Shown here piece after piece: positions 1 to 64,000 of a DNA stretch of 64,000 bases. The DNA is from Negativicutes bacterium (lineage in GTDB: Bacteria > Bacillota > Negativicutes > JAAYSF01), in contig JAQWAQ010000003.1 of assembly GCA_028707635.1 (NCBI GenBank), forward strand, positions 804 through 64,803. The letters are read 5' to 3'. Numbering within the stretch: position 1 is the stretch's first letter; every line of letters begins with the position of its first letter. The notes under the pieces were generated by a model. It saw only the letters and a program-made list of their open reading frames with translations, did not search any database and was not told the origin of the DNA. The position numbers and the translations under genes are program-made.

Positions 1-1798
1 TCTCGGCTGGATCGGCATGAGTGGCCGGATCAGCCAATTTCGTCTCCATCGCCGTTATCATTGCCTCCAGTTCAGCAATTTCCGTCTCCAGCTTTTTTAG
101 CTGCTTGCCGGTATCTTGCTTCCGCTGCCGTGGCTGAGCTGCCTTTTTCTCGGCTGGCGTAGGCTGACTCGCGGCTCGCTCGGCGGCGGCCGCCTTTTCT
201 ACAGCCGCTTTTTTCTCGCGGTAATAGCTATAATTGCCCCCATATTCAACAAGCTGCCCCTGGTCGAGCTCAACCACGCAGTTGGCCACCTTGTCAAGGA
301 AATACCGGTCATGCGACACCGCCAAAAAGGTGCCCGGAAAACTCATAATGGCTTCCTCAACAGCTTCCTTAGCCGGAATATCCAAGTGATTGGTCGGTTC
401 ATCCAAAATTAAAAAATTAGCTCCGGTCAACATCAGCTTGAGCATAGCCAGCCGGGCCTTTTCACCACCGCTCAAGTCACCAATCATTTTATAAACATCA
501 TCACCCTGAAAAAGAAACGCCCCCAGATAATGCCGCGACCGTTCCTCACTCAACCCAAACTCCTGATTCAGCTCGTCCAAAATCGCATTATCATTATTAA
601 GACCCTCATGCTCCTGCGAGAAATAACCTACCTTTACCCGGCTACCGATCTTAACCCGGCCCGCTGCAGGCTCAAGATCACCAGTCAACAGCTTTAAAAG
701 CGTTGTTTTTCCGGCCCCGTTCGGTCCAATCAGCGCCACACCATCACCACGCCGCACAAGTAGTGATACCTGATTGAAAATCACCTTGTCCCCATAGGCC
801 GCGGTCGCCTTATCCAGTTCGGCAACCCGTTCAGCGCACTCAGCCGGTGGATTAAATCCAAAAAAATCAAACCGCGAAACTTCGGGTGGCAGCACAATTC
901 GTTCCAGCCGCGCCAAGCGCTTCTCCCGCCCCCGCGCCTGCTTTGATTTGACCCCAGCCCGATAGCGGTCAATAAAGTCCTGGGTTTTCACAATGAAAGT
1001 CTGCTGTTTTTCATAAGCGCTTGTCAACGCGGCCATCTGTTCCTCTTTTTGCACAACATACTGGCTGTAATTACCGTTAAAGGCGACCAGCTTGCCGTTT
1101 TCCAATTCCAAAATCCGGCCAACAACCTTATCGAGAAAATAGCGGTCATGCGAAATAATCAACACGCCGCCGGGATAGCCCTTGAGGAAATCCTCCAGCC
1201 ATTCCACCATACCGACATCGAGATGGTTGGTCGGTTCGTCTAAAAATAAAAAATCCGGTTGCCGGAGCAACGCTCGCGCCAGGCAGACACGCGTCTTTTG
1301 ACCGCCTGAAAAAGAATCCAGTTTGCGATCAAAATCCTCGGTCGTAAAGCCCAAACCAAACGCTACCCGCCGAATGTTGTTTTCGTACTCATAACCCCCG
1401 CCGCGTTCAAACCTGTCAACAATTTTGGCATACTCTGCCAGCAACGCCGCCTGCGCAGCCTCGTCCTTCTCCGTCGAAATGGCTTTTTCCAAGCGATGCA
1501 TATCGTCCTGCCACCCCAGTACATCGCGATAAGCGCTCGCCAATTCTTGATAAAAAGTATGATCTCCCACCCCGGCGTCCTGTTCGACATAACCGATGGT
1601 TTCACCTGAAGGCAGCGAAACTTGTCCACTGTCAGCACTTTGAAAACCAAGCAGGCACCGCACCAATGTGGTCTTCCCGGTGCCATTTGCCCCAATCAGT
1701 CCCACCTTGTCGCCGCACCGCAATTCGAAACTCACATCACTAAATAATGTTTCAATCCCAAAAGCCTTTGTCAGGCCATCTACCCGTAAAACACCCAT
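1..1798 (-). CDS. ABC-F family ATP-binding protein (Uup/YdiF-like), 3' end runs off the window
   Basis: Hand translation from ATG at 1798 (RBS AAAAGGGTGA): MGVLRVDGLTKAFGIETLF, GANGTGKTT, FSGGQKTR, LDEPTNHLD, second Walker [10 protein letters not shown]; two NBDs and no TM segments. Confidence 0.9.
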   Translation of the reverse strand, partial: MGVLRVDGLTKAFGIETLFSDVSFELRCGDKVGLIGANGTGKTTLVRCLLGFQSADSGQVSLPSGETIGYVEQDAGVGDHTFYQELASAYRDVLGWQDDMHRLEKAISTEKDEAAQAALLAEYAKIVDRFERGGGYEYENNIRRVAFGLGFTTEDFDRKLDSFSGGQKTRVCLARALLRQPDFLFLDEPTNHLDVGMVEWLEDFLKGYPGGVLIISHDRYFLDKVVGRILELENGKLVAFNGNYSQYVVQKEEQMAALTSAYEKQQTFIVKTQDFIDRYRAGVKSKQARGREKRLARLERIVLPPEVSRFDFFGFNPPAECAERVAELDKATAAYGDKVIFNQVSLLVRRGDGVALIGPNGAGKTTLLKLLTGDLEPAAGRVKIGSRVKVGYFSQEHEGLNNDNAILDELNQEFGLSEERSRHYLGAFLFQGDDVYKMIGDLSGGEKARLAMLKLMLTGANFLILDEPTNHLDIPAKEAVEEAIMSFPGTFLAVSHDRYFLDKVANCVVELDQGQLVEYGGNYSYYREKKAAVEKAAAAERAASQPTPAEKKAAQPRQRKQDTGKQLKKLETEIAELEAMITAMETKLADPATHADPAE

Positions 1799-1840
1799 AT
1801 GTTCACCCTTTTAACGAAAGTCATTATATTTGATACACCA

Positions 1841-1869
1841 ATTATAACAGCATATTGCTATCTATCCAA
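1841..1869 (-). promoter_or_regulatory. sigma-A-type promoter of the ABC-F gene
   Basis: TTGGAT-17-TATAAT with extended TG. Confidence 0.55.
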
Positions 1870-1883
1870 CAATCTGCTAATAT
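1855..1883 (+). promoter_or_regulatory. sigma-A-type promoter of the ComK-like gene
   Basis: TTGCTA-17-TAATAT with extended TG. Confidence 0.5.
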
Positions 1884-1891
1884 TAAAATAT

Positions 1892-1905
1892 CGAACACAC
1901 GTTCC
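1892..1905. promoter_or_regulatory. LexA (Cheo/SOS) box
   Basis: CGAACACACGTTCC matches the Bacillota consensus CGAACRNRYGTTC, just downstream of the predicted -10. Confidence 0.65.
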
Positions 1906-1945
1906 CACGTTAAACAGTTTAATTTTGAAAGGAGGGACACAATTC

Positions 1946-2524
1946 ATGTCCCAACACCTGGCCAAACCTGAGCGCATTGCCGCCATTCTGCCTTGCTATA
2001 GCGCCACAGGCGACACCACGAAAATCATCACTACCGACGGTCTCACCAATACCAGTGACGTCCGCATCAGGACAATCGTAAGAAGGCTGGCGCTCAGCCG
2101 GGCCACCGACCTTTTGGCACTGAAAAAGCGCGCCTCCTCGGCCACCCAATGTTCCATTCTCCAGCCTCTGCCGCTGACTCCCGGTCTGGTTCTCTGTCCG
2201 GTCAAAGTCCGCACCCCACGGGTAGCAGGCGACACCAGCACCGGTTATATAAACTATTATGCCATAAAAAGTGTTGAAAAAACTTCCCAAGCCCCCTACC
2301 AGGCCATCATCATTCTGGCCGGAGGCATACAACTGCCTGTTCTCTGGACAGTACCTACCGTCAATAAGCATCTCCAGAACGCCCGTCTCGCCATGCACTA
2401 TACGCCGCATCATTCGCACTGTGGCGTTCATGAAGACGTAAAAGTCTACGCCCCCGAAATCGTCCCCATTATTCAAAAATTCGTCGAAGTCATCTGCGAT
2501 ATCGTCGCCGCAAAGCAGCGTTAA
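1946..2524 (+). CDS. comK: ComK-family competence transcription factor-like protein (192 aa)
   Basis: Strong RBS AAAGGAGG before ATG 1946. By-eye similarity to B. subtilis ComK as I recall it: IAAILP..TKIITTD vs IAVLP..SKIIEKD, PLPLTPGLVLCP, GYINYYAIK vs GWISHVHVK; similar length. Confidence 0.55.
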   Translation: MSQHLAKPERIAAILPCYSATGDTTKIITTDGLTNTSDVRIRTIVRRLALSRATDLLALKKRASSATQCSILQPLPLTPGLVLCPVKVRTPRVAGDTSTGYINYYAIKSVEKTSQAPYQAIIILAGGIQLPVLWTVPTVNKHLQNARLAMHYTPHHSHCGVHEDVKVYAPEIVPIIQKFVEVICDIVAAKQR

Positions 2525-2997
2525 TCATGGCGCACTATCGCCACCTCGCGTTTATCCCGTTCCAGCAGTGAGCCCACCGCTGCCATGAACTCTTCGCCGC
2601 TGAGCCGCTTGCCGATTTCCATCACATGCACAACCCCGCCCCGGCAGAGCGGCATTCCCTCAGCCACCGGCCTTCGCCCATATGGCACTCTGATGACCTG
2701 CACCACAGGATGAGCATCAGAGAGTCGCGCGAGAATCGACGGTGTGAGGTCGCCGGAATGATTGTCAACAACCACAATATCATAGTCAGAATCATACCTC
2801 TCAAGTTGGTTGATCAAAAAATAGAGTAACCCTTCAATTTCCTGTTCACAGTCTTGGACAATGATTAAAAAACTCGCACTCGGCAGTTCCGCCAGCTGCG
2901 GTTCAATAAACATGTCCCACATATCACGGAGCAAGAGCCAACCTCCATAAAGCGCCAAAGAAACCATAATCACACTGACAAAATACGAGAAATACAA
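2521..2997 (-). CDS. small GT2-like (partial GT-A fold) membrane-anchored protein
   Basis: N-terminal TM, SFLIIVQD, DIVVVDNHSGD; TTG start with RBS GGGGGTAGGA. Confidence 0.6.
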   Translation of the reverse strand: MYFSYFVSVIMVSLALYGGWLLLRDMWDMFIEPQLAELPSASFLIIVQDCEQEIEGLLYFLINQLERYDSDYDIVVVDNHSGDLTPSILARLSDAHPVVQVIRVPYGRRPVAEGMPLCRGGVVHVMEIGKRLSGEEFMAAVGSLLERDKREVAIVRHD

Positions 2998-3063
2998 AAT
3001 ATCCTACCCCCTTTGCATGGGATAGGATACTATATGTATCTGATAGCCAATGGGTACCACTTT

Positions 3064-3735
3064 CTATTGCAGCTCCACAATCTTATTCTTCAAAGCGTAT
3101 AGCACTGCCTGTGTCCGGTCACTCACACTAATCTTGCGAAAAATATTTGTCAAATGATTCTTAACTGTCTTTTCACTTAAATAAAGCGTCTGCGCAATCG
3201 TTTGATTGCTCATCCCCCGGCAGATTAACTGGAGCACTTCAATTTCGCGATATGTAAGCCGCTCTTCCCGACGACGCTCTAAGTTTTTTGCAGCCTCATG
3301 CTTCTTATCTTCCTGACGGCTAATCTCATTCAGCAACTGTTTGGCTAATGTCGGGTAAATAAACGACTCGCCCTGATACACTGTCCTAATCGCATTGACC
3401 AGCATTCCAGGCTCAACATCCTTAAGTAAATAACCAACTGCCCCGGCCTTAATTACCTCAATCACATAATTCTCATCATCATGAATGGTCAGTATAATTA
3501 CCTTGACCTTAGACTTGACATCACGGAGCTTCCGGGCAACCTCCAAGCCATTCATCCGCGGCATGTTTATATCAAGCAGCAAAATATCAGGCTCTAATTC
3601 GGCTGTCTTGGTAAGGGCCTCTTCGCCATCAGCCGCCTCGCCAAGCACAATAAGATCGGACTCCAATTCTAAAACATTCTTAATCCCTTGGCGCAACAAT
3701 GCATGATCGTCTGCAATTAATAGTTTGATTGGCAC
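3064..3735 (-). CDS. NarL/LuxR-family response regulator, DegU-like, no adjacent kinase
   Basis: REC domain (IADDH, LLDINMP, IHDDENYV, GYLLKD) plus LuxR HTH (LTYRE, SEKTVKNH, DRTQAV). Confidence 0.9.
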   Translation of the reverse strand: MPIKLLIADDHALLRQGIKNVLELESDLIVLGEAADGEEALTKTAELEPDILLLDINMPRMNGLEVARKLRDVKSKVKVIILTIHDDENYVIEVIKAGAVGYLLKDVEPGMLVNAIRTVYQGESFIYPTLAKQLLNEISRQEDKKHEAAKNLERRREERLTYREIEVLQLICRGMSNQTIAQTLYLSEKTVKNHLTNIFRKISVSDRTQAVLYALKNKIVELQ

Positions 3736-3819
3736 GCTGCTAACCTCCCGTCCATCTCCAAAACAAGTTTTTCGAACAAAACAAACTAACCTATTATATT
3801 TTCTACATACTATAGAAAA

Positions 3820-3844
3820 AATCCTGTCAAAAGATGACAGGATT
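3820..3844 (-). terminator. putative intrinsic terminator after pgi
   Basis: AATCCTGTCA-aaaga-TGACAGGATT stem with a T-run on the minus strand. Confidence 0.6.
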
Positions 3845-3868
3845 CTTATGGGAAAATAGACCTAACTT

Positions 3869-5323
3869 TCATCCCTTTAGTCCCTTCAACCGCGGCCCCA
3901 TCAGCCGCTTATACCCCTCAACCCCCGGCTGATCAAACGCATCCACATTAGCCAACTCACCCTCATAGGCCACTGATAAGCACAGCAAATACAAAAGCTC
4001 ACCCAACTGATACGCCGTAAGCTTCGGCAAAACAAAGGTAGCATTAAACCGGTTGTCACGTGCCAGCGCCTCTGCATTGGCCTCCCGCGCAATATCAAGG
4101 GCCTGACTTAAACGAATTCCCGCGATCTCCGCCAACTTTGCTGCCACAGGAAACACATTCGGAATCACCGGATCAGAGTCCCACTCAGCCACCTTAACAA
4201 ACTGTACCACCTTATCCCGTTTGCCATCCTGATGCTGCTGGGTCTGGGCATGCATATCCGTAGTGCCCACCGCTACCACCGGCGTCCGGCCATAGAAAAC
4301 TTCCTGACCATCACGATCAGTCCGTTTGCCCAGCGACTCGGCCAGCAGCTGCACATACCATTCGGCTACTGACTTGAGGTTATCACCATATGGCATAAAA
4401 ACTTCAATATCCCGTCCATACTTTTCCGCGGCCAAGTATTTAAGCGCCGCATTCAGCAGGGCCGGATTTCGCCAAAATTCATCAGTCTGACAGGCCTCAT
4501 CCATGGCCTTTGCCCCGGCCAGAAAGCCATCAATATCAAACCCAATACACGCCGCTGTGACAAGTCCGACCTCACAGAAAATACTAAACCGTCCGCCGAC
4601 ACCGTCCGGCACACCGAACGTTGGCCACGCCATTTCACCCGCCAACTTTTTAAGCAGCGTTGCATTTTCACCTTCCAATGGATCAGTCACCGCCACAACC
4701 TCAACCTCAATCAAATCACTCTGCTTTTTCAGAGCATCATAAGCCACCATGAAATTAGACATGGTATCAAGCGTCGAACCCGATTTTGAAATAACAATGA
4801 GACAAATTTTACATTTACTCTCAGCTTCCCTCACTAAATGCTCCACCAACTCACTCGTCCGCCGCGGGTCAATATTATTGCCGCTAAAATACAACTTGGG
4901 GTAGCCGTCGCGCTCCGCAGGCGTTTTAGCATTCCAAAACTCACCGCACTGCACATCAAACAGCACCTTGTTTCCAAGATACGACCCACCAATCCCAAAT
5001 GACACCACAGTGTCCACACGATAACGCAGTGATTGGCCAAACTCCTTCAGGCGCTCAATCGACCCCAGCGAATTTAAATGTCCCTCTTCCACATAGGGAA
5101 GTTCGGTAAACAGCACCTTTTCCGGCTCCCCGTCCTTCGAAAAATGCCCCCGTACCTCACCTGTCGCCCGCATATGCTGAACAGCCTGATGCGCTTTTAC
5201 CAGCTGCTCACCCAAAGCATCAATATCGGTCTGGTTTACCTTGCCCTCGCCATACAAGTTTGTGTAATCAAACACAAAGCCTGACTGAAGCTTTAATGAA
5301 GTACCCGTAATATTTCTCCCCAT
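3869..5323 (-). CDS. pgi: glucose-6-phosphate isomerase
   Basis: GIGGSYLG, VISKSGSTLDT, VGGRFS, QLLAESLGK, FDQPGVE; ATG 5323 chosen over TTG 5338. Confidence 0.93.
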   Translation of the reverse strand: MGRNITGTSLKLQSGFVFDYTNLYGEGKVNQTDIDALGEQLVKAHQAVQHMRATGEVRGHFSKDGEPEKVLFTELPYVEEGHLNSLGSIERLKEFGQSLRYRVDTVVSFGIGGSYLGNKVLFDVQCGEFWNAKTPAERDGYPKLYFSGNNIDPRRTSELVEHLVREAESKCKICLIVISKSGSTLDTMSNFMVAYDALKKQSDLIEVEVVAVTDPLEGENATLLKKLAGEMAWPTFGVPDGVGGRFSIFCEVGLVTAACIGFDIDGFLAGAKAMDEACQTDEFWRNPALLNAALKYLAAEKYGRDIEVFMPYGDNLKSVAEWYVQLLAESLGKRTDRDGQEVFYGRTPVVAVGTTDMHAQTQQHQDGKRDKVVQFVKVAEWDSDPVIPNVFPVAAKLAEIAGIRLSQALDIAREANAEALARDNRFNATFVLPKLTAYQLGELLYLLCLSVAYEGELANVDAFDQPGVEGYKRLMGPRLKGLKG

Positions 5324-5406
5324 GCCCGACACCCCCAAGATATAGTAAACTACCCTTCATGCACTTTACTACCCTATGCGGACTTTATAAAAACATGCTT
5401 CTTTTT

Positions 5407-6378
5407 TTAGTTTTTCCGATGCCACGCCCACGCACTGCTGATAATCTGATTAAGCTGACTCCACACCGGTTTCCACCCTAGTTCAGCCTTAATTCGCGCC
5501 GAGGAAGCAACCAGCACAGCCGGATCGCCCGCCCGTCGCTCATCCTCACGGACTGCGAAATCAACGCCTGTAATCTCTTTCGCCTTATCAATCACTTCGC
5601 GCACACTAAACCCGGCTTGCGAACCAAGATTATAAACTCTGCACTCTCCACCATGAACCAAATGCTTCAAGGCCAACACATGAGCAGCCGCTAAATCGGT
5701 CACATGAATATAATCGCGGATGCAGGTCCCATCCGGAGTAGAGTAGTCGGTTCCATAAATGCTGATGGCCTCACGCTGTCCTAACGCTGTCTTTAAAATA
5801 AGCGGCACAAGATGCGTCTCGGGATTATGGTCCTCGCCTGTCAGACCCTCTATATGCGCCCCGGCTGCATTAAAATAGCGCAACGACACATACTTCAACC
5901 CATATGCCATGGCAAAATCGGCCAGTATGCCTTCAATGATCAGCTTGGTCCGCCCGTAGACATTTGTCGGGCAAGTCGGCATATCCTCGGTAATCGGCCA
6001 CTGCTCCGGTTCTCCATAAACAGCGGCAGTCGATGAAAATACGATTTTATTTACAGCGCACTCCCGCATTGTATCCAAAAGCGCCAGCGTTGCCACAACA
6101 TTATTATGATAATACTTTGCCGGCTGTTGCATCGACTCACCCACTAAGCTGTCCGCAGCAAAATGAACAACCGTCTCAATCTCATTCTCCTTAAGCACCT
6201 GTGCTAAAAGTTCCTGATCACGAATATCGCCCTTAACAAACTTCACTCCCGCCGGTACTGCAGACTTATGGCCTTTTGACAAATTATCATAAACAACTAC
6301 ATGATGATCTTCCCGAACAAGCTCATGCACCGTATGAGACCCAATATACCCCGCACCACCTGTAACCAGTACTCTCAT
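5407..6378 (-). CDS. galE: UDP-glucose 4-epimerase
   Basis: GGAGYIGSH, FSSTAAVYG, YGRTK, LRYFNAAGA, RDYIHV. Confidence 0.95.
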   Translation of the reverse strand: MRVLVTGGAGYIGSHTVHELVREDHHVVVYDNLSKGHKSAVPAGVKFVKGDIRDQELLAQVLKENEIETVVHFAADSLVGESMQQPAKYYHNNVVATLALLDTMRECAVNKIVFSSTAAVYGEPEQWPITEDMPTCPTNVYGRTKLIIEGILADFAMAYGLKYVSLRYFNAAGAHIEGLTGEDHNPETHLVPLILKTALGQREAISIYGTDYSTPDGTCIRDYIHVTDLAAAHVLALKHLVHGGECRVYNLGSQAGFSVREVIDKAKEITGVDFAVREDERRAGDPAVLVASSARIKAELGWKPVWSQLNQIISSAWAWHRKN

Positions 6379-6408
6379 TATTAAGCCTCCAAAATTTAGT
6401 GTTTTAAT

Positions 6409-7359
6409 TTATTTATCTATTTGATTTTCTCCCTCTTCTTCCTGAAGCGTCGCTGCCAAATCGCTATTAAAAATCGGCCTCATAGTCTTGACTAAATACC
6501 GAAGAAATTTCTCCCTAAGCTCCGGCCGTTTCAGCGCATACTCAATAGTCGCTTCAAGATACCCCTGCTTATCGCCGATATCATAGCGGCGTCCCTCAAA
6601 ATTATAGGCATACACCGACCGACTCTCGGCTAGCCGCCGCAACGCATCGGTAAGCTGAATCTCACCCCCGCGGCCTGGTTTGGTAGTCTCCAGCAACTCA
6701 AATATTTCCGGCTCAATGATGTACCGGCCTAATACCGCCAATTGAGATGGAGCCTCTTCCACGGACGGTTTCTCAATCAAATCGATGGCTTTCCAAAGAT
6801 TATCCTTCACCCGAGTCGGCTGTACAATGCCATAACTGGATACTTTATCGCGCGGAACTTCCTGCACGCCAAGAACGCTTCCACCATAATCTTCATAAAC
6901 ATCCATCAGCTGCTTCAGACAAGGCACACTGGCATCCACGATATCATCGCCCAACAGAACCGCAAAAGGTTCGTTGCCCACAAACTGTTTGGCGCACAGC
7001 ACGGCATGCCCCAGCCCCTTGGCCTCTTTCTGCCGGACATAATGAATGGTCACATCAGCGATTTCCTGAACCAATCCCAGTAAGTCATATTTCCCCTGTT
7101 CCTTAAGCGTCAATTCAAGTTCAACAGCCCTGTCAAAATGGTCCTCAATCGCCCGCTTATTGCGCCCGGTAATAATAAGAATTTCCTCTATTCCAGACTG
7201 AATGGCCTCTTCAATAATAAACTGAATGGCCGGCTTATCAACAATCGGCAGCATTTCCTTCGGCTGCGCCTTAGTCGCAGGTAAAAACCGCGTCCCCAGC
7301 CCCGCCGCCGGAATAACAGCCTTACGAATTTTAGCTCTATTTTGCACTTTTATCGTCAT
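6409..7359 (-). CDS. galU: UTP--glucose-1-phosphate uridylyltransferase
   Basis: [35 protein letters not shown]. Confidence 0.95.
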
Positions 7360-7406
7360 CTCCCTATCATCTATACAATATAATACGCAGTGTTATATAA
7401 TTACGT

Positions 7407-7435
7407 AATTCAATATATCAAAACTTTTCTCCTGC
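7407..7435 (-). promoter_or_regulatory. sigma-H-type promoter upstream of galU
   Basis: GCAGGA-N18-GAATT. Confidence 0.55.
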
Positions 7436-7480
7436 GTATATACCCTGTAAAATATTACTTCCCATTCCCCTCTAAAATCA

Positions 7481-7506
7481 AAATCCCCCACTGAAGTGAG
7501 GGATTT
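7481..7506 (-). terminator. putative intrinsic terminator after manB
   Basis: AAATCCCCCAC-tgaa-GTGAGGGATTT imperfect stem plus T-run. Confidence 0.55.
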
Positions 7507-7512
7507 CTATTC

Positions 7513-8871
7513 CTAGCGATTGATCTCCGCAAGCAGTTCCTCTGTCTTGCGTTTAAGCAGCTCGCTATCACATTTAGTCTCAATATTCAACCGCAGCACA
7601 GGCTCGGTATTTGAGCTCCGCACATTAAACCGCCAATCATCGAACTCAACACTTAGCCCATCAGTCCGGTCAATACTCGCGCCTTGGGTGAACTTCTCCT
7701 CAATACGGGCGATCACATCCCGGGCATCTTTCACCGTGGAATTAATCTCCCCGCTAATTGGATAACAAGCCACTCTTTCTTCCATGAGCACCGAAAGCGG
7801 CTTCCCTTCAAGACACATAATCTCAACCAGCAGCAGCCACGGAATCATGCCGCTGTCACAATAAGAGAAATCACGGAAATAATGATGCGCCGACATCTCG
7901 CCGCCGTATACCGCATCCTCCTGCCGCATCCGTTCCTTAATAAATGCATGACCGCTCTTGCACTGAACAGGCACCCCGCCCGCCTTTTCAACTAGCTCAA
8001 TCGTATTCCAAGTCAGCCGCGGATCATGAATAATCTTGGCCCCTGGGAATTTACGCAAGAAAGCCTGCGCCAGGAAGCCGACAATATAATAACCCTCAAT
8101 AAATTCGCCTTTTTCATCAAAGAAGAAACATCTGTCAAAGTCGCCATCCCAAGCGATCCCCACGTCAGCCCCTGTCTCGCGCACCACCTTAGCCGTTGCA
8201 TCACGGTTTTCCAGCAAAAGCGGATTGGGTATCCCATGCGGAAAACTACCGTCAGGCTCATGATTTACTTTAATAAACTCAAACGGAAGGAACTTCTCCA
8301 ACACATCAATCACCGGTCCGGCGCAGCCGTTTCCCGCATTAACCACAATCTTTAACGGTTTAAGCGCTGAAACATCAACGTAGGTCAGCAAATGCTGTAT
8401 ATAGTCCGCCATAATATCCTGTTCAGTGACTGTTCCAACAAGCTCGCCATCAGCCACAGGCGCAAATTCACCACTAATCGCTAATTCCTCAATTTCCTTC
8501 AGCCCGCTGTCGCTGCTGATTGGGCGCGATTCTTCGCGAACCAGTTTCATCCCATTATAATCCTGGGGATTGTGGCTAGCAGTAATCATAATCCCGCCAT
8601 CCAGCTTCAAATGCGCTGTAGCAAAATAAATCATTTCAGTGCCGCAGATTCCGATATCGACGACATCACAGCCGACTTCAGTCAACCCTTTCACCAGCGC
8701 TGCCCGGATCGCCGTCCCCGTAAGCCGGATATCCCGCCCGACAGCCACCTTTTTTGCTTTAAAAATATCCACATACGCCCGCCCGATACGGTAAGCCAAT
8801 TCCTCATTGAGTTCATCAGGCACCCGCCCGCGAATATCATAAGCCTTAAATGCCGTCCGTTTTAATTCCAT
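7513..8871 (-). CDS. manB: phosphomannomutase/phosphoglucomutase
   Basis: ITASHNP (phosphoserine), DGDFDR, GEMSAH; ATG 8871 with RBS GAGGGG. Confidence 0.92.
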
Positions 8872-8970
8872 CTTCTGCACCCCTCATCATCATAATTACA
8901 TATGGCGTTCTCTTTTTACCCGCTTTATTAAGCTATTCCATCTCCAGAAAGAGCATGACTAATATTTACT

Positions 8971-8999
8971 AAATTCTTTTCATTAATTATTATTCCTGC
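8971..8999 (-). promoter_or_regulatory. sigma-H-type promoter upstream of manB
   Basis: GCAGGA-N17-GAATTT. Confidence 0.55.
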
Positions 9000-9076
9000 T
9001 CACGTGTGTTCTTTAAACAACAAAAAAGCAGTGTCAAGAGGAACCGTCCCGTGTGGCATGACATTAAAAAGTTTAC

Positions 9077-9105
9077 TTACGAAACTCCGTACGATTTGCT
9101 ATAAT
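9077..9105 (+). promoter_or_regulatory. sigma-A-type promoter
   Basis: TTACGA-17-TATAAT with extended TG. Confidence 0.55.
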
Positions 9106-9111
9106 AAATTA

Positions 9112-9260
9112 ATCCGATGACCAAGCCGCTCTAAGATTCCCTTCTTCTACAAGAGGGAATTATACCCTAAAGGGCACAGGCGAGCGGCTAAGTCCCTGGA
9201 TACGGTTCGGCTAAGATTTAGGTGGAGTTAAAACCCATCTAAATCAAGTCTCACTTTATC
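9112..9260 (+). ncRNA. candidate structured leader RNA or IS200/IS605-end-like element (family not identified)
   Basis: Several nested stems (AGCCGCUC 9124-31 with GAGCGGCU 9183-90; CAGGG 9177-81 with CCCUG 9195-99; internal hairpins; 11-bp hairpin 9216-9246) between a promoter and the RBS. Confidence 0.4.
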
Positions 9261-9280
9261 GCTACGAAAGGAGCTTACCA

Positions 9281-9877
9281 GTGACCTATTATCGAATACT
9301 TTCCTTACTTATTCTAGCAGCAGCTCCCCTCATGGCCACTTGGATTCCCGAGCAATGGGGCTGGGAGAACAGTGTCGTGGAATGGCTGCAGGTCACCGTT
9401 CTCGCGCTCGGTCTGTTTCTCTCCTGGAAAAAACCCAGCGGTTCTTTTGGGTTGTTTACCACACCGATTTGGCTGATTTTGATCGGACGGGAGCTCAGTT
9501 GGGGCCGGGTCTTCTTTCCACTGGGCATTGATGCGCACGGACCTTACTTTCCCGCGCTCAAGCAGCTTTGGTACGGATCGGCTGTGTATCCGATCATAGC
9601 CATACTCTTACTCGGCTGGATTTTCGCCATTATCAAATATAAATTATATAAAATTCCTGTCACTATGATAAAAAACAAAACTTTCCCCTGGATCAATCTT
9701 GCCGTCACGTTTCTAGCTGTGGCAACTACCCATGTTGCAGAACGGATACTGCATATGCAAAAGGTTGAGGAAATCGCCGAAACAATCGTATACGTCGGCT
9801 TCATCGTTCTTGCTTTACAAATAAAACAGGCTGTACTCAAGCCGAAAAACAACAAAAAGTACCTTGTCAATCAATGA
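9281..9877 (+). CDS. hypothetical multi-pass membrane protein
   Basis: GTG start with RBS AAAGGAG; about 5 hydrophobic segments; ENSVVEWLQ and GRELSWGR motifs. Confidence 0.75.
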   Translation: MTYYRILSLLILAAAPLMATWIPEQWGWENSVVEWLQVTVLALGLFLSWKKPSGSFGLFTTPIWLILIGRELSWGRVFFPLGIDAHGPYFPALKQLWYGSAVYPIIAILLLGWIFAIIKYKLYKIPVTMIKNKTFPWINLAVTFLAVATTHVAERILHMQKVEEIAETIVYVGFIVLALQIKQAVLKPKNNKKYLVNQ

Positions 9878-9920
9878 CTTGGTACTTTTTTCATTTTTCT
9901 TATCCTCGCCAGCAGATTCT
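9854..9920 (+). repeat. degenerate direct-repeat copy 1 (terminator hairpin plus remnant of a manC-like 3' end)
   Basis: AAAAAGTACCTTGTCAATCAATGACTTGGTACTTTTTTCATTTTTCTTATCCTCGCC aligns with 10469 onward. Confidence 0.7.
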
Positions 9921-9944
9921 TTTGAAATTATTTAACTTAGTTAG

Positions 9945-9979
9945 TGTAATTTTTGTAGCAATGTGATACAATAATTACA
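9945..9979. promoter_or_regulatory. palindromic operator overlapping the TA promoter
   Basis: TGTAATT-T-TTGTA-N9-TACAA-T-AATTACA covering the extended -10 TGATACAAT. Confidence 0.55.
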
Positions 9980-9991
9980 GGAGGTGTTTTC

Positions 9992-10207
9992 ATGAGTATT
10001 GCGATTAGAATTGATGAAGAACTTTATGAAGAAGCCAAGAAAACTGCAGCTGCCGAATTTCGTACAGTACCCTTGCAGGTTGCTTTTTGGGCTAAAATTG
10101 GCAAAGTTGCGCTAGAAAATCCGGATCTACCTATTGAATTCATCAGGGATATACTCATTGCCAAAACACAGAAGAAATCCGAACCATTTGAATTTATTGA
10201 GCCATGA
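9992..10207 (+). CDS. type II TA antitoxin, ParD-like (RHH)
   Basis: MSIAIRIDEELYEEAK...QVAFWAKIGKVALENPDLPIEFI; RBS GGAGGTG; overlaps the toxin start. Confidence 0.8.
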   Translation: MSIAIRIDEELYEEAKKTAAAEFRTVPLQVAFWAKIGKVALENPDLPIEFIRDILIAKTQKKSEPFEFIEP

Positions 10208-10457
10208 TGCATATAGAGCAAGAATCTACATTTAAACGGACATACAAAAAACTCTACAAAAATCAACTTGCTGAAGTCAATAAGGCCATTAGAGCAATCA
10301 TGGCTGATCCAACAATCGGCGAAGAAAAAAAAGGCGATTTAGCCGGTGTCCGCGTCTATAAGTTTTATGTTGACAACAAAATGTACCTCCTGGCTTACGA
10401 AGTAAACGAAACAATTATGCTCATGGCATTAGGCTCTACCGCGACCTGAAAAAGTGA
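10204..10457 (+). pseudogene. RelE/ParE-family toxin with a C-terminal frameshift deletion
   Basis: IGEEKKGDLAGVRVYKF, LAYEV...ALGS, then a premature TGA at 10447-49; YRDLKK* continues in another frame to 10457. Confidence 0.7.
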
Positions 10458-10468
10458 TTCCCACTGTC

Positions 10469-10505
10469 AAACAGTACCAAGTCGATCAATGACTTGGTAC
10501 TGTTT
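10469..10505. terminator. bidirectional terminator (direct-repeat copy 2)
   Basis: Perfect 15-bp stem AAACAGTACCAAGTC-gatcaat-GACTTGGTACTGTTT between the convergent toxin and manC. Confidence 0.8.
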
Positions 10506-10514
10506 TCATTTTCC

Positions 10515-11897
10515 TTATGCGCGCCCGTAAATATCCTCAAACCGCACTATATCATCTTCCCCAAGATAATCCCCATTCTGCACCTCAATGATCTCAAGCG
10601 GCACTCTGCCGGGGTTCTCCAGGCGATGCTTGGTCGATACCGGGATGAAAACACTTTCATTTTTGTTGACCATCTGCTCATTCTCACCAATCGTCACTTT
10701 AGCCGTCCCGCCAATGACCACCCAATGCTCGCTGCGCTGGTAATGAAGCTGGAGACTCAGCTGCTGACCGGGACTTACGGCAATCTTCTTCATTTTGTAC
10801 CCCGGCCCTTCGCCCAGCACAGTGTAGCTGCCCCATGGGCGGTACATAGTTGTATGTTCGTCTGCCTCACGGCGGCCGCGTTTTTTTAATTCACCGACTA
10901 AGTCTTTAACCTTTTGCGATTCGCCTTTTTTCGCAACAAGAATGACATCATCAGTCTCAACAACCAGCAAATCTTCGAGTCCGACACCGGCGATTAACCG
11001 GCTGCGCCCCAGCATAAGATTGTTTTTGCAATCGAGCGTCATACAGTCGCCCATAAGCGCATTGCCCACAGAATCCTTATCCATCACTTCATAGATTGCA
11101 TCCCAAGAACCAATATCATTCCAATACGCCCGGAGCGGAATGACCACAACCTTTTTAGACTTTTCTGCCACCGCATAATCAAAAGATATATTCGGCATCG
11201 CCTCAAAGTTCGCTATTGTATCAGCCAGATTTGTATCAACCAAGTTAAAAATGTCCGGCTGATAACATTCCAACTCTTTTAGAACACACCCGATTTTTAC
11301 AGCAAACATCCCTGCGTTCCAATAGTAATTTCCTGACGCAAGATACTTTTCCGCTGTAACATAGTCTGGCTTCTCGCGAAACAGTTCAACAGCATATCCC
11401 TTTTTGTAAGGCTGGCCGATTTGGATATAGCCAAAACTTGTTTCCGGCTTAACAGGCTTTACGCCAAAAGTAACAATTTTGCCGTCTGCGGCTAACTCGA
11501 GTGCATCACGCACTGTCTCGCCAAACTGTTCCTCTGACCGCATAATCGTATCCGATGGAGTGATAACTAAGGTCTCATCCTCGCTTACCATCAACTCATC
11601 CAAACAATACCGGGCTGCTAAAGCGATAGCGGGAGCCGTATTTCGCCCCACCGGTTCGAGCAAGATATGCACACCTTCAGCACCACAATCAGCCAATTCG
11701 GCCTGTACATGATGGTAATAATCCTTGTTCGTCACAATGACGATATCCGACGCAGCCACCAGTGCCAAAAACCGCAGTACGGTCTGCCCCAATAACGAAT
11801 GCCGTCCTTCTATTCTCAAAAACTGTTTGGGAAAGCAGCTGCGCGACAAGGGAAATAACCGCGTCCCGCCCCCACCTGCCAGGATAATTACTTTCAT
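10515..11897 (-). CDS. manC: mannose-1-phosphate guanylyltransferase / mannose-6-phosphate isomerase
   Basis: ILAGGGGTRLFPLSR..PKQF, EPVGRNTAPA, WNDIGSW, C-terminal cupin RPWG..LSLQLHYQRSEHW. Confidence 0.95.
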   Translation of the reverse strand: MKVIILAGGGGTRLFPLSRSCFPKQFLRIEGRHSLLGQTVLRFLALVAASDIVIVTNKDYYHHVQAELADCGAEGVHILLEPVGRNTAPAIALAARYCLDELMVSEDETLVITPSDTIMRSEEQFGETVRDALELAADGKIVTFGVKPVKPETSFGYIQIGQPYKKGYAVELFREKPDYVTAEKYLASGNYYWNAGMFAVKIGCVLKELECYQPDIFNLVDTNLADTIANFEAMPNISFDYAVAEKSKKVVVIPLRAYWNDIGSWDAIYEVMDKDSVGNALMGDCMTLDCKNNLMLGRSRLIAGVGLEDLLVVETDDVILVAKKGESQKVKDLVGELKKRGRREADEHTTMYRPWGSYTVLGEGPGYKMKKIAVSPGQQLSLQLHYQRSEHWVVIGGTAKVTIGENEQMVNKNESVFIPVSTKHRLENPGRVPLEIIEVQNGDYLGEDDIVRFEDIYGRA

Positions 11898-11959
11898 GAA
11901 ATGCGTCTCCTTATCCGAATTACAATAACCTGCACATTATTCCTATATTATATCACATT

Positions 11960-12352
11960 GTCTCCATCAACAATCACTCGAAACAACCTCCGGCTCTCAA
12001 GAATATTATAAAAGCCGATAACATTGCTTTGAGTATAGGCATCCAGATTATCGATAGAATACCGCACCTCTGCCTGATCTGCGAAATTGATTACGATATT
12101 GGGCTTGTACGCTTCAAAAGTCTGCGTAATTACAGACTTATCAGCAATATCCTCCTTGATAAAGGTGAATTTCCCAAAGGGGTTGTTGCTCCAAGCGAGC
12201 ATACTTAAGCTTCACATCATAATAATCATTTATATTATCAATACCAATCACCCGGCAGCCCTGTTCCAGCAGTTTCAGTATCCGATAAAACCTGCTGCGC
12301 CAGTAATGAGGTAGGTTTTAGATCTATCCAAAGATTTATAGGTTGGTTTCAT
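11960..12352 (-). pseudogene. NAD-dependent epimerase (UDP-glucuronate 4-epimerase-like), frameshifted and 3'-truncated
   Basis: ATG 12352: TYLITGAAGFIGY then frameshift; GCRVIGIDNINDYYDVKLKYARL; FTFIKEDIADK; AEVRYSIDN..SNVIGFYNILE, then the homology ends. Confidence 0.85.
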
Positions 12353-12379
12353 CTGCCTGTTCTCTCCCCCTTTTAGATT

Positions 12380-12716
12380 TTACTTTCTCCCGATAGAGTA
12401 ATATTCTACTCCCGCCGCTTTCATTGCTTCAGTTCCATAGAATATTCCTTCCATCATAAACCAAAGGAGTTCGCATAAACTTCTTATAAGTTTCTGGTTT
12501 CACAGCTTTTATCTCGCCCCACTCGGTAAAGATAAAGCAAACATTAGCGCCTTCTAAAGCTTCCTTCACGTTATCAACGTACTTTATGCTTCCCCTGTCG
12601 TTTTTACCTTCAGGATATTTTTTCTTGGAGGCATCTGTACCGACAGGGTCATGTGCCCAAATATCCGCCCCCTACGCCAATAATAAAGGTGCGTTTTCAA
12701 GTAATGCGCTTCGCAA
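12380..12716 (-). pseudogene. ugd: C-terminal remnant of UDP-glucose 6-dehydrogenase
   Basis: Hand translation: LLA*GADIWAHDPVG...EALEGANVCFIFTEWGEIK...PLVYDGRNI / AGVEYYSIGRK*; internal stop and frameshift; the 5' part is missing next to the IS. Confidence 0.75.
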
Positions 12717-12837
12717 GAATTACTTCTTGTGCGAAGTGGCAATGATCTCCGATTTAATGGATTGATAGTGGCTATTCTTGGGTGTAAGCGGTCAAGTACT
12801 TTTTTAAAAAAACGGCCATTAATTTTGACCTCGTCCA

Positions 12838-13270
12838 ATATAACTAAGTCGGCATTTAATAATTGTTTGACTCGCCGTTGGCTGCGTTGGAGCATAGTCT
12901 GTGTCTTTAATATATTTAGCAATTCAAGATGGCTTTTACCGATACCAGGCGGCCCTAAATAAATAATGTTATACGCATCTTTAAGCCAGTGCATTTCCTT
13001 TAGTGTATCTATCTGGCATTTAGAAACAGACGTCTGGAAGCCAAAATCGAAGCTTTCAAGAAGTCCCTGATAAGGGAACTTGGCTTGTTTCATGCGTATA
13101 TCCAGCGATTTCTTCTGCCTAGCTGTTACTTCGGTTTCCAGACATTACTTAAGAAATTCGGGATATGCCGGTTGCTCCTTAACTGCTTGATTAAATAATT
13201 GTGGTAAAGCCTTTTTAAATTCGCCCATATGTAGTTCGGTCAACATCGCAGCAAATTCGGTTCCTGTAAA
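12838..13270 (-). pseudogene. istB: IS21 helper ATPase IstB fragment
   Basis: AKFPY..LESFDFGFQ, LGPPGIGKSH fused by deletion to ADLVILDE; in-frame stop upstream. Confidence 0.8.
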
Positions 13271-13274
13271 ATCC

Positions 13275-14210
13275 CTCAAGTAGTTTTATTGAAGGTATCG
13301 GCTGAAGGTGCTGTTTTTCTAGGGCATGCACTTTCGCCGGTACTTTTTTTGTTGTGCCATGCTCTTTGGCATTACCTGTTCGATCCAGCCAGTCAAGCTG
13401 CGCCTGATTTCAATCTTGCAACGTAGTGAACAGTCGGTGTTTGGCGAAATTGTATTTTACGTACTTTACAGTGGACTCAACCTTGCCTTTAGACCCAGGG
13501 TCACCCTTACGACATAGGTACACTTTAAAGCGCAAAGTTTGTTTAAGTCTTTCAAATTCTTCAGTATATAAAATATCACCGTGATTTTCGCTAACAGCTA
13601 CAAGTTTATCCTGATCGAATACTAATTCTTGTGGCATTCCGCAGATATATTCAAAACAACGTCGCAGCATGGCGGTTAATCGGGCTGTGGTAAAGGGTTG
13701 ATCACTCCATTCGGCATATTTAAATCGTGAATGGGCTAGAACCGGCGCCATACAGTATACTTTTCGCTTGCGACCACCGGAAGTAGGAACGGTAATCTCA
13801 CCGAAGTCAACCTTCATTTGCTGTCCGGAAGACAGCTCATCAACAGCTTCACATTGGTGGTATGCAACGCTTTTTTGTAAGCCATGAGCTTTTCTTAATG
13901 CCGCTACATACCTGCGTACAGTACGTTCACGAAAGCAACTAAATGGATAAAGTTCTTTTAACCAGTCATGAATTTGAGCCGAACTTAAATCAGGATACTG
14001 TTTTAACCGAGCCAGAATCTGTGCTTGATATTTGTCTAGCTTGCTTGATCGGCGCTAGTTTTTTGCCTCATCTCCGCAAACCCTTGCGGATCAATATCCC
14101 AGTATTTGATAATCGTCTTGATATCCAAATCCTAGATTCCGTGCAGTTTGTGATTTGTTCAATCCTTCAGATTTTAATTACTGGATTTCACTATACATTG
14201 GCCACCTCAA
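13275..14210 (-). pseudogene. istA: IS21 transposase IstA fragment
   Basis: HTH N-terminus with a stop and frameshifts; QMKVDFGE, ELVFDQDK, DPGSKGKVESTVKYVK. Confidence 0.85.
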
Positions 14211-14483
14211 CGTTCTGTCTACCCCCTTTCTGACGCTCTAAACAAGCCAGAAAAAACTTCGACGCTTTGGGTTTTATTCCATTTTTAATGGCCAATTTTG
14301 TTCCCTTTTATTTGACCGCTTACACCTTGCTATTCAAAGCTTCCGCACGGCTGCACTTTAACATCCCAGCCATTAATAAATAGGAGCGGCACATTAGGCT
14401 GCGCCCGGCTCTCATTAATAATTTGCCTAAGCATCTTCCTTAAGCCTAGAAATTCATAAACCTTATATAAAAATGCCTCCAAA

Positions 14484-15518
14484 TCATAGTTCATCAAATG
14501 ATGTCAAAAAGTATGAACGGCGATCATCTTGATTTAACAGCAAAAATTCTGCAAATATATTGCTGAATTTATCTGCTCCAATATTGTTAAGATGGCTTTT
14601 ATCTCGAAAATACGAATTTGGAAATTTAGCTATATCAGGTTTTAGCAAGCAAAAATCATAATATTCTAGGCCTTCTTCCTCCGCGAGCCGGGCAAAGAAA
14701 TCATGTGCTTGCTGATAATTTCCAGTGTCGGCAAGTAATGACTTTGGCATGGGGGCAGTAACCAAGACAAGCTCTATATTCTCCTGCTTACAGATTTCTA
14801 TAATTTTTTGTAAATAAAAAAAACCTTCCTCGTTTTTATTCTTGTCGTCCCAGACCGATAAAGGTCTAGCCATTTCTGCGTCCCCGGCCTGATAAGAAGA
14901 AACAACAAAGCCTTTTATGCCATAGGTAAAATAGCCTGATTGAAATGGAAGATATCTTCGATAAGTGGCGTTCATCTTTTCCGCTAGAGTATTCTTCATA
15001 TATCTAAAGTTAAATTTGCTTCTGTATCTGTAACTGTGAAAAAAAACATCGGCGTAATTGTCCGGCTTAAATGCATGAAAAAAATACTCCATTTTATTTT
15101 GCGAAGGAGCAAAGTAATCATAAATAACCAAGCTTGTCATAACATGGTTTTGACTCAATTCGGACGCAAGAAATACAGGATATGTAATCTCATATATTAT
15201 CTGTTTCGGTTTATAAATACTTAACAACTCTTTGATGATATAGTAGCTGTCTTGAGGAGTTTGATTTGAAGAGCCCAAATTAAAAGAATTGATGCCCAAC
15301 TTACTGTCAAATATTGCGGGATCAAATGATTGGTAAGTATGGGAAGCGCCGACGAAAGCAATATCTATGTTTTTTTCCTGTGCGTAAAAATCGTGCATTG
15401 TCCATCGGGTAAAACCATATGCCGGAATCAGCAAAAACGCCAGGATTCTTTCGATAATGAAAAAACCGACTAAAAAGACAGTCAGGCGAATAAAAAATTT
15501 TCTATTAGAACTGTGCAT
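14484..15518 (-). CDS. membrane-anchored SGNH/DltD-like acyltransferase
   Basis: N-terminal TM; FVGASH (catalytic Ser), NLGSSNQ, FRDKSHLN (D-x-x-H); overlaps the MBOAT gene. Confidence 0.75.
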   Translation of the reverse strand: MHSSNRKFFIRLTVFLVGFFIIERILAFLLIPAYGFTRWTMHDFYAQEKNIDIAFVGASHTYQSFDPAIFDSKLGINSFNLGSSNQTPQDSYYIIKELLSIYKPKQIIYEITYPVFLASELSQNHVMTSLVIYDYFAPSQNKMEYFFHAFKPDNYADVFFHSYRYRSKFNFRYMKNTLAEKMNATYRRYLPFQSGYFTYGIKGFVVSSYQAGDAEMARPLSVWDDKNKNEEGFFYLQKIIEICKQENIELVLVTAPMPKSLLADTGNYQQAHDFFARLAEEEGLEYYDFCLLKPDIAKFPNSYFRDKSHLNNIGADKFSNIFAEFLLLNQDDRRSYFLTSFDEL

Positions 15519-16932
15519 ACAGAAACCCCTTTACAATATCAGAACCCTGGACTTGCAGCAACATAATTACGAATATAGCCGCATAGCATACACCGCATCG
15601 TACGATAAATGGAAGATAAGCATACTTCTGGAAATATTTTTCCCGGTCAAGTTCAATGCCGTGTGAGAACAGAGTAATCGCCATACCAACGGCCAAAAGA
15701 AGCAAAAACTTTCCACCCAGTCCAAACGCCAACGACCAGGTGGTAGGGTAAAAAACATATTTGCAGATAATAACCCATGCATCGTGAGCGCTTCCGGCTC
15801 TTATAAAAATAATTAATATGGTGTTAATAAGCATCGTCAACGAGATGCCTAAAACTGTAAACACAACTGGCGGCAATTCCTTTTTTAACTTTTTACGTTT
15901 CTTCGCAAAAAGAGCCTCGGCCGCGACAACAGATCCCATAAAGAGACCCCATAGGAAAGCCGCGACTGAAACCTTGTGCCACAAGCCGCTAAGAACTAAC
16001 GTAATGATTGCCGCAAAAACCGAGGCATAGATGCCATATGCTCGCCAAGCAAACTGGAGAGGAGCAAAGACATAGTCGGAGAGCCAACTTGATAAGCTCA
16101 TATGCCAAGCTCTCCAATACTCTGAAATCGTTTGCTGGAAGAAAGGCGCCTTGAAATTGTGCTTAACTTTATAACCTAAAATCTCACATATACCGACCGA
16201 AATATCCGTATAGGCCGAGAAGTCAAGATACAGTTGAATTAGATATGCAAATGCAACAATCAACCAGCTTAATCCATTGCTCACACTCATATCAGTAAAA
16301 ATTGGAGTAATAGCAAGAGCAAGTCTGTCGGCGATTACTAATTTTTTGAAATATCCCCACAAAATCAACAAAAAACCGTTGCGGAAATTATCCGGGGAAA
16401 ACTGTTTCTCCTGCCTGATTTGCGGTAAAAATTCAATTGCCCGCGTTATAGGACCTGCTACAATTTCGGAAAATAAACAAAGATGCAACAACAAATAGTC
16501 ATAGCGTTTCTCCGGCTCTATTCGTTCAAAATATACGTCAATCAGATAACTCAGGCTCTTAAACATATAATAAGAAAAACCTAGAGGAAAAACAATTGAT
16601 GCGCTAATGCCAACCGGAGAAACCAATGCGTTTAAAAATTGATCGGGAAGCCTTGTATATTTAAGCAAAAAAAATCCAGCCATGATAATAGCTATACAGC
16701 TTATCATAAATACAAACTGCTTCTGCTTGTGTTGTTTTATCATAAGCCTTGCCGACAGATAAACAAATAGCGCGAACAGAACCATAAACAAAGGTGCCCA
16801 TTTCGCCCAGCAATAGTAAAAGAACAGACTTGCCAGAAGCAGTACAAAGGATTTAATTTTCTGAGGGACACAAAAGTATATGCTGAAAACCACAATTAAA
16901 AATAAAATAAAAGAGAATGACGTAAAGGACAT
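15505..16932 (-). CDS. MBOAT family O-acyltransferase (AlgI/DltB/PatA-like)
   Basis: PLGFSYYMFK, GPITRA, YLDFSAYTDI, WRAWHMSLSSWL, LSGLWH; C-terminal FLYAQF. Confidence 0.93.
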   Translation of the reverse strand: MSFTSFSFILFLIVVFSIYFCVPQKIKSFVLLLASLFFYYCWAKWAPLFMVLFALFVYLSARLMIKQHKQKQFVFMISCIAIIMAGFFLLKYTRLPDQFLNALVSPVGISASIVFPLGFSYYMFKSLSYLIDVYFERIEPEKRYDYLLLHLCLFSEIVAGPITRAIEFLPQIRQEKQFSPDNFRNGFLLILWGYFKKLVIADRLALAITPIFTDMSVSNGLSWLIVAFAYLIQLYLDFSAYTDISVGICEILGYKVKHNFKAPFFQQTISEYWRAWHMSLSSWLSDYVFAPLQFAWRAYGIYASVFAAIITLVLSGLWHKVSVAAFLWGLFMGSVVAAEALFAKKRKKLKKELPPVVFTVLGISLTMLINTILIIFIRAGSAHDAWVIICKYVFYPTTWSLAFGLGGKFLLLLAVGMAITLFSHGIELDREKYFQKYAYLPFIVRCGVCYAAIFVIMLLQVQGSDIVKGFLYAQF

Positions 16933-16961
16933 TTATCCTACCAACTTTTCATATTTTATGC

Positions 16962-17201
16962 TTAGATTTTGCGTTCAATAGCATCGGCCATTTCGCCGAC
17001 GTTGGCAAATCCGGAAACTTCCTTCATATCAAATTTAATATGAAAATGCTTTTCTATCGTAATGATAAGGGTAACATACGTCAAGCTGTCCCAATCCTCT
17101 ATATCGGCGGCGGTTGTGGACTCTTTTACGTGAATTGTTTCATCGTCAAAAACATCCTGAAAAATAAGGTTAAGATTCTTGAAAATTTCTTGTCTTGTCA
17201 T
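16962..17201 (-). CDS. acyl carrier protein
   Basis: WDSL phosphopantetheine site; ATG 17201 with RBS GGAGA. Confidence 0.9.
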   Translation of the reverse strand: MTRQEIFKNLNLIFQDVFDDETIHVKESTTAADIEDWDSLTYVTLIITIEKHFHIKFDMKEVSGFANVGEMADAIERKI

Positions 17202-17598
17202 TTTTCTTCTCCGTTTCAATAAGTTCTATCATCCCTGCGCTCTCATTTATAAGAAAACATACTTCCCTGTTGTCTATTGCGGGCGTTTTGAATGGCTCGC
17301 CTAATAAAACATAGTTGCGATCAACAAACTTCTGCGCTGTCTCCCGAATATTCTCAGTTTCATAGCAAATATGGTATGGGGCGTTTTTATAGCGCTTCAG
17401 TAGACGCCAAGCTGCGGATTCCGGATCAATCGGGCAAATTAACTCCACCATATAACCGCCATTTGAAACAAAACATATACTTTGGTGCATATCTTCATAG
17501 TATTTGCTTTCCTTGACAATTTCGTATCCCAAAAAAAGAAATTCTTCCAGCGCATCTTCTAATCTTTTAACCAAATATCCGATATGATGTATTCTCAT
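17170..17598 (-). CDS. VOC-family protein (methylmalonyl-CoA epimerase-like)
   Basis: IHHIGYLV, MVELICP, PYHICYET, MIELIE metal-ligand pattern. Confidence 0.85.
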   Translation of the reverse strand: MRIHHIGYLVKRLEDALEEFLFLGYEIVKESKYYEDMHQSICFVSNGGYMVELICPIDPESAAWRLLKRYKNAPYHICYETENIRETAQKFVDRNYVLLGEPFKTPAIDNREVCFLINESAGMIELIETEKKNDKTRNFQES

Positions 17599-17599
17599 A

Positions 17600-18520
17600 T
17601 TAGCTTGCCTTTCTCGCTAAAATGGAAACTGTGATCGGAAGCTTGCGCTTCAAACAAAATTCTAGGTTTTTGTTGCGGTATAAAAACAATTTCATCTCTA
17701 GAATAGTAAGACCATTTTCGCAGAATAGATTCGCAAGTTCGTCCGGACTCCTGAATAGTGAAATATGATCAATTGCAGGAGCGTTAATCGCAGTTGTTAT
17801 GTGTATGAGAGTTTTTTCGTGAGCCAGATCAGAGCATTTTTTTATAAACGCACCCGGGTTTTCTACATGTTCCAAAACTTCTCCGCATACTATTGCGTCA
17901 AAAGCATAAGCACCTGATTCCATAGTCAAAAAATCAAGTTTTTTAAGTTCATATTTTTGCGGCTGTGTCATTGAATGCCATCTAAGAAAGGATTGTACCA
18001 TATGTAAGCTGTCATCACTGATATCAATACCTACAAACCGTCCATAGTCAAAGCTTTGAACCGCTGTTTTAAAATAATATCCATGACCTACCCCAACCTC
18101 CAGATACAATTTCCCCTTAAAATTATGGAAAGATTGCAGAAAATATTTCCTCATAGCGGAGTGGTTTGGCCATACGAACAAAGACAAAAGAAGTCCGATC
18201 TGATAAGAACGCATATAGTGCGTATCCTTAGAGAGCATATATTCGTTCACTTCCTTATAGGTTGAGTACCTATATTTCCCGTGCTCAATAAAATATTTGC
18301 TCTCCTCCAAAGTATCATCATTGAAAATTTGATAGCAGTCTAGGATATCTCTTTCCGTCATACCGTAAACATCACAAATAAATTGAATGCAGGAATCAAA
18401 TTCTCGCTTTTCCTGTTCAGTCATACCGCTATAGAGTTCAGCGATATGGCTTTGAAAAGGGAAACGATCTAAAAGTTGGCCTATCATAGATTCCAAACGT
18501 GAAAAATCTGATATTCCCAT
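17600..18520 (-). CDS. class I SAM-dependent methyltransferase
   Basis: YLEVGVGHG motif I, GIDIS, CGEVLEHVENP. Confidence 0.85.
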   Translation of the reverse strand: MGISDFSRLESMIGQLLDRFPFQSHIAELYSGMTEQEKREFDSCIQFICDVYGMTERDILDCYQIFNDDTLEESKYFIEHGKYRYSTYKEVNEYMLSKDTHYMRSYQIGLLLSLFVWPNHSAMRKYFLQSFHNFKGKLYLEVGVGHGYYFKTAVQSFDYGRFVGIDISDDSLHMVQSFLRWHSMTQPQKYELKKLDFLTMESGAYAFDAIVCGEVLEHVENPGAFIKKCSDLAHEKTLIHITTAINAPAIDHISLFRSPDELANLFCENGLTILEMKLFLYRNKNLEFCLKRKLPITVSILARKAS

Positions 18521-18533
18521 TGGCTTCTTCTCC

Positions 18534-20330
18534 TTATGTCAGCATTTCCAGGTGGATAACCTTATTTTTTTTTACATAGTTACTGATATTAAGCGACCAT
18601 ATGGTATTGTGGGAGTCGTCTTCATTTATGCATTCAAACCCTAGCTGTCGATAAAAATCCCTGACCATACCATTTTTCGCTGTGGGAAAGTAATAACCGA
18701 TCAAGCGATCCAGTCCAACGGCCTGTGCTTCTTCAGCGAGCCGATCCAGCATGGCCAACTCCATATCCCGCTTCAACACCCGGCAACTCATCAACCAGAG
18801 TTCTATATGTAATGCGTATTCTTGGATTCTGCCAAGCACAACTGAGACAATTCCATTATCGCCAAATTTATCCCTAAGCTGTCCGCACAGACGTATATAC
18901 GCCGGATTTGTCGCGACCTGTTGCATTTCGCTTTCAGTATAGCGTTTGGTGGTCAGATTAAACTGGTTGGATTTATTAGTAAGTTGTACAATACGTTGCA
19001 TATTTATCGGTTTGAAATCCTCAATGGAACCTTGCATCGAAAGGGAATACAGGTATTCTTCATAGTTTCCAAAGCATCGCTGTTCTTGTTTCCTTGAAAC
19101 ATCCTGCCGATACAGCTCACTGCGCTTTCTGTCTTCTGCAGATAACGACACATTTTCAAAGTAGCCAGAATGATCCAGCACGGAAATATACTCTTCAATC
19201 CTTCCAATGTCAGGTGTTGCAACACTGGGCATTCGTACCGACACAATTTCGCGTTCTGCCGGATTATCGTCCACAAAGACGAGACTGTCAGTACCGATAT
19301 TCAACTCTTCGGCAATGGCATATATATTCTCATCTTTATTATTCCAGTTGGCTTTAATTACAGTAAAATCTTCAGGATTTAACAAAGAATTCGGATGCTG
19401 CAAGCCAGCCAGAGCGTTTTGCTCATCATTTTTAGAACAAATAGTCAGTATTATGCCCATGTCTTTATGAAACTTAATATACTCCTGAAATTCGGCATAT
19501 GCTTGTCCCATAGGCATTTCGGGACCTATTTCCAGATTCTCCACACCATCGTCACCGACAACGCCGCCCCAGAGCGTATTATCCAAATCTAAGACAAACG
19601 CTTTTTTATTCTTCCCCAAAATCGCTTTGATGATATTGGCTAGATTAAATGCAAATTCAGGGATAGCATTCACATTAAGCGCGTATTTGTACATATACCA
19701 ATAGAAGGAAGAATGCCACTTATCCAGCCCATATACTGCTGATAAATAATCAATGTCATGAATATAAAAATCTCCATGATTACGGGCAAATCCATAAATT
19801 TTTTGATTGAGACGGGAAACATAATTTGATTTTCCCCTTAGATCGCTTATGTCACGATTGCCAAGCAGTCGATAATTCGGACGTTCAAAATTATTTTGAA
19901 TAATGGGACATTGATATGTCTCTTTCAAGTTAGTCCACAGCGAAACGAAATGGTCGAACTGTGCTTCCAGCATACGTTCAACCTCATCATCACTATTTTG
20001 CTGTGAAGGCCAGTTTATTATATTACGGCTACTCGTATGCACAAATATAATATCTGGTTTGAAGGTTGCCAATTCCTGATTTTCAAACATCGCATCCTGC
20101 CAATAGCGATTGTACTCACTTTCATAGAAAACAGGACGAATACCATGGTTTAACAAAAACAACTCTAAAATAGAGACTATTTCACTGGTTGTTGATCCCC
20201 CTAGGACAGCAATACGTTTCTCAAAAAATTCCTTTGATGAGGAAAGGAGCTTTTTGCGCAAAGATTTTTTCTTTTTCAGGATGAAATCGCTGTCAAATGG
20301 AAAATTCATGATACACTCACACATCCCCAT
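18534..20330 (-). CDS. fkbH: FkbH-like HAD-IIIC glyceryl transferase/phosphatase (start may be ATG 20309)
   Basis: VLDLDNTLWGG (HAD DxD), FVDDNPAER, QLTNKSNQFNLTT, DKFGDNG, WLMSCRV. Confidence 0.9.
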   Translation of the reverse strand: MGMCECIMNFPFDSDFILKKKKSLRKKLLSSSKEFFEKRIAVLGGSTTSEIVSILELFLLNHGIRPVFYESEYNRYWQDAMFENQELATFKPDIIFVHTSSRNIINWPSQQNSDDEVERMLEAQFDHFVSLWTNLKETYQCPIIQNNFERPNYRLLGNRDISDLRGKSNYVSRLNQKIYGFARNHGDFYIHDIDYLSAVYGLDKWHSSFYWYMYKYALNVNAIPEFAFNLANIIKAILGKNKKAFVLDLDNTLWGGVVGDDGVENLEIGPEMPMGQAYAEFQEYIKFHKDMGIILTICSKNDEQNALAGLQHPNSLLNPEDFTVIKANWNNKDENIYAIAEELNIGTDSLVFVDDNPAEREIVSVRMPSVATPDIGRIEEYISVLDHSGYFENVSLSAEDRKRSELYRQDVSRKQEQRCFGNYEEYLYSLSMQGSIEDFKPINMQRIVQLTNKSNQFNLTTKRYTESEMQQVATNPAYIRLCGQLRDKFGDNGIVSVVLGRIQEYALHIELWLMSCRVLKRDMELAMLDRLAEEAQAVGLDRLIGYYFPTAKNGMVRDFYRQLGFECINEDDSHNTIWSLNISNYVKKNKVIHLEMLT

Positions 20331-20483
20331 TCAATTAGATTGATTGTAGTTTTGAAGAGCCTCTCTTAATCACTTGCTAAGGCCAACAAATCAATGCTCA
20401 AGCATTCGCTTTCGTGGCGCACAACCATTCAAAGCCGTTCTCTAAGGCGCTAAGGTAACACAATACGATTGCGCTTCACTCCG

Positions 20484-20513
20484 TTATTCTACACTATGGT
20501 GGATTATTCCTGT
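20484..20513 (-). promoter_or_regulatory. sigma-H-type promoter upstream of the fkbH cassette
   Basis: ACAGGA-N18-GAATAA. Confidence 0.55.
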
Positions 20514-20569
20514 ATTTTCGAGCTTTTTTAACTTCCTTAATTGAAAAGCGAGACGCCACTTTGCAAGGC

Positions 20570-21935
20570 TGTAAACGCTAATATATAAATGAGCCACTTT
20601 GGCACAAAACGCTCACGAAAAAATGAGCCACCTTAAGTAAATTAACCTTTAAAATAGACTTAAGTGAGTCTGTTTTGGAGGTGTAAAAGGTGGTAATCAC
20701 ATTGGACGACTATGCTGAAATACGCAGGCTATTTAATTCCGGCATCAGCAAGCGTGCCATTGCCAAAAAGCTCGGCACTTCTAAAAATACAGTAGATAAA
20801 TACTGCCAAGGAGATACAGCTCCATGGAACAGAAAAAAGTACAGCCGTCAATCAACAATTATCAGCGATGACGTAATGGAATTCATTCGACAATGCTTAG
20901 AAGAGGATGAACGCGAAGGTGTTCGTACGCAGAAGCATACCGCTAAGCGGATATTCAACCGGTTAGTTGATGAATGCAATTTTACCGGAGGAGAAAGCAC
21001 AGTTCGAAGAACTGTAAATCAATTAAGGGAAAAGGTGCAGAAACCTTTTATTCCCCTGGAATTTTCTCCTGGTGAAGCACTTCAAATAGACTGGGGAATT
21101 GCTAAGATATACTTAGATGGTCATAAGATGGATGTTAATCTGTTTTGTGCCGGGCTCTGTACCAGTGATGCTCCCATCGTATTCGCTTTTGAAAAGCAAA
21201 ACGAAGAAAGCTTTCTTGAGGCTTTAGTACGAGCCTTCCAGCATTTTGGTGGAGTCGCTAGACGTGTATTCTTTGAAAATGCGAAAGTAGCCTGTTAAAG
21301 AAGGATTTGGCTCGCGTGCTATTAAACAAGATCGATATACGGCTCTCGCTGCTCATTATGGATTTGAAACTGTTTTCTGCAATCCATCTGAAGGACATGA
21401 AAAAGGCTTGGTTGAAGGGCTGGTTGGCTGGGCTAGATGAAACATTCTAGTACCTATCCCCAAAGTCGAAAGTCTGGAAGAATTAGATGGCCAGCTTTTG
21501 AAGCGTTGCAATAAATATCTGGATCACATCGTCAGAGGCAAGACATCAAGCGTAGGCGCCCTTCTTAAGTTTGAAAAAGAAGCTCTTATGAAATTGCCAA
21601 GCTATGTATTTGACACAAGCCGCAGCGTTAATACTTACGTGGACAGTTATTGTACAGTGCGTTTTGACACTAATAACTACTTTGTACCTATTTCTCATTG
21701 CGGTCATGAGGTGGCTGCAAAAGGTTACGGTACAAGGGTTGTAATATATCACCGCAGTACGGTAATTGCTAAACATAACCGCTGTTATGGCAAAAGGCAA
21801 ACCATTTATGAATTAGCTCATTATCTCCCTCTTTTAGAGAAAAGACCACGCTCTATCTTAAATGCTAAACCGGTAAGACACGCTTTACCACAGGATATCT
21901 TAGAATGGTTAGCTAGTTTGCCGGTAACTTTTTGA
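20570..21935 (+). mobile_element. second, different IS21-family remnant (left end plus broken istA; no istB or right end seen)
   Basis: TGTAAACGCT left end with a repeated AAATGAGCCAC motif; istA follows. Confidence 0.8.
20690..21935 (+). pseudogene. istA: IS21 transposase IstA, frameshifted
   Basis: ALQIDWG, RVFFENAKVA, +1 frameshift near 21293, GHEKGLVE, in-frame TGA near 21437, TVRFDTNNY. Confidence 0.85.
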
Positions 21936-22104
21936 TTGTCAAACACACTCTGTCAAAGAATATCATATTCTTTTAACCTAGAAAAGTGCCTGTCCCCTTG
22001 TCTGCACGCTAGTCTTGATGTGCCGGCCCTTGGGCGTAAAGAAAAGAATGGTGGCCGGATACTTAGGATTGATTGTCCGGATGATACAGGAATGCCGGTC
22101 TTAA

Positions 22105-23655
22105 TTAACGAAAATAGCCATAATTATTGAAAACCCTAATAATCATACCCTGAAAATACTTCAATTCAGCGCTTTTAACTAGATAGGATACGGCTATGTA
22201 TGTGCCCGCGCCTACGAGCGACGCTATACTTAGCCGAAGTGGCAACCCTAACGCAAGCATTACATTCTCTAGGTATTGGAACATCAGCCCAGAAAACCCA
22301 ACCATGAAGAAACACGCAACAATAACTTTTATCATAGAGACTGCGATTTGCCTTTTTTCCAAAAAAATCATACGGCGCTTTAAGATAATCACTAATATAA
22401 GCATCCCTATTGAATTTGCAATCGAGTTGGCCAGAGCCAGTCCGCCATGCGACAAATAGTTTATAAGTATAATTCCCATGCATAAATTAACCGAAACAAT
22501 TATAAATGAAACAATCACCGGGGTTTTCGTATCCTGTTGCGCATAAAATGCCCGATTAAGAAGTTCAATTATTCCTGTACCGAGCAGTCCCAATGTAAAA
22601 AATTGCAATGCCGTTACGGTAAGTGCTGTTGCCTGTGGCGTAAAAGCACCCCGTTCAAAGAGTATTTGAATTATCGGCTTGCTAAATAATATTAGGTACG
22701 CCATCAACGGAATCATGATGAACAATATCATACGGATAGCTAAACTCAACGTATTCAAATACTTTTTTTCATCCCCGGAAAAGTACAATGTTGACAGTCT
22801 TGGGTAAAGCACAGTAAGAAAGGGTATAATTAACATGGCAACAGTGGCAGTATTTAACCCGTTTGCATAAGATAGTGCAGAAATGCTTCCTTCCGGTAGG
22901 CTTGAAGCGAGTATTCTAACAGTAAATAGGTTTAGGTAGTCAACCGATGCCCACAACCCTAAGGGAATGGCCAAAGAAAAAACTCTTATGACCCCCTCAT
23001 TCTTTATATCTATATTAAATTTAAGCCGTATACCAATTCTTCTTAATCCAATCCATTGTATCATTACCTGAAGTAATACCCCTAACGACACAGCCATAGC
23101 AATTGCTTGTATATCGAAATAGGAATGGAATGCAACTAAAAATGCTATAACCGAAAAATTATATACAAGACCTGCAAAAGGGGGAAAGAAAAATTCTTCT
23201 TCCGCTTGTTGCACAGCGCTGAAAACACCGAGCAAAGCGCTCATTACCACTATCGGTAGTAAAATTTGAAATAATGACGCTGCCATGCTTACTGTCTCTT
23301 GGTTAAACCCTGGCGATATTATTTTAATAATCGTTTCCGCGCTTAGAAAACTAATGCTACAAATTGCCGTCAGAATTAGCACCAGAGTAGTTATTAATGT
23401 ATTAATAAGATTTCTCGCATCATTTATACGATTCTGAGATACATATTGACTGTATATCGGGATAAAGGCTGTTATCATGCCAATCTGCAATATTCCTCCA
23501 AAAGTAATCGGAATCATATTTGCGACAACGAATGCATCCATTAAGGAAGTAGCACCAAAATATTTTGCATAAGCCACCTCTCTTAAAAAACCAAGTAACT
23601 TACCCAAAGATGACACCCCAGTAATTAGTATGGTGGCTTTAATGAGTTTATTCAC
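22105..23655 (-). CDS. murJ: MurJ/MviN-like lipid-linked glycan flippase
   Basis: KLLGFLRE..YFGA...DAFVVA, AFIPIYS, RAFYAQQDTKTPV, GLALANS; about 13 TM segments. Confidence 0.8.
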   Translation of the reverse strand: MNKLIKATILITGVSSLGKLLGFLREVAYAKYFGATSLMDAFVVANMIPITFGGILQIGMITAFIPIYSQYVSQNRINDARNLINTLITTLVLILTAICSISFLSAETIIKIISPGFNQETVSMAASLFQILLPIVVMSALLGVFSAVQQAEEEFFFPPFAGLVYNFSVIAFLVAFHSYFDIQAIAMAVSLGVLLQVMIQWIGLRRIGIRLKFNIDIKNEGVIRVFSLAIPLGLWASVDYLNLFTVRILASSLPEGSISALSYANGLNTATVAMLIIPFLTVLYPRLSTLYFSGDEKKYLNTLSLAIRMILFIMIPLMAYLILFSKPIIQILFERGAFTPQATALTVTALQFFTLGLLGTGIIELLNRAFYAQQDTKTPVIVSFIIVSVNLCMGIILINYLSHGGLALANSIANSIGMLILVIILKRRMIFLEKRQIAVSMIKVIVACFFMVGFSGLMFQYLENVMLALGLPLRLSIASLVGAGTYIAVSYLVKSAELKYFQGMIIRVFNNYGYFR

Positions 23656-23690
23656 ACAATACCCTTCCGTCCTTCTAAATCAAAGAACAT

Positions 23691-24152
23691 CTATCCAATG
23701 TATTCTTTATACTTCTGATTGTATGTTTCGTTCGTAATTCGGTCAATAACTTTTGCAGGTATACCCGCAACAATGCTATAGGAGTCTATATCTTGTAAAA
23801 CAACTGCATTTGCTCCGATAACCGAATGATGTCCGATTTTTATATCTCCCAATATCCTAACTCCGGGGCCTATATAAACGTTGTCCTCAATAACCGGAAC
23901 ACCATATCCGCCACCTTTTCTGCCGATTGTAATTCCTTGTCCAATTATGCAATTAGCACCAATCACTGCTCTAGAATGGATCACAACTCCAATACCATGA
24001 TAAGCAAGTTTGGTATTTTCGCCTATTTCACAACTGGATGGTATATAAGAATTATGGATAAAGTAATTAATAATATCGCAAATGCGTGCAAGCATTCGAA
24101 GCTTTCGTTTATGCGCCCAATGTCCTATTCGGTAAACGAATAAATGTTTCAT
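23691..24152 (-). CDS. hexapeptide-repeat O-acetyltransferase (CysE/WcaB-like)
   Basis: HGIGVVIH, GVPVIEDNVYIGPG, VAGIPAK. Confidence 0.85.
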   Translation of the reverse strand: MKHLFVYRIGHWAHKRKLRMLARICDIINYFIHNSYIPSSCEIGENTKLAYHGIGVVIHSRAVIGANCIIGQGITIGRKGGGYGVPVIEDNVYIGPGVRILGDIKIGHHSVIGANAVVLQDIDSYSIVAGIPAKVIDRITNETYNQKYKEYIG

Positions 24153-24227
24153 TACATATTACCTCCGACTTACCATAGTAGAGAATCTATTTTTGAATTG
24201 CTACTTCAAGATATGCATAGTACGTTG

Positions 24228-25442
24228 CTAGATTTTATCCAGCAATTTTTTCATTTTTCCCTTCTCTTCTTTAGTACTCCATACAATTAAAGCAACAAAT
24301 ACTGCTATTATTAAATTAGTTTGTATCTGTCGAAAAGTTGCCTCAACAGTACAAAATATTAAAATTTCCATAATGCACATAACAGAACAAGCGTAAACAG
24401 CATCTGGTGGAGATTTACTCCTAAATCGTATCCACATTGCCTTAATGAGCGGATAAACTACAAAGCCTAAATATCCGGCAAAACCAAACAAACCTAAATC
24501 CATTAGTAGATAAGCCCATAAGTTATGTATATAGGCTACTTGGCTCCCGACATGGTCTGCGAAACCTGGAACAGGATATCCTAGTCCTTTACCTAATAGA
24601 GGAGAATCAACAAAATTAGTTAATGCATATTCAACTTCAAGATAACGTCGTGAAGAGAGTTCATCACCAATATTTTCGAATCTTTTCTTATACATGTATG
24701 CTAATCCACTATCAGAATTTAGAATCAAACTGTCCGAAATAAGTAGTCCAAAAGTAAACAATAAAAAAATTATTCCTCCAAAAACTATAGTTCTTGGTTC
24801 TAATTGCTTAATATAATAAAGAATTGGGATTATTATAATTAAAAGCGCACTTCTATACCCAGATCCAATAACTAATGCTAAGAAAATAGTACAGAGAATA
24901 ATTTTTATCTTCGAAAATCTTTTATCGTCATTAAATAAAGAACATGCAAATCCTATCATTCCATATGGCAGGGATAAATCTGGTGTTATTAATGTTAATC
25001 TGGTCATTTGACCAGGACTAAAAATAATAAAACCCAGTGTGAATAATATCTTTATCATCCAAACTATGCATGACAAATGAATTGCATTCAATAAAAACTT
25101 AGCCTTTACCTCGCTAGTTATTGGCGACAAAAGAAAGTAAATCGATAAAAATAGAAATGGCGTAACGCCTCGAATCCATTGACTTATCTCAACCCCATTA
25201 ATTTGCGTAACAAATAGAGATATTAAAATACTAACGAAAAAACATCCCAAAAAAATATGCTGCATATTTATAACGTATTTATTAACGTATACTATATTCA
25301 CTATTCCACACAAGTAAGTTATACCCACAAAGCCGACAAAAACAATTAATAATAGATTAACCTCATCGGGAACAAATGGTAGTAATGCTGCTAAGCTATA
25401 TAAGAAAACAATACATCCTTTGAAAAAATAATTAATGTTCAT
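24228..25442 (-). CDS. O-antigen polymerase Wzy / O-antigen ligase-family membrane protein
   Basis: About 10 TM segments, SGYRSA, GKGLG..YIHNLWAYLLMDLG; ATG 25442 with RBS GGAAGGA. Confidence 0.75.
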   Translation of the reverse strand: MNINYFFKGCIVFLYSLAALLPFVPDEVNLLLIVFVGFVGITYLCGIVNIVYVNKYVINMQHIFLGCFFVSILISLFVTQINGVEISQWIRGVTPFLFLSIYFLLSPITSEVKAKFLLNAIHLSCIVWMIKILFTLGFIIFSPGQMTRLTLITPDLSLPYGMIGFACSLFNDDKRFSKIKIILCTIFLALVIGSGYRSALLIIIIPILYYIKQLEPRTIVFGGIIFLLFTFGLLISDSLILNSDSGLAYMYKKRFENIGDELSSRRYLEVEYALTNFVDSPLLGKGLGYPVPGFADHVGSQVAYIHNLWAYLLMDLGLFGFAGYLGFVVYPLIKAMWIRFRSKSPPDAVYACSVMCIMEILIFCTVEATFRQIQTNLIIAVFVALIVWSTKEEKGKMKKLLDKI

Positions 25443-25635
25443 AATGTTCCTTCCATACAAAAACCAACTTCCTCAACCAGTCATTAGGTGATTTCCTTCT
25501 CATACCAACGAGCTACATTTTAGCTAGTTTTTGAGCTTAACGATTGTTCATTAAGAGGCAAATTTCCTACTACTCATTATTATTTTAAAAATTATACGAT
25601 TAGTCACGTTTTAAGTTACTAAATATTTGGAAGTA

Positions 25636-25711
25636 ATCTATCATATCTACGGTTATAACACTAGATACCATAGATATGATAGATGCATTTAGATGCATTT
25701 AGATGCATTTA
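25636..25711. repeat. 14-bp perfect inverted repeat overlapping three tandem 10-mers
   Basis: ATCTATCATATCTA (25636-49) and TAGATATGATAGAT (25671-84); (AGATGCATTT)x3 at 25681-25710. Confidence 0.85.
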
Positions 25712-25751
25712 CAATAGTTAAGACACTAAAAAGCCTACTTCTCTTCTTTGC

Positions 25752-26972
25752 TTATAACTTATAAGTACCCTCATTAAAACAGATATTTTTAGTATCAAGT
25801 ACAATCTTATCTTTCAGCTTATTCATCTGCTCTTTGATCTCATCATGGGATACCATAATTACAACCAAGTCAACTTCAGCTAAGAATTTATCAAAATCAT
25901 AGTACTGGTTTTCTACCAAAGACTGCTTAACAAATGGATCATATACTTTAAGGCCTGGGGCAAGGTGCATCTTCATTCTTTCGAGAAGTTGCAAGCTAGG
26001 ACTCTCTCTTATATCATCGACATTCTCTTTATAAGTTAAACCATATAGACCAACTCTAGTTAAATCAGTCATACTTTTTTCTTTCATGATATCGTGTACT
26101 CTTTTAAGCACAAACTCTGGCATAGAATCGTTAATTTTCCTAGCCGCTAAGACTATATTAGCTAATCCAGGGTAGTCTCCCACCAAAAACCATGGGTCAA
26201 CAGAAATGCAATGACCGCCAACGCCTGGTCCTGGTTGAAGAATGTTTACACGAGGATGCATGTTCGCAATCCTGATGATTTCATAAACATCCATGTCATC
26301 TAAACGACAAATTTTTGTCAGCTCATTTGCAAATGCAATGTTGATATCTCTGAAAGTGTTTTCTACTACCTTAGTCATTTCAGCCGTTCTGATGTCAGTT
26401 ACAACAATATCCCCGTGACAGAAAGTTGAATAAAGCTCTTTAATCTTCTTTCCCACGGCTTTATCATCCGCACCGATAGTACGAGAGTTATGCTTTAATT
26501 CATAAACCATATTACCCGGAATAATTCTTTCAGGAGCATGTACTAGGTTAATGTCTTGTCCAACTTTACAGCCATTTGCTTCTATTATAGGTCTTATAAA
26601 TTTATCTATTGTCCCAGGAGCAACAGTAGATTCAATAACTATTGTTGCTCCTTCCGTACAAACCTCCATTATACTTTTTACTGCTGCTAATACATAGCTT
26701 GCGTCAATTTTCTTACTGACTTTATCATAAGGAGTAGGTACTGCTACGATATATACATCTGTTGCTATGTATTCAGATGAAAATTCAATGCCTTTTTCTA
26801 CCGCAGCGTTAAAAAGATCGTCAAGGCCTTCTTCCTCGAAGGTAGTCTTGCCTGACTTTAGCGTAGCAGCTAATTCCTTATCGTAATCTGTTCCTACTAC
26901 ATCCACTCCATGAGATGCAAGCATTAAGGCTGTTGGTAGTCCAATATATCCCAATCCAACGACGTTTACCAT
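25752..26972 (-). CDS. wecC: nucleotide-sugar dehydrogenase (UDP-ManNAc/UDP-GlcNAc 6-dehydrogenase)
   Basis: GLGYIGLP, PERIIPG, KVVENTFRDINIAFANE, GGHCISVDP, YKENVDDIRESP. Confidence 0.85.
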   Translation of the reverse strand: MVNVVGLGYIGLPTALMLASHGVDVVGTDYDKELAATLKSGKTTFEEEGLDDLFNAAVEKGIEFSSEYIATDVYIVAVPTPYDKVSKKIDASYVLAAVKSIMEVCTEGATIVIESTVAPGTIDKFIRPIIEANGCKVGQDINLVHAPERIIPGNMVYELKHNSRTIGADDKAVGKKIKELYSTFCHGDIVVTDIRTAEMTKVVENTFRDINIAFANELTKICRLDDMDVYEIIRIANMHPRVNILQPGPGVGGHCISVDPWFLVGDYPGLANIVLAARKINDSMPEFVLKRVHDIMKEKSMTDLTRVGLYGLTYKENVDDIRESPSLQLLERMKMHLAPGLKVYDPFVKQSLVENQYYDFDKFLAEVDLVVIMVSHDEIKEQMNKLKDKIVLDTKNICFNEGTYKL

Positions 26973-26992
26973 ATGGTTTTCCTCTTTCTATT

Positions 26993-28837
26993 TTATTTGT
27001 TCAGCTTAATCTCAAATTTAAAATTACATTTATCGCTCAAACTGCATTTAACGACAATACAGTTGATTTCTTCTTTTTTAAGATAATATAAACTCCTATA
27101 AGCTTTACAAACCTCTACATTAACTGAATCAAACTTAACAACACATAGCTTTTCGCCTTCATCAAATACCTTAAACCCACCTGGAGCTAGTTTTACTTCA
27201 TACGGCGTGTGAAAAAGAAAGCTACAACTATCACCATTTCCGATTACTTCATCTGCTATCTCGTATCCCCGCTCTGTCTGCACAATCCGTCGGGTATGCT
27301 TGTAGCCGTTCTTGGAAATCATAGTACTGATAAAGTTGTCTTCTGTGAAATCCACATCCACACGGCTCGTCCAATTATATATCATGAAATTACTATAGCT
27401 TCCCATTTGCTCTACACCCTGCACTTTTACAGTGTTGTGGGCCGCGGTCTTAGCTAGGTTCTTCCCAATCTCATTTGCATAAGAGTATGTACCGCTGTCA
27501 CAGAGAATGTTTTTTCCCTTGTGCCACAAATCTAGATGCATACCATCCATGTGAGCAGGTCTGGTTTTAAAGTCTTGCAGGCAAATCATTAGAAAACCGT
27601 TGTTATGTCGCAATGTATACAATCCCGCATCATAAAATGCTATTGACTTCTTTTCGATTCTTACAACCGGTAGGCTATCAGCATCACTAAACCATATTAA
27701 TTCTTCATCATAATAGCCTTTTTTAAATAATCTTTCACCTGTTACAAGAGCATAGGCCGTATTGATAACGGGTGTAAAATCTCTATATCCACAAACTGTT
27801 ACCGGAAATATAAGCGCCCCATCATTTGAACCATAATTTGGAACATCCCCGATCTCATCTTGACATTGATACATTAGTAGTGCACTGTTTTTAATCAGGT
27901 TCTTCGATTTATCTGAAATTGACATACCTGTCTTTTCGCTTATCTTAAATACGCACTCAATAATCTGAAGTACAAATCTCTGATAGTTGAATGAGTACTG
28001 AATGTAACCACCATCCGGCATAAACTGACTTTCAATTTCTTTATTAAGTAGTTTATAAGCCTTGCTCAACCTCTGCTTATCGCCGCAGCACCAAGCTCCG
28101 ATAATCAAACCGCAAATCTCTGAAAGGGTATGATTATTCTTTATACACTTATGAGCATAAAAGAAATTGGAAAGAACTTTCTTATAACATACTTCAACTA
28201 AACGACAAACATTTTTTTCATCATCGCCTGTGGTAAGCTGTTCAAAAACCTTATACGCCATCAGTGCATTTATCATACGGAGCGTACATTCCTGTCCGCA
28301 TTTATAATTTGCGCCATATGGATATGGATTGTCTGTCAACCATTGCTTAAGCTGCTCTGAAAATGCAATGTAATATTTCTCGTCACCCGTAATCAAATAG
28401 GCTCTGGTGAAATAGAAAAAGTGTGTGAAACGAGATGCTTCCCAAATGGCCTTAATATCCCCTCGTTTAGCGTCAAAATCAGGTATCCTATACCACTTGA
28501 CACTTCTACTGGCCTCCTGCTTCGTGATTGGACTGTAATGCCAGTTTATTGGATTGCCATAGTCCATTTCAATTGATGAAAAGCCAGTAATAATACCATT
28601 TAGGGCATTGTCGGCAATTGCAACAATATCATGTTTCTTTTCTGCCGGTAAAGCTATTAAAAAATCCTTAATCCTATCTACATCGAGATTAAATATATCT
28701 ACTCTTTTTACTTCTACATTGCTTTCAAATAAATGCTCGGTGGCAGGTATCTTCGTCATCATTTTCAACTTAGCTGAATACAATAAGCGATTGACTACCC
28801 AACCAATACCATATTCAGTTAAAATTGATTTAATCAT
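26993..28837 (-). CDS. heparinase II/III-family protein
   Basis: WEASRFTHF, NNHTLSE, HMDGMHLDLW..LCDSGTYSY, AAHNTV. Confidence 0.8.
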   Translation of the reverse strand: MIKSILTEYGIGWVVNRLLYSAKLKMMTKIPATEHLFESNVEVKRVDIFNLDVDRIKDFLIALPAEKKHDIVAIADNALNGIITGFSSIEMDYGNPINWHYSPITKQEASRSVKWYRIPDFDAKRGDIKAIWEASRFTHFFYFTRAYLITGDEKYYIAFSEQLKQWLTDNPYPYGANYKCGQECTLRMINALMAYKVFEQLTTGDDEKNVCRLVEVCYKKVLSNFFYAHKCIKNNHTLSEICGLIIGAWCCGDKQRLSKAYKLLNKEIESQFMPDGGYIQYSFNYQRFVLQIIECVFKISEKTGMSISDKSKNLIKNSALLMYQCQDEIGDVPNYGSNDGALIFPVTVCGYRDFTPVINTAYALVTGERLFKKGYYDEELIWFSDADSLPVVRIEKKSIAFYDAGLYTLRHNNGFLMICLQDFKTRPAHMDGMHLDLWHKGKNILCDSGTYSYANEIGKNLAKTAAHNTVKVQGVEQMGSYSNFMIYNWTSRVDVDFTEDNFISTMISKNGYKHTRRIVQTERGYEIADEVIGNGDSCSFLFHTPYEVKLAPGGFKVFDEGEKLCVVKFDSVNVEVCKAYRSLYYLKKEEINCIVVKCSLSDKCNFKFEIKLNK

Positions 28838-28842
28838 AATAA

Positions 28843-30096
28843 CTACACACTCTCAATTACATCGATTAATTTTCTAGTTAGAACTTTAAAATCAAATTCT
28901 GCTACACCTTTTCTAGCATTTACTCCCAGTTCTTCATACTGCTCTTTCGTCATGTTATGCACTTTGAGTATCGTTTTGGACAGTTCTTCCGACGTTGGTT
29001 CAGCCAATGAAAGGCCGCATTTATACTTATCTAATATACAGTAGCCCATCTTGACGGTTGAAATGACTGGTTTACCGGAAGCCATATACTCAAACAGCTT
29101 GTTTGAGCTGTTCCCTCTAGACCAGTTGTACTGTGATTGAGAGTAGTTCAAGATATTAACCGATGATTTGCTCAAAATGTAGGGTATATACTGCTTATTG
29201 ATATAGCCCTTCATCTTTACATTGGTAAGCCCTTCATCAACGACTCGTTGCTTTAATGCTTCCTGCTGATTACCATCACCGTAAATCAAGAACTGTATAT
29301 CGGTGTTCTCTCTTAGCAAGGCTGCAGCATCAAGAATATTCCCAACATTATTGACTGGACGGATTGCACCGGCATATACCACGTTGAACTTTTCATCAGT
29401 CAAGTCCATATCATCACATGCATTTTCTTCAGTAGATTTTAGGAAAGCTTCTAGATCGACGCCGTTATTAATATAATGACATTTTTTCAAATCTACATTT
29501 CCACCGTGGGCCGTATCCCATCGTTTTTCTTCTATATAATCAGTATCGCCCTCTTTGGTGAAAATCAACGCATCCGCCTTTTTATAAATCCAATGCTCTC
29601 CAGCGGTTAGTATTTTACCTAAGATGCTCTTTTCTATTGTTTTGTTAAATGAGAAGATAGCTTCAGGCCATAAGTCCCGTACCTCACATATGCAAGGAAC
29701 TTTGAACTTTTTTGCTATCTGTATTCCAGCCACCATCGTAAGTGGATGAACACTCGAAGCAAGAATGACATCCGGTTTACCATTAGCCTTTGCATAGTCC
29801 TTGGCAGCCGAGAATAAATTCAAATAAAACAGAACCATGTTCTTTACTCTCGCTATGCCATTGCCTAAAGCTGGAATGGTTTTTACAAAAACAAATGGGA
29901 TACCATTTGCCGTGTCAGTTGCATATTTCTTGCCTTCGGTATCTATACACTCTGCCTTATTGTGGTATGTATTTGCACAGAACACCGTCGCATTATACCC
30001 TTGCTTAATAAGATTTTCTGCAAACCAGTAATGCCTTCCACCGCGATTTTTATACATATCTGTCGCATAGTGATTCCATAACCAAATGTTCCTCAA
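28843..30096 (-). CDS. GT4 glycosyltransferase (WbuB-like)
   Basis: CEVRDLWPE, YAGAI..NN, NKLFEYMASGKPV; TTG 30096 with RBS AGGAGAG. Confidence 0.88.
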   Translation of the reverse strand: MRNIWLWNHYATDMYKNRGGRHYWFAENLIKQGYNATVFCANTYHNKAECIDTEGKKYATDTANGIPFVFVKTIPALGNGIARVKNMVLFYLNLFSAAKDYAKANGKPDVILASSVHPLTMVAGIQIAKKFKVPCICEVRDLWPEAIFSFNKTIEKSILGKILTAGEHWIYKKADALIFTKEGDTDYIEEKRWDTAHGGNVDLKKCHYINNGVDLEAFLKSTEENACDDMDLTDEKFNVVYAGAIRPVNNVGNILDAAALLRENTDIQFLIYGDGNQQEALKQRVVDEGLTNVKMKGYINKQYIPYILSKSSVNILNYSQSQYNWSRGNSSNKLFEYMASGKPVISTVKMGYCILDKYKCGLSLAEPTSEELSKTILKVHNMTKEQYEELGVNARKGVAEFDFKVLTRKLIDVIESV

Positions 30097-30162
30097 ATCT
30101 ATACTCTCCTTGATACCGTACCATCTAGGGCGACACAATTTAATCTATTTGCACCTAAATCT

Positions 30163-30780
30163 TTACTTAACTCTTCTCGCTAGAACTCCAACATAAGTCC
30201 CAGCCTCTCTTATATCCTTAACCACTACAGCTCCTGCACCAATAATAGTTCCCGCAGTTATTTCAACATTATTACTCACCACTGCACCGACACCAATCCA
30301 GGCACATTCCCCAATGCTCACTGTACCGGCGATATGTGCACCTGGAGAAATGTGAACATAATCTCTAATAATGCCGTCATGATCAACAGTAGCACCTGTG
30401 TTCACTATGCAGTTCTTACCTATTCTGCAGCCACAGTTAATAACTGCACCGGCCATTACAACTGTACCTTCCCCAATCTCAACTTGTACACCGATAACAG
30501 CACTGGGATGTATCAATGTTGGTATAGTAGCACCCGCTATACTGAGCTGGTTGTGTACCTTTTTTCTTATTTCATTATTTCCTATAGCTATGAAGATGTC
30601 ATATTCCCCAATGAGTCTTAATGCTTTGCTTGATTTGCCAATAACATCAAATTCTAGTGAAGATATAATGGTCTCATCATCATCAAGAAAAGCAATCTCC
30701 TGCCATGTATTCATTTTTAGTGCAATGTCGGCGATCACTCTACCATGACCGCCCGCACCAATGATGAGAAGTTTTTTCAT
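30163..30780 (-). CDS. sugar N-acetyltransferase (PglD/EpsM-like)
   Basis: IGAGGHG, AIGNN..R, TLIHPSA, NTGATVDHD hexapeptide repeats. Confidence 0.88.
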   Translation of the reverse strand: MKKLLIIGAGGHGRVIADIALKMNTWQEIAFLDDDETIISSLEFDVIGKSSKALRLIGEYDIFIAIGNNEIRKKVHNQLSIAGATIPTLIHPSAVIGVQVEIGEGTVVMAGAVINCGCRIGKNCIVNTGATVDHDGIIRDYVHISPGAHIAGTVSIGECAWIGVGAVVSNNVEITAGTIIGAGAVVVKDIREAGTYVGVLARRVK

Positions 30781-30877
30781 ATATTCACACTTGCCTTTGC
30801 ACAGCTAATTTTCACCGCGGCTATATTATTAGAAATGTTTTCTACTTTGTCAGATTTCTCGGTAGCAGCTCCAGAAA

Positions 30878-31543
30878 CTAACGTCCCTTAGTCCCTTTAA
30901 ATTCCTCCATAGTAGCAGCATTTTCAGAACTTATACCTTCTCTTTCAAACACCTTAACCACCGTTTTGAATATTATCTTCCAGTCGCCTAGGAAGGTAAT
31001 GCTCTGCGTATATTTAACGTCAAAGTCAAATTTATCTTCCCAGCTAATGGCATTCCGGCCATTAATCTGCGCATATCCGGTAAGACCAGGCCTAACATCA
31101 TGTCTATGCTTTTGGTATGCGTTATATAAAGGTAGATATTGAACCAGTAATGGCCTTGGCCCCACAATGCTCATATCACCTTTTACTATGTTGATCAGCT
31201 CCGGTAGCTCGTCTAAAGATGTGGATCGTAATATCTTACCGAATCTCGTCAACCGCATTTCATCAGATAGAAGGTTCCCGCTTTCGTCTCTTTTGTCTGT
31301 CATTGTTCTGAATTTGTACATCATAAATATCTTCTCATTCAGCCCCGGCCGTTTTTGTTTAAAAAGCACTGGGCTGCCTATTTTAACTTTAACGATTAAA
31401 GCTGTAATAAGCAATACCGGCGATAAAACGATTAGTGCGCAAAGCGACAATACAGAATCCATTACTCTTTTAAAATATTTTCTATATAACCCTATCTTTT
31501 GATGTGGCTTTACAGTCGGTTCAGTTCTAGTCACTGCCTGCAT
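30878..31543 (-). CDS. initiating phosphoglycosyl transferase (PglC/EpsL-like)
   Basis: [35 protein letters not shown]. Confidence 0.92.
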
Positions 31544-31545
31544 TC

Positions 31546-32715
31546 CTATCTCCACAACTTTTTTATTATATTAACTACCCTATATAAATCTTCATCAGTC
31601 ATCTTCGTATCACTTGGAAGACATACACCACTTTTAAAAATCTCCTCACTCACGCTGCCACTTTCACACTGACTGATAAAATTGCACTCACTATAGAACG
31701 GTTGAAGGTGCATTGGTTTCCAGATAGGTCTTGATTCAATGTTTTCGCTCTCCAACGCAATCATAACATCTAGTGGCTTAACCTTTCCATTCAACGTAAT
31801 ACAAGAAAGCCAATAGTTCGGCTCATTCCAGTCATTTACGGGCATCATTTTAATGCCGTCTAGCTGGCCTAACTCTCGCTTGTAAAATTCGAAGATATGC
31901 TTTTTCTTCTGTACTCGTGCATCTAAAACTCGCAACTGACCTCTGCCAATCCCAGCAACGATATTACTCATTCTGTAATTGTAGCCCAGTTCTGAATGCT
32001 GGTACCATCTGGCTGCATCTCTGGCTTGTGTAGCCCAAAATCTGACTTTAGCTATACGTTCTTCAGCATCTTTCTCGTCATTTGCTACAAGCATTCCACC
32101 GCCGGACGTTGTAATGATTTTATTGCCGTTGAAGCTAAATATCCCATATTTGCCAAATGTTCCTGTATATTTTCCTTTATATAATGTGCCGAGAGATTCA
32201 GCAGCATCTTCGATTAAGGGAACATTGTATTTATCACATAGTTCTACTATCTTATCTAGGTCTGCCGATAAGCCGTAGAGATGCACCACTAAGACAGCCT
32301 TAACTCGCCCTTCATATTTTTGAAACGCCTTGTCAAGCGCTGCCGGTGACATATTCCATGTTTCCTCGTCTGAATCAATAAAAACTGGTGTTGCATTCTG
32401 GTACACTATCGGATTAGCCGTGGCTGAGAAAGTCAATGAAGGACAGAATACGATATCTCCCTCACCCACGCCAACCGCCTTAAGCGCAAGATGAATCGCC
32501 GCTGTCCCCGCGGATAACGCAGCAGCACACTTCGCCCCTACTTTTGATGACAATTCATTCTCAAATCCATTCACATTAGCTCCAAGAGGCGCAATCCAGT
32601 TGGTATCAAAGGCTTCCTTTATATATGCTTGTTCGTACCCCTCGTCACTCATATGAGGTGATGAAAGGTAAATTTTGGCTGAATCTTGCGATGCTATATC
32701 ATTGCTTTTTCCCAT
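31546..32715 (-). CDS. DegT/DnrJ/EryC1 PLP aminotransferase (PglE/EpsN-like)
   Basis: [34 protein letters not shown]; ATG 32715 with RBS GGGAG. Confidence 0.92.
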
Positions 32716-32881
32716 TTTCGGTTTTCTCCCTTGTTTAAGAGTTTCTATGAAAGGAGAGGCCTTGCCATTTGTCAAATATCCCAAACAAAGGTGCTAGCCT
32801 CTCACATGTGACCCGCGTCTGGTGATACGCAGTTCCTGTTGCTGTGTTTCCCTTACTTGATAATTCTGTCCGGTATTACCC

Positions 32882-34792
32882 CTAGTTCTCAGAAAATCTC
32901 TGTACAAGGCTAACATCCTGTTGATTAACTGTTTTATAATGAATATTTCGAACATCCTTATCCTTTTGCTTTTTCCGCATACTTTGGTAGGTCGGGACTA
33001 ACTTCTCAAGTAATATATATATATCATCTGAACTACTAGCAGATTGCAATCCAACAAGTCCTCTCTGCAACTTTTCCTCATTGACAATTTTTAAGTTGGC
33101 CTTGAAAATCTTCTCATGTTTCGTTGATGACGTTCCTTCTTCTGCAGTTAGGAGTTCTTCAAAAAGTTTTTCCCCCGGTCTTAGCCCTGTAAATTTTATT
33201 TCTATATCTTTGTTTGGTACGAACCCTGAAAGTTCAATAATATCATTAGCCAAATCAACGATTTTAACAGGTTCACCCATGTCCAAAACGAAAACCTCAC
33301 CGCCCTGGGCCATAGATCCGGCCTGAAGCACCAATTGCGTCGCTTCAGGAATGGTCATAAAGTAACGCCGCATTTCCGGATGAGTGACTGTCACAGGGCC
33401 GCCGTTCGCGATTTGCTTCTTAAATAATGGCACAACGCTGCCTCTGCTCCCAAGCACGTTTCCAAATCGCACGGCGACAAATTTTGTGGTGCTAATATTG
33501 CTCATATTTTGCACAACAAGCTCAGCCACACGTTTTGTGGCACCCATAGCACTCGTTGGATTGACTGCCTTGTCCGTAGATATCATAACAAAGACTTCTG
33601 AATTAACCCTGTCAGCCGCCTCTGCTACAGTCTTTGTTCCAAAAACATTATTACGTACCGCTTCTATCGGTTGAGCTTCCATCAGAGGAACGTGTTTATG
33701 CGCTGCGGCATGAAATACAACTTGGGGTTGTAGTTTTGCAAAAACGCCATTGATTCTTGCCTTATCGCGCACATCTGCAATAACAGGGGCAAGTTTTATC
33801 TGTGGATACTTGTTCGCCAATTCCCGATGTATCTCATAAATACTGTTTTCCCCTTTCCCAAGGAGAACAATACTGGCAGGACCCATTTGGGCTACTTGGC
33901 GGCAAATCTCTGATCCAATAGATCCACCGGCACCAGTTACAAGCACACTTTTCCCTCTTAAATAGCCGGATATTCTTTCTAGGTCTAATTGCACAGGATC
34001 ACGCCTTAAAAGATCTTCAACATCAATTGTTCTTAGTTGGTTTACACTGATCTTCCCATCAATTATTTCATAAATTCCTGGCACTGTCTTTATTTCACAT
34101 TTAGTTTCCTTGCAATTATTAATAATCTCCCTAACGATTGATCCTTCAACGGATGGCATTGCAATGATTATTTCGTTTACCCTATTCTGCTTTACTATTT
34201 CTTTGATGTTGTCACGTGTGCCTAACACTTTCACCCCAAGAAGCCTCTGATCTAGCTTGTTTTTCGAATCGTCAATAAACCCTATTATCTTCTTAGTATC
34301 ATGAAAGCGACTCTGAATTTCCCTGGCGATCATCGCTCCTGCATCGCCAGCGCCAACAATTAACACTTTTGATAAACTACCCTTTTCTACTTCTGCCTTA
34401 TGGCGGATGTGATAATAAACCCGAATTGCCAACCTGCTAGATCCAATAAAAGCGATAGAAAAAGTCCATGTTAATACATGGAAGCTTTTAGGCAGTCCAG
34501 CATTAATAAAAATTAAATACACCGTTATTATTGCAGTGCTCACTGTAACAGCACTAACAATAGATATTAAATCAGTTATGCTAGCATAACGCCATAGTCT
34601 GTGATATAAACCAGATCCGTAAAAGACTCCCAATCTTAGTAAGACAATAACAGGGAGATGTTGTATTAAGATGCCATAATAGTGCGGAGGGACATTTCCT
34701 TCAAATCTAATATATATGGAAGAAAATGAACCTAAGATAACAATAGCCATATCAATCAGCATCAGCAGCAAAGAACCTCGTTTAATTTGCAC
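32882..34792 (-). CDS. membrane-bound UDP-GlcNAc 4,6-dehydratase (PglF/CapD/EpsC-like)
   Basis: 4 N-terminal TM segments, GAGGSIGSE, HAAAHKHVP, STDKAVNP, RFGNVLGSRGSV, GLRPGEKL. Confidence 0.93.
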   Translation of the reverse strand: MQIKRGSLLLMLIDMAIVILGSFSSIYIRFEGNVPPHYYGILIQHLPVIVLLRLGVFYGSGLYHRLWRYASITDLISIVSAVTVSTAIITVYLIFINAGLPKSFHVLTWTFSIAFIGSSRLAIRVYYHIRHKAEVEKGSLSKVLIVGAGDAGAMIAREIQSRFHDTKKIIGFIDDSKNKLDQRLLGVKVLGTRDNIKEIVKQNRVNEIIIAMPSVEGSIVREIINNCKETKCEIKTVPGIYEIIDGKISVNQLRTIDVEDLLRRDPVQLDLERISGYLRGKSVLVTGAGGSIGSEICRQVAQMGPASIVLLGKGENSIYEIHRELANKYPQIKLAPVIADVRDKARINGVFAKLQPQVVFHAAAHKHVPLMEAQPIEAVRNNVFGTKTVAEAADRVNSEVFVMISTDKAVNPTSAMGATKRVAELVVQNMSNISTTKFVAVRFGNVLGSRGSVVPLFKKQIANGGPVTVTHPEMRRYFMTIPEATQLVLQAGSMAQGGEVFVLDMGEPVKIVDLANDIIELSGFVPNKDIEIKFTGLRPGEKLFEELLTAEEGTSSTKHEKIFKANLKIVNEEKLQRGLVGLQSASSSDDIYILLEKLVPTYQSMRKKQKDKDVRNIHYKTVNQQDVSLVQRFSEN

Positions 34793-34840
34793 TATCTACA
34801 CCCCCTTGTCCATTGGTTTAATGCCCATATAAACACAGAA

Positions 34841-36076
34841 TCACAATTTAGCATGTATACCTGTATTTCCTTTTGTATATTCATATAAGAACGCAATAAC
34901 GATCCCGCTAAACAATCCTATTGTAGCTGCCAAAATAAGATTTAGGGCCTTTTTAGGCCGAATAGGCTGACTAGATGCACTTGCTGGATCAACAATCCTG
35001 ACATCTGTTAACTGTGCACGAAATACTTCATACTTGCTTTTCAATGTACTGTGCTTTTCTTGGGCAACATGACTGTTTCGCATAAGATTAACTAATCCTT
35101 GTTCGCTAGAATTAAATTTTGCAATCTCGCCATTTAATTGGCTTGTTATTTTATTCAAAGTTTGTTTTTGTCGTATAGCGACTGCTTGTTCAATTTCAGC
35201 CAATAAAACGGATTCTATCTCCTCGTATTGCTGAACGCTTAAACCCGGAGCATCAATATTGATTACACGTTCCAGATCATCGTTCAAGTCTTTTTTTGTT
35301 TGCTCTATTGCTATTTTTGAAGAAACAACTTCTGGATGACCTTCCCCTAATTCACTTATTAGGAAAGCAAGCTGAGTTTCTTGTTTGATAATCTTAGTTT
35401 TATAGTTATCAATTAAGACCTTATTGGGGAAGACAAAAGGCTGACTGATCTGCAGCTTGACTTTAGCTACTGCCATACGTGCAACATTCTGACCGGATAA
35501 CTTGTCCAAAGCCACAAGCTTTTCAATAGTTGGTTTAGTACCATTAGAAAGTTCTTCAATTTGGTGATCTTTTTTATAGGTTTGAAGCTTAAGTTCATTC
35601 TCTTCTAATTCTTTTTTGGCTTTATCAAGTTGTTGCTCAATTGATTTTCGAACTAAGGAATTTTCCAAGCTTTGCATTTCTTGAAGACTATCTATAAAAC
35701 TATCAACAAGACCTGTTGCTACAAGCTTTGCACCTTGGCTTGAACCTGCCTCTACCTTAACAACCATGATATCAGAACCTTTTACAGGTTTTACGATCAC
35801 CTTGGGTGATCCAATATTAATACTTTGCCCATCTCCTGTCTTTGCCCGCTTGACTGCTTCATTCATGACTGATTTGCTTTTTATAATCTCTGAATAAGTG
35901 GTAACTGTCTTGTCTGATCCTGCTCGCAATGTCAAAGATGCCTCATATACAGGCGGTGTTGTATAATTTATAATTGCAGCAGCCAAAACGAAGACGACCA
36001 CTGTAGCTAAGATAAATTTAAAACGCCGTTTAAGGAATCTAAGTATATCAATTAACTCAATAGTTGATTCTTCCAA
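34841..36076 (-). CDS. Wzz/GumC-type chain-length determinant (no kinase domain)
   Basis: Two terminal TM segments, periplasmic coiled coil, HPEV, VDPA...PIRPKK. Confidence 0.8.
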   Translation of the reverse strand: MEESTIELIDILRFLKRRFKFILATVVVFVLAAAIINYTTPPVYEASLTLRAGSDKTVTTYSEIIKSKSVMNEAVKRAKTGDGQSINIGSPKVIVKPVKGSDIMVVKVEAGSSQGAKLVATGLVDSFIDSLQEMQSLENSLVRKSIEQQLDKAKKELEENELKLQTYKKDHQIEELSNGTKPTIEKLVALDKLSGQNVARMAVAKVKLQISQPFVFPNKVLIDNYKTKIIKQETQLAFLISELGEGHPEVVSSKIAIEQTKKDLNDDLERVINIDAPGLSVQQYEEIESVLLAEIEQAVAIRQKQTLNKITSQLNGEIAKFNSSEQGLVNLMRNSHVAQEKHSTLKSKYEVFRAQLTDVRIVDPASASSQPIRPKKALNLILAATIGLFSGIVIAFLYEYTKGNTGIHAKL

Positions 36077-36143
36077 TTTACATCTCCCTTTACTTAAATA
36101 TGCGTTTCAGACGCTTCCTCCACATACAATTTCTAAAAATACT

Positions 36144-36173
36144 TTATTCTCCAACAAAAAACAAATCTCCTGT
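36144..36173 (-). promoter_or_regulatory. sigma-H-type promoter upstream of the O-antigen operon
   Basis: ACAGGA-N18-GAATAA; an extended -10 TGtTATAAT also lies at 36181-36189. Confidence 0.55.
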
Positions 36174-36296
36174 TATTTTAATTATAACAAATGCTGGATA
36201 TTGTCATAAATTCTTAGAATAGTAATATTTTTGTAGAATAGTGTAGAGGCTCTCTTAATATTCTCAATCTCTCAATAAGAGCCTCGTCTGTTTTCA

Positions 36297-36337
36297 AAAG
36301 ATTCAGCACGCCTTATAAAAAAGCGTGCTGAATCTTT
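36297..36337. terminator. terminator hairpin downstream of the ligase gene
   Basis: Perfect 15-bp stem AAAGATTCAGCACGC / GCGTGCTGAATCTTT. Confidence 0.75.
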
Positions 36338-36386
36338 CTGTTTATAAAGCCCATAAGTCGACACCAATTAATTCCTGTTCAATTTG

Positions 36387-37586
36387 CTACTTTAATTGAT
36401 CCTCACCAAACATTGAATTATTCTTTTGCAAACAGAAAGCTAACCCCAATATAAACCAATAGATTCGCATTACTTCGCGATGACCAAAATTAAATTCTGT
36501 CATTCCATAAATTAAAAAACTTAAGGTTACTAACAAACCAGCTTTCATAATAGTGTGTCTCTGTCTCATCATGAATGCACGAAAGATACTGTAATACATT
36601 ATTATAAAACCACCAAATCCGATAATCCCGGTTTCAGCTAGAAAGTGAAGTAAATTATTATGCGCATGAACATGTGACTTTGGCCCCTTAGATTTGGGAG
36701 AGATATATCTCTCCATTTCAAATTTATTAAAGTTACCTAAGCCAACTCCGGTTATAGGATAATCTTTTGCCATTTTTATAGAACTTTCCCAAATTAAAAA
36801 TCTTTCCATATTGGATTTATTTTTTATTGAAGTAATTGATTTAATACGGTTTTGTATTGTGCTTGTTTGCCATAACATCCCACTTAAGACACAAAAGATT
36901 ATAGTTAACACAATACCCAATTTCGGATTCCTGAAAAAAACTGATAATAAGTGCAGAACAAGTACTACAACAACAGCAACCCAAACACCGCGTGTTCCAT
37001 TATACACCAAGGCTATAGCAGCTAGAGCAGCCACTGCGCCACAAAACAGCCTCACTTTGTTGTTGCACAAGTAATCCTTTTCTAAAGCTAATACATAATA
37101 GAAAGGGATGCTAATTGATAGGAGTCCTCCTAGAAACATGGGATTACTAAAAAAAGAACCTGCCCGAAAATTCCCATGAATTCCTTGGTATATCGCGTGA
37201 ACTGACGGTATACTTACCGCTAAACCTAAAGCTAATATTACAATAATCAACTGACGCCGAGTTTTCACAAAGAGAAAAGGTAAGAAGAAGGGCAGCATTA
37301 CTTCAAAAAAATCAAAAGCAACGTTTAAGCTTTTCACTTGGTCATTAGAAAACGCACTAGATATTACCATACAAAAGATAAATACTGCCATTCCTTTTAC
37401 TATTATCGGTTCCGGTGGCACGATATCTTCTTTATATCGGAAAAATTTATATGCAGCAAGTATGATCATACTAATAATACTTACCCACATAAGAGAAGTC
37501 GATAGATGGTTAGCCAAAACGAATAATACTATGAAAAAATATCCAAACTTATTAATGATCGTCAGATTCTTCAATTTGCTTATCAT
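36387..37586 (-). CDS. O-antigen ligase family protein (WaaL-like)
   Basis: FFSNPMFLG, NGTRGVW, ERFLIW, GVGLGNF, HAHNNLLH..ETGIIG. Confidence 0.85.
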   Translation of the reverse strand: MISKLKNLTIINKFGYFFIVLFVLANHLSTSLMWVSIISMIILAAYKFFRYKEDIVPPEPIIVKGMAVFIFCMVISSAFSNDQVKSLNVAFDFFEVMLPFFLPFLFVKTRRQLIIVILALGLAVSIPSVHAIYQGIHGNFRAGSFFSNPMFLGGLLSISIPFYYVLALEKDYLCNNKVRLFCGAVAALAAIALVYNGTRGVWVAVVVVLVLHLLSVFFRNPKLGIVLTIIFCVLSGMLWQTSTIQNRIKSITSIKNKSNMERFLIWESSIKMAKDYPITGVGLGNFNKFEMERYISPKSKGPKSHVHAHNNLLHFLAETGIIGFGGFIIMYYSIFRAFMMRQRHTIMKAGLLVTLSFLIYGMTEFNFGHREVMRIYWFILGLAFCLQKNNSMFGEDQLK

Positions 37587-37816
37587 AAATAATTCGACTC
37601 CTTTATTGGACTTACCCTGCCATAGAGAGCAATAGCGTCTTCTAGCTCTAAAGTATTAAAAGCTCAATAGTCTAACTTTTTTTAATGATAGATATTTACA
37701 GTGAAATAGTCAAGCAGCATTTTTTATTTAAAAACTCCGGCTTTTTTGTTAATATAAGATGAACCTATACACAATCAACCGTCTAGATCTATCATTAAAG
37801 GAAGTGCATCTTACAA

Positions 37817-39784
37817 ATGTCAGCATGGGCACGGTTTTTCAAAAACATTCAGCAAGACTTCAAGCTATTTATCTTCACTCTTTTTGTGTTATGCCTATAC
37901 CGAGTAGCATTTATCGGACTCTTACATCAATATTTAGGCGATACAACAGCTCTATCTGACATACTTATGTCGCTCTTTTATGGCTTACGATTAAGCTTGA
38001 AAAGTGCTGGTATAATTGCCCTGCTAACCTTTCTATGCTGTACAATCACAAATTTATTCATTAAAAGTAAAGAGGTTGAAAAAGTCCGGTACTACTTAGG
38101 CTCCATCTACACTATTTTACTTACTCTTCTTTTTCATACCCGGATTCCCTACTACGAAGAATTCCACTCAGCTTTCGACCAGATTATTTTTAACACCTTT
38201 AAGGATGACACTATCGCGTTATTCGATACGCTTGTCAAGCAGTACCAACTCCCCTTGCGGCTGTTCTCGGTTGCTGTTATTTCCTTTATTCTCTGCCGAC
38301 TTCTTAAAGTATTTTTGGCAACTAAGACATGTCCTTCACCAAAATTTTCCAGCAAACCTCGCAGATTAGTCTTTCGCACAACAGTCATTCTTATGATAGC
38401 CACGTTCATGGTATTCACCCGGTTTGCCGGCAGCTTTAGCTACGCCAGAGCTATCCATTGGGAGAATTCAGCATTAACCAAAGATGCGTTTCTCAATGAA
38501 GCTATTTTAGATGATGTTCAAGCCTTATATCGTGCCTATGCCGGCTATGAACGACTACGCAACGCCGAGGGACTTGACATTAAAGCAGATAAAGTCGCCG
38601 AATATGGCAGGCAACTGGCAAACCGCTCAATAATGACCAACAATATTGACGATTACTTTAAAAAAGAAGCCCAAGGTCCTAAAATTCAAAAACCGCGACA
38701 CATATTTGTTATCATCGGTGAAGCTTATGCCGAATGGCCGCTTCTGCCAAAATATAAAGACCTAAATATAGCCAACGGCTTAAAAAATATTGCTGCAAAA
38801 GAAAATGCAGTAACTGTGAAAGCCTTCCTACCCACCGGACCAAACACTGCCCAAGCTGTAAACGGAATCGTCACCGGGTTAGCTGAGGTCAACCTTTACC
38901 CTAACTACCACCCTGAGACTTATAAGCAACCGTATGCTACCGCAATAGCAGCCCAAATGAAAAAGCTCGGCTATAAAACATATTTCTGGTATGGTGGCTT
39001 TTCATCTTGGCAAAAGATAAAAGAGTTAGCCTTGTCACAAGGCTTTGATGAATTCTACGGCTGCAATGATTTGCAAGACAATTCCGGTAATGCTTGGGGC
39101 ATGGAAGATAAGTTTTTTTTAAAGGAAATTGCCGCGAAAACAACAGACGACCAACCAAGTTTTCACGTCATTTTAACAACCTCAAATCACCCGCCTTACA
39201 CGGTTAATTTAGTGCAGGAAGGCTTTGATGAAGAGACAGTGAATAGCGTTCCGGAATACTTTAAGGAAACAAAAGACTGGCAGCAAAAACTCGGTCACTT
39301 CTGGTACGCTGATAAGATATTAGCTGACTTTGTCAGTACAATGCAAAAAAAATACCCGGACAGCTTATTCGCCATCACCGGCGATCACGCTAATCGGGTG
39401 AATATTGAGCCAAACCCGAGCCTTTACGAACGCTATGCAGTTCCTTTTATCTTATATGGAAAGGGTGTCAATAAATCAATCATTCCTGACAATGCGGCCG
39501 GGACTCACCTAGGTATTGCGCCAACGCTATTTGAGCTAATCGCCCCGAAAAGCTTTGAATATTATTCCATAAGTGATAGCCTAACTAAGGGTAATACAAT
39601 TGGAACAAACCACGAATTATGGATTACCGCCAACAATATTGGCAAAACGGGAACCCCTACTATCGAAACTCTTCCTAACGCTAACTCCAAGAAATCAAGC
39701 CCTACTATCGAGATAATAAAGCAATATTCAGACTCAATTCAAGCCCTCTCCTGGTGGAGAATAAAAAACGGGCGAAATATCTAG
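37817..39784 (+). CDS. LTA synthase family (sulfatase/alkaline-phosphatase-fold) membrane protein
   Basis: About 5 N-terminal TM segments, IIGEAY, GPNTAQ (catalytic Thr position), TTSNHPPY, ITGDH. Confidence 0.85.
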   Translation: MSAWARFFKNIQQDFKLFIFTLFVLCLYRVAFIGLLHQYLGDTTALSDILMSLFYGLRLSLKSAGIIALLTFLCCTITNLFIKSKEVEKVRYYLGSIYTILLTLLFHTRIPYYEEFHSAFDQIIFNTFKDDTIALFDTLVKQYQLPLRLFSVAVISFILCRLLKVFLATKTCPSPKFSSKPRRLVFRTTVILMIATFMVFTRFAGSFSYARAIHWENSALTKDAFLNEAILDDVQALYRAYAGYERLRNAEGLDIKADKVAEYGRQLANRSIMTNNIDDYFKKEAQGPKIQKPRHIFVIIGEAYAEWPLLPKYKDLNIANGLKNIAAKENAVTVKAFLPTGPNTAQAVNGIVTGLAEVNLYPNYHPETYKQPYATAIAAQMKKLGYKTYFWYGGFSSWQKIKELALSQGFDEFYGCNDLQDNSGNAWGMEDKFFLKEIAAKTTDDQPSFHVILTTSNHPPYTVNLVQEGFDEETVNSVPEYFKETKDWQQKLGHFWYADKILADFVSTMQKKYPDSLFAITGDHANRVNIEPNPSLYERYAVPFILYGKGVNKSIIPDNAAGTHLGIAPTLFELIAPKSFEYYSISDSLTKGNTIGTNHELWITANNIGKTGTPTIETLPNANSKKSSPTIEIIKQYSDSIQALSWWRIKNGRNI

Positions 39785-39948
39785 TTATAGCCAGTTCTAG
39801 TAATGATGCTGCTAGAACAGCGAAGTGCATTTCATCTCCAGAAATGCTATACTCATAATGTATGGTGGCAAATACTGGGGTACTGACTTGTTTTGATCCA
39901 GACAGTCACTTTACTAACCTACACAAAAATTTTAAAGGAGTAAATATT

Positions 39949-40914
39949 TTGCCTAACGTGTCTATCATTGTACCAGCTTACAATGTTTCTCAGTACATTG
40001 AAAAAACGATAAACTCCATTCAGGAACAGACCTATGAAGACTGGGAGGTAATCGTTATAAATGATGGGTCATCTGATAATACCTCTGACGTCGTAAAAAA
40101 GCTAGCATTGTTAGATGAGCGTATAATTTTAGTGAATCAAAACCAAGCAGGCGTATCAGCAGCTCGAAATGCAGGTATACGTTTAGCTAAAGGAAAGGTA
40201 TTAACATTTTTAGATGGTGATGATCTATGGCGACCTTCATTTTTAAGCGAGATTTTAATAATTTATAATCAAGGAAACGACCTGGTTCTTTGTGATTTTC
40301 AACATTTATATCCAAACAATATAATTAAAGATCACCCGAGTATAAAAATATCAGATAGTATACTCCTAGCTACTCTTAACGAAAATCTTAATTTCCATAT
40401 TGGGGCGCTACTCGTAAATAAGGAAATAGTTGATAAGTATAAAATACGCTTTACCATTGAGCACAAAATTAGTGAAGATATAGAATTTGTTTTGAAATTG
40501 TTAACAGTTTGTAAGTGCAGTTATTTACAAAAGAAATTGATGCTATATCGAAAACAACGCCCAGGCTCTGCAACCGAAAAAGGTTGGGATTACCACACAA
40601 GGATCTCATCTGTTTGGGCAATGAAAAAAGTTTATCAATTCATTGAGCAAAACTATACTGACCCTAATAAAGAGTATATTCTCAACACTTGTAATAATAA
40701 GATCAGACTTTCTATGTTCAGATATCTCTGGAAACTAATTAGACATGGATACTATAAGAACACTATTGAGTTATTAAAAAATGAAAACTGGGATAAGGAA
40801 ATAAGCCTTATCAACAGAAAAAATTTAAACAATGCTGATAAATTGAGACATACTATAATTCTTAATGAAAATTTAATTTTATGGAAAATAATTTCTCTTT
40901 TCAAAAAGCCCTAA
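39949..40914 (+). CDS. GT2 glycosyltransferase
   Basis: VSIIVPAYN, INDGSSD, ARNAG, FLDGDD; TTG 39949 with RBS AAGGAG. Confidence 0.88.
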   Translation: MPNVSIIVPAYNVSQYIEKTINSIQEQTYEDWEVIVINDGSSDNTSDVVKKLALLDERIILVNQNQAGVSAARNAGIRLAKGKVLTFLDGDDLWRPSFLSEILIIYNQGNDLVLCDFQHLYPNNIIKDHPSIKISDSILLATLNENLNFHIGALLVNKEIVDKYKIRFTIEHKISEDIEFVLKLLTVCKCSYLQKKLMLYRKQRPGSATEKGWDYHTRISSVWAMKKVYQFIEQNYTDPNKEYILNTCNNKIRLSMFRYLWKLIRHGYYKNTIELLKNENWDKEISLINRKNLNNADKLRHTIILNENLILWKIISLFKKP

Positions 40915-40930
40915 ATGAGTATTAGGGGAC

Positions 40931-41887
40931 TTATCCTAAGTAACGCATCATACTCCAAATAAGCGGATTTTCGGTCTTAACTATGTTATATTTCATGCGA
41001 TCAACCATCTTTAATTCGCTAATTGCTAGATTACTTAAGTCTTTTTGAAAGTTTACATCACTTAGCAAATTGAATACATCATCTTTATTTCCAGCTTTAA
41101 ACATTTTCCAAAGTATACGGTAGCTATCATAGGCTATTCTTTTGTACAAGGACTGCAGAACTTCATCAATGTCTACACCTCTGTAATGATTCTTTATAAA
41201 GGCAATAACTCTATGATTTGCTGTGAGCACTTGAATATGTTTTCTCCAATTGAATGCCGAGTTACATGCTGATCCTTGACGCACTCTATATAACATCAAT
41301 TCTTTAGAAATCGCTTGAGCCTTTGTTACACTTAAGACTTTCATTATAAACTCGAGGTCTTCTCCCATGCTACAGCCTTCAGCGAAGGAAATCCCATATT
41401 TAGTCAAAATATCACGTTCAATGACAACCCCGCCGATATGGAGCCAAACAATCCCTTTTATATTCGCGAGGAGTATGTTGCCGCTCATATATTGAAATTT
41501 ATACTTTTTACGTTTATTGTTGTACAAGCGACTAAACCCGCAAAACACTATGCCTATACCCTCTTTTTTTGCATTGACAAGTTCTTCTAAAAAATTGGGT
41601 TCCCAAAGGTCGTCGCCATCTAAAAAAGAAATATACTCCCCATTAGCCAACGACATCCCCTTATTACGAGCACTAGCCACACCCTGATTACTTTGCTTTA
41701 CTAACCTAATTCGATTATCTAATGTCACCAGAGCCTCTACGATAGAACTAGTACGATCGGTTGAACCATCGTCTACTACGATAAGTTCCCAATCCTGATA
41801 TGTTTGTTGCCTAACAGAATTAATTGTTTCGGCAATATAAATATCGACATTGTAAACTGGCATAATTATTGAGATTAATTTATTCAT
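40931..41887 (-). CDS. GT2 glycosyltransferase
   Basis: ISIIMPVYN, VDDGSTD, ARNKG, FLDGDD. Confidence 0.9.
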   Translation of the reverse strand: MNKLISIIMPVYNVDIYIAETINSVRQQTYQDWELIVVDDGSTDRTSSIVEALVTLDNRIRLVKQSNQGVASARNKGMSLANGEYISFLDGDDLWEPNFLEELVNAKKEGIGIVFCGFSRLYNNKRKKYKFQYMSGNILLANIKGIVWLHIGGVVIERDILTKYGISFAEGCSMGEDLEFIMKVLSVTKAQAISKELMLYRVRQGSACNSAFNWRKHIQVLTANHRVIAFIKNHYRGVDIDEVLQSLYKRIAYDSYRILWKMFKAGNKDDVFNLLSDVNFQKDLSNLAISELKMVDRMKYNIVKTENPLIWSMMRYLG

Positions 41888-43131
41888 TTTAGATCAGCTC
41901 CTATACTAACCGAAGATTGAGGAACTTTACAATTAGAAAGCAATTCACCATAAGTTGCACTATACACTCCGCTGCATATATCCCAAGAATAATGTTGTAT
42001 TATATGGTCTCTACAGCTTTTTCTCATTGCTTTGAGTTTGATACTTTCTTCAGCTAAAACCGCTTGAATTTTTATTCTCAACCCTTTTGTACTGATATCA
42101 TAATTTAAAAACCCTGTTTCCCCATCCAATATAGACTCAGCGGCACCGCCGATTACATTACATAACACAGGGGTACCAACCGCAGCTGATTCCAATGCAA
42201 TTAGCGGGAATGCTTCCTCTCCAATCGAAGGGAGAACTGTCAAATCAGCAACTGCAAGTACATCAGACATCTTTTTATGTTCAATGAACCCCGTGAAAAC
42301 AACGGGGATTTTTATATTTCTCGATAGTTCCTCTAGCTTCTTAAGATACCTATTCTTCCTAGTTTCACCAAACCAACTTGAGCCGGTTAATAGCAACGTC
42401 CATCCTTCAGCAAGATCCCCCTGCAATGCTTCTAACAAGACATGAACTCCTTTTTGCTTGGTTAGTCTTCCAGCAAAAAGGAGTATTTTGCTATTTGTCG
42501 GAACACCTAACTCTTCTCGTATACCATCAGGAGGCATTGGCTTAAAGTGGTCAGTATCAACACCATTATAGAGTACCCTTAACTTCAGTTTTGCTTCTGG
42601 AAAGGCCGCAGCTATATCATCTACTATATACTTACTTACTCCGGCAATTATATCGGTGTTCTTTACAATATCATCCGCGAGACAACGATTCATTCTAACT
42701 AAATGTCGGTTATGCATATGAAGGATAATTTTAACATTGGGAAATCGTTGCTTAATAAATAAAACATATAATGGCGAATTATGAACATGTACAATATCTG
42801 GTTTCACATTGCCAATCTCTTCAAGCACACCGTTTATATATGGGCTTTTATAAAAAACACGCGGTAATTTGATAAATGGTACTTTAGCTAGTCTCAACGG
42901 AACTTTATCCCGTCGCAAAGAACACATTCGTGCAATGTGTCGATATTCGATCTCTTTTTCAACATGTACTAATGGCAACGAAGAATCCGCAGGGGAAATC
43001 ACCGTTATTGAGAAGCGGTCTTTTAAATAATTCGCTGCCTGATAAATAACAGACTCTACCGCACCACCTTTAACCGGAGGAACCGGTAATGATTCAGGAG
43101 CAATGAAAAGCACATTACTTTTACCATTCAT
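41884..43131 (-). CDS. GT4 glycosyltransferase
   Basis: GGAVE, YNGVD, FAGRL..QKG, EAFPLIALES. Confidence 0.88.
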   Translation of the reverse strand: MNGKSNVLFIAPESLPVPPVKGGAVESVIYQAANYLKDRFSITVISPADSSLPLVHVEKEIEYRHIARMCSLRRDKVPLRLAKVPFIKLPRVFYKSPYINGVLEEIGNVKPDIVHVHNSPLYVLFIKQRFPNVKIILHMHNRHLVRMNRCLADDIVKNTDIIAGVSKYIVDDIAAAFPEAKLKLRVLYNGVDTDHFKPMPPDGIREELGVPTNSKILLFAGRLTKQKGVHVLLEALQGDLAEGWTLLLTGSSWFGETRKNRYLKKLEELSRNIKIPVVFTGFIEHKKMSDVLAVADLTVLPSIGEEAFPLIALESAAVGTPVLCNVIGGAAESILDGETGFLNYDISTKGLRIKIQAVLAEESIKLKAMRKSCRDHIIQHYSWDICSGVYSATYGELLSNCKVPQSSVSIGADLK

Positions 43132-44240
43132 GATTGATCTTTCCTTGAGATTAATTTGTATAAGTTTTCCACTTTCATTCCAAGACTACTCAAAGTGAAC
43201 TTTCTTAAAGCGGTTTCCCTTCCACGTTGTCCCATATTGTTACTCAATGAACTATCTGATAATAGTTTAATAATATACTTAGCCAAATTCTCGGTATCAC
43301 TTGGCTCGATCATAAAGCCGTTTTCGCCATGTTCTATCATTTCAGGAACTCCTGCTATCCCTGTAGCTACAACAGGCTTTTCCATCAGCATTGCCTCAAT
43401 TAAATTGATAGGCAACCCCTCCATGTCAGATGGTCGAGTAACGATGTCCGATATAGCTATTAGTTCAGGTATGTCTTCCCGGTATCCGGTAAATATAAAA
43501 TAATCACAAAGTGCCTTTTCTTGTATTTGAGCCTTAAATTTAGCTTCATGCTCGCCACTGCCGACAAACAAAAACCTGACCTCTGGTATGTGCTTTATTA
43601 TATTTGGAGCAGCTTCTATAATATATTGGTGTCCTTTAGAAGAATATAGGCGAGCGATTAGGCTTACAACTTTATGATCCGCGCTTATTCCCAAACCTTC
43701 TCTTAATTTCCTTAGCTCTTCTCGGGAAAAATTACATGGATCATATCTATTTTCATCAACACCGTTCCAAATGGTGTGTACCCTATTAGCATCAAAACCA
43801 AATTCGGTAATAAAGCGTTGCCTGAGAAATTCGCTAACTGTAATAATGTGACTAAAAATGTTGCTGTGCATTTTTTTTAATAATGCTCTTTTCCAAGGAT
43901 CATGAATTGTTACAACGAATGGAATGCCTGTTTTCATCTTTATATATGCCCCAAAGTACCCAGCCGTTCTTTGATGAGCATGAACGATATCTATTTTTTG
44001 GTCTTGTACTATTTCACAAAGTTGTTTTCCTACTTTTAAGTATAGGAGCGGGTTAGTAGACCTAAAGTTAAATACCCACTGTTTTGAAACAAGCGCATCC
44101 AGTTGTTCAACCCTTTTATCTCCATGTGTAATGATAAAAACACTATGCCCCTTCGCTTTCATGGTGCGAATTAAGTCAGCAACATGTGTCTCTGCACCTC
44201 CAACCTTCCATGGTTGAGAAAAAAGAATTAATATATTCAA
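43128..44240 (-). CDS. GT4 glycosyltransferase
   Basis: GGAETH, WNGVD, ARL..SKG, EGLPINLIEAM. Confidence 0.9.
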   Translation of the reverse strand: MNILILFSQPWKVGGAETHVADLIRTMKAKGHSVFIITHGDKRVEQLDALVSKQWVFNFRSTNPLLYLKVGKQLCEIVQDQKIDIVHAHQRTAGYFGAYIKMKTGIPFVVTIHDPWKRALLKKMHSNIFSHIITVSEFLRQRFITEFGFDANRVHTIWNGVDENRYDPCNFSREELRKLREGLGISADHKVVSLIARLYSSKGHQYIIEAAPNIIKHIPEVRFLFVGSGEHEAKFKAQIQEKALCDYFIFTGYREDIPELIAISDIVTRPSDMEGLPINLIEAMLMEKPVVATGIAGVPEMIEHGENGFMIEPSDTENLAKYIIKLLSDSSLSNNMGQRGRETALRKFTLSSLGMKVENLYKLISRKDQS

Positions 44241-45280
44241 AACTCTGTCTCCTTAAAATTTGATATTAGTCGCTTCACTTCACTATAAACCATGCTAGGA
44301 TCAATGCCTTCTAAACATATATTATTTTTAGCACAACTTCTCTTCCAGCAGCCTCGACATTCCCAAGCCGTGATAAGCACCTTATGCCCGTCGCCGTATG
44401 GTCCATTGCGGTTGGGGTCGGTGGGGCCAAACAGGGCAATTACCGGAGTATTCACAGCTGCCGCCAGGTGCATCGGGCCAGTATCACCGCCGATGAAAGC
44501 TCGGGCTTGTTGTATTATATAAGCCAGTTCTTTAAGATTGGTCTTACCAATGAGGTCGACTGGCGGAATATTCGCTTCAGCAGCTATTTCATTATACAAT
44601 CGGTCATCTTTGGGCCCGCCTATAACAACAGGAATAATACCGTCATCAAATAGTTTGTCAACCAGCGCCGCAAAGTGGCTTGTCGGCCAGCATTTGTTCG
44701 GCCAGTTTGTGCCTGGGGCTAGTACTACATAAGGCTTAGTGATATCAATTCCGGCTTTATCTGTTATCGCTTTGGTTTTGGATGCTTCCTTTTCAGTGAC
44801 ATTTACTTCAAAGTAAGGCTTATCTATAATAACACCAAGATGACGGACAACGTCAAGGTATCTATCGACAACATGTCCTTTCGAATGCTCGCCATCAATT
44901 CTTTCGCTGACTAAATGACTTAATTCTCTAGCATTACAGTAGACAAGTTTTTTCTTGGCTCCGCTTAGCAACGCGATAGCTGCACTTTTGAATAAGCCTT
45001 GTAAATCGATAGATAAGTCAAATTTTCGTTTGTGAAGTTCGCAGGCCAATTTGGGGCCGTGTTTTAAAAATCCGCTAATAGATTTGAATTTCTTTTTTTC
45101 AAAAAGGATGATTTCATCGATATTGGGGTTGTTGGTTAGTAAATCATAGGCTGGCTTCTCCACTACCCAGGTAATGCGGGCTTGCGGATAGCAGGCTTTT
45201 AATGCTGATGCAACCGGCAAAGCGTGAATGACATCGCCGATGGCGCTGAGTTTTATAATAAGGATATTTTTATAGTTCAT
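44237..45280 (-). CDS. GT9 LPS heptosyltransferase (WaaC/WaaF-like)
   Basis: IKLSAIGDV, DLQGLFKS, GDTGPMHLA, LFGPTDP. Confidence 0.9.
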   Translation of the reverse strand: MNYKNILIIKLSAIGDVIHALPVASALKACYPQARITWVVEKPAYDLLTNNPNIDEIILFEKKKFKSISGFLKHGPKLACELHKRKFDLSIDLQGLFKSAAIALLSGAKKKLVYCNARELSHLVSERIDGEHSKGHVVDRYLDVVRHLGVIIDKPYFEVNVTEKEASKTKAITDKAGIDITKPYVVLAPGTNWPNKCWPTSHFAALVDKLFDDGIIPVVIGGPKDDRLYNEIAAEANIPPVDLIGKTNLKELAYIIQQARAFIGGDTGPMHLAAAVNTPVIALFGPTDPNRNGPYGDGHKVLITAWECRGCWKRSCAKNNICLEGIDPSMVYSEVKRLISNFKETEF

Positions 45281-45294
45281 AAATACCTCGAAGG

Positions 45295-45765
45295 CTAATT
45301 ATCATTTTGAATTTTCTTTATCACATTCGACGAAGACCGTCCCGGAACTTCGGGGATTAGTTTGATTCGTCCGCCGTATTGGGTGATGATTTTGGCTTCG
45401 GGAAGTTCTTCCACCTTATAGTCGCCGCCTTTTACGTAGATGTCGGGTTTAATTTCGGCGATAAGGCTTTCAGCTGTACGCTCACCAAAAAGTATTACAT
45501 AGTCTACACTTGACAGGGCTGCCAGAACTTCGGCTCGGTCGTCCTCATTGTTGATTGGTCTTGTTGGACCTTTAAGGCAGCGTACTGACTCATCGCTGTT
45601 CAAGCCGACAATAAGGCAGTCGCCCAGTTCCCTGGCAGCGGTTAGATAGCGTACATGTCCCACGTGCAAAATGTCAAAACAGCCGTTGGTAAAAACAAGT
45701 GTTTTACCCGCGGCTTTTATATTTAAGATAATCTGATTTAATTGGTTACGCTTTACGATTTTCAT
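45295..45765 (-). CDS. rfaE2: D-glycero-beta-D-manno-heptose 1-phosphate adenylyltransferase
   Basis: FTNGCFDILHVGH, GLNSD, KGGDY. Confidence 0.93.
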   Translation of the reverse strand: MKIVKRNQLNQIILNIKAAGKTLVFTNGCFDILHVGHVRYLTAARELGDCLIVGLNSDESVRCLKGPTRPINNEDDRAEVLAALSSVDYVILFGERTAESLIAEIKPDIYVKGGDYKVEELPEAKIITQYGGRIKLIPEVPGRSSSNVIKKIQNDN

Positions 45766-46756
45766 GATGTTCTCCTATCGCTTCGCGCAGTTCATCAGGC
45801 GTAGTAGTAGCAGTACCGGGCTTTTTGACAACGACTCCGGCGGCAAAGTTGGACAGCCTGGCGGCCTCACCGTAGCCAGCTCCAGCTGCCAGTGCTAAGA
45901 TCATGGCCGAAACGACGGTGTCACCGGCTCCTGTCACGTCATAAACTTCGCTTTTATTGGTTACCGGGATATGGGTGAATTTTTCGTCTGCTTCAAACAG
46001 GGTCATGCCATCCGGCCCTTGGGTAATTAGCACCGCCTCAGCATTAAGACGATCAAGCAAGGTTTTACCGGCATGAATCAGTGATTGGCTGTCAAGCGAC
46101 TCTAGCCCGACGGCAGCGGCGGCTTCAGACTCATTTTGCTTTACGACAGTCACACCTGTATACGCCATGACATTATATCGAGAATCAACAATGCAGGGAA
46201 TACTAGACTTACGGCACAAGTCAATTGCTGTGCGTAAGATTTTTGGAGATACAGAATGGCTGCCATAATCACTCAGGACTACGGCAGACATTCTAGGGAT
46301 ATTCTCTTCGATATATTTTAAAATTCGTAATTCTACTTCTGCTAATAACGGTTCCTTTTTCTCGCGGTCAATCCGGACAACTTGCTGACGAACTGTCGCT
46401 TGACCACCGGCCATAACACGGGTTTTGGTAATAGTAGGGCGGTTGGAATCCTCAATGAGTCCATGAGTATTGACACCCTTGCTATTTAAGACCCGTACCA
46501 GCTCCTGACCGGCAGAGTCTTGCCCAATCACGCCGACAGCGTAAACCTCCCCCCCTAATGTCGCTGTATTGTGGACAGCGTTAGCCGCACCGCCAGGCAC
46601 TACGTTTTCTGCCGAGTGCTCTAGGATGAGAACGGGTGCTTCCCGCGATATACGAGAGATTTTGCCTTCAAGATAAACATCAGCCACCATGTCGCCAATA
46701 ACCATGATTTTTTTACCCTGGGCTTTTTTAATAATGTTAATCAGATTGTTATGCAA
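45746..46756 (-). CDS. rfaE1: D-glycero-beta-D-manno-heptose 7-phosphate kinase (PfkB fold)
   Basis: RISREAPV, PGGAAN, DVTGAGDTV. Confidence 0.92.
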   Translation of the reverse strand: MHNNLINIIKKAQGKKIMVIGDMVADVYLEGKISRISREAPVLILEHSAENVVPGGAANAVHNTATLGGEVYAVGVIGQDSAGQELVRVLNSKGVNTHGLIEDSNRPTITKTRVMAGGQATVRQQVVRIDREKKEPLLAEVELRILKYIEENIPRMSAVVLSDYGSHSVSPKILRTAIDLCRKSSIPCIVDSRYNVMAYTGVTVVKQNESEAAAAVGLESLDSQSLIHAGKTLLDRLNAEAVLITQGPDGMTLFEADEKFTHIPVTNKSEVYDVTGAGDTVVSAMILALAAGAGYGEAARLSNFAAGVVVKKPGTATTTPDELREAIGEHHENRKA

Positions 46757-46771
46757 TCTTCAGTCCTCCAA

Positions 46772-48199
46772 TTACCATTTAACAGTGTCTATACTAACTT
46801 TTAATTGGTCTCGCTTCTCTCTGTAGGTAATTTCCAAATCCCAACAGTGTAGGTTGCGACGCCATGTATAGTCTTGGTCGTAAACAAGTTTGTTTTCCAG
46901 GTCATAGACTTGTGAAAAGACAATCGTATTTTGATGGTCAAATTTATATGATACACCATTTGTCCACTTCTTATTTACGTCTTCTTCATCAAAGTCAAAA
47001 ACATTGGATGTCTTTTGCGTATAACCATATCCAGTCCATGTAGTAAGCTTAGGTGACCAAGTCTTAGTAAGGCGAGCACCAGCACTCCACGAGTCCGCAC
47101 TATAGTCATTATAACTTTCGCGAAGATGCCGTAAACCAAAGCCCACATTAAGTTTTAAAGTATCACTCAGATCAATCGTATCATGACGGAAATTCAGTCG
47201 ATAGTCTTGATGCCAACTGGTCTTTCTAGCATCAGTCCACTTACCATAAATACCCATAAATGTATAGGTAATAGGCGAATTGCCAACCCGTTGTCGATGA
47301 AGATCAAACCTAAATTCAGGTTCCTTTTTGATCCACTCATCATCGCTATCCTGATAATTTCCGTAATTAATTCCTACGGAATACATTTTTTCTCTATCAA
47401 CAAGACCATACGCTGGTTTAAATCCAGCCGATGAAAAATAAGTTAAATCTGCATAGGCACTTGTATTGCCAGCAACAGGGACCTCCAGATATTGACTGAT
47501 ATAAGCACCATCACCACTATCATAACCTATTCGGGGAAACTCGCTTTGAGCCCCTTCTTTCAATGACTTTTGATATTTGCCCATAGAATAAATAACCGTA
47601 TTCTTAATCCAAAACTTCGCATTGTAAGCAATCATCTTATCACCAGGCCATATTTCAACCTTATCTGCGCTAACATGATAGTCAGGTACTTCGGCTGGGC
47701 AGACCGTCATAGTACCGTCGTTAATGATGATTTCACTGGTAGACACCATTTCAATATTACGACCGGTAACAAACTGTCTGTTGACCTTTCCTGAAGCCTG
47801 CTGCAAAGTACCGGTATTGTCTTTATAGTCATATTTCAAACCGCCGGAACCAATAAGATTAACACCTGGTTGTGTCATTGTTGCTTCGCTGTCTGTCCAA
47901 ACAAGACTTTCCTTAGTATTGCCATTGAGAAGATCTGTCGTTAATTTAACTTCATTTTGAGTGACTCGTACATTGCCTTTTACAAAGACTTGTCCCGTCA
48001 AATCGCTGAAGGAAAGTTCGTCCCCTTCAATTGTAATGGGTGCTTGCGGTTTTGCCGGTGTAGCGGATTCTACCGATGACGCGACTTCCTTTTTATTGTC
48101 AGTGGTCGCTTCTGTATCGGCTGCATAACCAGGCACGGCTGCACCAAAAACCATGATCAGTGCTAATAGGCCAAAGACAGCCTTTTTTGTGTCAAACAT
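46772..48199 (-). CDS. lptD: LPS-assembly outer-membrane protein LptD-like
   Basis: Signal peptide, OstA-like beta-jellyroll N-terminus, aromatic beta-strand C-terminus ending in W; position in the lpt cluster. Confidence 0.7.
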   Translation of the reverse strand: MFDTKKAVFGLLALIMVFGAAVPGYAADTEATTDNKKEVASSVESATPAKPQAPITIEGDELSFSDLTGQVFVKGNVRVTQNEVKLTTDLLNGNTKESLVWTDSEATMTQPGVNLIGSGGLKYDYKDNTGTLQQASGKVNRQFVTGRNIEMVSTSEIIINDGTMTVCPAEVPDYHVSADKVEIWPGDKMIAYNAKFWIKNTVIYSMGKYQKSLKEGAQSEFPRIGYDSGDGAYISQYLEVPVAGNTSAYADLTYFSSAGFKPAYGLVDREKMYSVGINYGNYQDSDDEWIKKEPEFRFDLHRQRVGNSPITYTFMGIYGKWTDARKTSWHQDYRLNFRHDTIDLSDTLKLNVGFGLRHLRESYNDYSADSWSAGARLTKTWSPKLTTWTGYGYTQKTSNVFDFDEEDVNKKWTNGVSYKFDHQNTIVFSQVYDLENKLVYDQDYTWRRNLHCWDLEITYREKRDQLKVSIDTVKW

Positions 48200-48279
48200 A
48201 ATTATCTCCTATCTATTCAGCAAGTAGGATATGGAAAATATATCTAAATACAATTAAAGTCTATCCGGTAATCTTAATT

Positions 48280-48308
48280 TTATTCTACAGAACCTGCACT
48301 TTTCCTGC
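48280..48308 (-). promoter_or_regulatory. sigma-H-type promoter upstream of lptD
   Basis: GCAGGA-N17-GAATAA. Confidence 0.6.
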
Positions 48309-48332
48309 AATTTTTTATCCGGGAAAATGTAG

Positions 48333-48357
48333 AAACGCCACCGATTAGGTGGCGTTT
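48333..48357. terminator. putative terminator
   Basis: AAACGCCACC-gatta-GGTGGCGTTT. Confidence 0.65.
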
Positions 48358-48390
48358 TGTCAGATAGTTCTATTGTTTAACGTATCTTGC

Positions 48391-49326
48391 CTAGTTCAAT
48401 ATGGCAGGTTCGCTTACCTGCAGACCAAATATCTCTGTATCGGCTTGTGTCTGGATATACATCTGGGCACCGACAGGGATCTCTACTTCCTGCCCATGAA
48501 TAAAGGCACCGCCAACTACGCCGATTGGACCTAAAATGATCATACCGGCAACTGTGGCACCGGCTGCTTTGGCAAGGGATTTGGTTTCTTCTTTAGCTTT
48601 ATCGCCAAGAACTGTATTGATCGTACTGCCATCAATGGCTTCAATGTTATCAAAGGAAATTTCAAGCTTAGCATCACGACCAAAATTCTTAGAACGCTCT
48701 ACTTTCGTGACCTTGCCCAGCCCCTGAGCGCCTTGAGGGATCACCAGATACCCATCCGAATAAACATCTTCAGCGGCCTGGAAGACGACAACATCACCCG
48801 GACGGGTGGTTTTCGTATTGAGCGGTGTCGCAATTTTAATTTTCACGAGTGTGTCTTTAAACACAGTAATATTAGTCAGATTCACTTGACCGTCAGTATA
48901 AGAAAGCTTCATCAGCTTATTAATGCGATCGTCAAACGAGTCTGTTTCGGCATTGCCGAGTAAAAGCCGTTCTAAATTTTCCAGCCTGGTCTTGGCCGGT
49001 TGTTCTGTAATATCATGGGTAAGCGCCCATTCAACGGCATTTAATTTAGTAATAAACGACGGAGCTAGGCTGGAATTTTCTTTGGTGTAGATATAGATCC
49101 GATCAAGTTTTGCCATTAAAGCATCTTGCGTTTCAACACCATAAATGTCTCTTTCCAGCTTAGAGGTACGGTCGATGAGTGAACCTGTCTGCTCACTGCC
49201 ATAGAATATTTTTTCGACTGCAATGATTTTATCCAGCAGAGTCATTTCTTGAACACTTTGTGCCGAAGCCAAAGTTGAAAATACGAATAGAATAAGCAGT
49301 ATACTTACGATAATCTTGCGTTGCAT
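48391..49326 (-). CDS. exported hypothetical protein (repeated helical N-terminus, beta-rich C-terminus)
   Basis: ATG 49326 with RBS AGGGAGG; signal peptide; repeated 'LERxxYG' helical units. Confidence 0.75.
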   Translation of the reverse strand: MQRKIIVSILLILFVFSTLASAQSVQEMTLLDKIIAVEKIFYGSEQTGSLIDRTSKLERDIYGVETQDALMAKLDRIYIYTKENSSLAPSFITKLNAVEWALTHDITEQPAKTRLENLERLLLGNAETDSFDDRINKLMKLSYTDGQVNLTNITVFKDTLVKIKIATPLNTKTTRPGDVVVFQAAEDVYSDGYLVIPQGAQGLGKVTKVERSKNFGRDAKLEISFDNIEAIDGSTINTVLGDKAKEETKSLAKAAGATVAGMIILGPIGVVGGAFIHGQEVEIPVGAQMYIQTQADTEIFGLQVSEPAILN

Positions 49327-49431
49327 GATAGACCCTCCCTTTTTTGCCTTTACACACATATTTCGCGAAAATGAAGAAATATCCTGCCAAAAGAATTGTA
49401 AAAGGCGACCATAACATATGGCCGCCTAAAA

Positions 49432-49866
49432 TTAAATTTTTACATCAATTTCCGCTGATACTCCCACACCTTGAACGCGGGAAAAATTGACAGGATTCTT
49501 GCTGTCGATCGGAATGAGCGCTTTGACCCGGAACTGCTTGCCATTGAAGTTTCCTTCAATCTGAAGCACTGACTCGGTTCGATCCACTAAATCTTGTGGA
49601 CCGGTAACCTGCGCAGCGCCTATGTAACCACCACTGCCGAGGGTGATAATAGGAACGACTTTGGTTGCATAATCAGTCCCTGCTCCATGCTTGAATGTCA
49701 GCGTGTTAATAAAATTATTTAACGGCCCGGAGAACTTGTCAACAACAAAGCCAATCCCGCCGACTTTTAGGATATCACCTAAGCTGAATGCCTGGGTCGC
49801 TGGAACGGCGGCAACGGATAGAAAACAAAGTACCAGAAGACCGGCGATAAACTTCTTCTTCATCAA
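49432..49866 (-). CDS. exported hypothetical protein (144 aa)
   Basis: RBS AGGAGG; AxA signal peptide. Confidence 0.8.
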   Translation of the reverse strand: MMKKKFIAGLLVLCFLSVAAVPATQAFSLGDILKVGGIGFVVDKFSGPLNNFINTLTFKHGAGTDYATKVVPIITLGSGGYIGAAQVTGPQDLVDRTESVLQIEGNFNGKQFRVKALIPIDSKNPVNFSRVQGVGVSAEIDVKI

Positions 49867-49896
49867 AACATCCTCCTTTTATATGACTCTATAGTC

Positions 49897-49925
49897 AATT
49901 CGTTGCAAACTATAGCAATTCCTGC
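49897..49925 (-). promoter_or_regulatory. sigma-H-type promoter
   Basis: GCAGGA-N18-GAATT. Confidence 0.55.
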
Positions 49926-49962
49926 CGAATTATAGATTTTTTAACAATACATTTAAATAAAA

Positions 49963-49999
49963 AGAAATCCCACCAAGACGATGTCTTGGTGGGATTTCT
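49963..49999 (-). terminator. intrinsic terminator after the porin gene
   Basis: 17-bp perfect stem AGAAATCCCACCAAGAC / GTCTTGGTGGGATTTCT plus T-run. Confidence 0.85.
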
Positions 50000-50008
50000 A
50001 TACTTCTG

Positions 50009-50971
50009 TTAGAATTTATAAGTCACTGTTGTACGGAAAGAATTGTAATTGTCGGTGCCATGGACTTCTTCCATGTCTTTATAGAATACATTAAAGGTAG
50101 TATCCTGGGTCAGTTTGTGGTTGTAGCTGTAATACATCCCTTTACCTGATGGATCAAAGTCTGTCCAGCCTCCCATATCACCATTGGCTTCCACTTTGCT
50201 GTACATGGCTGAGAATGAATTTTTAGCATCGAACGCATAGCTTGCACCCAAAACATATGCTTGATTGTTATCATCAGCATTCGATTTCGTATACTCAGCG
50301 AAGTAGCCTACTTTGCCTTGATTAAAGGCAGCATCTAAGGCCCAGTGATTAGTTGTGTCGCCGCCGTCTACATCATAGCGGGCAAGAGTTCCACCGACAG
50401 TCCAGTTTTTAGCAGGATTATAGGAACCATGTACACTATACACTTTATTATCAGGGCCGCCTACATTGTAATTATTATAGCCGTTTTCCACACCAGCGAT
50501 AAAGTTTAAATTAGTTGCACCAAGTTTAGTAGAAGCACTTACACCATCAATGGAACCCATGTTGCTGCCGATATAACCTTCAGTGCTGTACAGCAGTGCT
50601 GTCGCACCAATAGTTGCGCCTTGACGACCAAGGTTGTATGTCACATTATCGCCTTTTAAAATAACACCAAAGCGGTCAATGGTCGAGATGGAATCACGAG
50701 TTGCAGAAGCTCTAAAATCAGCACTGCTTAAGCCGGCATGCAATCTTTGTGTTGCAAAGCGGGCATAAAGATCAGTATTCGCATCCAGAGCCAGTTTGGC
50801 ATTTAGCAAGAAGGTGCTTCTAGCGCTTTCCGATGTACCGTTAGCATCCGAATCATTCCAACGGTAGTGCACTTGTGCTGAACCGTCGAATTCAACAGGA
50901 GCGGCCATTACTACACCCATCGACATAGCCATTGCTGCAGCCACAGCTGCTGCGAGAAGTCTTTTTTTCAT
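50009..50971 (-). CDS. outer-membrane porin, OmpM-barrel-like, lacking an SLH domain
   Basis: Signal peptide followed directly by amphipathic strands (FDGSAQVHYRW); C-terminal TVTYKF. Confidence 0.75.
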   Translation of the reverse strand: MKKRLLAAAVAAAMAMSMGVVMAAPVEFDGSAQVHYRWNDSDANGTSESARSTFLLNAKLALDANTDLYARFATQRLHAGLSSADFRASATRDSISTIDRFGVILKGDNVTYNLGRQGATIGATALLYSTEGYIGSNMGSIDGVSASTKLGATNLNFIAGVENGYNNYNVGGPDNKVYSVHGSYNPAKNWTVGGTLARYDVDGGDTTNHWALDAAFNQGKVGYFAEYTKSNADDNNQAYVLGASYAFDAKNSFSAMYSKVEANGDMGGWTDFDPSGKGMYYSYNHKLTQDTTFNVFYKDMEEVHGTDNYNSFRTTVTYKF

Positions 50972-51106
50972 TAAGTTTTCCCCCTAAATATTTTTTATTG
51001 CACGCCATCCTACGGGGGCAAACTACTTTACAAAGAGTAAGTGTCCACGTTTCCTTAGTCTTTTGTGAGTAGTCAATCGCCCGCAGATTACAATACAACG
51101 AATAAC

Positions 51107-51135
51107 ATATTCGACGATATCATGCTAATTCCTTC
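51107..51135 (-). promoter_or_regulatory. sigma-H-type promoter
   Basis: GAAGGA-N17-GAATAT (GTCGAAT). Confidence 0.6.
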
Positions 51136-51175
51136 TGTGTGATTAACATTTTTTAAATAATATTGTTATGCAAAA

Positions 51176-51209
51176 AAAGAAGCTCACATCACATGATGTG
51201 AGCTTCTTT
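51176..51209 (-). terminator. intrinsic terminator after ompM
   Basis: AAAGAAGCTCACATC / GATGTGAGCTTCTTT plus T-run. Confidence 0.85.
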
Positions 51210-51220
51210 GCTCGTTCTTT

Positions 51221-52510
51221 TTAGAAGTAGAAGTTAACTTGTACGCGTGTACGTTCGTTATCTGTATCTACCTTGCTGTCAGTGTATTCGCTATTGAAAG
51301 TTTGGAAACCTTCCATAACGATGTTTTTAGCAAGAGTATAACTTACACCCAAGCCAAAGCCTTCAACACCTTCGTTGAGGTTAGCAGCAGTTCTATCAGT
51401 TTGTGCTAGTATCATGTTTGAACCAGTCAATGCAACAGGAGTTGCGTAACTTTCCCAGTTGAAGTACTCAACAAATGTGCCCCAGCTTTGCGGTACTGAT
51501 TTGTTAGCACCTTTATAGCTGATTCTAGCAACATAAGCCTCAGGATCACCAGCAACATCACCATTTTGGAAATAGTCACCAGTTAACGCCCAATCTTTAG
51601 CAAACTTTGTGGTAAAGCCAGCACCGATTATGGAATAATCCACGTTGCGGATGCCTTTAGTTTCAAAGTAAGTTGCATTAATGTTTGTAGCTTTGCTAGT
51701 GTTATATTTTGCTTCAGCATAAACTGCATCTTTTACACCTTGAGTTGCAGCTTCAGTAGCAGTTGCAGCTTTGTCAGGGTTATAAGCAGCAAAATCAGCA
51801 TAACCAGCAGTTACTTTTAATGCATTACCAGCAGTAAATTTAACACCGTCAACCATACCAGTACCAGTAGTATCTACAAGGTAGCCAGTTTGGCCAAGGA
51901 ATTCAGCATAACGACCAATAGTAGAAGTTGCACCAGTGTTGAATACATTTTTAGTAGTTAAAGATGCAATAGCAACTTTTGCATCGTCACTGCCAGTTGT
52001 ACCTTGTTCATTGTGATTCATAGCGAAACGGCCATTGAATGTAGTGTTTTCATTCACAGCAGCAGTCATGTTGATACGGAAACGTTCGTAGAATTTGCTG
52101 TCATCAGCAGCTTCGTCATCATTCCAACGAAGACGAACGTCGCCAGTGAATTTAATATTGGATTGGTTAGCTTCCAATTTAGCTACGCGAACGCCAAGGT
52201 TTTGAAGTTCGGAGCTGAATTCAACAGCTAATTTGTCGACAAGAGCTTTTGTTTCAGCATCAGCTTTGTCGGATTTAACCATTGCTTTTGCAACGATTTG
52301 AGCCATTTCGTAACGAGTCATGTTTTTGTCGCCACGATATGTGCCGTCATTATAGCCGTCAACAATGCCAGCGTTAGCTAATTTAGCTACGGCATCATAG
52401 GCCCAGTGTTTTGCAGGAACATCAACGAATGGATTAGCAGCGGCAAATGCTGTACCGGCGATGCCAAGTACGAACACAAGCGCTAAAGTAATGATTAGAC
52501 TCTTTTTCAT
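51221..52510 (-). CDS. ompM: SLH-domain outer-membrane porin OmpM
   Basis: NPFVDVPAKHWAYDAV..L...GIVDGY, MTRYEMAQIVAKAM, coiled-coil stalk, barrel, C-terminal F. Confidence 0.9.
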   Translation of the reverse strand: MKKSLIITLALVFVLGIAGTAFAAANPFVDVPAKHWAYDAVAKLANAGIVDGYNDGTYRGDKNMTRYEMAQIVAKAMVKSDKADAETKALVDKLAVEFSSELQNLGVRVAKLEANQSNIKFTGDVRLRWNDDEAADDSKFYERFRINMTAAVNENTTFNGRFAMNHNEQGTTGSDDAKVAIASLTTKNVFNTGATSTIGRYAEFLGQTGYLVDTTGTGMVDGVKFTAGNALKVTAGYADFAAYNPDKAATATEAATQGVKDAVYAEAKYNTSKATNINATYFETKGIRNVDYSIIGAGFTTKFAKDWALTGDYFQNGDVAGDPEAYVARISYKGANKSVPQSWGTFVEYFNWESYATPVALTGSNMILAQTDRTAANLNEGVEGFGLGVSYTLAKNIVMEGFQTFNSEYTDSKVDTDNERTRVQVNFYF

Positions 52511-52760
52511 GTGTTTGCCTCCTTAGGTTTTCTTGTTTTTTAATTTGATGAGCCTGGCCTAAGAAGGGAACTGTTATTGAGTTTCCATGTTGCCTCAACT
52601 ATTCCCTTATCAGAGAGCTCATATCTATACACCTACTTCAAAAACTGCTCTCGGGGTACCTAAGGTACACCTCCTTCCTTCCCCTTTCAGTTCTCTTCAG
52701 TGAAAGATCAATTTAAGAGTGACTGGAATCTTATAGCCAATCATTTCCTCACGATGATAT

Positions 52761-52789
52761 ATATTCTAGATAAGGATATGTATTCCTGC
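52761..52789 (-). promoter_or_regulatory. sigma-H-type promoter of ompM
   Basis: GCAGGA-N17-GAATAT. Confidence 0.6.
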
Positions 52790-52805
52790 TTAATTTTAAA
52801 AATAA

Positions 52806-53210
52806 TTATGTGAAATACCGCTCGGCGAGAATTACGGCTACGTAATCGTCGACAGGTACCGGGGGCACTTGCATGGTGATCGGTATGAAGCGTTTTAAGC
52901 CGCGCGGAGGATTTTCCTGCCAATAGCGGACACGAGCGGCATCGGTTGAGCGATGCTCGTCCACTAGTTTTACGACTAATTGCTGATTGTTGATGCTGAT
53001 CTTCTCAAGGATTTTTTTGTTCTCCCGGCTGGTTGTACGGTTGCCAAGGATCACGGTGAGTGTACTGTATTCTTGCGCCAGCTTGGTGATAATTTCGGTA
53101 AGCCTCGCTGTTTCAACCACGCTTTTGTATAAGACTTCTTGGGTCTGCCGGACTACGGCTACCCCGCATTTTTCGCGGCCGGGGTCGACAGCGATTACCA
53201 TATCTTCCAC
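52806..53210 (-). CDS. YqgF/RuvX RNase H-fold nuclease-like protein
   Basis: IAVDPGREKCGVAV, LVDEHRST, VDDYVAVILAE. Confidence 0.82.
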   Translation of the reverse strand: MEDMVIAVDPGREKCGVAVVRQTQEVLYKSVVETARLTEIITKLAQEYSTLTVILGNRTTSRENKKILEKISINNQQLVVKLVDEHRSTDAARVRYWQENPPRGLKRFIPITMQVPPVPVDDYVAVILAERYFT

Positions 53211-53235
53211 GGTACAACCTCCGTTCCTGAATAGT

Positions 53236-53263
53236 ATATTCCATAGTAGGTATTATATTCCTC
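53236..53263 (-). promoter_or_regulatory. sigma-H-type promoter
   Basis: GAGGA-N17-GAATAT. Confidence 0.45.
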
Positions 53264-53271
53264 CTAAAAAG

Positions 53272-53303
53272 CAAAAAAAATAAGGCGCCCATGATGGGCG
53301 CCT
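53272..53303 (-). terminator. intrinsic terminator after the second ompM
   Basis: AGGCGCCCAT / ATGGGCGCCT stem plus T-run. Confidence 0.75.
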
Positions 53304-53317
53304 GGGATAGAATCTTA

Positions 53318-54472
53318 TTAGAATTTAATGTTAACGGCTGCACTGGTGCGGGCACCAAGCTCAGTTCCGTTTTGATCTTCAAAGTCTTGGTATTTAACAA
53401 CAAGCTTGGTGTTTTTGTCAAGACCTTTGTCGTATTGGAATTCCATACCTTTGAAGCCGTTTGCACTGTTAAGGGCTTCTACGTCGTTGCTAAGAGCACC
53501 GAAACCAGTGAATGCTGCGCTGTCTACATCTCTGTAGGTAGCTGACAAGCCGATTTTGTCGAATTTAACGCCATAAGCTTTTGCAGTAGCATTAGCATCG
53601 TTGTTGTCGAAGTATTCAGCTTTTGCAGTTACGTTGTCAGCAAGTTTGAAGGCAGTAGTCAAACCATAGATTTCTTGGTCGTTAGAGTCGTTTTTGTAGT
53701 AATCAGCACCGAAGTCTGCGCCAAGAGCGTTGAAGCCATATTCAGCAGCATAGACGCGGTTTTTGCCGTCTTCACTGTCGACAGTATTACCAGCAACAAG
53801 TTTCAGGTTACCAGCTTTAGTAGCAATTGCATTCATTTGAGTATCAAACAGGTAGCCGCCACCAAGCAGAACGTCTTGACGACCAATTGTGTTAGTCAGG
53901 CCAAGCGCATTGAAGGTTACATTAGCAGTATCAAGTTTGAATTTGCCACTTGTGCTGCCATCATATGCGATGTTGCCGCTGTTAATACGAGCATTGAATT
54001 TCAGGTTATCGCTTACGTTACCGTCGAAAGTTAAACGAGCACGGAAGTCAGTGTTGTCGTGAGCTTTACCAGCTTCATTTTCAGCGGAGAAATAACGAAC
54101 ACGAGCGTCACCGGAGATTTTAACCATGTTATCTACTTGGTCTTGAAGACCTGCAACTTTAACGCCGAGATTGTTCAGCTCTGTGCTGAATTCTTGTGCA
54201 AGTTGGTCAACAGCTGCTTGTTGTTCAGCGTTCAGGCTTTTGTTCATTGCTTTTGCTACAATTTGAGCCATTTCATAACGAGTCATAGTTTTGTCACCTT
54301 TATAGGTGCCATCATCATAACCGTCAACGATACCGGCTTGAGCAAGTTTGTTTACTGAATCATAAGCCCAGTGTTGTGCAGGAACATCGGAGAACGGATT
54401 AGCGAAGGCAGGTACCGCGAAGGCTACTGTTAATGCGGCTGCCACAGCTGCTTTTAAAAGTCTTTTTTTCAC
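53318..54472 (-). CDS. ompM: SLH-domain outer-membrane porin OmpM paralog
   Basis: NPFSDVPAQHWAYDSV, MTRYEMAQIVAKAM, barrel, C-terminal F; GTG start with RBS GGGGG. Confidence 0.9.
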   Translation of the reverse strand: MKKRLLKAAVAAALTVAFAVPAFANPFSDVPAQHWAYDSVNKLAQAGIVDGYDDGTYKGDKTMTRYEMAQIVAKAMNKSLNAEQQAAVDQLAQEFSTELNNLGVKVAGLQDQVDNMVKISGDARVRYFSAENEAGKAHDNTDFRARLTFDGNVSDNLKFNARINSGNIAYDGSTSGKFKLDTANVTFNALGLTNTIGRQDVLLGGGYLFDTQMNAIATKAGNLKLVAGNTVDSEDGKNRVYAAEYGFNALGADFGADYYKNDSNDQEIYGLTTAFKLADNVTAKAEYFDNNDANATAKAYGVKFDKIGLSATYRDVDSAAFTGFGALSNDVEALNSANGFKGMEFQYDKGLDKNTKLVVKYQDFEDQNGTELGARTSAAVNIKF

Positions 54473-54641
54473 TTTGAAATCCCCCTAAGTTTTTTTGTTC
54501 GCGGGTGTTGCCACCAGGCACTTCAGCTTGGTTCCATAGGGGGCATGATTGTTATGAGTATCCACGTTTCCTCAAACTTCATTGCCGCCAACGGAGTTTC
54601 TGCGTTATGCCACCTGCCGCTTTTACAGGTTCTAGTTTACA

Positions 54642-54670
54642 TAATTCGACGCCAGTGTTGTGTTTCCTGC
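54642..54670 (-). promoter_or_regulatory. sigma-H-type promoter
   Basis: GCAGGA-N17-GAATTA (GTCGAAT). Confidence 0.6.
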
Positions 54671-54978
54671 TAGAATAAGTGGTGTAAATATTGGTAATTG
54701 TTAGTTTTGACTAATCAGTCAAAACGCATCGAAAAAATAAGATCTGTCAATAAATAGTTTACATATTTAAATTTACAAATGACGGTTTTTTAGTTGGTTT
54801 TTATAATAAACTCTTAATGTATATAACTTGACTATATGGTCATTTGTATTTAAAAAAATATTTTATTAACATAATCTTATACTTTAAATTTCGACATTTT
54901 GAAGTAAAGTCCTTTTTTTGAATGGCTGTTTTGGGGTGGTAAATTATGGGAGGATTAAGTTTACATAAATATTATAAA

Positions 54979-55251
54979 GGTACTTTTTGCATTGCCCAAA
55001 AAGTACCCAAAAAGTCTACGGCCTATCTTGCAGAAGACTTGAAAAACCAGCGCGTTACTGGAAATCCGTAAACTCGCTGCGCTCAAACAACCGGATTTCT
55101 TAACCGTACCGTGCTGGTTTTTCATCTGCGGAACGTCTTCTTCCAGAATGGCCGGTAAGGACGAAGAAACCAGAAAAGCCGAGGTGGCCGGTGGGAACGG
55201 GGATACTATAAGCTAATGAACTCGTTTCAGCAGAGCTGAAACATCGGGGGG
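54979..55251. repeat. structured intergenic repeat, copy A (with accessory hairpin at 55220-55251)
   Basis: 37-nt core AAATCCGTAAACTCGCTGCGCTCAAACAACCGGATTT at 55062-55098 inside a long nested stem. Confidence 0.9.
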
Positions 55252-55374
55252 CAGGATGGAGGTACGCCACTTCTAGAGGTGGAATCTTGACGCAGCAATT
55301 AAGATAAAAACCGGCCTTGATTCCTCTTAAGCACAAAAAAAGCGGAAAGCATAATCCGGGTCATATCCGGACCA

Positions 55375-55430
55375 CTACTTTCCACTTTTTACTTTCTACT
55401 TTCCCATTACCACTTACCACTTTCCATATT
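55375..55430. repeat. heptamer tandem repeat (consensus CCACTTT, 8 degenerate units)
   Basis: ctacttt ccacttt ttacttt ctacttt cccatta ccactta ccacttt ccatatt, abutting the DUF3084 stop codon. Confidence 0.8.
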
Positions 55431-56684
55431 CTATTGTACCTTTTGTACGCTGATTTCGATGTGCAGAGGTCCGACAGTGTGGACGTCGGTTTTCGCGGTG
55501 GCGATGAGTTGGACTTTTCCGCCGTAGTGGCTGACCTTGTTAATTGTCTCATAAAGCTGTGCTCCGCTCATTGATCCTACTGTTCCTTGAATGGGATCAG
55601 GCAGGATGCCCTGCTTGGTTGCTACAGCGTTAACTTTCTGCAAGAAGGACAATACTACTTCCTCGGACTGGTGATTTTCCCGGCCAACATCCACAACTTC
55701 GGAATAAACGACCGAATCTTCGGAGTAAACCAAATGGTTGGGGAAAAGTTGGAGCTGACCGATGACTGGCTCACCATAAATGGTATTCCCTGTGGCCGTG
55801 ATGCGGACAATGACCGATTCGTCAGGGTTGGCATTCATAACATCGACCGCATGATCAATATCGGATTTAGCCAGCCATAAGACGTCCAAATTTTTATTTT
55901 CTATACCAAATCTTTCAATAATGGTTTGGTTAGCTTGATAGGCAATTGTACCAATAGCTTGTTTTGCCGAATCTGGCTTGCCGCTTGATTGCAAGGTAGT
56001 TGTATAAAGAACTTCACCGGCTCTGAATACGACTGCGCCTTCACGAACAAATTGCAGCCCATTTTTTAGATTGTCGGTCAATTTACTGAGTTCATCAACA
56101 TCTTTTTCCAATGAGATCTTGGATGAATTCAGCTGCGTGATACGGGTGTCAAGCTGAGTTTTAGTGGCCTGAAGTTCGGTAATTTCATGCTCGGCTTTAT
56201 CAAGGTCACCGCGAGCTAAGGCATAGTCAGACTGAACTTGAGATAAGGCAGCTGCTGCCTTATCTCGCTCAACCGTGACTGATGCCAGTTCGCGCGAGAT
56301 TGAGGTGAGCTTAGCTACTGTTTCCTGAACCTTAGCATTTAATCCTGCATACTCTTTGGTCTTGTCTTCAAGAGCCTTACGACTGATTTCCAGTTCAGCA
56401 TTCTGAGAAGATACTTCCTGCGAGAGAGAAACAAGCTGGGCTTTGAGGGCATCCATGCCGAACAGCGCAGTCCGCACATCACGCGATACCAGACTTAATA
56501 CGCCAAGCGTAGAAGCCGAAATCAGAATGCCTGTGATAATTGTCACAATAATCGACGTATATTTAGGACGCAGGCCAAAGATAGTGAGTTTTTTCTTACC
56601 AACTTTAGTACCCAACTTGTCGCCGATGTAGGCAATAGCCCCACCCATTATGGCGATGACGGCGATAAGCATTAATCCGTACAT
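55431..56684 (-). CDS. DUF3084-domain coiled-coil membrane protein
   Basis: GGAIAYIGDKLGTKVGKKKLTIFGLRPKYTS N-terminus, two TM segments, long coiled coil. Confidence 0.8.
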   Translation of the reverse strand: MYGLMLIAVIAIMGGAIAYIGDKLGTKVGKKKLTIFGLRPKYTSIIVTIITGILISASTLGVLSLVSRDVRTALFGMDALKAQLVSLSQEVSSQNAELEISRKALEDKTKEYAGLNAKVQETVAKLTSISRELASVTVERDKAAAALSQVQSDYALARGDLDKAEHEITELQATKTQLDTRITQLNSSKISLEKDVDELSKLTDNLKNGLQFVREGAVVFRAGEVLYTTTLQSSGKPDSAKQAIGTIAYQANQTIIERFGIENKNLDVLWLAKSDIDHAVDVMNANPDESVIVRITATGNTIYGEPVIGQLQLFPNHLVYSEDSVVYSEVVDVGRENHQSEEVVLSFLQKVNAVATKQGILPDPIQGTVGSMSGAQLYETINKVSHYGGKVQLIATAKTDVHTVGPLHIEISVQKVQ

Positions 56685-56729
56685 GGTTGTCTCCCCCCTC
56701 TCGTGTATTTCGGAAGTGTAATAACTATC

Positions 56730-57818
56730 CTATTGTGAAGCTTTTCTTACTAGGAAGAAGCCGGCGATGATTCCCAGGATGTTCGGCAGCCAGGCCGCCA
56801 GCAGGGGGGCGATGGCTCCGCCTTGACCGAGGGCCCCGGTGATGGTCATGATGGTATAGTAGATGAAGATAACGATTATACTAATTCCAAGACCAATAGA
56901 GGAACTTGAGCGATGCGGCTGCAGGCCGAGCGGTGTACCGATCAGCGCAAAGACAAAGCTTGCCAAGGGAACTGTAAAGCGCTGGTAGAGTTCGACTTCC
57001 AATTTATTGGTACTGACATACTCTTTTTGCAATATGTTAATCTGCTGCCGCAACTCCCTGATGCTCATTTCCTCGGCTTTCTTCTGCTCATTGGAAATGG
57101 TTTTTGGACTTTTGTTAATTGGCATGACCTGCTGGTCAAACCGCATTGTTCGTTCAAGCTTACCTTCAACAGACAGGTCGTGAATAATGCCGTTATACAT
57201 AATCCAACGGTCAGTTTTCCAAACCGCCTTTTCGGCATTTTCTACTCTCATTAGCTTTCCGCTTTCAAACTCCTGCATGGTCACCGCGTACATGGCGCCT
57301 GTCTTTTCATCATACTTACGCGCATAGGTCAGGCGCTCCAAATAATTTCCGCTGACATCTTTTATGACAATATGCTCCTGTGATTTAGGAGCCGTATTTT
57401 TTTCAATCTCATATTTAACAATATAATTATAGGCCGCATTAGACCGCGGTACAACATACTCATTAAAACCAACAGCAAAAATACTGACAAAGAAAGCGAC
57501 AACAAAGACCGGGGCTGCCAGTCTGTAAAAACTTAAACCGCCTGACTTCATTGCGGTGATTTCACTTGACCCTGACAAGCGGCCAAATGCCATAAGTGAA
57601 GCCAGCAGCATTGACATAGGAAAGGTCAGCACGACAATGCCGGGCAGACTATAGACAAACAGTTTAACTACTGTTAGCAAAGGTGTACCGTACTTTGTTA
57701 CGTACTGCGCAATCTTAAACAGTGTGCTTGTCCCGATAAAGATGCTGGAAAAGGCACAGATGCCGAATATAAATGGGCCGAGTAGTTCTTTGGTTATATA
57801 TTTGTCTAATATGCGCAT
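56730..57818 (-). CDS. LPS export ABC transporter permease LptF/LptG
   Basis: MRILDKYI, LSGSSEITAMKSGGLS, 3+3 TM segments around a periplasmic domain, AAWLPN. Confidence 0.9.
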   Translation of the reverse strand: MRILDKYITKELLGPFIFGICAFSSIFIGTSTLFKIAQYVTKYGTPLLTVVKLFVYSLPGIVVLTFPMSMLLASLMAFGRLSGSSEITAMKSGGLSFYRLAAPVFVVAFFVSIFAVGFNEYVVPRSNAAYNYIVKYEIEKNTAPKSQEHIVIKDVSGNYLERLTYARKYDEKTGAMYAVTMQEFESGKLMRVENAEKAVWKTDRWIMYNGIIHDLSVEGKLERTMRFDQQVMPINKSPKTISNEQKKAEEMSIRELRQQINILQKEYVSTNKLEVELYQRFTVPLASFVFALIGTPLGLQPHRSSSSIGLGISIIVIFIYYTIMTITGALGQGGAIAPLLAAWLPNILGIIAGFFLVRKASQ

Positions 57819-57854
57819 ATAGCTCTCCTCATAGTAAGGTTCAATCGAGGGGGG

Positions 57855-58574
57855 TTACAAACTAAAGTTTTGGCCAAGATAAAACTTGCGAGCGACTTCA
57901 CTGGCGGCAATAGTTTCACTGTCGCCTTCAATGAGGATTTCACCTTCATTTAGGATATAAGCCCGGTCGACAATACTGAGCGTCTCGCGGACATTGTGGT
58001 CGGTAATCAGGATGCCGATACCGCGTTTACGGAGGTAGTGAATGATTTCTTGAATGTCAGCGACAGCTATCGGATCAACACCGGCAAAAGGTTCGTCAAG
58101 CAAAATAAAATTAGGGTCTGTCGCTAAACAGCGGGCAATTTCCACCCGGCGGCGTTCACCGCCTGACAGCTCAGAGCCTTTGCGCTGCCTGACATGACCA
58201 ATATTAAACTCACTGATCAGGCTTTCGGCCTTTTCCTGGCGCTCGGCTGATGAAAGCTTCGTTGTTTCAAGAATGGCCAGAAGGTTATCCTCAACCGTCA
58301 GCTTGCGGAATACCGAGGCTTCCTGCGGCAGGTAGCCGATCCCATATCGCGAACGCTGGTACATGGGCATAGTAGTAACGTCTTCGCCATTCACAATGAT
58401 ATTGCCTTTGTTAGGTCGTTCAAGACCGACAATCATGTAAAAGGTTGTGGTCTTGCCAGCCCCGTTTGGACCAAGCAGACCAACAATTTGCCCTTTATTC
58501 ACTCGCAGGCTGACACCATTAACGACGTTACGATCTTTATATGTTTTCACCAGATGGTTAGTTTCAATATACAT
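57855..58574 (-). CDS. lptB: LPS export ABC transporter ATPase
   Basis: [48 protein letters not shown]; ATG 58574 with RBS AAGGAG. Confidence 0.95.
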
Positions 58575-58620
58575 GAAGGGGACTCCTTTCGGGAAAGTGG
58601 ATACGACGGGAACACCTACC

Positions 58621-58794
58621 GTCCTTTTGTCCATTGCCGCAAAAGGACCAAAACGGCTAGGCCGGTCTTACAGAAGACTTGAAAAATCCGCCCGTACTGA
58701 AAATCCGTAAACTCGCTGCGCTCAAACAACCGGATTTTTTAACCGTATCTTGCTGATTTTTCATCCTGCGGAACGTCTTCTTTCAGAATGACCG
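58621..58794. repeat. structured intergenic repeat, copy B
   Basis: Same core at 58701-58737. Confidence 0.92.
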
Positions 58795-58810
58795 AGGGGA
58801 ACGAATATCC

Positions 58811-59527
58811 CTACTGCGGTTGGACTACGAGCTTGGTGCGGCCGGTGGCGTCCATGGCTTTATCATCCATACGAATGGTTAGGGTCTCGCCTGTTAAGAT
58901 ATTTCCATCTTGGACAGCACGAGCATTGCCTGTCAGGACGGCCTTGCCTTGTCCACCTTCTTTTGTACCGTAATAAGTGGCATTGTCGGATACAGCATCA
59001 AGTTTACGTACATCGCTGACGATGTGAACATTGCCGTTACCAACGGCTTTGTCCTGCTCAATGAAGGCTTCAATCTGATCAGCTGTCATGAAACCGTCCG
59101 GCATAGTGAGGCGGGCTCCGCCGGGCACAACAGCATATTGCCTGTCTGAATAGTAATCAATTTTAGGTCCGGTGAGGGTATTATCACCCTTGACCAGGAC
59201 AGCACCACCTGTCGCACTCATGTGATTGTTGTCATAGGAGCGTACTTCTGCCGAGGTCAGGGTAGCATCTCCCTTGACGACCTTGACGCCTCCTGTCACA
59301 TAGGCCTCTCTGGTTTTTGTATTGTATTCGGCACTAGTTCCGGTCAGGACGGCGTCATCCTGAATCATCCTTACCCCGCCTTGTGCGGTCATAAGGCCGG
59401 TCGCCGAGTTATATTCAATCGTTTGGGCTGCCAATTCAACCGGTTTGTTCTGTTCGGCCTGCAGATTGGCTGCTGCGCCGAAGGTAATGAATACGGCGAT
59501 TAAGGCTGCGCTGATTTGTTTTTTCAC
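58811..59527 (-). CDS. lptA: LptA/OstA-family periplasmic protein
   Basis: Signal peptide, repeated beta-jellyroll strands, position between lptC and lptB. Confidence 0.8.
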   Translation of the reverse strand: MKKQISAALIAVFITFGAAANLQAEQNKPVELAAQTIEYNSATGLMTAQGGVRMIQDDAVLTGTSAEYNTKTREAYVTGGVKVVKGDATLTSAEVRSYDNNHMSATGGAVLVKGDNTLTGPKIDYYSDRQYAVVPGGARLTMPDGFMTADQIEAFIEQDKAVGNGNVHIVSDVRKLDAVSDNATYYGTKEGGQGKAVLTGNARAVQDGNILTGETLTIRMDDKAMDATGRTKLVVQPQ

Positions 59528-60072
59528 TTAGAAGCCCCTCCTTTTACTACCCGGGCATTGCCTTCTACTTTTACTTTTTCCATCTTGGCGTCACTTTCAA
59601 TGTTGTCACCAGTGATGACAGTATCATCTTTGGTTAAAACTACATCGCCTTTTCCGTAGAGATAGCGCTTCTTTCCTTCCCAGCGGGCTTCGCGGGCGGT
59701 AAAGGTGGACCCGTCACTAGATACGGCTTTAACATTACCGACCATCAAAATATCCTTTGTTTTGGTATCAAGATTGGCTTCAGGCGCCGTTATTTCAATA
59801 CTGCTGCCATCTTCTCTATAAAAAATGCCTTTGAGGTTGATCATTTTTACTGCACTGGTCTGCGGGTCAATCTCCGTTCGTTCGGAGTTCAGCTCCCACA
59901 GGCGTTTGCCATTATCTTCCTCAATAATCGAGTTGCCGATAAAAACAGGTTTGGTATCGTCGGTTTGGGCCGTTTCCGCCGGATTAGCCGGATCTTCTCT
60001 GGTAAAGTAGTACAGGCTTCCCAGCAACAGGATCATCACACAGGCAATAATTAAATATTTCTTATTCTTCAA
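59524..60072 (-). CDS. lptC: LPS export periplasmic protein LptC
   Basis: Single N-terminal TM plus jellyroll (WEL.SE, ITA.EA). Confidence 0.8.
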   Translation of the reverse strand: MKNKKYLIIACVMILLLGSLYYFTREDPANPAETAQTDDTKPVFIGNSIIEEDNGKRLWELNSERTEIDPQTSAVKMINLKGIFYREDGSSIEITAPEANLDTKTKDILMVGNVKAVSSDGSTFTAREARWEGKKRYLYGKGDVVLTKDDTVITGDNIESDAKMEKVKVEGNARVVKGGASK

Positions 60073-61013
60073 ACCTGCTCACCGATCCTCTCTTGCACGG
60101 TTGGGGAAGCTGGGCCGGTATACGCAATGCAGGAGTCCTCTTTAAACGGCGTATTCCAACGTTTTTGGAACCACAGCCATTGGTCAGGATACTGCCTAAT
60201 GGTGTCTTCGGTTATTTTCGTCATGCGCTCAGTGAGTTTGTGTAACGATTCTGGATCGCCGCCAATGTTCTCATAATAGAGCGGCGGATAGATCATAACA
60301 CGGTGCCCGCCTTCGGGGCGACGGACGATGAATACCGGTACAACAGGAGCTTTAAACTTCCGGGCAAAGACGGCCGGACCTAAGGGTGTAGACGCCATTT
60401 TGCCGAGAAACTTTAAAAACACTCCGCTATAGCCAGCATCCTGGTCGGCTAAAAAGCCAAGCACCTTGCCTTTTTTGAGGGCTTTGGCTGCTGCAATCAG
60501 TTCGGTGGTGCCGCGGGCAAAAATTTCGAGGCCCACCATTTCGCGATATTCATTCAAAATCCGGGTATGCTGATCATTGGGCTGGCGCTTAATGACGGTG
60601 GTCATTGGAAAACCATCCATCGCCAGGGCTGCCCCCAGCCATTCCCAGTTACCGACATGAGCGGTGAGAAAAACCACTCCATGCCCTTCGGCGACTGCGT
60701 CTTCCAGATAGTGACGATTTTCAATGGTAACATATTTTTTAATTTTTTCCGGAGTGAGTGATGGTATGTACATCACTTCTAAGAAGGTCTGGCCGAGATT
60801 GAGGAACAGCTTTTTAATGATCCGAGTGCCTTCAGCCGGCGATACACCGGTACTCTCGATCAACTGTGCGAGCGCGCGCCGTCTTTGCCGGGCAGCAATA
60901 TGATAATAGAGTTTGCCAAGCTGTCTGCCGAGAAATAAAACTGCTCGGTAGGGCAGCAAGCAAACGATTCGGCTAATTGTTTTGAGTAAATGGTATTGCC
61001 ATTCATTCGACAT
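60069..61013 (-). CDS. lpxL: lipid A late acyltransferase (LpxL/HtrB family)
   Basis: TAHVGNWE, FLADQD, DQWLWFQKRW; ATG 61013 with RBS AAAGGAGG. Confidence 0.88.
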   Translation of the reverse strand: MSNEWQYHLLKTISRIVCLLPYRAVLFLGRQLGKLYYHIAARQRRRALAQLIESTGVSPAEGTRIIKKLFLNLGQTFLEVMYIPSLTPEKIKKYVTIENRHYLEDAVAEGHGVVFLTAHVGNWEWLGAALAMDGFPMTTVIKRQPNDQHTRILNEYREMVGLEIFARGTTELIAAAKALKKGKVLGFLADQDAGYSGVFLKFLGKMASTPLGPAVFARKFKAPVVPVFIVRRPEGGHRVMIYPPLYYENIGGDPESLHKLTERMTKITEDTIRQYPDQWLWFQKRWNTPFKEDSCIAYTGPASPTVQERIGEQV

Positions 61014-61041
61014 GGCGGCGGGCCTCCTTTCAAGAACTATC

Positions 61042-61290
61042 GTCCTTTTGTCCATTGCCGCAAAAGGACCAAAACGGCTAGGCCTATCTTACAGAAGCCT
61101 TGAAAATTATCGAGGTACTTTTGGCATCGCCCCAAAAGTTACCAAAAGGGCTAGGCCTGTCTTGCAGTCGACTTGAAAAATTATCACGCTACTGGAAATC
61201 CGTAAACTCGCTGCGCTCAAACAACCGGATTTCTTAATCGTAACGTGCTGATTTTTCATCCTGCGGAACGTCTCCTTTCAGAATGGCCGG
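61042..61290. repeat. structured intergenic repeat, copy C (partial copy 61042-61112 plus full copy 61114-61290)
   Basis: Same core at 61196-61232. Confidence 0.92.
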
Positions 61291-61349
61291 TCAGGGACGA
61301 AATGCAGGTAAGTGACGGACGGTACGGGGGTACGGTTTTCTGGTTTCCC

Positions 61350-61394
61350 CCACTTTCCACTTTCCACTTTCCACTTTTTACTTTCCACTTTCTA
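61350..61394. repeat. heptamer tandem repeat (CCACTTT)x6
   Basis: ccacttt x4, ttacttt, ccacttt, then the kdsC stop codon. Confidence 0.85.
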
Positions 61395-61937
61395 CTGCCT
61401 TGTTTCTATAACTCCTGGCTTTGTGTAAAGGGTTATGACGTCCTCCCACTTGCCTTGGGCTTTTAGGATAAATTCTACTATTTCACGGACAGCGCCTTGG
61501 CCGCCTTCTCGGGTGGCTACGTAATGCGCCCGTTCTTTGACTTCGGATATGGCGTTAGCCGGAGCACAGCCAAACCCGACTTTCATAATGACGGCCAGAT
61601 CGTTGAGGTCATCGCCAACATAGCCGATTTCATCGAACTTGAGATTATGCTTTTCCGCAAGTTCGGTGAGGACTTCCACTTTGTCTTTGGCGGCCTGATA
61701 GATATCGCCGATATTTAGTTCGGCCCCGCGGAATTTCACCATTTCACTTTCACGTCCGGTAATGATGGCTGTTTTAAGACCAACCTTGTGAGCGGCCGAT
61801 ATCGCCATTCCGTCATGAGTATGGAATTGCTTCATAAGCTCACCCTCGCGACCGATGTAAATCTGACCGCTTGTTAAGACACCGTCAACGTCAAAAATGA
61901 TGAGTTTGATTTTAGCGGCACGAGTATTACAATCCAT
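61392..61937 (-). CDS. kdsC: KDO 8-phosphate phosphatase
   Basis: IFDVDGVLT, DG.AI, IITGR, VGDDLND, GG.GAVRE. Confidence 0.93.
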   Translation of the reverse strand: MDCNTRAAKIKLIIFDVDGVLTSGQIYIGREGELMKQFHTHDGMAISAAHKVGLKTAIITGRESEMVKFRGAELNIGDIYQAAKDKVEVLTELAEKHNLKFDEIGYVGDDLNDLAVIMKVGFGCAPANAISEVKERAHYVATREGGQGAVREIVEFILKAQGKWEDVITLYTKPGVIETRQ

Positions 61938-62911
61938 TATACCACCCCTTGACGTAATAAGTCAGTAAGGTGAATAATACCAATTGCTTTATTGTCCTTG
62001 TCCACAACCGGCAAAACAGTAATGGGGCGAGGTTTATTTTTCTCCATAATATTCAGCGCCTGCGCTGCCAGCTTATCTGCTGTAATGGTTCGCGGCGTTT
62101 TGGTCATGAGAGCACCTACTTGTCCGTCAAGGAATTCGTGCCCGGTTCTTTCCAGCCCGCGGCGAATATCACCATCAGTCAAAATACCCATTAAATTCCC
62201 TTGCTGGTCAATGACCGAGGTCACGCCCAAGCCTTTAGCGGTAATGACAAACAGCGCTTCTTTCACTGTTCGATCCGGGGTAATGACAGGGTTATCTTCA
62301 CCCGAATGCATGACGTTTGCAACTGTCAACAACAATTTGCGACCTAAGCTGCCGCCTGGATGGAAGAGGGCAAATTCTTCGGGTGTAAAGTTTTTGGTAC
62401 AGAGCAACGCTACCGCTAGCGCATCCCCCATGGCCAAGGTAGCCGTGGTGCTGGCTGTTGGGGCGAGTCCTAAGGGACAGGCTTCTTGCTCTACTTTGAC
62501 ATCTAAAAAAACATCGGCGTTTTGGACCAGTGTCGATTGTTCGCGGCCGCACATGGCAATCATCCTGGCTCCGATGCGTTTAATGGCTGGAATAATGCTA
62601 ACGACCTCACCGGTTTCGCCGCTGTTCGATATGGCCAATACAATATCATCACTTGTTACCATGCCTAAGTCACCATGAATGGCTTCAGCCGGATGCAGAA
62701 AAAAGGCCGGGGTGCCGGTACTTGCTAACGTAGCGGCAATCTTCCGGCCGACATGGCCTGATTTTCCCATACCGGTGACAATAACACGGCCCTTGCCTTC
62801 CATCACCATGGTGACAGCGGCGGTAAACTGGCCGTTTATCCGAGGAATGAGGCTTTCGATGGCCTCTGCTTCCATTTTAAGAACTGTACGAGCTTGTTCT
62901 ATGATTGTCAT
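61937..62911 (-). CDS. kdsD: arabinose 5-phosphate isomerase (KpsF/GutQ)
   Basis: GMGKSGHVG, HPAEAIHGDLG, LAPTASTT, FHPGGSLG, tandem CBS domains; ATG 62911 with RBS AAGGAGG. Confidence 0.93.
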   Translation of the reverse strand: MTIIEQARTVLKMEAEAIESLIPRINGQFTAAVTMVMEGKGRVIVTGMGKSGHVGRKIAATLASTGTPAFFLHPAEAIHGDLGMVTSDDIVLAISNSGETGEVVSIIPAIKRIGARMIAMCGREQSTLVQNADVFLDVKVEQEACPLGLAPTASTTATLAMGDALAVALLCTKNFTPEEFALFHPGGSLGRKLLLTVANVMHSGEDNPVITPDRTVKEALFVITAKGLGVTSVIDQQGNLMGILTDGDIRRGLERTGHEFLDGQVGALMTKTPRTITADKLAAQALNIMEKNKPRPITVLPVVDKDNKAIGIIHLTDLLRQGVV

Positions 62912-62951
62912 AGGAGACCTCCTTAACTGGGAAAGTGGTAATGGGTAAACT

Positions 62952-63178
62952 GTCCTTTTGTCCATTGCCGCAAAAGGACCAAAACGGCTAGGCCGGTCTT
63001 ACAGAAGACTTAAAAAATCCGCCCGTACTGAAAATCCGTAAACTCGCTGCGCTCAAACAACCGGATTTTTTAACCGTATCGCGCTGATTTTTCATCCTGC
63101 GGAACGTCTTCTTTCAGAATGGCCGATGGGAACGGGGAACGTAACCTCGTTTCAGCTGAGCTGAAACATCGGGGGGAA
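62952..63178. repeat. structured intergenic repeat, copy D (with accessory hairpin at 63146-63178)
   Basis: Same core at 63032-63068. Confidence 0.92.
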
Positions 63179-63190
63179 GATGGCCAGAGT

Positions 63191-64000
63191 CTATTTATGT
63201 TTTCTTACTACGTTATCGATAGCTAAAACGTCTTTTAATAAATCTTCGAGTTTGTCCACATAGAGCATGTTAGGGCCGTCGCAAAGGGCTTCTTCAGGGT
63301 TGTCATGAACTTCCATGAAGAGGGCATCGATACCGACAGCAACAGCGGCGCGAGTGAGATATTCTACGAACTCTCTTTGTCCGGTTGATGCAGTTCCAGC
63401 GCCGCCTGGCAGCTGAACGCTGTGCGTCGCATCAAAAACAATGGGGTAGCCGAGGGAACGCATAATGGCTAAGCCGCGCATATCGACAACAAGGTTATTG
63501 TAGCCGAAACTGGCGCCGCGTTCGGTCAGCAGGATATTCTCATTGCCTGCTTCGCGGATTTTATTAATTACATTTTTCATATCATTCGGGGCCATGAACT
63601 GGCCTTTTTTTACATTGACAGGTTTGCCAGTCTGCGCGGCTGTGTAGACCAGGTCGGTCTGCCGGGATAAGAATGCTGGAATCTGCAAAATGTCAAGGAC
63701 TTCAACTGCTGGTGTAATCTGATTAATGCAGTGAATATCACTGACAACCGGAACACCTAATTCGGCTTTTATTTTTTTCAAAATCGTCAGTCCTTCTTCC
63801 AAGCCTGGACCACGGAAAGAAGTAAAGGACGAACGGTTGGCTTTATCAAAAGATGCTTTAAAAATGTAGGGAACGCCAAGCCTGTCAGCGATGGCTTTGA
63901 TGGCCCGGCCGATTTTAAGCGAACGGTCATAACCTTCAATGACACAAGGTCCGGCAATTAATACTAGCGGCTGCTTGCCGCCAACTTCAATTGAGTTTAT
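63191..64000 (-). CDS. kdsA: 3-deoxy-8-phosphooctulonate synthase, 5' end outside the window
   Basis: Open frame to the window edge: [56 protein letters not shown]. Confidence 0.95.

Follow-up and report, generated by a model that had tools for sequence, protein, structure and literature searches.

Sigma-H-type promoter sites upstream of outer-membrane and lipopolysaccharide genes in a Negativicutes gene cluster

Promoter sites in the cluster

The window analyzed here is a stretch of 64,000 nucleotides from a Negativicutes bacterium. Ten exact matches to the motif AGGA-N17/18-GAAT, reported in a first-pass annotation made from the sequence alone, were all recovered at the places given there, on the minus (sense) strand, which also carries the promoter sites and terminators described below. 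The gene names in that annotation agreed with Pfam searches (NTP-transferase/GalU-like, PGM/PMM, FkbH, Wzz, LptD_N-like, Porin_4, two SLH-OmpM and YqgF).

Motif search, PWM scoring and Pfam placed a predicted sigma-H-type promoter, GCAGGAGAA-N12-ATTGAATTA, at 7406..7435 (core 7408-33), 48 nt before the GalU-like gene (6409-7359), and a second, GCAGGAATA-N11-AAAGAATTT, at 8971..8999 (core 8973-97), 92 nt before the PGM/PMM gene (7513-8880). The operon led by FkbH (18534-20330, with further genes downstream) is preceded at a distance of 155 nt by ACAGGAATA-N12-GTAGAATAA (20484..20513, core 20486-511). The wzz gene (34841-36076), the first of an operon of about eight genes, follows ACAGGAGAT-N12-GGAGAATAA (36144..36173, core 36146-71) by 69 nt, and the LptD-like gene (46772-48199), the first of about seven, follows GCAGGAAAA-N11-GTAGAATAA (48280..48308, core 48282-306) by 82 nt. 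The LptD-like site can also be read as a weak sigma-A site, TTGCAG-17-TAGAAT (at 48310).

In the outer-membrane protein (OMP) half of the cluster, the predicted promoter GCAGGAATT-N12-AACGAATTG (49896..49925, core 49898-923) lies 31 nt before a 144-aa gene (49432-49866), and its motif is also present in the GC-rich MAGs L104, L105 and L117. The Porin_4 gene (50009-50971) has GAAGGAATT-N11-GTCGAATAT 137 nt upstream (51107..51135, core 51109-33), SLH-OmpM gene 1 (51221-52510) has GCAGGAATA-N11-CTAGAATAT 252 nt upstream (52761..52789, core 52763-87), and yqgF (52806-53210) has GGAGGAATA-N11-ATGGAATAT 27 nt upstream (53236..53264, core 53238-62). The yqgF site is kept in some relatives only (2 of 14 named genera and several MAGs). 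Upstream of SLH-OmpM gene 2 (53318-54472), at a distance of 171 nt, GCAGGAAAC-N11-GTCGAATTA is followed by the conserved sequence TATGTAAAC (54642..54670, core 54644-68).

Four of the motif sites sit just downstream of strong intrinsic terminators. The terminator of the porin gene, with a 17-bp stem (49963..49999), directly precedes the promoter of the 144-aa gene; that of ompM2 (53283..53303) precedes the yqgF promoter, that of ompM1 (51176..51209) the porin promoter, and that at 48333..48357, belonging to a hypothetical gene of about 312 aa (hyp312), the LptD-like promoter. No good sigma-A match was found between terminator and start codon in the porin, ompM1 and yqgF units.

Three variants ending in GAAA, also listed in the first-pass annotation, exist as written, and are weaker, with PWM scores (13.9, 11.2 and 10.3) in a range that also holds CDS matches. 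Only one has independent support. This is GCAGGATAT-N11-CGCGAAATA (49359..49387, core 49361-85), before hyp312 (48391-c.49324), where 8 of 9 relatives have an exact GAAT site at the orthologous position; it is likely to be a real promoter. The variant ACAGGATTT-N12-GTAGAAAAT (3798..3827; PWM 13.9), 64 nt before a LuxR/DegU-type response regulator gene (3064-3735), is a plausible putative promoter. The weak site AAAGGACTT-N11-GTCGAAATT (54887..54915; PWM 10.3), 416 nt before ompM2, is possibly the decayed distal copy of tandem promoter modules seen in relatives.

Enrichment and fit to the sigma-H consensus

On the sense strand of the intergenic DNA, 10 matches were counted, whereas 2000 dinucleotide shuffles gave an expectation of 0.63 +/- 0.79 and never more than 4. 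The other strand of this intergenic DNA (10,018 nt scored, of which about 200 nt are the 5' end of kdsA, leaving the counts unaffected) had no AGGA-N17/18-GAAT match, and the 54 kb of CDS contained one sense and one antisense match, plus one at a gene overlap (2-3 in total). An equal frequency on the antisense strand or in coding DNA, which the annotation had named as refuting its own proposal, was not observed. In the whole 64-kb window there were 13 matches, compared with 4.87 +/- 2.1 in shuffles. The local enrichment at structural OMP, LptD-like and LPS-sugar units is real.

The annotation had placed the motif before most LPS and outer-membrane (OM) transcription units, a wording that is borderline, since, of the candidate units on the minus strand (about 22-27), 10 have the exact motif at their head; these take in roughly 27 of 50 genes. 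In the window, the exact motif was not found before kdsA, kdsDC, lpxL-lptCA or lptB-lptFG-DUF3084.

The sigma-H consensus of B. subtilis and C. difficile is RNAGGAWWW-N11/12-RNNGAATWW (Britton 2002, Saujet 2011, as cited in PMC12456013). The match to it claimed for the window sites extended to positions outside the search pattern. In the -35 element, the position at -2 of AGGA was a purine at all ten sites (G at eight) and that at -1 was C at eight, so [GA]CAGGA, said to be present at most sites, occurs in 8/10; the three positions 3' of AGGA were mostly A/T. In the -10 element, a purine stood at -3 of GAAT in 9/10, and the two positions after GAAT were A/T in 10/10 and 9/10. Among 114 distinct sites from different species, G at -2 was found in 89% and a purine at -3 in 81%. 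The AGGA-GAAT spacing of 17-18 nt (11-12 nt between the 9-mers) was imposed by the search, and the preference within this range was sharp, with 17 nt at 6/10 window sites and 83% of the cross-species sites. Both elements, the spacing and an above-chance placement in non-coding DNA on the sense strand are therefore as found at sigma-H promoters. The window sites share the B. subtilis/C. difficile consensus, unsearched positions included, but their targets (OMP, LptD-like and LPS/O-antigen genes) are absent from monoderm Firmicutes.

Conservation in Negativicutes and mapped starts in Sporomusa sphaeroides

The annotation had proposed looking for the motif in other Negativicutes, and it recurs at the corresponding genes of 15 loci, all from spore-forming genera (79 sense vs 7 antisense matches). 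It precedes ompM2 in 14/15 cases, ompM1 paralogues in 24/32, hyp312 in 8/9 and the LptD-like gene in 7/7, and is kept even in MAGs of 59-60% GC. In a footprint alignment, the -35 and -10 elements stood out as conserved blocks, whereas the spacer between them varied. None of about 92 kdsA/D/C, lpxL, lptC/A/B/FG and DUF3084 genes in the spore-forming relatives was headed by the motif. The closest relatives of the window LptB are from Dendrosporobacter (84%) and S. rhizae (79%), and the source organism falls within the spore-forming Negativicutes.

In Veillonella and Selenomonadaceae loci, the motif was found at 1 of 17 syntenic ompM genes, and this lone match is a coincidence with a leader element. 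The Veillonella ompM genes are orthologous to those of the window lineage, lie in synteny after DUF3084-yqgF, and have the same conserved leader hairpin downstream of the promoter. Instead of AGGA/GAAT, however, they carry sigma-A-like TTTACA-17-(TG)n-TATATT sites, in which the -35 is TTTACA and the -10 is of the extended type (TGnTATATT/TAATAT). Judged by these sites, the ompM genes of spore-forming and of non-sporulating Negativicutes have promoters of different classes. Throughout the Negativicutes, OMP mRNAs share a conserved hairpin leader that is unannotated. A single locus from Halanaerobiales is a hint that sigma-H control of structural OM genes may extend to this other diderm lineage.

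Transcription starts of S. sphaeroides KIAC, a member of another genus, have been mapped by dRNA-seq (mSystems 2025). An AGGA/GAAT motif with a 17-18 nt spacer was present at 322 of 2,158 starts and was assigned to SigH, an assignment based on the motif within 50 nt upstream of the start (PMC12456013). These starts include spo0A, spoIIAA, spoVS, ftsA and minC, and are spread over many COG classes; the paper discusses acetogenesis genes, never the outer membrane (PMC12456013). KIAC has the gene order of the window (LptD, hypothetical, SLH, SLH, YqgF, SLH, DUF3084, LptFG, LptB), and starts mapped there for its orthologues of the LptD, hypothetical, OmpM and LPS glycosyltransferase genes are flagged sigH. 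In Data S2 of PMC12456013 the flagged genes are KIAC18_001942 (glycosyltransferase), _001943 (LptD), _001944 (hypothetical), _001945 (SLH/OmpM, together with sigA), _001917 and _001927. Of the 13 sense starts in the OM cluster of KIAC, 6 thus carry the sigH flag, vs 15% genome-wide (binomial P = 0.007; data of PMC12456013). All five sigH-only cluster starts were found on H2/CO2 only, a condition in which sigH was reported to be up (PMC12456013). The yqgF gene and the DUF3084-proximal ompM are flagged sigA in KIAC (PMC12456013), whereas in the window yqgF and this ompM have the sigma-H-type motif. The OM gene sites would form part of a broad sigma-H regulon, one already mapped in this relative.

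SigH and alternative readings of the motif

The sigma-H-type assignment of the first-pass annotation is upheld by the flanking fit, the conservation at orthologues and the KIAC starts mapped behind the same motif. The window sites are probably genuine promoters, read by RNA polymerase with the sporulation/transition-state sigma factor SigH (Spo0H). No sigma factor gene was found in the 64-kb window; we infer that SigH is encoded elsewhere in this genome, that transcription starts just 3' of GAAT and that expression depends on SigH. The SigH holoenzyme would recognize a -35 element (A/G)CAGGA(A/T)(A/T) and a -10 element (G/A)N(A/C)GAAT(A/T)(A/T), the distance from AGGA to GAAT being 17-18 nt, and transcription would begin a few bases downstream. 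In the OMP half, ompM2, yqgF, ompM1, the porin gene, the 144-aa gene and the 312-aa gene would each form a unit of their own, in which a terminator is followed by a sigma-H-type promoter and this by the gene, in many cases with a long structured leader in between. One such promoter each would serve the galU gene, the PGM gene and the operons headed by FkbH, wzz and the LptD-like gene, and the core Kdo, lipid A and LptABCFG genes would not use it.

The further proposal that this is "the outer-membrane biogenesis sigma factor" was overstated, as the regulon is broad. A dedicated OM sigma factor is not supported, because the KIAC motif occurs at 322 starts across many functions, because it is missing before the Kdo, lipid A late acyltransferase and LptABCFG genes (in the window and in all of the about 92 genes from relatives), and because some OMP genes also bear sigma-A-type signals. 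The motif neither heads the OM machinery as a set nor is largely restricted to it. The regulon in the spore-forming Negativicute lineage is several times larger than in B. subtilis or C. difficile and was detected in growing cultures, suggesting that the window genes belong to a broad SigH regulon. In Acetonema longum, vegetative and sporulating cells showed no differential expression of the OM biogenesis genes, and OmpM1 was constitutive (PMC13018214), which argues against a classic transition-phase switch.

It is improbable that another sigma factor with SigH-like specificity (a SigH paralogue or an envelope-dedicated group 3/4 sigma) reads the sites. Neither the window nor 171 related OM-cluster loci contained a sigma-like ORF. 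Compared by eye, the spacing of the motif is at odds with the consensus of E. coli sigma-E/ECF promoters. That Sporomusa has 322 such starts, active in growing cells, vs the far smaller 48-gene B. subtilis regulon cited in PMC12456013, could be due to a second factor, but Table S6 of that study shows a single KIAC SigH (75.1% identical to that of B. subtilis) and no paralogue, and the canonical targets spo0A, spoIIAA and spoVS carry the same motif.

Equally improbable are housekeeping sigma-A promoters with a chance NAGAAT -10, in which AGGA would be incidental or an activator site. TAGAAT does match 5/6 of TATAAT at three sites, the 48282 site has TTGCAG 17 nt upstream, and one KIAC ompM start is flagged both sigA and sigH (PMC12456013). 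Five of the ten -10 hexamers, however, lack A2 (TTGAAT, ACGAAT, TCGAAT twice and TGGAAT), most sites have no usable -35, and no match of at least 9/12 to TTGACA-N16-18-TATAAT (A2/T6 of the -10) coincides with the motif sites. An invariant AGGA at fixed spacing, together with a conserved upstream G-C, is no sigma-A feature, and in Veillonella, where the motif is missing, these genes have sigma-A-like sites that are clearly distinct. Given the double reading of the LptD-like site, some sites may be read by both sigma factors.

Still less probable is a transcription factor site, for the LuxR-type response regulator encoded in the cluster or for Spo0A, in place of a promoter. A few -10 regions resemble the Spo0A box TGTCGAA, but this sequence occurs at 2/114 sites vs 25/114 for TGTAGAA; the motif has a fixed -35/-10 geometry, lies strictly on the sense strand between terminator and gene, and is followed by the mapped KIAC starts (PMC12456013). 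Chance or base composition in AT-rich intergenic DNA, to which a core of only eight specified bases and AT-rich spacers would lend themselves, has a negligible probability, being refuted by the shuffles (0/2000 above four matches; none observed on the opposite strand) and by conservation at orthologous positions even in 60% GC genomes.

Under the preferred reading, promoters recognized by SigH, it is conceivable, if rather doubtful, that sigma-H control of structural OM genes (OmpM tethers, porins, LptD-like protein and LPS sugars) is ancestral in spore-forming diderm Firmicutes. If so, envelope output would be wired into the Spo0A/SigH transition network, and lineages that lost sporulation (such as Veillonella and Selenomonadaceae) would have had to rebuild their promoters as sigma-A promoters, with the mRNA leader retained. 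Such a history would offer a concrete regulatory link for the debate over the connection between sporulation and the outer membrane in Firmicutes.

In Proteobacteria, the alternative sigma factor sigma-E (RpoE) also acts before OM-related genes, including lptD in the E. coli regulon. It belongs to the ECF factors, recognizes a different promoter, is released by OMP misfolding, drives assembly factors and lowers OMP synthesis via sRNAs. An alternative sigma factor ahead of OM-related genes is common to both systems, but the window motif, unlike sigma-E, would drive structural OMP genes, and it is absent from the core Lpt/Kdo genes. Sigma-E would be at most a functional analogue, not a relative.

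Gene content and motif distribution

Almost all genes of the window are carried on the minus strand, and Pfam searches identified a Negativicutes-type LPS/outer-membrane cluster. The highest-coordinate block (minus strand) contains kdsA, kdsD, kdsC, an LpxL-type acyltransferase gene, lptC, lptA, lptB, lptF/G and a DUF3084 gene; an apparent truncation of kdsA was dismissed, as the gene is intact and continues past the window end. The next block down holds two SLH-domain ompM genes (ompM1, 51221-52510; ompM2, 53318-54472; both minus), yqgF, a Porin_4 gene, two small hypotheticals and an LptD_N-like gene that heads a glycosyltransferase-rich operon. It is followed by an O-antigen ligase-like gene (Wzy_C), wzz and a long sugar operon, and, at the lowest coordinates, by genes for FkbH, ManC, PGM/PMM, a GalU-like protein, an epimerase, PGI and a LuxR-type response regulator. 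The LPS sugar region also contains fragments of an IS21-type element (12584-13093 and 13410-13817, minus strand), one from an IstB-like ATPase and one from an integrase core, the latter under the Pfam cut-off, bordered by long non-coding stretches.

The nearest LptB proteins among the matches listed were those of Dendrosporobacter sp. (84%), Sporomusa rhizae (79%) and Pelosinus (78%), a relationship that places the host of the window in the spore-forming Negativicutes. An exact-protein look-up returned nothing for OmpM1 and only a 10.5-kb Logan contig for Wzz, and a single-protein OmpM scan of genome contigs yielded no relative. Homologues of DUF3084 (30–44% identity) were found in Atribacterota (L094-L098, Caldatribacterium and Atribacteria loci), and in L097, the sole Atribacterota locus annotated, the gene lies directly 3' of lptB-lptFG, the same as in Negativicutes, suggesting that in Terrabacteria-type diderms the LPS export ABC transporter has DUF3084 as a conserved partner, so far uncharacterised.

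The motif AGGA-N17/18-GAAT had 13 matches in the window, compared with 4.87 ± 2.1 in shuffled sequence. Among them were all ten exact sites reported in the first-pass annotation (before galU, PGM/PMM, fkbH, wzz, the lptD-like gene, a 144-aa gene, the porin gene, ompM1, yqgF and ompM2), each of which was intergenic and on the minus strand, the sense strand of the cluster. Intergenic DNA (about 10 kb) contained 10 sense matches, against 0.63 ± 0.79 and a maximum of 4 in 2000 dinucleotide shuffles, and its opposite strand none. Coding DNA (54 kb) had one sense and one antisense match, with one more at a gene overlap, so the motif was not equally frequent in antisense or coding DNA; equal frequency there was the outcome that the first-pass annotation had named as contrary to its reading.

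The match to the sigma-H consensus that had been claimed extended to positions outside the search pattern. AGGA had a purine two bases 5' of it in 10/10 sites (G in 8) and a C directly 5' of it in 8/10; GAAT had a purine three bases 5' of it in 9/10, and A/T at the two positions 3' of it in 10/10 and 9/10. In a PWM scan the ten sites, which also trained the matrix, scored at least 18.4 and all else at most 16.0. Three variants with GAAA in place of GAAT (3798-3827, 49359-49387 and 54887-54915), also put forward as promoters, scored 13.9, 11.2 and 10.3, within the range of coding-region matches. The one before hyp312 (a hypothetical gene of about 312 aa, minus strand) is probably real, since its orthologous counterparts in relatives are exact GAAT sites; the other two are unverified. 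The next-best PWM match (16.0; GCAGGAGAA...GGATAATTT) lies at 16385-16414 inside the CDS 15505-16932, and the one after it (14.0; GAAGCAATG...GTAGAATAT) is intergenic, upstream of manC (12401-12430); these could be an internal and a degenerate promoter, respectively, or chance matches.

Strong intrinsic terminators lie directly upstream of four motif sites, after the porin gene, ompM2, ompM1 and the 312-aa gene, so that the OMP region is a series of terminator-promoter-gene modules. No sigma-A match of at least 9/12 was detected between terminator and start codon of the porin, ompM1 and yqgF units, and the LptD-like site doubles as a weak sigma-A sequence (TTGCAG-17-TAGAAT). The distance from GAAT to the start codon ranged from 27 nt (yqgF) to 252 nt (ompM1).

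The exact motif was missing before kdsDC, lpxL-lptCA, lptB-lptFG-DUF3084, several sugar genes and the Wzy_C gene, where TTGACT-17-TATCAT occurs; the kdsA upstream region is outside the window. The statement that most transcription units carry such a promoter was therefore generous when counted by units (10 of about 22–27), although fair by genes (about 27 of 50).

The spacer between DUF3084 and ompM2 (54473-55430) is unusually long (958 nt). Besides the proximal sigma-H-type promoter and a weak GAAA variant distal to it, this spacer has sigma-A-like matches at two places (54998-54971 and 54888-54860), suggesting that ompM2 has multiple promoters.

Conservation among Negativicutes

Syntenic loci were fetched around lptB and DUF3084 (best 80 matches per query), and 15 of these came from named spore-forming genera (seven Sporomusa, four Pelosinus, and Propionispora, Dendrosporobacter, Lucifera and Anaerospora). 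Over 306 kb these 15 loci contained 79 sense and 7 antisense motifs. The exact motif preceded ompM2 in 14/15 loci, 24 of the 32 ompM1 paralogues, both porin genes (2/2), hyp312 in 8/9 cases and all seven lptD-like genes, but yqgF in only 2/14 and none of about 92 kds, lpx, lpt and DUF3084 genes. It was kept at the same genes in MAGs of 59–60% GC, and in an alignment of 13 lptD-like upstream regions the -35 and -10 blocks were invariant while the spacer and downstream sequence varied. The consensus of 114 distinct cross-species sites was (A/g)GCAGGA(a/t)(a/t)(a/t) ... (G/a)(T)(A/c)GAAT(a/t)(a/t)(a/t); the spacing was 17 nt in 83%.

In several relatives the first ompM is preceded by two to four tandem copies of the sigma-H-type promoter module, which ends GAATTATGTAAAC, with no obvious terminators in between, for example at 11357-11755 of L133 (period 122 nt, 3.1 copies), 13467/13615/13736 of L002 and 14350/14490/14718 of L101, all related loci fetched for comparison. 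The window GAAA variant at 54887-54915 may be a decayed copy of this module.

Loci centred on lptB from Veillonella, Selenomonas, Megasphaera and others had no OMP genes downstream of yqgF and were thus uninformative; DUF3084-centred Veillonella loci carried ompM genes. The non-sporulating sample with syntenic ompM comprised eight Veillonella loci and one Selenomonadaceae locus. Here the motif was essentially absent: its one match among 17 ompM genes coincided by chance with a leader element, and these loci overall had four sense and three antisense matches. Every Veillonella ompM paralogue had instead a sigma-A-like TTTACA-17-(TG)n-TATATT/TAATAT signal (consensus matches, not mapped starts), mostly 108–182 nt upstream (13716 and 15580 in L163; 13462, 15050 and 16883 in L139; 13715 and 15580 in L150) and located 5' of the conserved hairpin in the leader. 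Spore-forming and non-sporulating Negativicutes thus appear to use different promoter classes at orthologous genes, Veillonella apparently having swapped the promoter class and retained the leader.

Outside the Negativicutes, a Halanaerobiales MAG locus (L018) had seven motif matches compared with 2.6 expected, a count that is not significant alone (4/100 shuffles reach seven). Six of the seven were sense-intergenic (13738, 13884, 14007, 17986 and 19559 on the plus strand, 8860 on the minus strand); a tandem set of three precedes the gene for an 809-aa SLH-domain protein (OMP), and a further one that for a Wza-like exporter. Sharing of the motif at outer-membrane genes by this locus is suggestive only.

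The sigma factor involved

The decisive external evidence came from multi-omics work on Sporomusa sphaeroides KIAC published in 2025 (PMC12456013). Its authors detected by MEME a motif with -35 AGGA, -10 GAAT and a 17–18 nt spacer at 322 sites among 2,158 dRNA-seq starts (16.1% of detected motifs), and attributed it to SigH. KIAC has a single SigH (75.1% identity to B. subtilis SigH, 70.7% to the C. difficile protein), and the motif occurs at homologues of the classic SigH targets minC, ftsA, spoVS, spo0A, spoIIAA, dnaG and hpf (PMC12456013). The outer membrane is unmentioned in that paper, but its Data S2 includes the orthologous cluster. In it, sigH is the only flag at the starts of KIAC18_001917, _001927 (secondary), _001942 (glycosyltransferase), _001943 (LptD) and _001944 (hypothetical). 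Both sigA and sigH are flagged at KIAC18_001945 (SLH/OmpM), by far the top-expressed gene of that region in the expression table; KIAC18_001946 is unflagged, yqgF and _001948 have sigA, and starts tied to genes further upstream in the cluster (KIAC18_001962 onward) have sigA, sigF or sigE flags, or none (PMC12456013). The sigH motif was present at 6/13 sense starts of the KIAC cluster versus 15% genome-wide (binomial P = 0.007). H2/CO2, the condition with higher sigH expression according to the authors, was the only one in which the five sigH-only starts were detected (PMC12456013). These flags agree with the split in the window, where the motif precedes OMP, LptD-like and LPS-sugar genes but is missing from core Kdo/Lpt genes.

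A likeness to sigma-E/ECF promoters was dropped because of the non-matching spacing (compared by eye with the E. coli consensus), and so was a Spo0A box overlapping the -10, as TGTCGAA occurred in 2/114 sites. A tblastn search with a B. subtilis SigH query found no SigH-like ORF in the window or 171 related loci; by this search no sigma factor is encoded within the cluster stretches examined, and the presence of SigH rests on the KIAC paper.

The sigma-H-type reading of the window promoters is well supported, and the first-pass observation was confirmed. Its interpretation held only in part, since the title of "the outer-membrane biogenesis sigma factor" was not supported: the regulon is broad, it leaves out the core genes of LPS synthesis and transport, and sigma-A signals coexist at some OMP genes. 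According to its authors, the KIAC SigH regulon is enriched in functions of cell division, the envelope, transcription, amino acids and energy (PMC12456013). Vegetative and sporulating cells of Acetonema longum showed no differential expression of outer-membrane biogenesis genes, and OmpM1 was constitutive (PMC13018214), suggesting that SigH is probably a second broadly used sigma factor during growth in these organisms. A "transition/sporulation" tie of these genes would be an extrapolation from Bacillus.

Work on diderm Firmicutes has so far provided catalogues of outer-membrane genes and their expression through the sporulation cycle. Sigma factors are nowhere mentioned in the 2026 A. longum study (PMC13018214), which thus did not ask which factor transcribes these genes, and our literature searches found no link between SigH and the outer membrane in Negativicutes or Veillonella. 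So far as searched, the dense run of sigma-H-type promoters over structural outer-membrane genes, its conservation across spore-forming Negativicutes and its apparent replacement by sigma-A-type promoters in Veillonella are undescribed. The window promoters join a known class, the expanded SigH regulon of this lineage having been published in 2025, and no new regulatory principle is established. In spore-forming Negativicutes the top-expressed envelope genes lie behind sigma-H-type promoters and the core LPS machinery does not, which gives cheap, testable predictions and useful promoter parts for poorly tractable organisms.

A conserved leader hairpin of OMP mRNAs

The ompM and porin mRNA leaders of all Negativicutes sampled, Veillonella included, share a hairpin whose 12-nt loop, GAAAC(G/A)UGGA(C/U)A, is invariant. 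Its 14-nt core, GGAAAC[AG]TGGA[CT]AC, occurred 104 times sense and 0 times antisense in the window and 171 loci, and a slightly relaxed pattern gave 123 copies. Where a start codon was recognised, 95/99 copies preceded an OmpM or porin gene (median 85 nt). Stem pairs covaried, one of them being GC in 26 cases, AU in 6 and UA in 1, and broken in 0. The segment 3' of the hairpin is predicted to pair with a purine-rich 5' segment or, alternatively, with the Shine-Dalgarno region (mean z-scores of -3.1 and -2.6 for the alternative pairings versus shuffles), and CCCCCU/AGGGGG alternates with CUCCUUAG/CUAAGGAG. No matching family was found in Rfam 15. This element looks like a conserved translational-control leader, a candidate worth separate study. 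Three minus-strand copies lie in the window, at 54571-54558 (ompM2), 51054-51041 (porin) and 52594-52581 (ompM1), the last with a variant loop, GGCAACATGGAAAC.

Follow-up and report, generated by a model that had tools for sequence, protein, structure and literature searches.

A 146-nt protein-less mobile repeat with paired subterminal hairpins lies between the promoter and the ribosome-binding site of a Negativicutes membrane-protein gene

The window (the whole 64,000-nt stretch of DNA analysed) contains a structured segment of about 150 nt between the promoter and the ribosome-binding site of a membrane-protein gene, and the question is whether this segment is an RNA leader belonging to the gene or a piece of mobile DNA. 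The initial annotation left two readings side by side: a new cis-regulatory RNA, possibly containing a pseudoknot, or a promoter-driven relic of an IS200/IS605 right end resembling an omega-RNA. What it had observed is largely correct; the regulatory-RNA reading is wrong, and the IS200/IS605 suspicion pointed towards the right class. Profile match, borders and empty site together delimit positions 9114–9259 (+ strand, as are all window features below) as a whole non-autonomous mobile element of 146 nt, a member of the subfamily carrying a 19-nt module.

The gene downstream (ORF 9281–9877, GTG start at 9281) encodes a membrane protein of 198 aa, is intact in the window and is preceded by a ribosome-binding site, GAAAGGAG, read from the sequence at 9266–9273. 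Upstream, an extended −10 element, TGCTATAAT, was likewise read at 9097–9105, with a weak −35, TTACGA, at 9077–9082; the weakness of the latter accounts for the absence of this promoter from the list produced by a consensus scan. Both the sigma-A-like promoter ahead of the leader and the ribosome-binding site behind it had been recognised correctly. The protein has no Pfam match, and a related-locus search with it as query returned none. Its homologues belong to Negativicutes, the closest being 86–87% identical and of the same length. In the three loci harboring these closest homologues, L001 (GCA_008761695.1), L002 and L010, the gene lies between phosphomannomutase and mannose-1-phosphate guanylyltransferase genes, in surface-polysaccharide loci, and in L003–L006 the guanylyltransferase gene adjoins the homologue. 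Homologues P0001–P0036 and the window protein constitute an uncharacterised family tied to the surface-polysaccharide locus.

L001, L002 and L010 share the divergent phosphomannomutase gene and the promoter block with the window and lack the element. Their empty site reads GCTATAATAAATTAAT/CGTTGCGAAAGGAGC (the slash marks the insertion point), i.e., GCTATAATAAATTAAT/CG...AAAGGAG; in L001 and L002 it is AAATTAAT/CGTTGCG, with a single TTAAT. In the window, 146 additional bases stand between AAATTAAT and CGCTACGAAAGGAGC. In the more distant loci L003, L004 and L005, too, the ribosome-binding site follows the promoter with no element in between, and a contig in metagenome run X2, derived from the genome of a relative, skips exactly 146 nt. 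The element is therefore not conserved upstream of orthologous genes, its absence extending over L001–L005 and L010. From these relatives it follows that the ancestral leader measured about 20 nt and that the window lineage gained 9114–9259. As the promoter block is identical in the element-free L001, L002 and L010, the promoter belongs to the host gene and is older than the insertion. We regard it as practically certain that 9114–9259 is an inserted mobile repeat rather than a dedicated regulatory RNA.

The same intergenic region shows other irregularities. A segment of about 53 nt at 9007–9059, GTGTGTTCTTTAAACAAC...GTGTCAAGAGGAACCGTCCCGTGTGGCATGAC with TGTCA/TGACA arms, is also missing from L001, L002 and L010; it is located right after CCTGCTCAC, upstream of the promoter, and looks like a small insertion or a REP-like unit. 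The right-end tail motif of the element is found upstream of the homologous gene's promoter in the element-free L005 (GTCTCACTTTAT, 2386–2397) and, as TCTCACTT(A/G)TAT, upstream of the promoter in the element-free L001 (~1628–1640) and L010 (~1737–1749). These motifs may be relics of older insertions into the same intergenic region.

Sequence searches place the window element in a large repeat family. An nhmmer search with the family profile matched 9114–9258 of the window (E = 3e-37). When Logan contigs of four metagenomes were compared with 9000–9400, 394 contigs of one metagenome overlapped the element; the overlap broke off sharply at 9112 and 9259/60, with unrelated flanks on both sides. 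Scanning for an exact core 21-mer yielded 61 stretches, mostly from Sporomusa and also from Dendrosporobacter and Sporomusaceae/Firmicutes MAGs. A left-end 24-mer yielded at least 107, adding Pelosinus, Desulfosporosinus, Syntrophomonas and other Bacillota MAGs among the matches listed, and a metagenome scan contributed a further 120 matching stretches. With a profile built from the copies, 205 distinct full-length insertions were recovered from the matches listed, mostly 125–130 nt long, with about 40 at 140–150 nt (the window type) and a few at about 163 nt. Among the copies recovered, the nearest one elsewhere is 88% identical to that of the window; neither the profile nor a sequence search detected a second copy within the 64-kb window, and exact 19-mer and 24-mer scans reaching into the variable right part returned two chance matches and none, respectively. 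About 96% of the copies are intergenic, oriented 148 to 152 with respect to neighbouring genes. A 24-nt stretch at their left end is the same in Negativicutes, Desulfosporosinus and Syntrophomonas, three positions of the search pattern being degenerate. The element is a dispersed, protein-less mobile DNA of 126–146 nt and a common genomic parasite of many anaerobic Firmicutes.

Several individual copies deserve mention. A plasmid of Clostridium tetani (records NC_022778.1 and NC_004565.1) matches the consensus in its left half, with 83.6% identity across 71 nt (E = 2e-9), which makes it probable that the family reaches Clostridium. A minimal derivative in a contig classed as viral (L289, 659–716; IMGVR_UViG_3300050336_000071) consists of TTTAT/CCGATGACTAAC, the right hairpin and CTAAGTCTACTTTAT; it joins the first 12 nt of the element directly to the right hairpin and apparently arose by deletion between two GACTAAC repeats. 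In a Sporomusa MAG (L103, 2515–4010), a copy is interrupted by two forward ORFs, by eye an IS256/mutator-type transposase, with the right-end tail of the family resuming at ~3981–4006. Metatranscriptome X27, from an anaerobic digester, contains two RNA-library contigs with other family copies and unrelated flanks, consistent with co-transcription of copies with neighbour genes; DNA carry-over is possible, and the contigs carry no information on the window locus.

The borders follow a simple rule. The target at the window locus is TTAAT (9109–9113), one mismatch away from TTTAT, and the empty site places the element directly 3′ of it. Among the 205 copies, the 5′ flank is TTTAT in 145 and TTAAT in 6, most others being one-mismatch variants, while the 10 nt 3′ of the element show no conservation. 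The last pentamer of the element itself is TTTAT in 184/205 copies; in the window this terminal motif, the putative right cleavage motif, occupies 9255–9259, where the end ...TCTCACTTTAT finishes at 9259. Where the 5′ flank differs from TTTAT, the 3′ pentamer never equals it (0 of 52 informative copies); since the empty site, moreover, has just one TTAAT, a target duplication is excluded. The target is thus the 5′ pentamer, and the 3′ TTTAT is the element's own. With its borders, the element starts as TTTAT/CCGATGAC... and ends as ...AAGTCTNCTTTAT/; the termini CCGATGAC... and ...AGTCTACTTTAT or ...AAGTCTACTTTAT are not complementary, i.e., there are no terminal inverted repeats.

IS200/IS605 elements insert 3′ of a T-rich pentanucleotide, are specific on the 5′ side only, do not duplicate their target and lack terminal inverted repeats (Tourasse et al. 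2014, PMC4227781), and TTTAT is among the targets of group A IStrons, including elements of the Negativicutes Megasphaera and Megamonas (PMC4227781). For ISGst2, TTTAT is the experimentally verified target and TAM (Meers et al. 2023, 10.1101/2023.03.14.532601), and the ISGst2 genome also has protein-less PATE-like elements mobilised in trans (10.1101/2023.03.14.532601). The present family follows these IS200/IS605-type insertion rules, with a T-rich target on the 5′ side, no duplication, no inverted termini and hairpins at both ends. The suggestion that the TCAC/TTTAT ending marks a transposon end holds, and IS200/IS605 is the right direction; the window, however, contains an entire miniature element in which both ends are present, rather than the relic of a right end.

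The fold described in the initial annotation is real. The minimum free energy (MFE) of 9108–9285 is −61.6 kcal/mol, whereas dinucleotide shuffles give −42.1 ± 4.2 (z = −4.65) and 0/200 of them are as stable, in agreement with the notion of a highly structured leader. Most of the proposed helices were recovered, namely an 8-bp helix of AGCCGCUC (9124–9131) with GAGCGGCU (9182–9189), a hairpin at 9135–9161 with a CUAC loop, and a CCC-UAAA-GGG hairpin at 9166–9175, as were the repeated CGGCUAAG (9185–9192 and 9208–9215) and an 11-bp hairpin without a U-tract, here placed at 9215–9245. An outer stem pairing CCGA..ACC with GGU.UCGG can be drawn in the window copy, but it is not the MFE pairing, and it is broken in most family copies by an A where position 9210 of the window is G.

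Across the family, the layout runs from the flanking TTTAT through CCGAT, GACTAAC-left hairpin-CTAAGTC, CCTGGATAAGGGC and GACTAAC-right hairpin-CTAAGTC to the terminal TACTTTAT. Both hairpins are long and imperfect, share identical feet (GACTAAC...CTAAGTC) and leave short single-stranded termini. In the main subfamily, the left one reads GACTAAC CCGCTCT AAG ACTCCCN-loop-NGGGAGT TA AGAGCGG CTAAGTC and the right one GACTAAC CTTCAGATGGGGTT AA AACCCCACCTGAAG CTAAGTC. The window counterparts are a left-end hairpin at 9119–9194 (foot GACCAAG...CTAAGTC, outer stem 9124–9131/9182–9189, inner hairpin 9135–9161) and a right-end hairpin at 9210–9252, supported by covariation (foot GGCTAAG...CAAGTCT, stem 9215–9225/9234–9245). 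The linker between them, CCTGGATACGGTTCG (9195–9209; family consensus CCCTGGATAAGGGC), occupies nearly invariant alignment columns and is the part most deeply covered in metagenome contigs.

An alignment of homologues had been proposed as a check on the structure; homologues do exist, and compensatory changes support the hairpins. In 70 copies filtered to <92% identity, 90.7% of the cells of the two-hairpin structure are paired, compared with 26–49% when the partners are slid, and 19 pairs change on both sides, compared with 9.0 ± 1.9 in shuffles, a number reached by 0/500 of them. The helices of the left hairpin (1–3) are 88–95% paired, alignment columns 29/72, for example, holding AU in 21 copies, GC in 20 and UA in 5; those of the right hairpin (4–5) are 91–95% paired, with 9 pairs changing on both sides. 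The window copy itself has TTTAG/CTAAA in place of the TTCAG/CTGAA of most copies, a compensatory change. Such covariation is no argument for RNA function, as it equally fits hairpins acting in single-stranded DNA. The apparent "RNA structure" corresponds to the two subterminal hairpins that mark the ends of the transposon.

The proposed pseudoknot fared worse. It was drawn between CAGGG at 9177–9181 and CCCUG across the 8-bp helix; CCCUG is present, at 9194–9198, but 9177–9181 reads CAGGC, leaving at most 4 bp (CAGG/CCUG). Furthermore, the CAGG arm and the CCC-UAAA-GGG hairpin both belong to an optional 19-nt module, TACCCTAAAGGGCACAGGC (9163–9181), whose search pattern has no match in 141/189 copies. 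Copies that lack the module conserve the partner CCCUGG just as well, so that a pseudoknot or switch receives no comparative support; no covariation for the arm was found in the family copies. As a sub-unit, the module is 19–20 nt long, TA(T)ACCCWAAGGGCACAGG(C), and stands after the left inner stem. Nine copies have a further, inverted one in the loop of the left hairpin, which would pair with the forward module; this arrangement, seen in L057 (7094–7256), is the 163-nt variant type. In L048 (7227–7359), the loop of the right hairpin contains the module. It thus seems to move by copying from place to place within the element.

These results bear directly on the reading of the segment as a gene-specific regulatory leader, a riboswitch or switchable pseudoknot controlling the membrane-protein gene. 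Its strong fold (z = −4.65), its position between promoter and ribosome-binding site and the alternative pairings available to the 5′ CCGA segment would suit such a role. However, the same leader exists without the element in every relative examined, more than 200 copies lie beside unrelated genes in both orientations, and the pseudoknot arm was partly misread, lies in an optional module and does not covary. The proposal of a new cis-regulatory RNA is refuted by the element-free orthologous leaders and by the dispersal of a multi-copy repeat in either orientation, and we consider a gene-specific control function very improbable. The initial remark that no known riboswitch consensus is matched agrees with Rfam, which at gathering score gave nothing at the element in the window or in 15 further loci. 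In E-value mode only chance-level matches appeared, the best being RF02682 (HDV-F-prausnitzii) at 9125–9223 with 17.2 bits and E = 0.83. A self-cleaving HDV-like ribozyme related to that of Faecalibacterium prausnitzii would share a P1-like helix and GCUAAGAU with the element, that is, a 7–8-bp helix enclosing a hairpin together with the GCUAAGAU motif. The score is nevertheless at chance level against a gathering score of 44, the alignment requires a 28-nt insertion in L3, neither P2 nor P1.1 can pair, and the supposed 3′ strand of P2 is part of a self-contained hairpin. The nested double pseudoknot is thus lacking, the likeness is not kept across the family (the inserted region is missing from the main subfamily), and the 15 further loci contain no copy recognised at any Rfam threshold. 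We give this identity next to no credence, less even than the regulatory leader. The insertion reading removes a false riboswitch candidate and illustrates that end hairpins of miniature transposons can mimic a structured leader, even with an apparent pseudoknot.

Taking the segment as a mobile-repeat insertion, we hypothesize that it moves by peel-and-paste as single-stranded DNA, with a Y1 (HUH) transposase of the IS200/IS605 type supplied in trans. With the hairpins as its recognition sites, the enzyme would cleave behind both the flanking and the terminal TTTAT and insert the element directly 3′ of a TTTAT-like pentamer, which at the window locus is TTAAT and lies about at the transcription start of the gene. 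Mobilisation of this type is moderately probable, judging from the insertion signature. The linker ATAA/ATAC, complementary to TTAT and situated 5′ of the right hairpin, is a candidate DNA "guide" for the cleavage sites. IS608 also places its DNA guide 5′ of the hairpin, as ATAA lies here. The analogy is with IS608/ISGst2; pairing of DNA guides with TAM and TEM has been described (10.1101/2023.03.14.532601).

Searches for the enzyme were negative throughout. Inspection of ORFs beside ~250 left ends and orphan right ends found no tnpA or tnpB, the neighbours that the initial annotation had suggested looking for next to the same end. The search for an autonomous parent, which covered ORFs downstream of left ends with no right end close by, ORFs upstream of orphan right ends, and viral contigs, turned up nothing beyond chance matches, a single interrupted copy and copies that were truncated or carried deletions. 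Using phmmer with E. coli InsQ (TnpB) and a yncK TnpA fragment, single-sequence searches of limited reach, no homologue was detected in ~2 Mb of loci and the window ORFs. Among the copies in five complete Sporomusa genomes, taking position 1 as the origin, 25/47 have the orientation predicted for insertion into the lagging-strand template and 22/47 the opposite one. A replication-strand bias is said to have been described by Ton-Hoang in 2010 for IS608/ISDra2-type elements, and its lack here counts against a simple IS608-like picture. The foot of the left hairpin begins 5 nt from the cleavage site. In IS608, the hairpin foot is further away from it.

The same mobile repeat could accordingly be moved by an enzyme other than an IS200/IS605 Y1 transposase, which would agree with the lack of a cognate tnpA in the sampled loci and of a replication-strand bias. 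On the other hand, the full insertion signature is that of classic IS200/IS605 elements (PMC4227781), and TTTAT-specific TnpA activity has been documented (10.1101/2023.03.14.532601); we therefore consider another enzyme rather unlikely. A further proposal, compatible with the mobile-repeat reading and adding to it, is that the right part of a PATE-like element serves as an omega-RNA scaffold: the transcript from the host promoter would carry the scaffold followed by the flank CGCUACGAAAGGAGCU as guide, and a TnpB encoded elsewhere would cut empty sites. The window copy does lie in sense directly behind a promoter, conservation is highest in the linker and right end, family copies are present in a metatranscriptome assembly, and PATEs often encode omega-RNAs used in trans, TTTAT being the TAM of the ISGst2 TnpB (10.1101/2023.03.14.532601). 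Against this, no tnpB was adjacent to the element or detected as a homologue in ~2 Mb of carrier-genome DNA, no Rfam model matches, orientation relative to genes is random, and deletion derivatives retain one hairpin only. Moreover, compared with known TnpB scaffolds, a 126-nt element that has ~60 nt on the right side of its left hairpin is short. The omega-RNA function is doubtful, considerably more so than the involvement of a different enzyme. Balancing the practical certainty of the insertion against the moderate probability of the enzyme, we judge a mobile-repeat insertion moved by a Y1/IS200-IS605-type enzyme to be the likely overall explanation.

For the host gene, the insertion shifts the ribosome-binding site and coding sequence 146 nt away from the promoter. 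The target TTAAT lies 4–8 nt past the −10 hexamer, about where transcription is expected to start, so the start is probably at about the target site and the mRNA of the membrane protein probably has the whole element as its 5′ leader. The insertion would thereby extend the untranslated leader from ~20 nt to ~165 nt without adding a terminator; terminator prediction on the leader gave none, and the 11-bp hairpin has no U-tract. In the MFE structure, the tail CUCAC pairs weakly with the start-codon region. The element would be a passenger for the host gene and any effect on expression incidental. The insertion is recent in this genome and, falling at about the transcription start of a surface-polysaccharide-locus gene, may alter that gene's expression.

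Among known systems, the closest parallels are the PATEs of Geobacillus stearothermophilus (ISGst-type) and the bcr1 repeat. The family resembles PATEs in its position 3′ of a T-rich pentamer, specificity restricted to the 5′ side, lack of duplication and of inverted repeats, subterminal hairpins at both ends, lack of coding capacity and presence in many copies per genome. It differs in that no autonomous partner with matching ends and no strand bias were found, in that the terminal motif equals the target (TTTAT for both, whereas ISGst2 ends in TTCAC), and in the left hairpin foot, which is 5 nt from the cleavage site; nor did any omega-RNA model of Rfam match.

The bcr1 literature (PMC3184786, PMC6542083, PMC6199540, PMC3446304, and through these Okstad 2004, Klevan 2007 and Kristoffersen 2011) presents bcr1, one of the group A "Bacillus cereus repeats", as an intergenic multi-copy repeat of ~155 bp, bordered by TTTAT and often located in untranslated regions, with stem-loops showing compensatory changes and a transposase that is not known. 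There, TTTAT is read as a duplicated target, and the repeat is described as restricted to the B. cereus group. The present family is likewise a ~150-nt intergenic, TTTAT-bordered multi-copy repeat with covarying stem-loops, but its hosts are Sporomusa, Pelosinus, Dendrosporobacter, Desulfosporosinus and Syntrophomonas, and duplication is excluded. In a comparison with published bcr1 copies (supplement of PMC2267715), both termini proved significantly similar: the score is 8 for the first ~34 nt (CCGA...TAAGAC.CCCA; shuffles −4.6 ± 3.0) and 10 for the last ~22 nt (AAGTYTCACTTTAT; shuffles −2.8 ± 2.7), in both cases for segments chosen after seeing the sequences. The family profile matched bcr1 copies no better than shuffled controls, and blastn against plasmids returned no Bacillus plasmid. 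Clot-1 repeats of C. tetani, from the same supplement, proved unrelated to the family.

Similar ends, with interiors that show no detectable homology, suggest that bcr1 and the present family are the same kind of element, and the similar termini link bcr1 to the TTTAT-targeting class. The family also provides direct evidence on a point left open in the bcr1 literature, namely that TTTAT borders are a target and an element-encoded terminus, not a duplication. We speculate, with even less confidence than for the omega-RNA function of the window copy, that both could belong to a Bacillota-wide superfamily of orphan TTTAT-targeting single-strand mini-transposons (in Bacilli, Negativicutes, Desulfosporosinus/Clostridia and Syntrophomonas), in which the conserved linker and right end would also serve as guide-RNA scaffold. 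Sense copies close to promoters might then supply guides, whose spacer would be the leader of the flanking gene, to a nuclease of the TnpB type or to a domesticated TnpB-like regulator, in either case encoded elsewhere.

Follow-up and report, generated by a model that had tools for sequence, protein, structure and literature searches.

Why would a gene encoding an FkbH-like protein lie in a lipopolysaccharide (LPS) locus, next to the genes of a membrane acyl-transfer pair? FkbH/OzmB proteins use 1,3-bisphosphoglycerate as substrate, and they are known from the polyketide, tetronate and NRPS pathways, in which they form glyceryl-ACP.

Gene content and setting of the cassette

The window (the whole stretch of 64,000 nucleotides that was analysed, from a Negativicutes bacterium) carries on its minus strand, at positions 14484-20330, a cassette of six ORFs that were confirmed as intact. 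Two degenerate IS21 elements set it apart, on both sides, from the remaining O-antigen genes:

12584..13817, minus strand: degenerate IS21-family remnant, downstream flank (IstB_IS21, 6e-16, and rve integrase core, 4e-7; truncated ORFs)
14484..15518, minus strand: predicted membrane-anchored DltD-like SGNH acyltransferase (TM helix at residues 4-30; Ser59/Asp306/His309 triad)
15505..16932, minus strand: MBOAT (PF03062, 3.6e-15; predicted catalytic His319; C-terminal FLYAQF with Tyr472)
16962..17219, minus strand: acyl carrier protein, ACP (PP-binding, 2e-5, and several ACP models)
17170..17598, minus strand: VOC metalloenzyme, glyoxalase I / methylmalonyl-CoA-epimerase-like (Glyoxalase_4, 3e-16)
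17600..18520, minus strand: class I SAM methyltransferase (Methyltransf_12/23/11 matches; helical N-terminal domain of ~130 residues)
18534..20330, minus strand: FkbH-like loader (FkbH_N, HAD-IIIC phosphatase and C-terminal Cys-bearing transferase domains)
20690..21935, plus strand: degenerate IS21-type transposase remnant, upstream flank (HTH_7 N-terminal part and Mu-transpos_C_2, 6e-20; two ORFs)

The six genes overlap or are separated by 0-29 nt, an operon-like packing. The ACP gene is directly upstream of the MBOAT gene, which overlaps the SGNH gene. No promoter or terminator signal at the cassette exceeded the shuffled background. The cassette is embedded in a large LPS locus, with GDP-mannose and O-antigen genes on either side. 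This locus encodes a MurJ-like flippase, Wzy, Wzz, a WaaL-like ligase, PglC/D/E/F-like proteins and glycosyltransferases of families 2, 4 and 9, as well as the heptose pathway, LptA/B/C/F-G and LpxL-like and KdsD-like proteins. Furthermore, porin and SLH-domain proteins encoded in the window indicate an outer membrane. Neither PKS/NRPS domains nor dehydrogenases leading to hydroxymalonyl-ACP were found among the scanned window proteins. The original observation of six coupled genes with intact catalytic motifs in an O-antigen setting was borne out, each named motif being present and conserved in homologues.

Loader, carrier and tailoring enzymes

The loader matches the TIGR01686 FkbH domain (4.8e-87, 292 bits for a cutoff of 147), TIGR01681 (2e-18) and FkbH_N (PF21211, 6e-13), and its residues 34-397 match PDB 3slr (BF1531, 1e-54). 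Neither its HAD motif D248-L-D250-N-T nor its S515-C516-R517-V518 motif varies among 22 close homologues or among relatives down to 33% identity. Translation probably starts at 20309 and not at 20330, since the exact-match database protein has 591 aa. The ACP carries a W-D-S45-L motif; its phosphopantetheine serine is Ser45 of the 85-aa ORF, or Ser39 if translation starts at 17201. This ATG is probably the true start because all ACP models align from residue 7. The top PDB match of the ACP is 2lml, a 'putative ACP' (4e-16).

In the methyltransferase, motif I (E141-x-G143-x-G145-H-G147) and the E214-x-L-E-H218 block are invariant among 40 homologues. Its AF2 model (pLDDT 94.7) gave generic fold matches that do not tell O-, C- and N-methylation apart or reveal the regiochemistry; we predict an O-methyltransferase acting on glyceryl-S-ACP. 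All the examined neighbourhoods of methyltransferase homologues (6/6) include FkbH and VOC genes. The VOC protein scores 42 bits against TIGR03081, below the model cutoff, and matches 2qh0/3hdp (5e-27) and human MMCE (5e-5). Fifteen locus-linked homologues all share H5, E52, H76 and E125, together with Y75, C78 and Y79. The enzyme is predicted to act at C2 of a 2-hydroxyacyl thioester, probably as an epimerase; this reaction is a guess, as its nearest relatives of known structure entered the PDB as glyoxalase I and not as epimerase.

Export and transfer pair

The MBOAT matches the DltB model TIGR04091 at 1e-42, which is under the cutoff of this equivalog model. DltB structures (6bug/8jem) match its residues 11-387 at 4e-18, leaving ~88 extra C-terminal residues. 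His277 and His319 are located in WHMS and GLWHK, respectively. The C-terminal FLYAQF is a fused FXYXXF tyrosine acyl-shuttle motif, as in PatA/AlgI-type enzymes, and the cassette encodes no DltX. In both DltX and PatA, FXYXXF is known to work as an acyl-Tyr shuttle (PMC12148441). Hence, the fused motif and the lack of DltX make the system a hybrid of the two known MBOAT-SGNH classes. A strict F.Y..F end is found in 57 of the 64 full-length FkbH-linked MBOATs, and the other seven keep the tyrosine in near-variants.

The SGNH protein has no match in the local Pfam copy, and an exhaustive search collected 6953 representatives of its family. Across 58 family members, G57, S59 and H309 never vary and D306 hardly does. 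The best PDB matches of its AF2 model (pLDDT 95.7) found by Foldseek are DltD structures (6pfx, 3bma and 6o93; E 6e-7 to 2e-5), a likeness at the fold level only (TM 0.39-0.44, 13-15% identity). Its closest relative by word-index search, P0123, belongs to an AMP-binding / 77-aa carrier / MBOAT / SGNH operon, in the order of DltA-C-B-D.

Occurrence in other genomes

We surveyed 80 genome loci picked by similarity to the FkbH subfamily of the cassette, using crude ORF calls; the frequencies given here describe that subfamily only. In 75 loci, fkbH has an ACP gene within 10 kb, usually directly downstream, and in 63 it has an MBOAT gene within this distance, often directly downstream of the ACP gene. 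The 17 others have no MBOAT gene within reach, some on truncated contigs and some not. A DltD-like gene is linked in 26/80 loci and a DHHW/AlgX-like one in 25/80. The complete six-gene set was also found in L088, L082, L090 (Acidobacteria) and L093, and L091 carries a stand-alone four-gene FkbH-ACP-MBOAT-SGNH operon. This recurrence is far above chance expectation. FkbH-ACP-MBOAT-SGNH is the conserved core of the system, with the VOC protein and the methyltransferase as an optional module for tailoring. Co-occurrence of these genes elsewhere, as originally anticipated, is therefore found. The proposal that FkbH takes the place of DltA also gained support: the P0123 operon has an AMP-ligase, and in the window and many other genomes, MBOAT and SGNH genes of these same types are linked to an FkbH-ACP pair instead.

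Comparison with known systems

The Dlt pathway (DltA, DltC, DltB, DltX and DltD), which D-alanylates teichoic acids, resembles the cassette in having a cytoplasmic loader and a small phosphopantetheinyl carrier, in its MBOAT, homologous to that of the cassette (6bug, 4e-18), and in DltD, the best fold match of the membrane-anchored SGNH protein. However, DltA adenylates, whereas FkbH is an HAD phosphatase/transferase that would use a glycolytic acyl phosphate. Moreover, the carrier of the cassette is ACP-like, with no DltC chain among the PDB matches listed, its MBOAT falls under the DltB equivalog cutoff and the acyl group would be a neutral hydroxy-acid instead of D-alanine. 'Dlt-like' thus fits only in part, since the MBOAT has the fused shuttle of the PatA/AlgI class and DltX is absent.

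With PatA/PatB, AlgI/AlgJ/AlgX and related MBOAT-SGNH systems for O-acetylation, the cassette shares the catalytic His of the MBOAT, two extra C-terminal helices, the terminal FXYXXF and a separate SGNH transferase. In many FkbH-linked loci, a DHHW/AlgX-like partner even replaces the DltD-like one. By contrast, acetyl-CoA is the donor in those O-acetylation systems, which are said to lack a carrier protein (PMC12148441), whereas the operon studied here itself encodes an ACP, a loader and tailoring enzymes.

The pairing of a carrier with an FkbH protein bearing HAD and Cys motifs is also that of FkbH/OzmB pathways, including those to methoxymalonyl-ACP and the suomilide/aeruginosin loading module. 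Unlike these, the cassette lies in an LPS locus lacking PKS/NRPS and the dehydrogenases mentioned above among the scanned window proteins, and its acyl-ACP would go to a membrane export/transfer pair. Suomilide biosynthesis offers a precedent for methylating carrier-bound glycerate: there, an FkbH domain and an O-methyltransferase lead to O-methylglycerate (PMC13122637).

A surface-glycan parallel is provided by flagellin-glycan genes of Campylobacter jejuni: strains without cj1302 (fkbH domain) or cj1301 ('epimerase') lack dimethylglyceroyl-pseudaminic acid (PMC7099621, PMC3068675). In strain NCTC 11168, an fkbH-domain gene and an 'epimerase' gene are thus tied to a methylated glyceroyl on a surface glycan, 2,3-di-O-methylglyceroyl-pseudaminic acid, as proposed for the cassette. 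We take cj1299 and cj1300 to encode an ACP and a methyltransferase. Likewise, one of the six methyltransferase neighbourhoods, a flagellin locus of Synergistaceae (L089), combines FkbH-ACP-VOC-MT with ACP-DUF2920-MT, its methyltransferase is 55% identical to that of the window and its DUF2920 protein sits in a locus corresponding to that of C. jejuni. However, the acyl group of C. jejuni is amide-linked to a cytoplasmic nucleotide-sugar precursor, depends on Cj1295 and involves no MBOAT/SGNH pair. This parallel and the FkbH and VOC neighbours of the methyltransferase homologues support the modified glycerate proposed initially. Our literature search found no paper tying FkbH to DltB, SGNH, O-antigen or teichoic acid, in agreement with the initial view that no biochemical characterisation of this gene set was known.

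Proposed function and alternatives

From comparative genomics only, we consider it fairly likely that the cassette encodes a carrier-protein-fed MBOAT-SGNH system that transfers a glycolysis-derived acyl group to an envelope glycan, most likely the O-antigen. The acyl group is probably O-methylglyceroyl and, judging from location alone, the acceptor is probably the O-antigen. Given its family and intact motifs, FkbH would take 1,3-bisphosphoglycerate with its HAD domain and conserved Cys516 and load glyceryl on Ser45 of the ACP encoded next to it. To judge from gene linkage and from the similar loci of C. jejuni and Synergistaceae, the ACP-bound group would be acted on at C2 by the VOC protein, most probably an epimerase, and O-methylated on a hydroxyl by the methyltransferase to give (O-methyl)glyceryl-S-ACP. 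By homology with DltB and PatA, the MBOAT would unload the ACP on the cytoplasmic side and pass the acyl group via His319 to its own Tyr472 on the outer face, a step that would not need DltX. The DltD-like SGNH protein, considering its fold and operon position, may receive it on Ser59 and form an ester with a hydroxyl of the envelope glycan in the periplasm. By location, the most likely acceptor in this Negativicutes-like diderm would be the O-antigen or an Und-PP-linked O-unit.

The same machinery could have another acceptor, i.e. peptidoglycan, LPS core/lipid A, a capsule or secondary cell-wall polymer, or a glycoprotein. The IS remnants lie between the cassette and the O-antigen genes, the L091 core operon adjoins housekeeping genes (BacA, FtsK) and a low-sensitivity search detected glycosyltransferase neighbours in only 18 of the 80 loci. 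Furthermore, known MBOAT-SGNH pairs act on peptidoglycan, teichoic acids and alginate (PMC12148441). However, the window cassette lies between GDP-mannose and O-antigen genes and L088, L092 and L001 are likewise glycan loci, which makes another acceptor unlikely.

It is quite unlikely that the acyl group is something other than (methyl)glycerate, either because this FkbH subfamily loads another phospho-acid or because the VOC protein and the methyltransferase remodel glyceryl-ACP into a lactyl-, pyruvyl- or C-methylated unit. In other genomes, different tailoring enzymes accompany the FkbH-ACP core (MaoC dehydratase and SDR, or transketolase and aldo-keto reductase), and this platform therefore makes several products; the glyoxalase I relatives of the VOC protein and the uninformative fold of the methyltransferase would also fit. 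Against this, FkbH shows no variation in its HAD and Cys motifs and scores well above the domain cutoff, the same set of FkbH, VOC, MT and ACP occurs in flagellin-glycan loci and the C. jejuni genes track di-O-methylglyceroyl sugars.

Since IS21 remnants flank it on both sides, the cassette may be a recent, possibly unexpressed arrival. An inactive passenger of IS21-mediated transfer, with intact frames but uncoupled from expression or from any polymer of the host, would be consistent with the lack of promoter signal, a truncated epimerase pseudogene at 11948-12202 and a mosaic make-up, the loader half being ~60% identical to Clostridia genes and the export half closest to another lineage. No shared repeats were found between the two flanks. 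We consider an inactive passenger very unlikely: the six ORFs are full length compared with their homologues, with all catalytic residues intact, and decay hit the transposase genes, suggesting that the cassette was retained under selection.

Finally, methylglyceryl-ACP might serve cytoplasmic N-acylation of amino sugars, as proposed for pseudaminic acid of C. jejuni, next to an unrelated acetyl-CoA-dependent O-acetylation pair, given that some FkbH-ACP-VOC-MT loci without MBOAT (L089 and one JGI contig) lie beside N-acyltransferase-like genes, that the PglE/PglF-like genes of the window point to amino sugars and that MBOATs with a fused shuttle have so far been seen to use acyl-CoA (PMC12148441), but this is highly improbable in view of the ACP-MBOAT-SGNH gene order and overlap, the frequent MBOAT linkage, the four-gene operons that have no other transferase and the SGNH relatives found in AMP-ligase/carrier/MBOAT operons.

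Organization of the cassette

The six ORFs of the original prediction all exist on the minus strand between 14484 and 20330, with an operon-like packing:

18534-20330, minus: FkbH (TIGR01686 and FkbH_N)
17600-18520, minus: methyltransferase, 13-nt gap after FkbH (class I SAM methyltransferase models)
17170-17598, minus: VOC protein, 1-nt gap after the methyltransferase (Glyoxalase_4, 3e-16)
16962-17219, minus: ACP, overlapping the 3' end of the VOC gene (PP-binding and ACP models)
15505-16932, minus: MBOAT, 29-nt gap after ACP (PF03062; DltB model TIGR04091, 1e-42, below the equivalog cutoff)
14484-15518, minus: SGNH protein, 14-nt overlap with MBOAT

The FkbH and ACP genes probably start at 20309 and 17201, respectively. 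Family scans directly place five of the six proteins, and the catalytic motifs previously proposed for each of the six are all there and conserved.

Loader and carrier protein

FkbH matches TIGR01686 from position 3 to position 320 of the 323 positions of the profile (4.8e-87, 292 bits for a cutoff of 146.65). Neither the HAD motif I (D248-L-D250-N-T252) nor the S515-C516-R517-V518 motif of the C-terminal transferase domain varies among the homologues, whether close or distant. OzmB and other FkbH-domain proteins load glyceryl from 1,3-bisphosphoglycerate (1,3-BPG) onto carrier proteins and, from the work on OzmB, we take the conserved C516 to be the acyl-enzyme residue. FkbH-type glyceryl loading, followed by O-methylation, has been restated in the proposal for suomilide (PMC13122637). 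In the cassette, a carrier protein harboring the D-S45-L motif is encoded in the same operon as FkbH. A role in the supply of PKS or NRPS extender units was rejected, since neither the scanned window proteins nor the linked loci examined contained a PKS or NRPS domain.

An export half combining features of two MBOAT-SGNH classes

Two classes of MBOAT-SGNH systems have been described. In Dlt, a carrier protein is the donor and the shuttle, DltX, is separate; acetyl-CoA systems do without a carrier protein and have their shuttle fused to the MBOAT (PMC12148441). [quoted passage not shown]

His319 of the window MBOAT (GLWHK) aligns with the WHG histidine of DltB. Residues 11-387 align with DltB structures, and about 88 further residues extend beyond, ending in KGFLYAQF. 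The score against the DltB equivalog TIGR04091 (146.5 bits) is below its cutoff of 375. In the survey described below, 57 of the 64 full-length FkbH-linked MBOATs display a strict F.Y..F end and the other seven are near-variants that keep the tyrosine. No credible DltX-like small ORF with an FXYXXF motif was found in 13900-20800; the sole match was rejected as DltX, being antisense inside the SGNH gene.

The cassette therefore differs from the Dlt pathway by its loader, which is FkbH instead of a DltA-type adenylation enzyme (no AMP-binding protein is encoded), and by its fused FLYAQF shuttle, whereas DltB has no fused shuttle and works with DltX. It resembles the PatAB/AlgIJ class by an MBOAT with a catalytic histidine and a fused FXYXXF and by a separate adjoining SGNH gene. 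However, that class uses an acyl-CoA donor without carrier whereas the cassette, as read from gene content alone, has an ACP and its loader in the operon. The initial description of the system as Dlt-like is thus only partly right, the shuttle being fused to the MBOAT and DltX lacking. With ACP donor genes, a fused FXYXXF and no DltX, the cassette appears from its sequence to be a hybrid of the two classes, in which the donor would be a carrier protein and the shuttle is part of the MBOAT.

The SGNH protein had no match in the local Pfam copy (E <= 0.01) or among PDB sequences, and a word-index search retrieved only three homologues. Its placement therefore required an exhaustive HMMER search, which retrieved 6953 representatives of the family, and a structure model. 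The precomputed database annotation assigns this protein (14484-15518) to PF27429, a recent family model. In an alignment of 58 family members, G57, S59, Q86, G203, P256 and H309 are invariant and D306 is near-invariant. The AlphaFold model obtained from this alignment (pLDDT 95.7) has an N-terminal TM helix (residues 4-30), and its top PDB structural matches are DltD proteins from Enterococcus and Streptococcus (E 6e-7 to 2e-5). The TM-scores with DltD are only 0.39-0.44; the S59/D306/H309 triad and the TM helix are present. Other SGNH esterases and PatB come next, with modest TM-scores.

P0123, the closest relative of the SGNH protein retrieved by the word-index search (36% identity), is part of an operon encoding an AMP-binding protein, a 77-aa carrier, an MBOAT and an SGNH protein, i.e. 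in the DltA-C-B-D order, and another such system is nearby. Since the window has a similar export pair, this organization suggests that FkbH-ACP feeds it in the place of DltA. Three metagenomic contigs with AMP-ligase loaders (L004-L006; for instance L004, 6643-10966 and 13688-18288) carry two separate AMP-ligase/carrier/MBOAT/DltD-like systems inside one amino-sugar glycan locus; these paired systems are Dlt-like and uncharacterised.

Recurrence of the system in other genomes

A scan of one genome per species (185,579 species genomes), using aligned close homologues of FkbH, identified at least 579 stretches that encode FkbH relatives, and the best 80 loci (53-59% identity) were kept; the best FkbH is only 59% identical to that of the window. 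These loci come mostly from Clostridia, but also from Synergistaceae, Endomicrobiellum, Odoribacter and Leptolinea. Complete E. coli genomes gave no megablast match to the cassette, and the window proteins are singletons at 90% identity. Partners were searched among six-frame ORFs located at most 10 kb from FkbH, using the window proteins and the SGNH family profile.

Partners of FkbH in the 80 survey loci (selected through one FkbH subfamily, for which these frequencies hold)
ACP: 75/80, usually directly downstream of FkbH
MBOAT: 63/80
DltD-like SGNH: 26/80
DHHW/AlgX-like (PF14286): 25/80
VOC: 15/80
MaoC-type dehydratase: 15/80
SDR: 9/80
Transketolase subunits: 7/80
Aldo-keto reductase: 5/80
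Methyltransferase: 1/80

MBOAT genes are seldom encountered in bacteria and, as judged from this rarity, their linkage to FkbH in 63 of the 80 loci is far beyond chance. The partner counts thus define a core composed of FkbH, ACP, MBOAT and an extracytoplasmic SGNH-type partner. A locus with a clean four-gene core operon (L091) lies beside housekeeping genes. Glycosyltransferases were detected near FkbH in 18 of the 80 loci by single-sequence phmmer, an insensitive search whose counts are not evidence of absent glycan genes.

Systems with a DHHW partner are essentially devoid of tailoring genes (23 out of 25). Those with a DltD-like partner carry tailoring by VOC, by MaoC and SDR, by transketolase/aldo-keto reductase (AKR), or by VOC and methyltransferase. 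The MaoC dehydratase and SDR possibly give lactyl- or pyruvyl-type units. Examples of other tailoring sets on the FkbH-ACP core are found in three homologous loci (L059, 11757-17596; L092, 9001-14810; L002, 9074-11756), and a split transketolase with an aldo-keto reductase is another such set.

Co-occurrence elsewhere had been proposed as a test of the original prediction, and the entire six-gene set indeed recurs in L088, L082, L090 and L093. It adjoins a PglF-like gene in L088 and a phosphopantetheinyl transferase in the acidobacterial locus L090. Identity between the window and L088 is 60% for FkbH, 58% for the methyltransferase, 59% for ACP and 42% for VOC, but only 27% for MBOAT. The MBOAT and SGNH proteins of the window are closest to another pair, in L007 (46% and 35%). 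By these sequence comparisons, the loader half and the export half are evolutionarily separable.

Nature of the acyl group

Motif I of the methyltransferase is conserved, and its family spans many phyla. All six homologue neighborhoods examined include VOC and FkbH, and five include ACP, L094 ending at a contig edge. MBOAT-SGNH pairs are found in L088, L090 and L093. The neighborhood on a JGI contig has no MBOAT and adjoins Wzx/Wzy and N-acyltransferase-like genes. Furthermore, a Synergistaceae locus (L089) carries FkbH-ACP-VOC-x-methyltransferase and ACP-DUF2920-methyltransferase beside FlaG and flagellin genes. In C. jejuni, a flagellin sugar bears a 2,3-di-O-methylglyceroyl group in amide linkage, for which Cj1295 is needed (PMC3068675). 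Dimethylglyceroyl sugars are missing in strains whose fkbH-domain gene, cj1302, is a pseudogene and also in those without cj1301, 'annotated as an epimerase' (PMC7099621). From the linkage of the methyltransferase and this correlation between genes and sugar, we infer that FkbH, ACP, VOC and methyltransferase form a module for O-methylated glyceryl-ACP. Such a module offers a biosynthetic explanation for the dimethylglyceroyl on Campylobacter flagellin sugars.

Since the window encodes a single methyltransferase, its product is most likely a mono-O-methylglyceroyl group. A fold search with this enzyme returned generic class I methyltransferases only (StiD O-methyltransferase and BioC among many), which shows neither substrate nor regiochemistry. 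An acyl product other than (methyl)glycerate is the alternative to be considered here, as the FkbH-ACP platform clearly makes several products in other genomes; for the window, the methylglyceroyl reading is retained.

The metal site of the VOC protein (H5/E52/H76/E125) is invariant, as is a PYHxCY motif of its own. Scores are below cutoff for both TIGR03081 (42 bits for 115) and glyox_I (21 bits for 120). By its sequence, the protein belongs to a distinct VOC subfamily characterized by the PYHxCY motif. Its nearest solved relatives are PDB 2qh0/3hdp, deposited as glyoxalase I (5e-27), methylmalonyl-CoA epimerase being further (5e-5). Since both chemistries proceed via an enediolate next to a thioester, our preferred reading, a guess, is C2 epimerisation of a 2-hydroxyacyl thioester. 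PDB 2qh0 and 3hdp themselves belong by sequence to the FkbH-linked subfamily, so that in vivo they may act on acyl-carrier-protein thioesters and not on glutathione hemithioacetals.

Proposed pathway and significance

The following pathway is a prediction at every step, drawn from the families to which the proteins belong, their conserved residues, the linkage of the genes and the analogy with Dlt and PatAB. FkbH (D248/D250, C516) would convert 1,3-BPG into glyceryl-S-ACP on Ser45, which VOC and the methyltransferase would turn into (O-methyl)glyceryl-S-ACP. His319 of MBOAT would then catalyse acyl transfer to Tyr472, from which Ser59 of the SGNH protein would pick up the acyl group and, in the periplasm, deliver it to a hydroxyl of a glycan.

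This system is widespread and uncharacterised. A full-text literature search found no paper joining FkbH with DltB, SGNH, O-antigen or teichoic acid; FkbH and MBOAT appear together only in NRPS-cluster papers, in unrelated roles. Non-Dlt MBOAT-SGNH pathways are stated to lack a carrier protein (PMC12148441). In the cassette, the ATP-dependent loader is swapped for an enzyme predicted to tap 1,3-bisphosphoglycerate. With about even confidence in the whole, we propose a large undescribed class of envelope acylation in which an ACP loaded by FkbH with a glycolytic intermediate, optional tailoring (epimerised and O-methylated, dehydrated and reduced, or transketolase-extended) and a fused-shuttle MBOAT with an SGNH or DHHW protein esterify surface glycans; gut Clostridia would carry this class in abundance, and it would also occur in Negativicutes-like diderms, Acidobacteria, Synergistota, Bacteroidota and Elusimicrobiota.

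If so, PatA/AlgI-type MBOATs could accept carrier-protein donors, and glyceroyl, methylglyceroyl and lactyl-type esters would be unrecognised decorations of surface glycans. These neutral hydrophilic C3 hydroxy-acid esters would be a new acyl chemistry on bacterial surface glycans, predictable from sequence by the gene signature. They would be relevant to the diversity of O-antigens and serotypes, to recognition by phages and antibodies, and to the many gut Clostridia in which the core operon is found.

Genetic setting and acceptor

In the window, the cassette is surrounded by a large LPS region. O-antigen genes encode a MurJ-like flippase, a hexapeptide acetyltransferase, Wzy, a UDP-sugar dehydrogenase, PglC/D/E/F-like bacillosamine-type proteins, Wzz and a WaaL-like ligase. 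Other glycan genes include glycosyltransferases of families 2, 4 and 9 and heptose-activation genes, and LPS assembly genes encode LptA/B/C/F-G, a lipid A late acyltransferase and a KdsD-like isomerase. From this location only, we infer that the acceptor is the O-antigen or its Und-PP-linked unit; some other envelope molecule is the alternative. Further features of the setting are:

50009-50971, 51221-52510 and 53318-54472, minus: Gram-negative-type porin and two SLH-domain proteins, adjoining lpt/lpx genes
12584-13817, minus: decayed IS21-family fragments, one flank of the cassette
20690-21935, plus: decayed IS21-family fragments, other flank
11948-12202: truncated NAD-epimerase/dehydratase pseudogene

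The porin and SLH proteins near lpt/lpx suggest OmpM-like outer-membrane tethering in a diderm Firmicute. Hence, with the LPS genes, the host is described as diderm and Negativicutes-like.

Given its flanks, the cassette could also be an unexpressed IS-borne passenger. No direct or inverted repeats common to both flanks were found, so that a composite transposon is not demonstrated; promoter and terminator scans gave signals not above shuffled background, and Rfam had no match within 11900-22200. Use of the acyl-ACP in the cytoplasm, in which case the MBOAT pair would be an acetyl-CoA system unrelated to it, is unlikely given the ACP-MBOAT adjacency in dozens of genomes and the four-gene operons.

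Other genes of the window deserve mention. At 9992-10449 (plus), the edge of the low-GC O-antigen region harbors a type II toxin-antitoxin pair: a ParD-like antitoxin (PF11903, 1e-15; 71 aa) and a ParE-like toxin (PF15781, 2e-25; 81 aa), the stop codon of one gene overlapping the start codon of the other. A 614-aa heparinase II/III-like protein (26993-28837, minus) is encoded in the O-antigen block between GT4 and UDP-sugar dehydrogenase genes. Moreover, a 655-aa sulfatase-family membrane protein (37817-39784, plus), encoded beside the WaaL-like ligase on the opposite strand, has an architecture like LTA-synthase or phosphoethanolamine-transferase and may be a further LPS-modifying enzyme.

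Follow-up and report, generated by a model that had tools for sequence, protein, structure and literature searches.

Methyltransferase and glyoxalase-fold proteins as candidate optional tailoring enzymes of carrier-bound glyceryl in an FkbH-ACP-MBOAT operon

The window, i.e., the whole 64,000-nucleotide stretch of Negativicutes DNA analysed in this work, contains an IS-flanked operon of six genes, in the order FkbH, methyltransferase (MT), VOC enzyme and ACP, then MBOAT, with an SGNH/DltD-like protein encoded last (Table 1). The MT and VOC genes are both intact and translationally coupled: the MT stop codon TAA occupies positions 17602-17600 and the VOC ATG is at 17598. The stop codon of fkbH, at 18534, is followed by the MT ATG at 18520, and the ACP start codon is located 32 nt inside the 3' end of the VOC gene and is preceded by a GGAG ribosome-binding site. 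The FkbH match is the sole one in its own genome, and the 14 named control genomes gave none. In related cassettes (L003, L005, L012, and L175) homologs of the DltD/SGNH-like protein are encoded after MBOAT, and an invariant WDS motif is shared by 26 cassette ACPs. The DNA of the cassette was not found in the 30 relatives searched.

Table 1. Genes of the six-gene operon, with their positions in the window.
Feature	Position	Strand	Matches and remarks
FkbH-type loader, 598 aa	18534..20330	-	TIGR01686 4.8e-87 (292 bits, cut-off 147); HAD-IIIC 2.2e-18; FkbH_N 5.8e-13
Class I SAM methyltransferase (MT), 306 aa	17600..18520	-	Methyltransf_12/23/11, 5.6e-12 to 1.5e-09
VOC / glyoxalase-I-fold metalloenzyme (predicted), 142 aa	17170..17598	-	Glyoxalase_4 3.2e-16, residues 4-115
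ACP, 79 aa from ATG at 17201	16962..17201	-	PP-binding 2.2e-05; ACP models; DSL phosphopantetheine motif
MBOAT / DltB-like membrane acyltransferase	15505..16932	-	MBOAT 3.6e-15; DltB model 1.2e-42, below its cut-off
Membrane-anchored protein, 344 aa, probable DltD/SGNH-like extracytoplasmic transferase	14484..15518	-	No Pfam family; homologs after MBOAT

Among the six operon products there was no match to a 3-hydroxyacyl-CoA dehydrogenase or an acyl-CoA dehydrogenase (FkbK/FkbI types), and the operon encodes no dehydratase or aminotransferase and no reductase alongside the VOC enzyme. This agrees with the sequence-only reading of the locus, in which a VOC gene and a methyltransferase gene were placed between fkbH and the ACP gene with no FkbK/FkbI-type dehydrogenases; the resemblance to methylmalonyl-CoA epimerase which that reading ascribed to the VOC protein needs correcting, as the protein is much nearer to a glyoxalase I (PDB 2QH0/3HDP, E 5.3e-27 over residues 1-131, about 45% identity) than to human MCEE (3RMU, E of only 5.4e-5).

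The MT matches Methyltransf_25 and Methyltransf_31 in addition to the families given in Table 1, its GxGxG-type motif E141-x-G143-x-G145-H-G147 is conserved, and its N-terminal domain, about 125 residues long, is helical. Methyltransf_3 (the FkbG type) is absent from its Pfam matches at E ≤ 0.01. Its model (pLDDT 94) comes closest to class I methyltransferase folds of a generic kind (TM of about 0.5), the StiD/StiE PKS O-methyltransferases among them. Judged by its domain matches and modelled fold, the protein is a class I SAM-dependent methyltransferase, and since the search returned generic folds only, the fold does not settle its substrate and regiochemistry. The MT family comprises 667 clusters at E ≤ 1e-30.

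The VOC protein falls below the cut-offs of both models with which it might have been identified: it scores 42.2 bits (cut-off 114.95) with the methylmalonyl-CoA epimerase model TIGR03081 and 21.1 bits (cut-off 120) with the canonical glyoxalase I model TIGR00068. Its closest solved relative, 2QH0/3HDP, is a Clostridium acetobutylicum protein both deposited and described in print as a glyoxalase I, and reportedly, according to a 2011 paper, activated by Ni2+/Co2+. All of 34 sequences, as well as NRPS-embedded copies of the domain, retain the metal-ligand positions H5, E52, H76, and E125, and the motif YHxCY (Y75/C78/Y79) is likewise invariant, the embedded copies included. By its domain match and the retained ligand positions, the window protein is thus classed as a member of the VOC superfamily. 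The clostridial enzyme has the His/Glu/His/Glu ligand positions and the PYHICYE motif in common with the window protein, its active site was reported to lie within a single subunit, and its product is a 2-hydroxyacyl thioester, i.e., it belongs to the same chemical class as glyceryl-S-ACP (PMC5412262). The two differ in setting, as the clostridial enzyme was assayed with the methylglyoxal-glutathione hemithioacetal, whereas the window protein is encoded in an FkbH-ACP operon. In its own genome (92% complete) there was no match to a GshA-type glutamate-cysteine ligase, and the GshF model matched over its C-terminal half only and below the cut-off; without a GshA match, a glutathione-dependent glyoxalase would have no visible cofactor supply. 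A short peptide from the 2QH0/3HDP alignment had no match in the 243 fetched proteins or in the ORFs of the loci.

Contexts of MT and VOC homologs were looked up with seven proteins (36-58% identity). ACP and VOC genes adjoined the homolog in 9/9 contexts, and FkbH was present in all but the contig-truncated L004 and L005. The enzymes predicted to serve the acceptor differed, being MBOAT with a DltD-like protein in L003, L005, L007, and L009, and a hexapeptide acyltransferase with DegT in L010 and L011, while L001/L002 form part of a flagellin island. Of 15 metagenome loci anchored on the MT and having flanks of 3 kb or more on either side, all contained FkbH and ACP, and 10 contained VOC; around the VOC gene in 59 species genomes with flanks of 6 kb or more on either side, we found ACP in 53, FkbH in 45, MBOAT in 37, and MT in two. 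Where the VOC gene did not adjoin fkbH, the latter was present elsewhere in the genome (10/10 such genomes). Moreover, in a 151-genome family sample, FkbH occurred in 24 genomes, VOC in 12, and both in 10 (odds ratio 45, Fisher p 8.5e-8, a statistic which ignores kinship). Both families, MT and VOC, therefore go with FkbH and ACP irrespective of the enzyme that makes the final acyl transfer. As both are found almost exclusively with this pair, they most likely tailor the three-carbon acid on the carrier.

This analysis also showed that each of the two enzymes is an independent, optional add-on. The sequence-only reading had presented the methyltransferase as a possible variable add-on, and its rarity in the VOC-anchored loci, in which homologous cassettes were checked for the MT, bears this out. 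New beyond that reading is that the VOC enzyme is optional too: it is missing from 14 of the 24 FkbH-positive genomes of the family sample and from 3-4 of five in the phylum of the window, and the idea that FkbH loading always requires it was rejected on these counts. Dependence of the MT on the VOC enzyme was likewise rejected, as L155, L166, and L174 carry contiguous MT, FkbH, and ACP genes without VOC. In three other loci with the MT and no VOC (L148, L150, and L161), a MaoC dehydratase, alone or accompanied by a short-chain reductase, is encoded between the MT and fkbH; in this slot MaoC is an alternative thioester-tailoring enzyme.

Natural fusions support action of the two enzymes on a carrier-bound acyl group. 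NRPS proteins with the domain orders VOC-FkbH-C (P0242), C-FkbH-VOC-T-C (P0243), and VOC-T-C (P0241) were identified, in all of which the signature of the VOC subfamily is kept. Two samples yielded an MT::ACP fusion (P0389), arranged as MT::ACP-VOC-MBOAT, a VOC::MT fusion was seen three times, and an MT::MaoC fusion once (P0327). A predicted complex of two VOC copies and one ACP weakly supports contact between these proteins: it scored 0.46 (best of three controls, 0.00), with at least 92% contact agreement between runs and a partner pLDDT of at least 88. The mark applied is attained by 58 of the 80 solved complexes and by two of 110 mismatched pairs, scores of 0.60 or less at the mark being those of seven of the 80 solved complexes and of both passing mismatches, and the prediction departed from the calibration set in its alignments, which were our own, and in having 2+1 chains. 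Taken with the variety of contexts (MBOAT, LbH/GNAT N-acyltransferase, flagellin island, and NRPS), the fusions suggest that the on-carrier tailoring proposed in the sequence-only reading stands in its main part, i.e., the acyl group which FkbH supplies and the ACP holds is most likely the substrate of both enzymes; C2 epimerisation, also proposed there, is no more than plausible, the score with the methylmalonyl-CoA epimerase model being below its cut-off and the closest characterised relative a Ni/Co glyoxalase I.

A similar set of genes is found in the flagellin glycosylation locus of Campylobacter jejuni NCTC 11168, in which cj1299 is acpP2 and cj1300 a SAM methyltransferase gene. The cj1302 product has an fkbH domain, cj1301 is "annotated as an epimerase", and strains without cj1301 or cj1302 have no dimethylglyceric-acid sugars (PMC7099621); the structure in question is 5-(2,3-di-O-methylglyceroyl)-Pse (PMC3068675). 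Thus, in cj1299-cj1302 and in the window alike, genes for ACP, MT, VOC/"epimerase", and FkbH are adjacent, as judged by the gene descriptions. The destinations of the acyl group differ: in C. jejuni an amide bond joins it to a cytoplasmic nonulosonic acid, whereas the MBOAT and SGNH-like pair of the window predicts an ester on an extracytoplasmic polymer. A link is provided by L001 and L002 (Synergistaceae), where a flagellin island resembling the Campylobacter locus encodes a Cj1295-like DUF4910 protein, Antibiotic_NAT, MT (55% identical to that of the window), VOC, ACP, FkbH, and a DUF2920 protein.

Two further pathways built on FkbH, as well as the Dlt system, can be compared with the operon. 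The FK520-type methoxymalonyl-ACP pathway comprises FkbH, FkbJ, FkbK, FkbI, and FkbG. The AerB module OMT-FkbH-PCP-ST of suomilide and varlaxin makes 2-O-methylglyceric acid 3-O-sulfate (PMC10143770). In both, as proposed here for the window, an FkbH-loaded, carrier-bound glyceryl is O-methylated before transfer. C. jejuni and AerB provide literature precedents for the O-methylation of glyceryl-ACP (PMC7099621, PMC3068675, PMC10143770). AerB and FK520 are, however, assembly-line or extender-unit pathways, whereas the window has no FkbK/FkbI oxidation and its MT belongs to another type than FkbG (Methyltransf_3); a VOC enzyme, present in the window, is not part of either pathway as described. 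The Dlt system (DltA, DltC, DltB, and DltD), like the window, passes from a carrier protein to MBOAT and to an extracytoplasmic transferase, but its loader is an adenylating enzyme where the window has FkbH, and it has no counterpart of the two proposed tailoring enzymes. In the literature searched, no paper combined FkbH with MBOAT and polysaccharide, or FkbH with glyoxalase, FkbH together with "glyceroyl" appeared only in polyketide work, and a paper on Clostridium flagellar glycosylation makes no mention of FkbH, glyoxalase or carrier proteins.

It is established that enzymes of the FkbH family convert a phosphoglycerate-type glycolytic intermediate into D-glyceryl-S-ACP, and the same loading of the ACP may be presumed for the window. 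On the gene content and protein families, we consider it probable that the MT and the VOC protein each serve, independently and optionally, to tailor this ACP-thioester-bound glyceryl, which would be destined for a surface polysaccharide. The MT would move the methyl group of SAM onto a hydroxyl of the tethered glyceryl, the 2-OH being a more likely target than the 3-OH because the MT family is also present in cassettes where loss of the 3-OH through MaoC and the reductase is to be expected. The VOC enzyme would bind a divalent metal through His5, Glu52, His76, and Glu125 and take the C2 proton of the 2-hydroxyacyl thioester, yielding a metal-bound enediolate, and re-protonation from the opposite face, i.e., D-to-L epimerisation, would be the most likely outcome. 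Such chemistry resembles that of methylmalonyl-CoA epimerase, which has the VOC fold and takes and returns the C2 proton of an acyl thioester, although its substrate is 2-methylmalonyl-CoA, whereas that of the window enzyme would be a 2-hydroxyacyl-ACP. Among reactions which start with removal of the C2 proton, D-to-L epimerisation is plausible and our best single guess from the sequence, to which we assign slightly less than an even chance. The (O-methyl)glyceryl would finally pass from the ACP, via MBOAT and the SGNH-like protein, to the surface polysaccharide. A wider proposal, which we regard as somewhat less probable than its opposite, is that the YHxCY subfamily as a whole may consist of undescribed carrier-protein-dependent 2-hydroxyacyl-thioester epimerases or enediolate isomerases; this would include the "glyoxalase I" of C. 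acetobutylicum, the physiological substrate of which would then be an acyl-ACP and not a glutathione adduct.

The assignment of the VOC enzyme to the carrier-bound acyl group would not in itself make it an epimerase. It could eliminate the 3-OH by way of the C2 enediolate, giving enol-pyruvoyl- or pyruvoyl-ACP, or convert a hemithioacetal of the ACP thiol and a 2-oxoaldehyde into 2-hydroxyacyl-S-ACP, as might be expected from the glyoxalase I activity of the closest solved relative (PMC5412262). The occurrence in the VOC slot of other cassettes of a MaoC dehydratase, in some cases joined by a reductase, as well as the MT::MaoC fusion, indicates moreover that a dehydrating enzyme can replace VOC. 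Both oxygens are nevertheless kept in the 2,3-di-O-methylglyceroyl product of C. jejuni (PMC3068675), which argues against dehydration; the presence of FkbH in 10 of the 12 VOC genomes would make a second loading route redundant, and no reductase accompanies VOC in the operon of the window. Such non-epimerase chemistry is, in our opinion, unlikely.

It is also conceivable that the VOC enzyme, and possibly the MT, acts on a sugar, with an NDP-4-keto-6-deoxy sugar epimerised or isomerised beside its carbonyl and the glycan O-methylated by the MT. In L061, L075, and L076 the VOC gene is indeed situated between genes for a PglF-like Polysacc_synt_2 4,6-dehydratase (3e-123) and a DegT aminotransferase (1e-92), fkbH being absent from the 10 kb around it, and DegT genes occur near the module in L010, L011, and L056. 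However, fkbH is present elsewhere in both genomes searched, i.e., G001 (L061) and G002 (L075), the IS-flanked operon of the window encodes neither a dehydratase nor an aminotransferase, and the VOC domain is joined with FkbH and carrier domains in NRPS proteins, where no sugar is involved, while the MT occurs fused to an ACP. Furthermore, the acceptors vary between contexts, with FkbH and ACP remaining constant, and we regard a sugar substrate as distinctly improbable. Least of all do we expect the VOC protein to be a common glyoxalase I engaged in detoxification, and the MT an unrelated housekeeping methyltransferase, both placed in the operon by accident. The similarity of the VOC protein to 2QH0/3HDP, with its record as a glyoxalase I, speaks for this; against it stand the linkage with ACP and FkbH in dozens of species and at the whole-genome level, the existence of fusions, the lack of a GshA match in the genome, and the score with the canonical GlxI model, far under its cut-off. 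The chance of such an accidental placement appears very slight, and on-carrier tailoring of glyceryl-ACP by both enzymes remains the reading that we favour.

Among the decorations of bacterial surface sugars are glyceroyl and O-methylglyceroyl groups, an example being the di-O-methylglyceroyl pseudaminic acid of Campylobacter flagellin, and in the literature searched we found no assignment of the enzymes which build them. If the wider proposal on the YHxCY subfamily is true, the YHxCY VOC enzyme and the dedicated MT family would be the missing genetic basis of these decorations, and the VOC enzyme would set the stereochemistry of glycerate in surface glycans and NRPS products. On-carrier tailoring can be tested directly and cheaply in vitro, as mass shifts on one small ACP. 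One MT family and one glyoxalase-fold family are shown here to be dedicated partners of FkbH and ACP across many phyla, with fusions placing both on the carrier protein, and hundreds of genes now described as "glyoxalase", "VOC family protein" or "UbiG-like methylase" would likely have to be re-annotated. The variation of surface epitopes in gut commensals and pathogens may thus become predictable from gene content, i.e., from the presence of FkbH alone or with VOC, with MT, or with a dehydratase/reductase.

Six closely spaced genes occupy positions 14484-20330 of the minus strand (see the table below). The stop codon of fkbH lies 14 nt from the ATG of the class I SAM methyltransferase (MT) gene, whose TAA stop (17602-17600) is followed by the ATG of the glyoxalase-fold (VOC) gene at 17598, and the ATG of the acyl carrier protein (ACP) gene at 17201, preceded by GGAG, is situated 32 nt within the VOC reading frame; these junctions show translational coupling. 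As this gene set is present and no FkbK- or FkbI-type dehydrogenase was recognized among the six products, gene calls and family matches confirm the arrangement noted in the sequence-only reading, i.e., VOC and MT genes between fkbH and the ACP gene without such dehydrogenases.

Operon genes, VOC-containing fusion proteins and MaoC-type genes of related cassettes
Feature	Position	Strand	Remarks
FkbH	18534-20330	-	598 aa; TIGR01686 4.8e-87
Class I SAM methyltransferase (MT)	17600-18520	-	306 aa
VOC/glyoxalase-fold protein	17170-17598	-	142 aa; Glyoxalase_4 3.2e-16
Acyl carrier protein (ACP)	16962-17201	-	DSL motif
DltB-like MBOAT	15505-16932	-	
Membrane-anchored protein	14484-15518	-	344 aa; no Pfam family
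P0241, NRPS			VOC-T-C
P0242, NRPS			VOC-FkbH-C
P0243, NRPS			C-FkbH-VOC-T-C
MaoC-type gene in VOC slot, locus L148	8935-10611		
MaoC-type gene in VOC slot, locus L150	8172-9605		
MaoC-type gene in VOC slot, locus L161	8770-9237		

The operon lies in a Wzy/MurJ/UDP-sugar-dehydrogenase polysaccharide locus. Transposase remnants on both sides (12584-13817 and 20690-21935; matches to IstB, rve, and HTH plus the Mu-transposase C-terminal domain) and a lower G+C content (0.38-0.40, compared with 0.45-0.50 over the window's first 12 kb) are consistent with its acquisition as a module. Its DNA was not found in the 30 relatives examined. FkbH was detected in only 7 of a further 200 genomes from this phylum, and among five FkbH-positive ones tested, only one had an adjacent VOC gene and none the MT family.

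The VOC protein had been described as similar to methylmalonyl-CoA epimerase (MMCE). The fold assignment holds, but MMCE is not the nearest structure: the protein scores only 42 bits against the MMCE model (cut-off 115), and its closest solved relatives, 2QH0 and 3HDP (E 5e-27, about 45% identity), were deposited as a Clostridium acetobutylicum glyoxalase I, whereas human MMCE reaches only E 5e-5. The canonical glyoxalase I model gives 21 bits (cut-off 120). The C. acetobutylicum enzyme is described in a review as a homodimer with each active site within one subunit (PMC5412262). In an alignment of 34 VOC relatives, H5, E52, H76, and E125 are invariant at the metal-ligand positions, and so are Y75, C78, and Y79, which gives the signature YHxCY.

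Besides the GxGxG SAM motif typical of such enzymes, the MT has a helical N-terminal domain (about 125 residues) and a motif specific to its family, NAPAIDHI. Its confident structure model (pLDDT 94) shows only a generic class I methyltransferase likeness to solved structures (TM about 0.5), with the PKS O-methyltransferases StiD and StiE among the fold matches, and it is not a member of the FkbG (Methyltransf_3) type.

Contexts retrieved for seven MT/VOC homologues (36-58% identity) gave nine loci, all with an ACP gene and a VOC gene beside the homologue and all with fkbH, except for the contig-truncated L004 and L005. The enzymes that would use acyl-ACP differed: an MBOAT with a DltD-like protein in L003, L005/L006, L007, and L009, and a hexapeptide acyltransferase beside DegT aminotransferases in L010 and L011. 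The third kind of context, L001/L002:826-8891, is a Synergistaceae flagellin glycosylation island (GCA_009783355.1) resembling cj1295-cj1306 of Campylobacter jejuni; it encodes a Cj1295-like DUF4910 protein, an Antibiotic_NAT-fold protein, a second methyltransferase, a 258-aa family-less protein, VOC, ACP, FkbH, another ACP, a DUF2920 protein, and an MT with 55% identity to that of the window, and adjoins FlaG and flagellin genes. In an MT-anchored sample of 80 metagenome loci, 15 were flanked by 3 kb or more in either direction; FkbH and ACP lay within 8 kb in all 15, VOC in 10, and MBOAT in 5. A VOC-anchored sample of 80 loci from species genomes, mostly Lachnospiraceae, contained 59 with flanks of 6 kb or more on each side, encoding ACP (53), FkbH (45), MBOAT (37), and MT (2); where VOC did not adjoin fkbH, the latter was found elsewhere in 10 of 10 genomes tested. 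Within 151 genomes of one family, FkbH occurred in 24, VOC in 12, and both in 10 (odds ratio 45, Fisher p 8.5e-8, uncorrected for relatedness). The VOC and MT families thus track FkbH and ACP, independent of the acceptor. Many Lachnospiraceae loci also share an ORF (about 494 aa, e.g., L013:10380-11864) that is conserved but lacks a Pfam family, located between VOC and convergent ACP-FkbH-GDSL genes, and a 513-aa family-less ORF lies upstream of VOC in L020 and L029.

When the VOC profile was used to find longer proteins, it yielded P0241, P0242, and P0243, which retain the H/E/YHxCY/E signature. In these metagenomic NRPS proteins, a domain of the VOC subfamily to which the window's protein belongs is joined in cis to FkbH and thiolation domains. 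An exhaustive profile search for the MT family (667 clusters at E<=1e-30) revealed, among its long matches, three VOC::MT fusions (P0276, P0282, and P0312), two GNAT::MT fusions, one MT::MaoC-dehydratase fusion (P0327), and one MT::ACP fusion (P0389). Contigs from two independent samples carried the MT::ACP gene, arranged as 343 aa - MT::ACP - VOC - MBOAT - 332 aa, and one VOC::MT gene was followed by ACP and MBOAT genes; these loci are of the same cassette type as the window's operon. Judged from their architecture, the fusions would place VOC and MT at the carrier protein. A predicted complex of two VOC and one ACP scored 0.46 (best control 0.00) in a set-up unlike that of the calibration, where the mark was reached by 58/80 solved complexes and 2/110 mismatched pairs, but at scores of 0.60 or under by only 7/80 solved complexes and both passing mismatches. 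At least 92% of contacts agree between runs, and partner pLDDT is at least 88; the model weakly supports a VOC-ACP contact.

According to the proposed scheme, FkbH would form D-glyceryl-S-ACP, the MT would O-methylate it, and the VOC enzyme would work at C2 of the ACP-bound glyceryl, a 2-hydroxyacyl thioester and thereby of the very class that glyoxalase I produces. Loss of the C2 proton at a Ni/Co site would give an enediolate, the same as in the glyoxalase I reaction, and proton return from the opposite face would yield the L-epimer; MMCE performs a comparable epimerization on its own substrate. Speculatively, the second acid/base could be one of the invariant residues next to the ligand His76, namely Cys78, Tyr75, or Tyr79. 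Tailoring of the ACP-bound acyl group by both enzymes is probable, and epimerization specifically is a plausible but tentative assignment. Another enediolate-based reaction on the carrier, e.g., dehydration or glyoxalase-type acyl-ACP formation, is rather unlikely.

Action on a keto-sugar nucleotide is suggested by three loci of the same layout (L061:8096-11638, L075, and L076), in which VOC has a PglF-like 4,6-dehydratase on one side and a DegT aminotransferase on the other and neither fkbH nor an ACP gene occurs within 10 kb; the genomes of L061 and L075, the two searched, carry fkbH elsewhere, and we regard this reading as improbable. A plain detoxifying glyoxalase is still more improbable; no GshA was found in the window's own genome. 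An 890-aa ORF of that genome (G000:C39:18348-19328) aligns with no more of the GshF model than its C-terminal ATP-grasp half and scores under the cut-off.

The general logic of on-carrier tailoring, with glycerate loaded by FkbH and altered on the carrier, is known. FkbH domains load D-glycerate from glycolytic phosphoglycerate (PMC10099666, PMC8949500), and the first AerB module of suomilide and varlaxin (OMT-FkbH-PCP-ST) yields 2-O-methylglyceric acid 3-O-sulfate (PMC10143770, PMC10157211). Flagellin of C. jejuni NCTC 11168 bears 5-(2,3-di-O-methylglyceroyl)-pseudaminic acid (PMC3068675; also a 2026 preprint). In a three-strain comparison, cj1302 (an fkbH-domain gene) was a pseudogene in one strain and cj1301, "annotated as an epimerase", was missing in another, and both strains lacked dimethylglyceric-acid sugars (PMC7099621). 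Homology of these Campylobacter proteins to the window's MT and VOC is presumed from their annotation and from the similarity of the Synergistaceae island. In the literature searched, no description was found of a dedicated glyoxalase-fold partner of FkbH or of this stand-alone MT family as a supplier to a Dlt-like MBOAT route.

The suggestion that the MT is a variable add-on is supported by its rarity in the VOC-anchored loci, and optionality extends to VOC, which is missing from 14 of the 24 FkbH-positive genomes of the one-family sample; MT, FkbH, and ACP occur without VOC in L155, L166, and L174. The two are optional and mutually independent, as would be anticipated for enzymes tailoring the loader's product but not for components of the loading itself. 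In L148, L150, and L161 (MT present, VOC absent), a MaoC dehydratase gene takes up the slot from MT to fkbH, either by itself or in fusion with a short-chain reductase. In the bryostatin loading module, a dehydratase and reductase pair is thought to convert FkbH-loaded glyceryl to lactyl. The MaoC cassettes and the P0327 fusion suggest a parallel glyceryl-to-lactyl tailoring branch; such a route, if valid here, leaves the MT family only the 2-OH, so 2-O-methylation is weakly favored.
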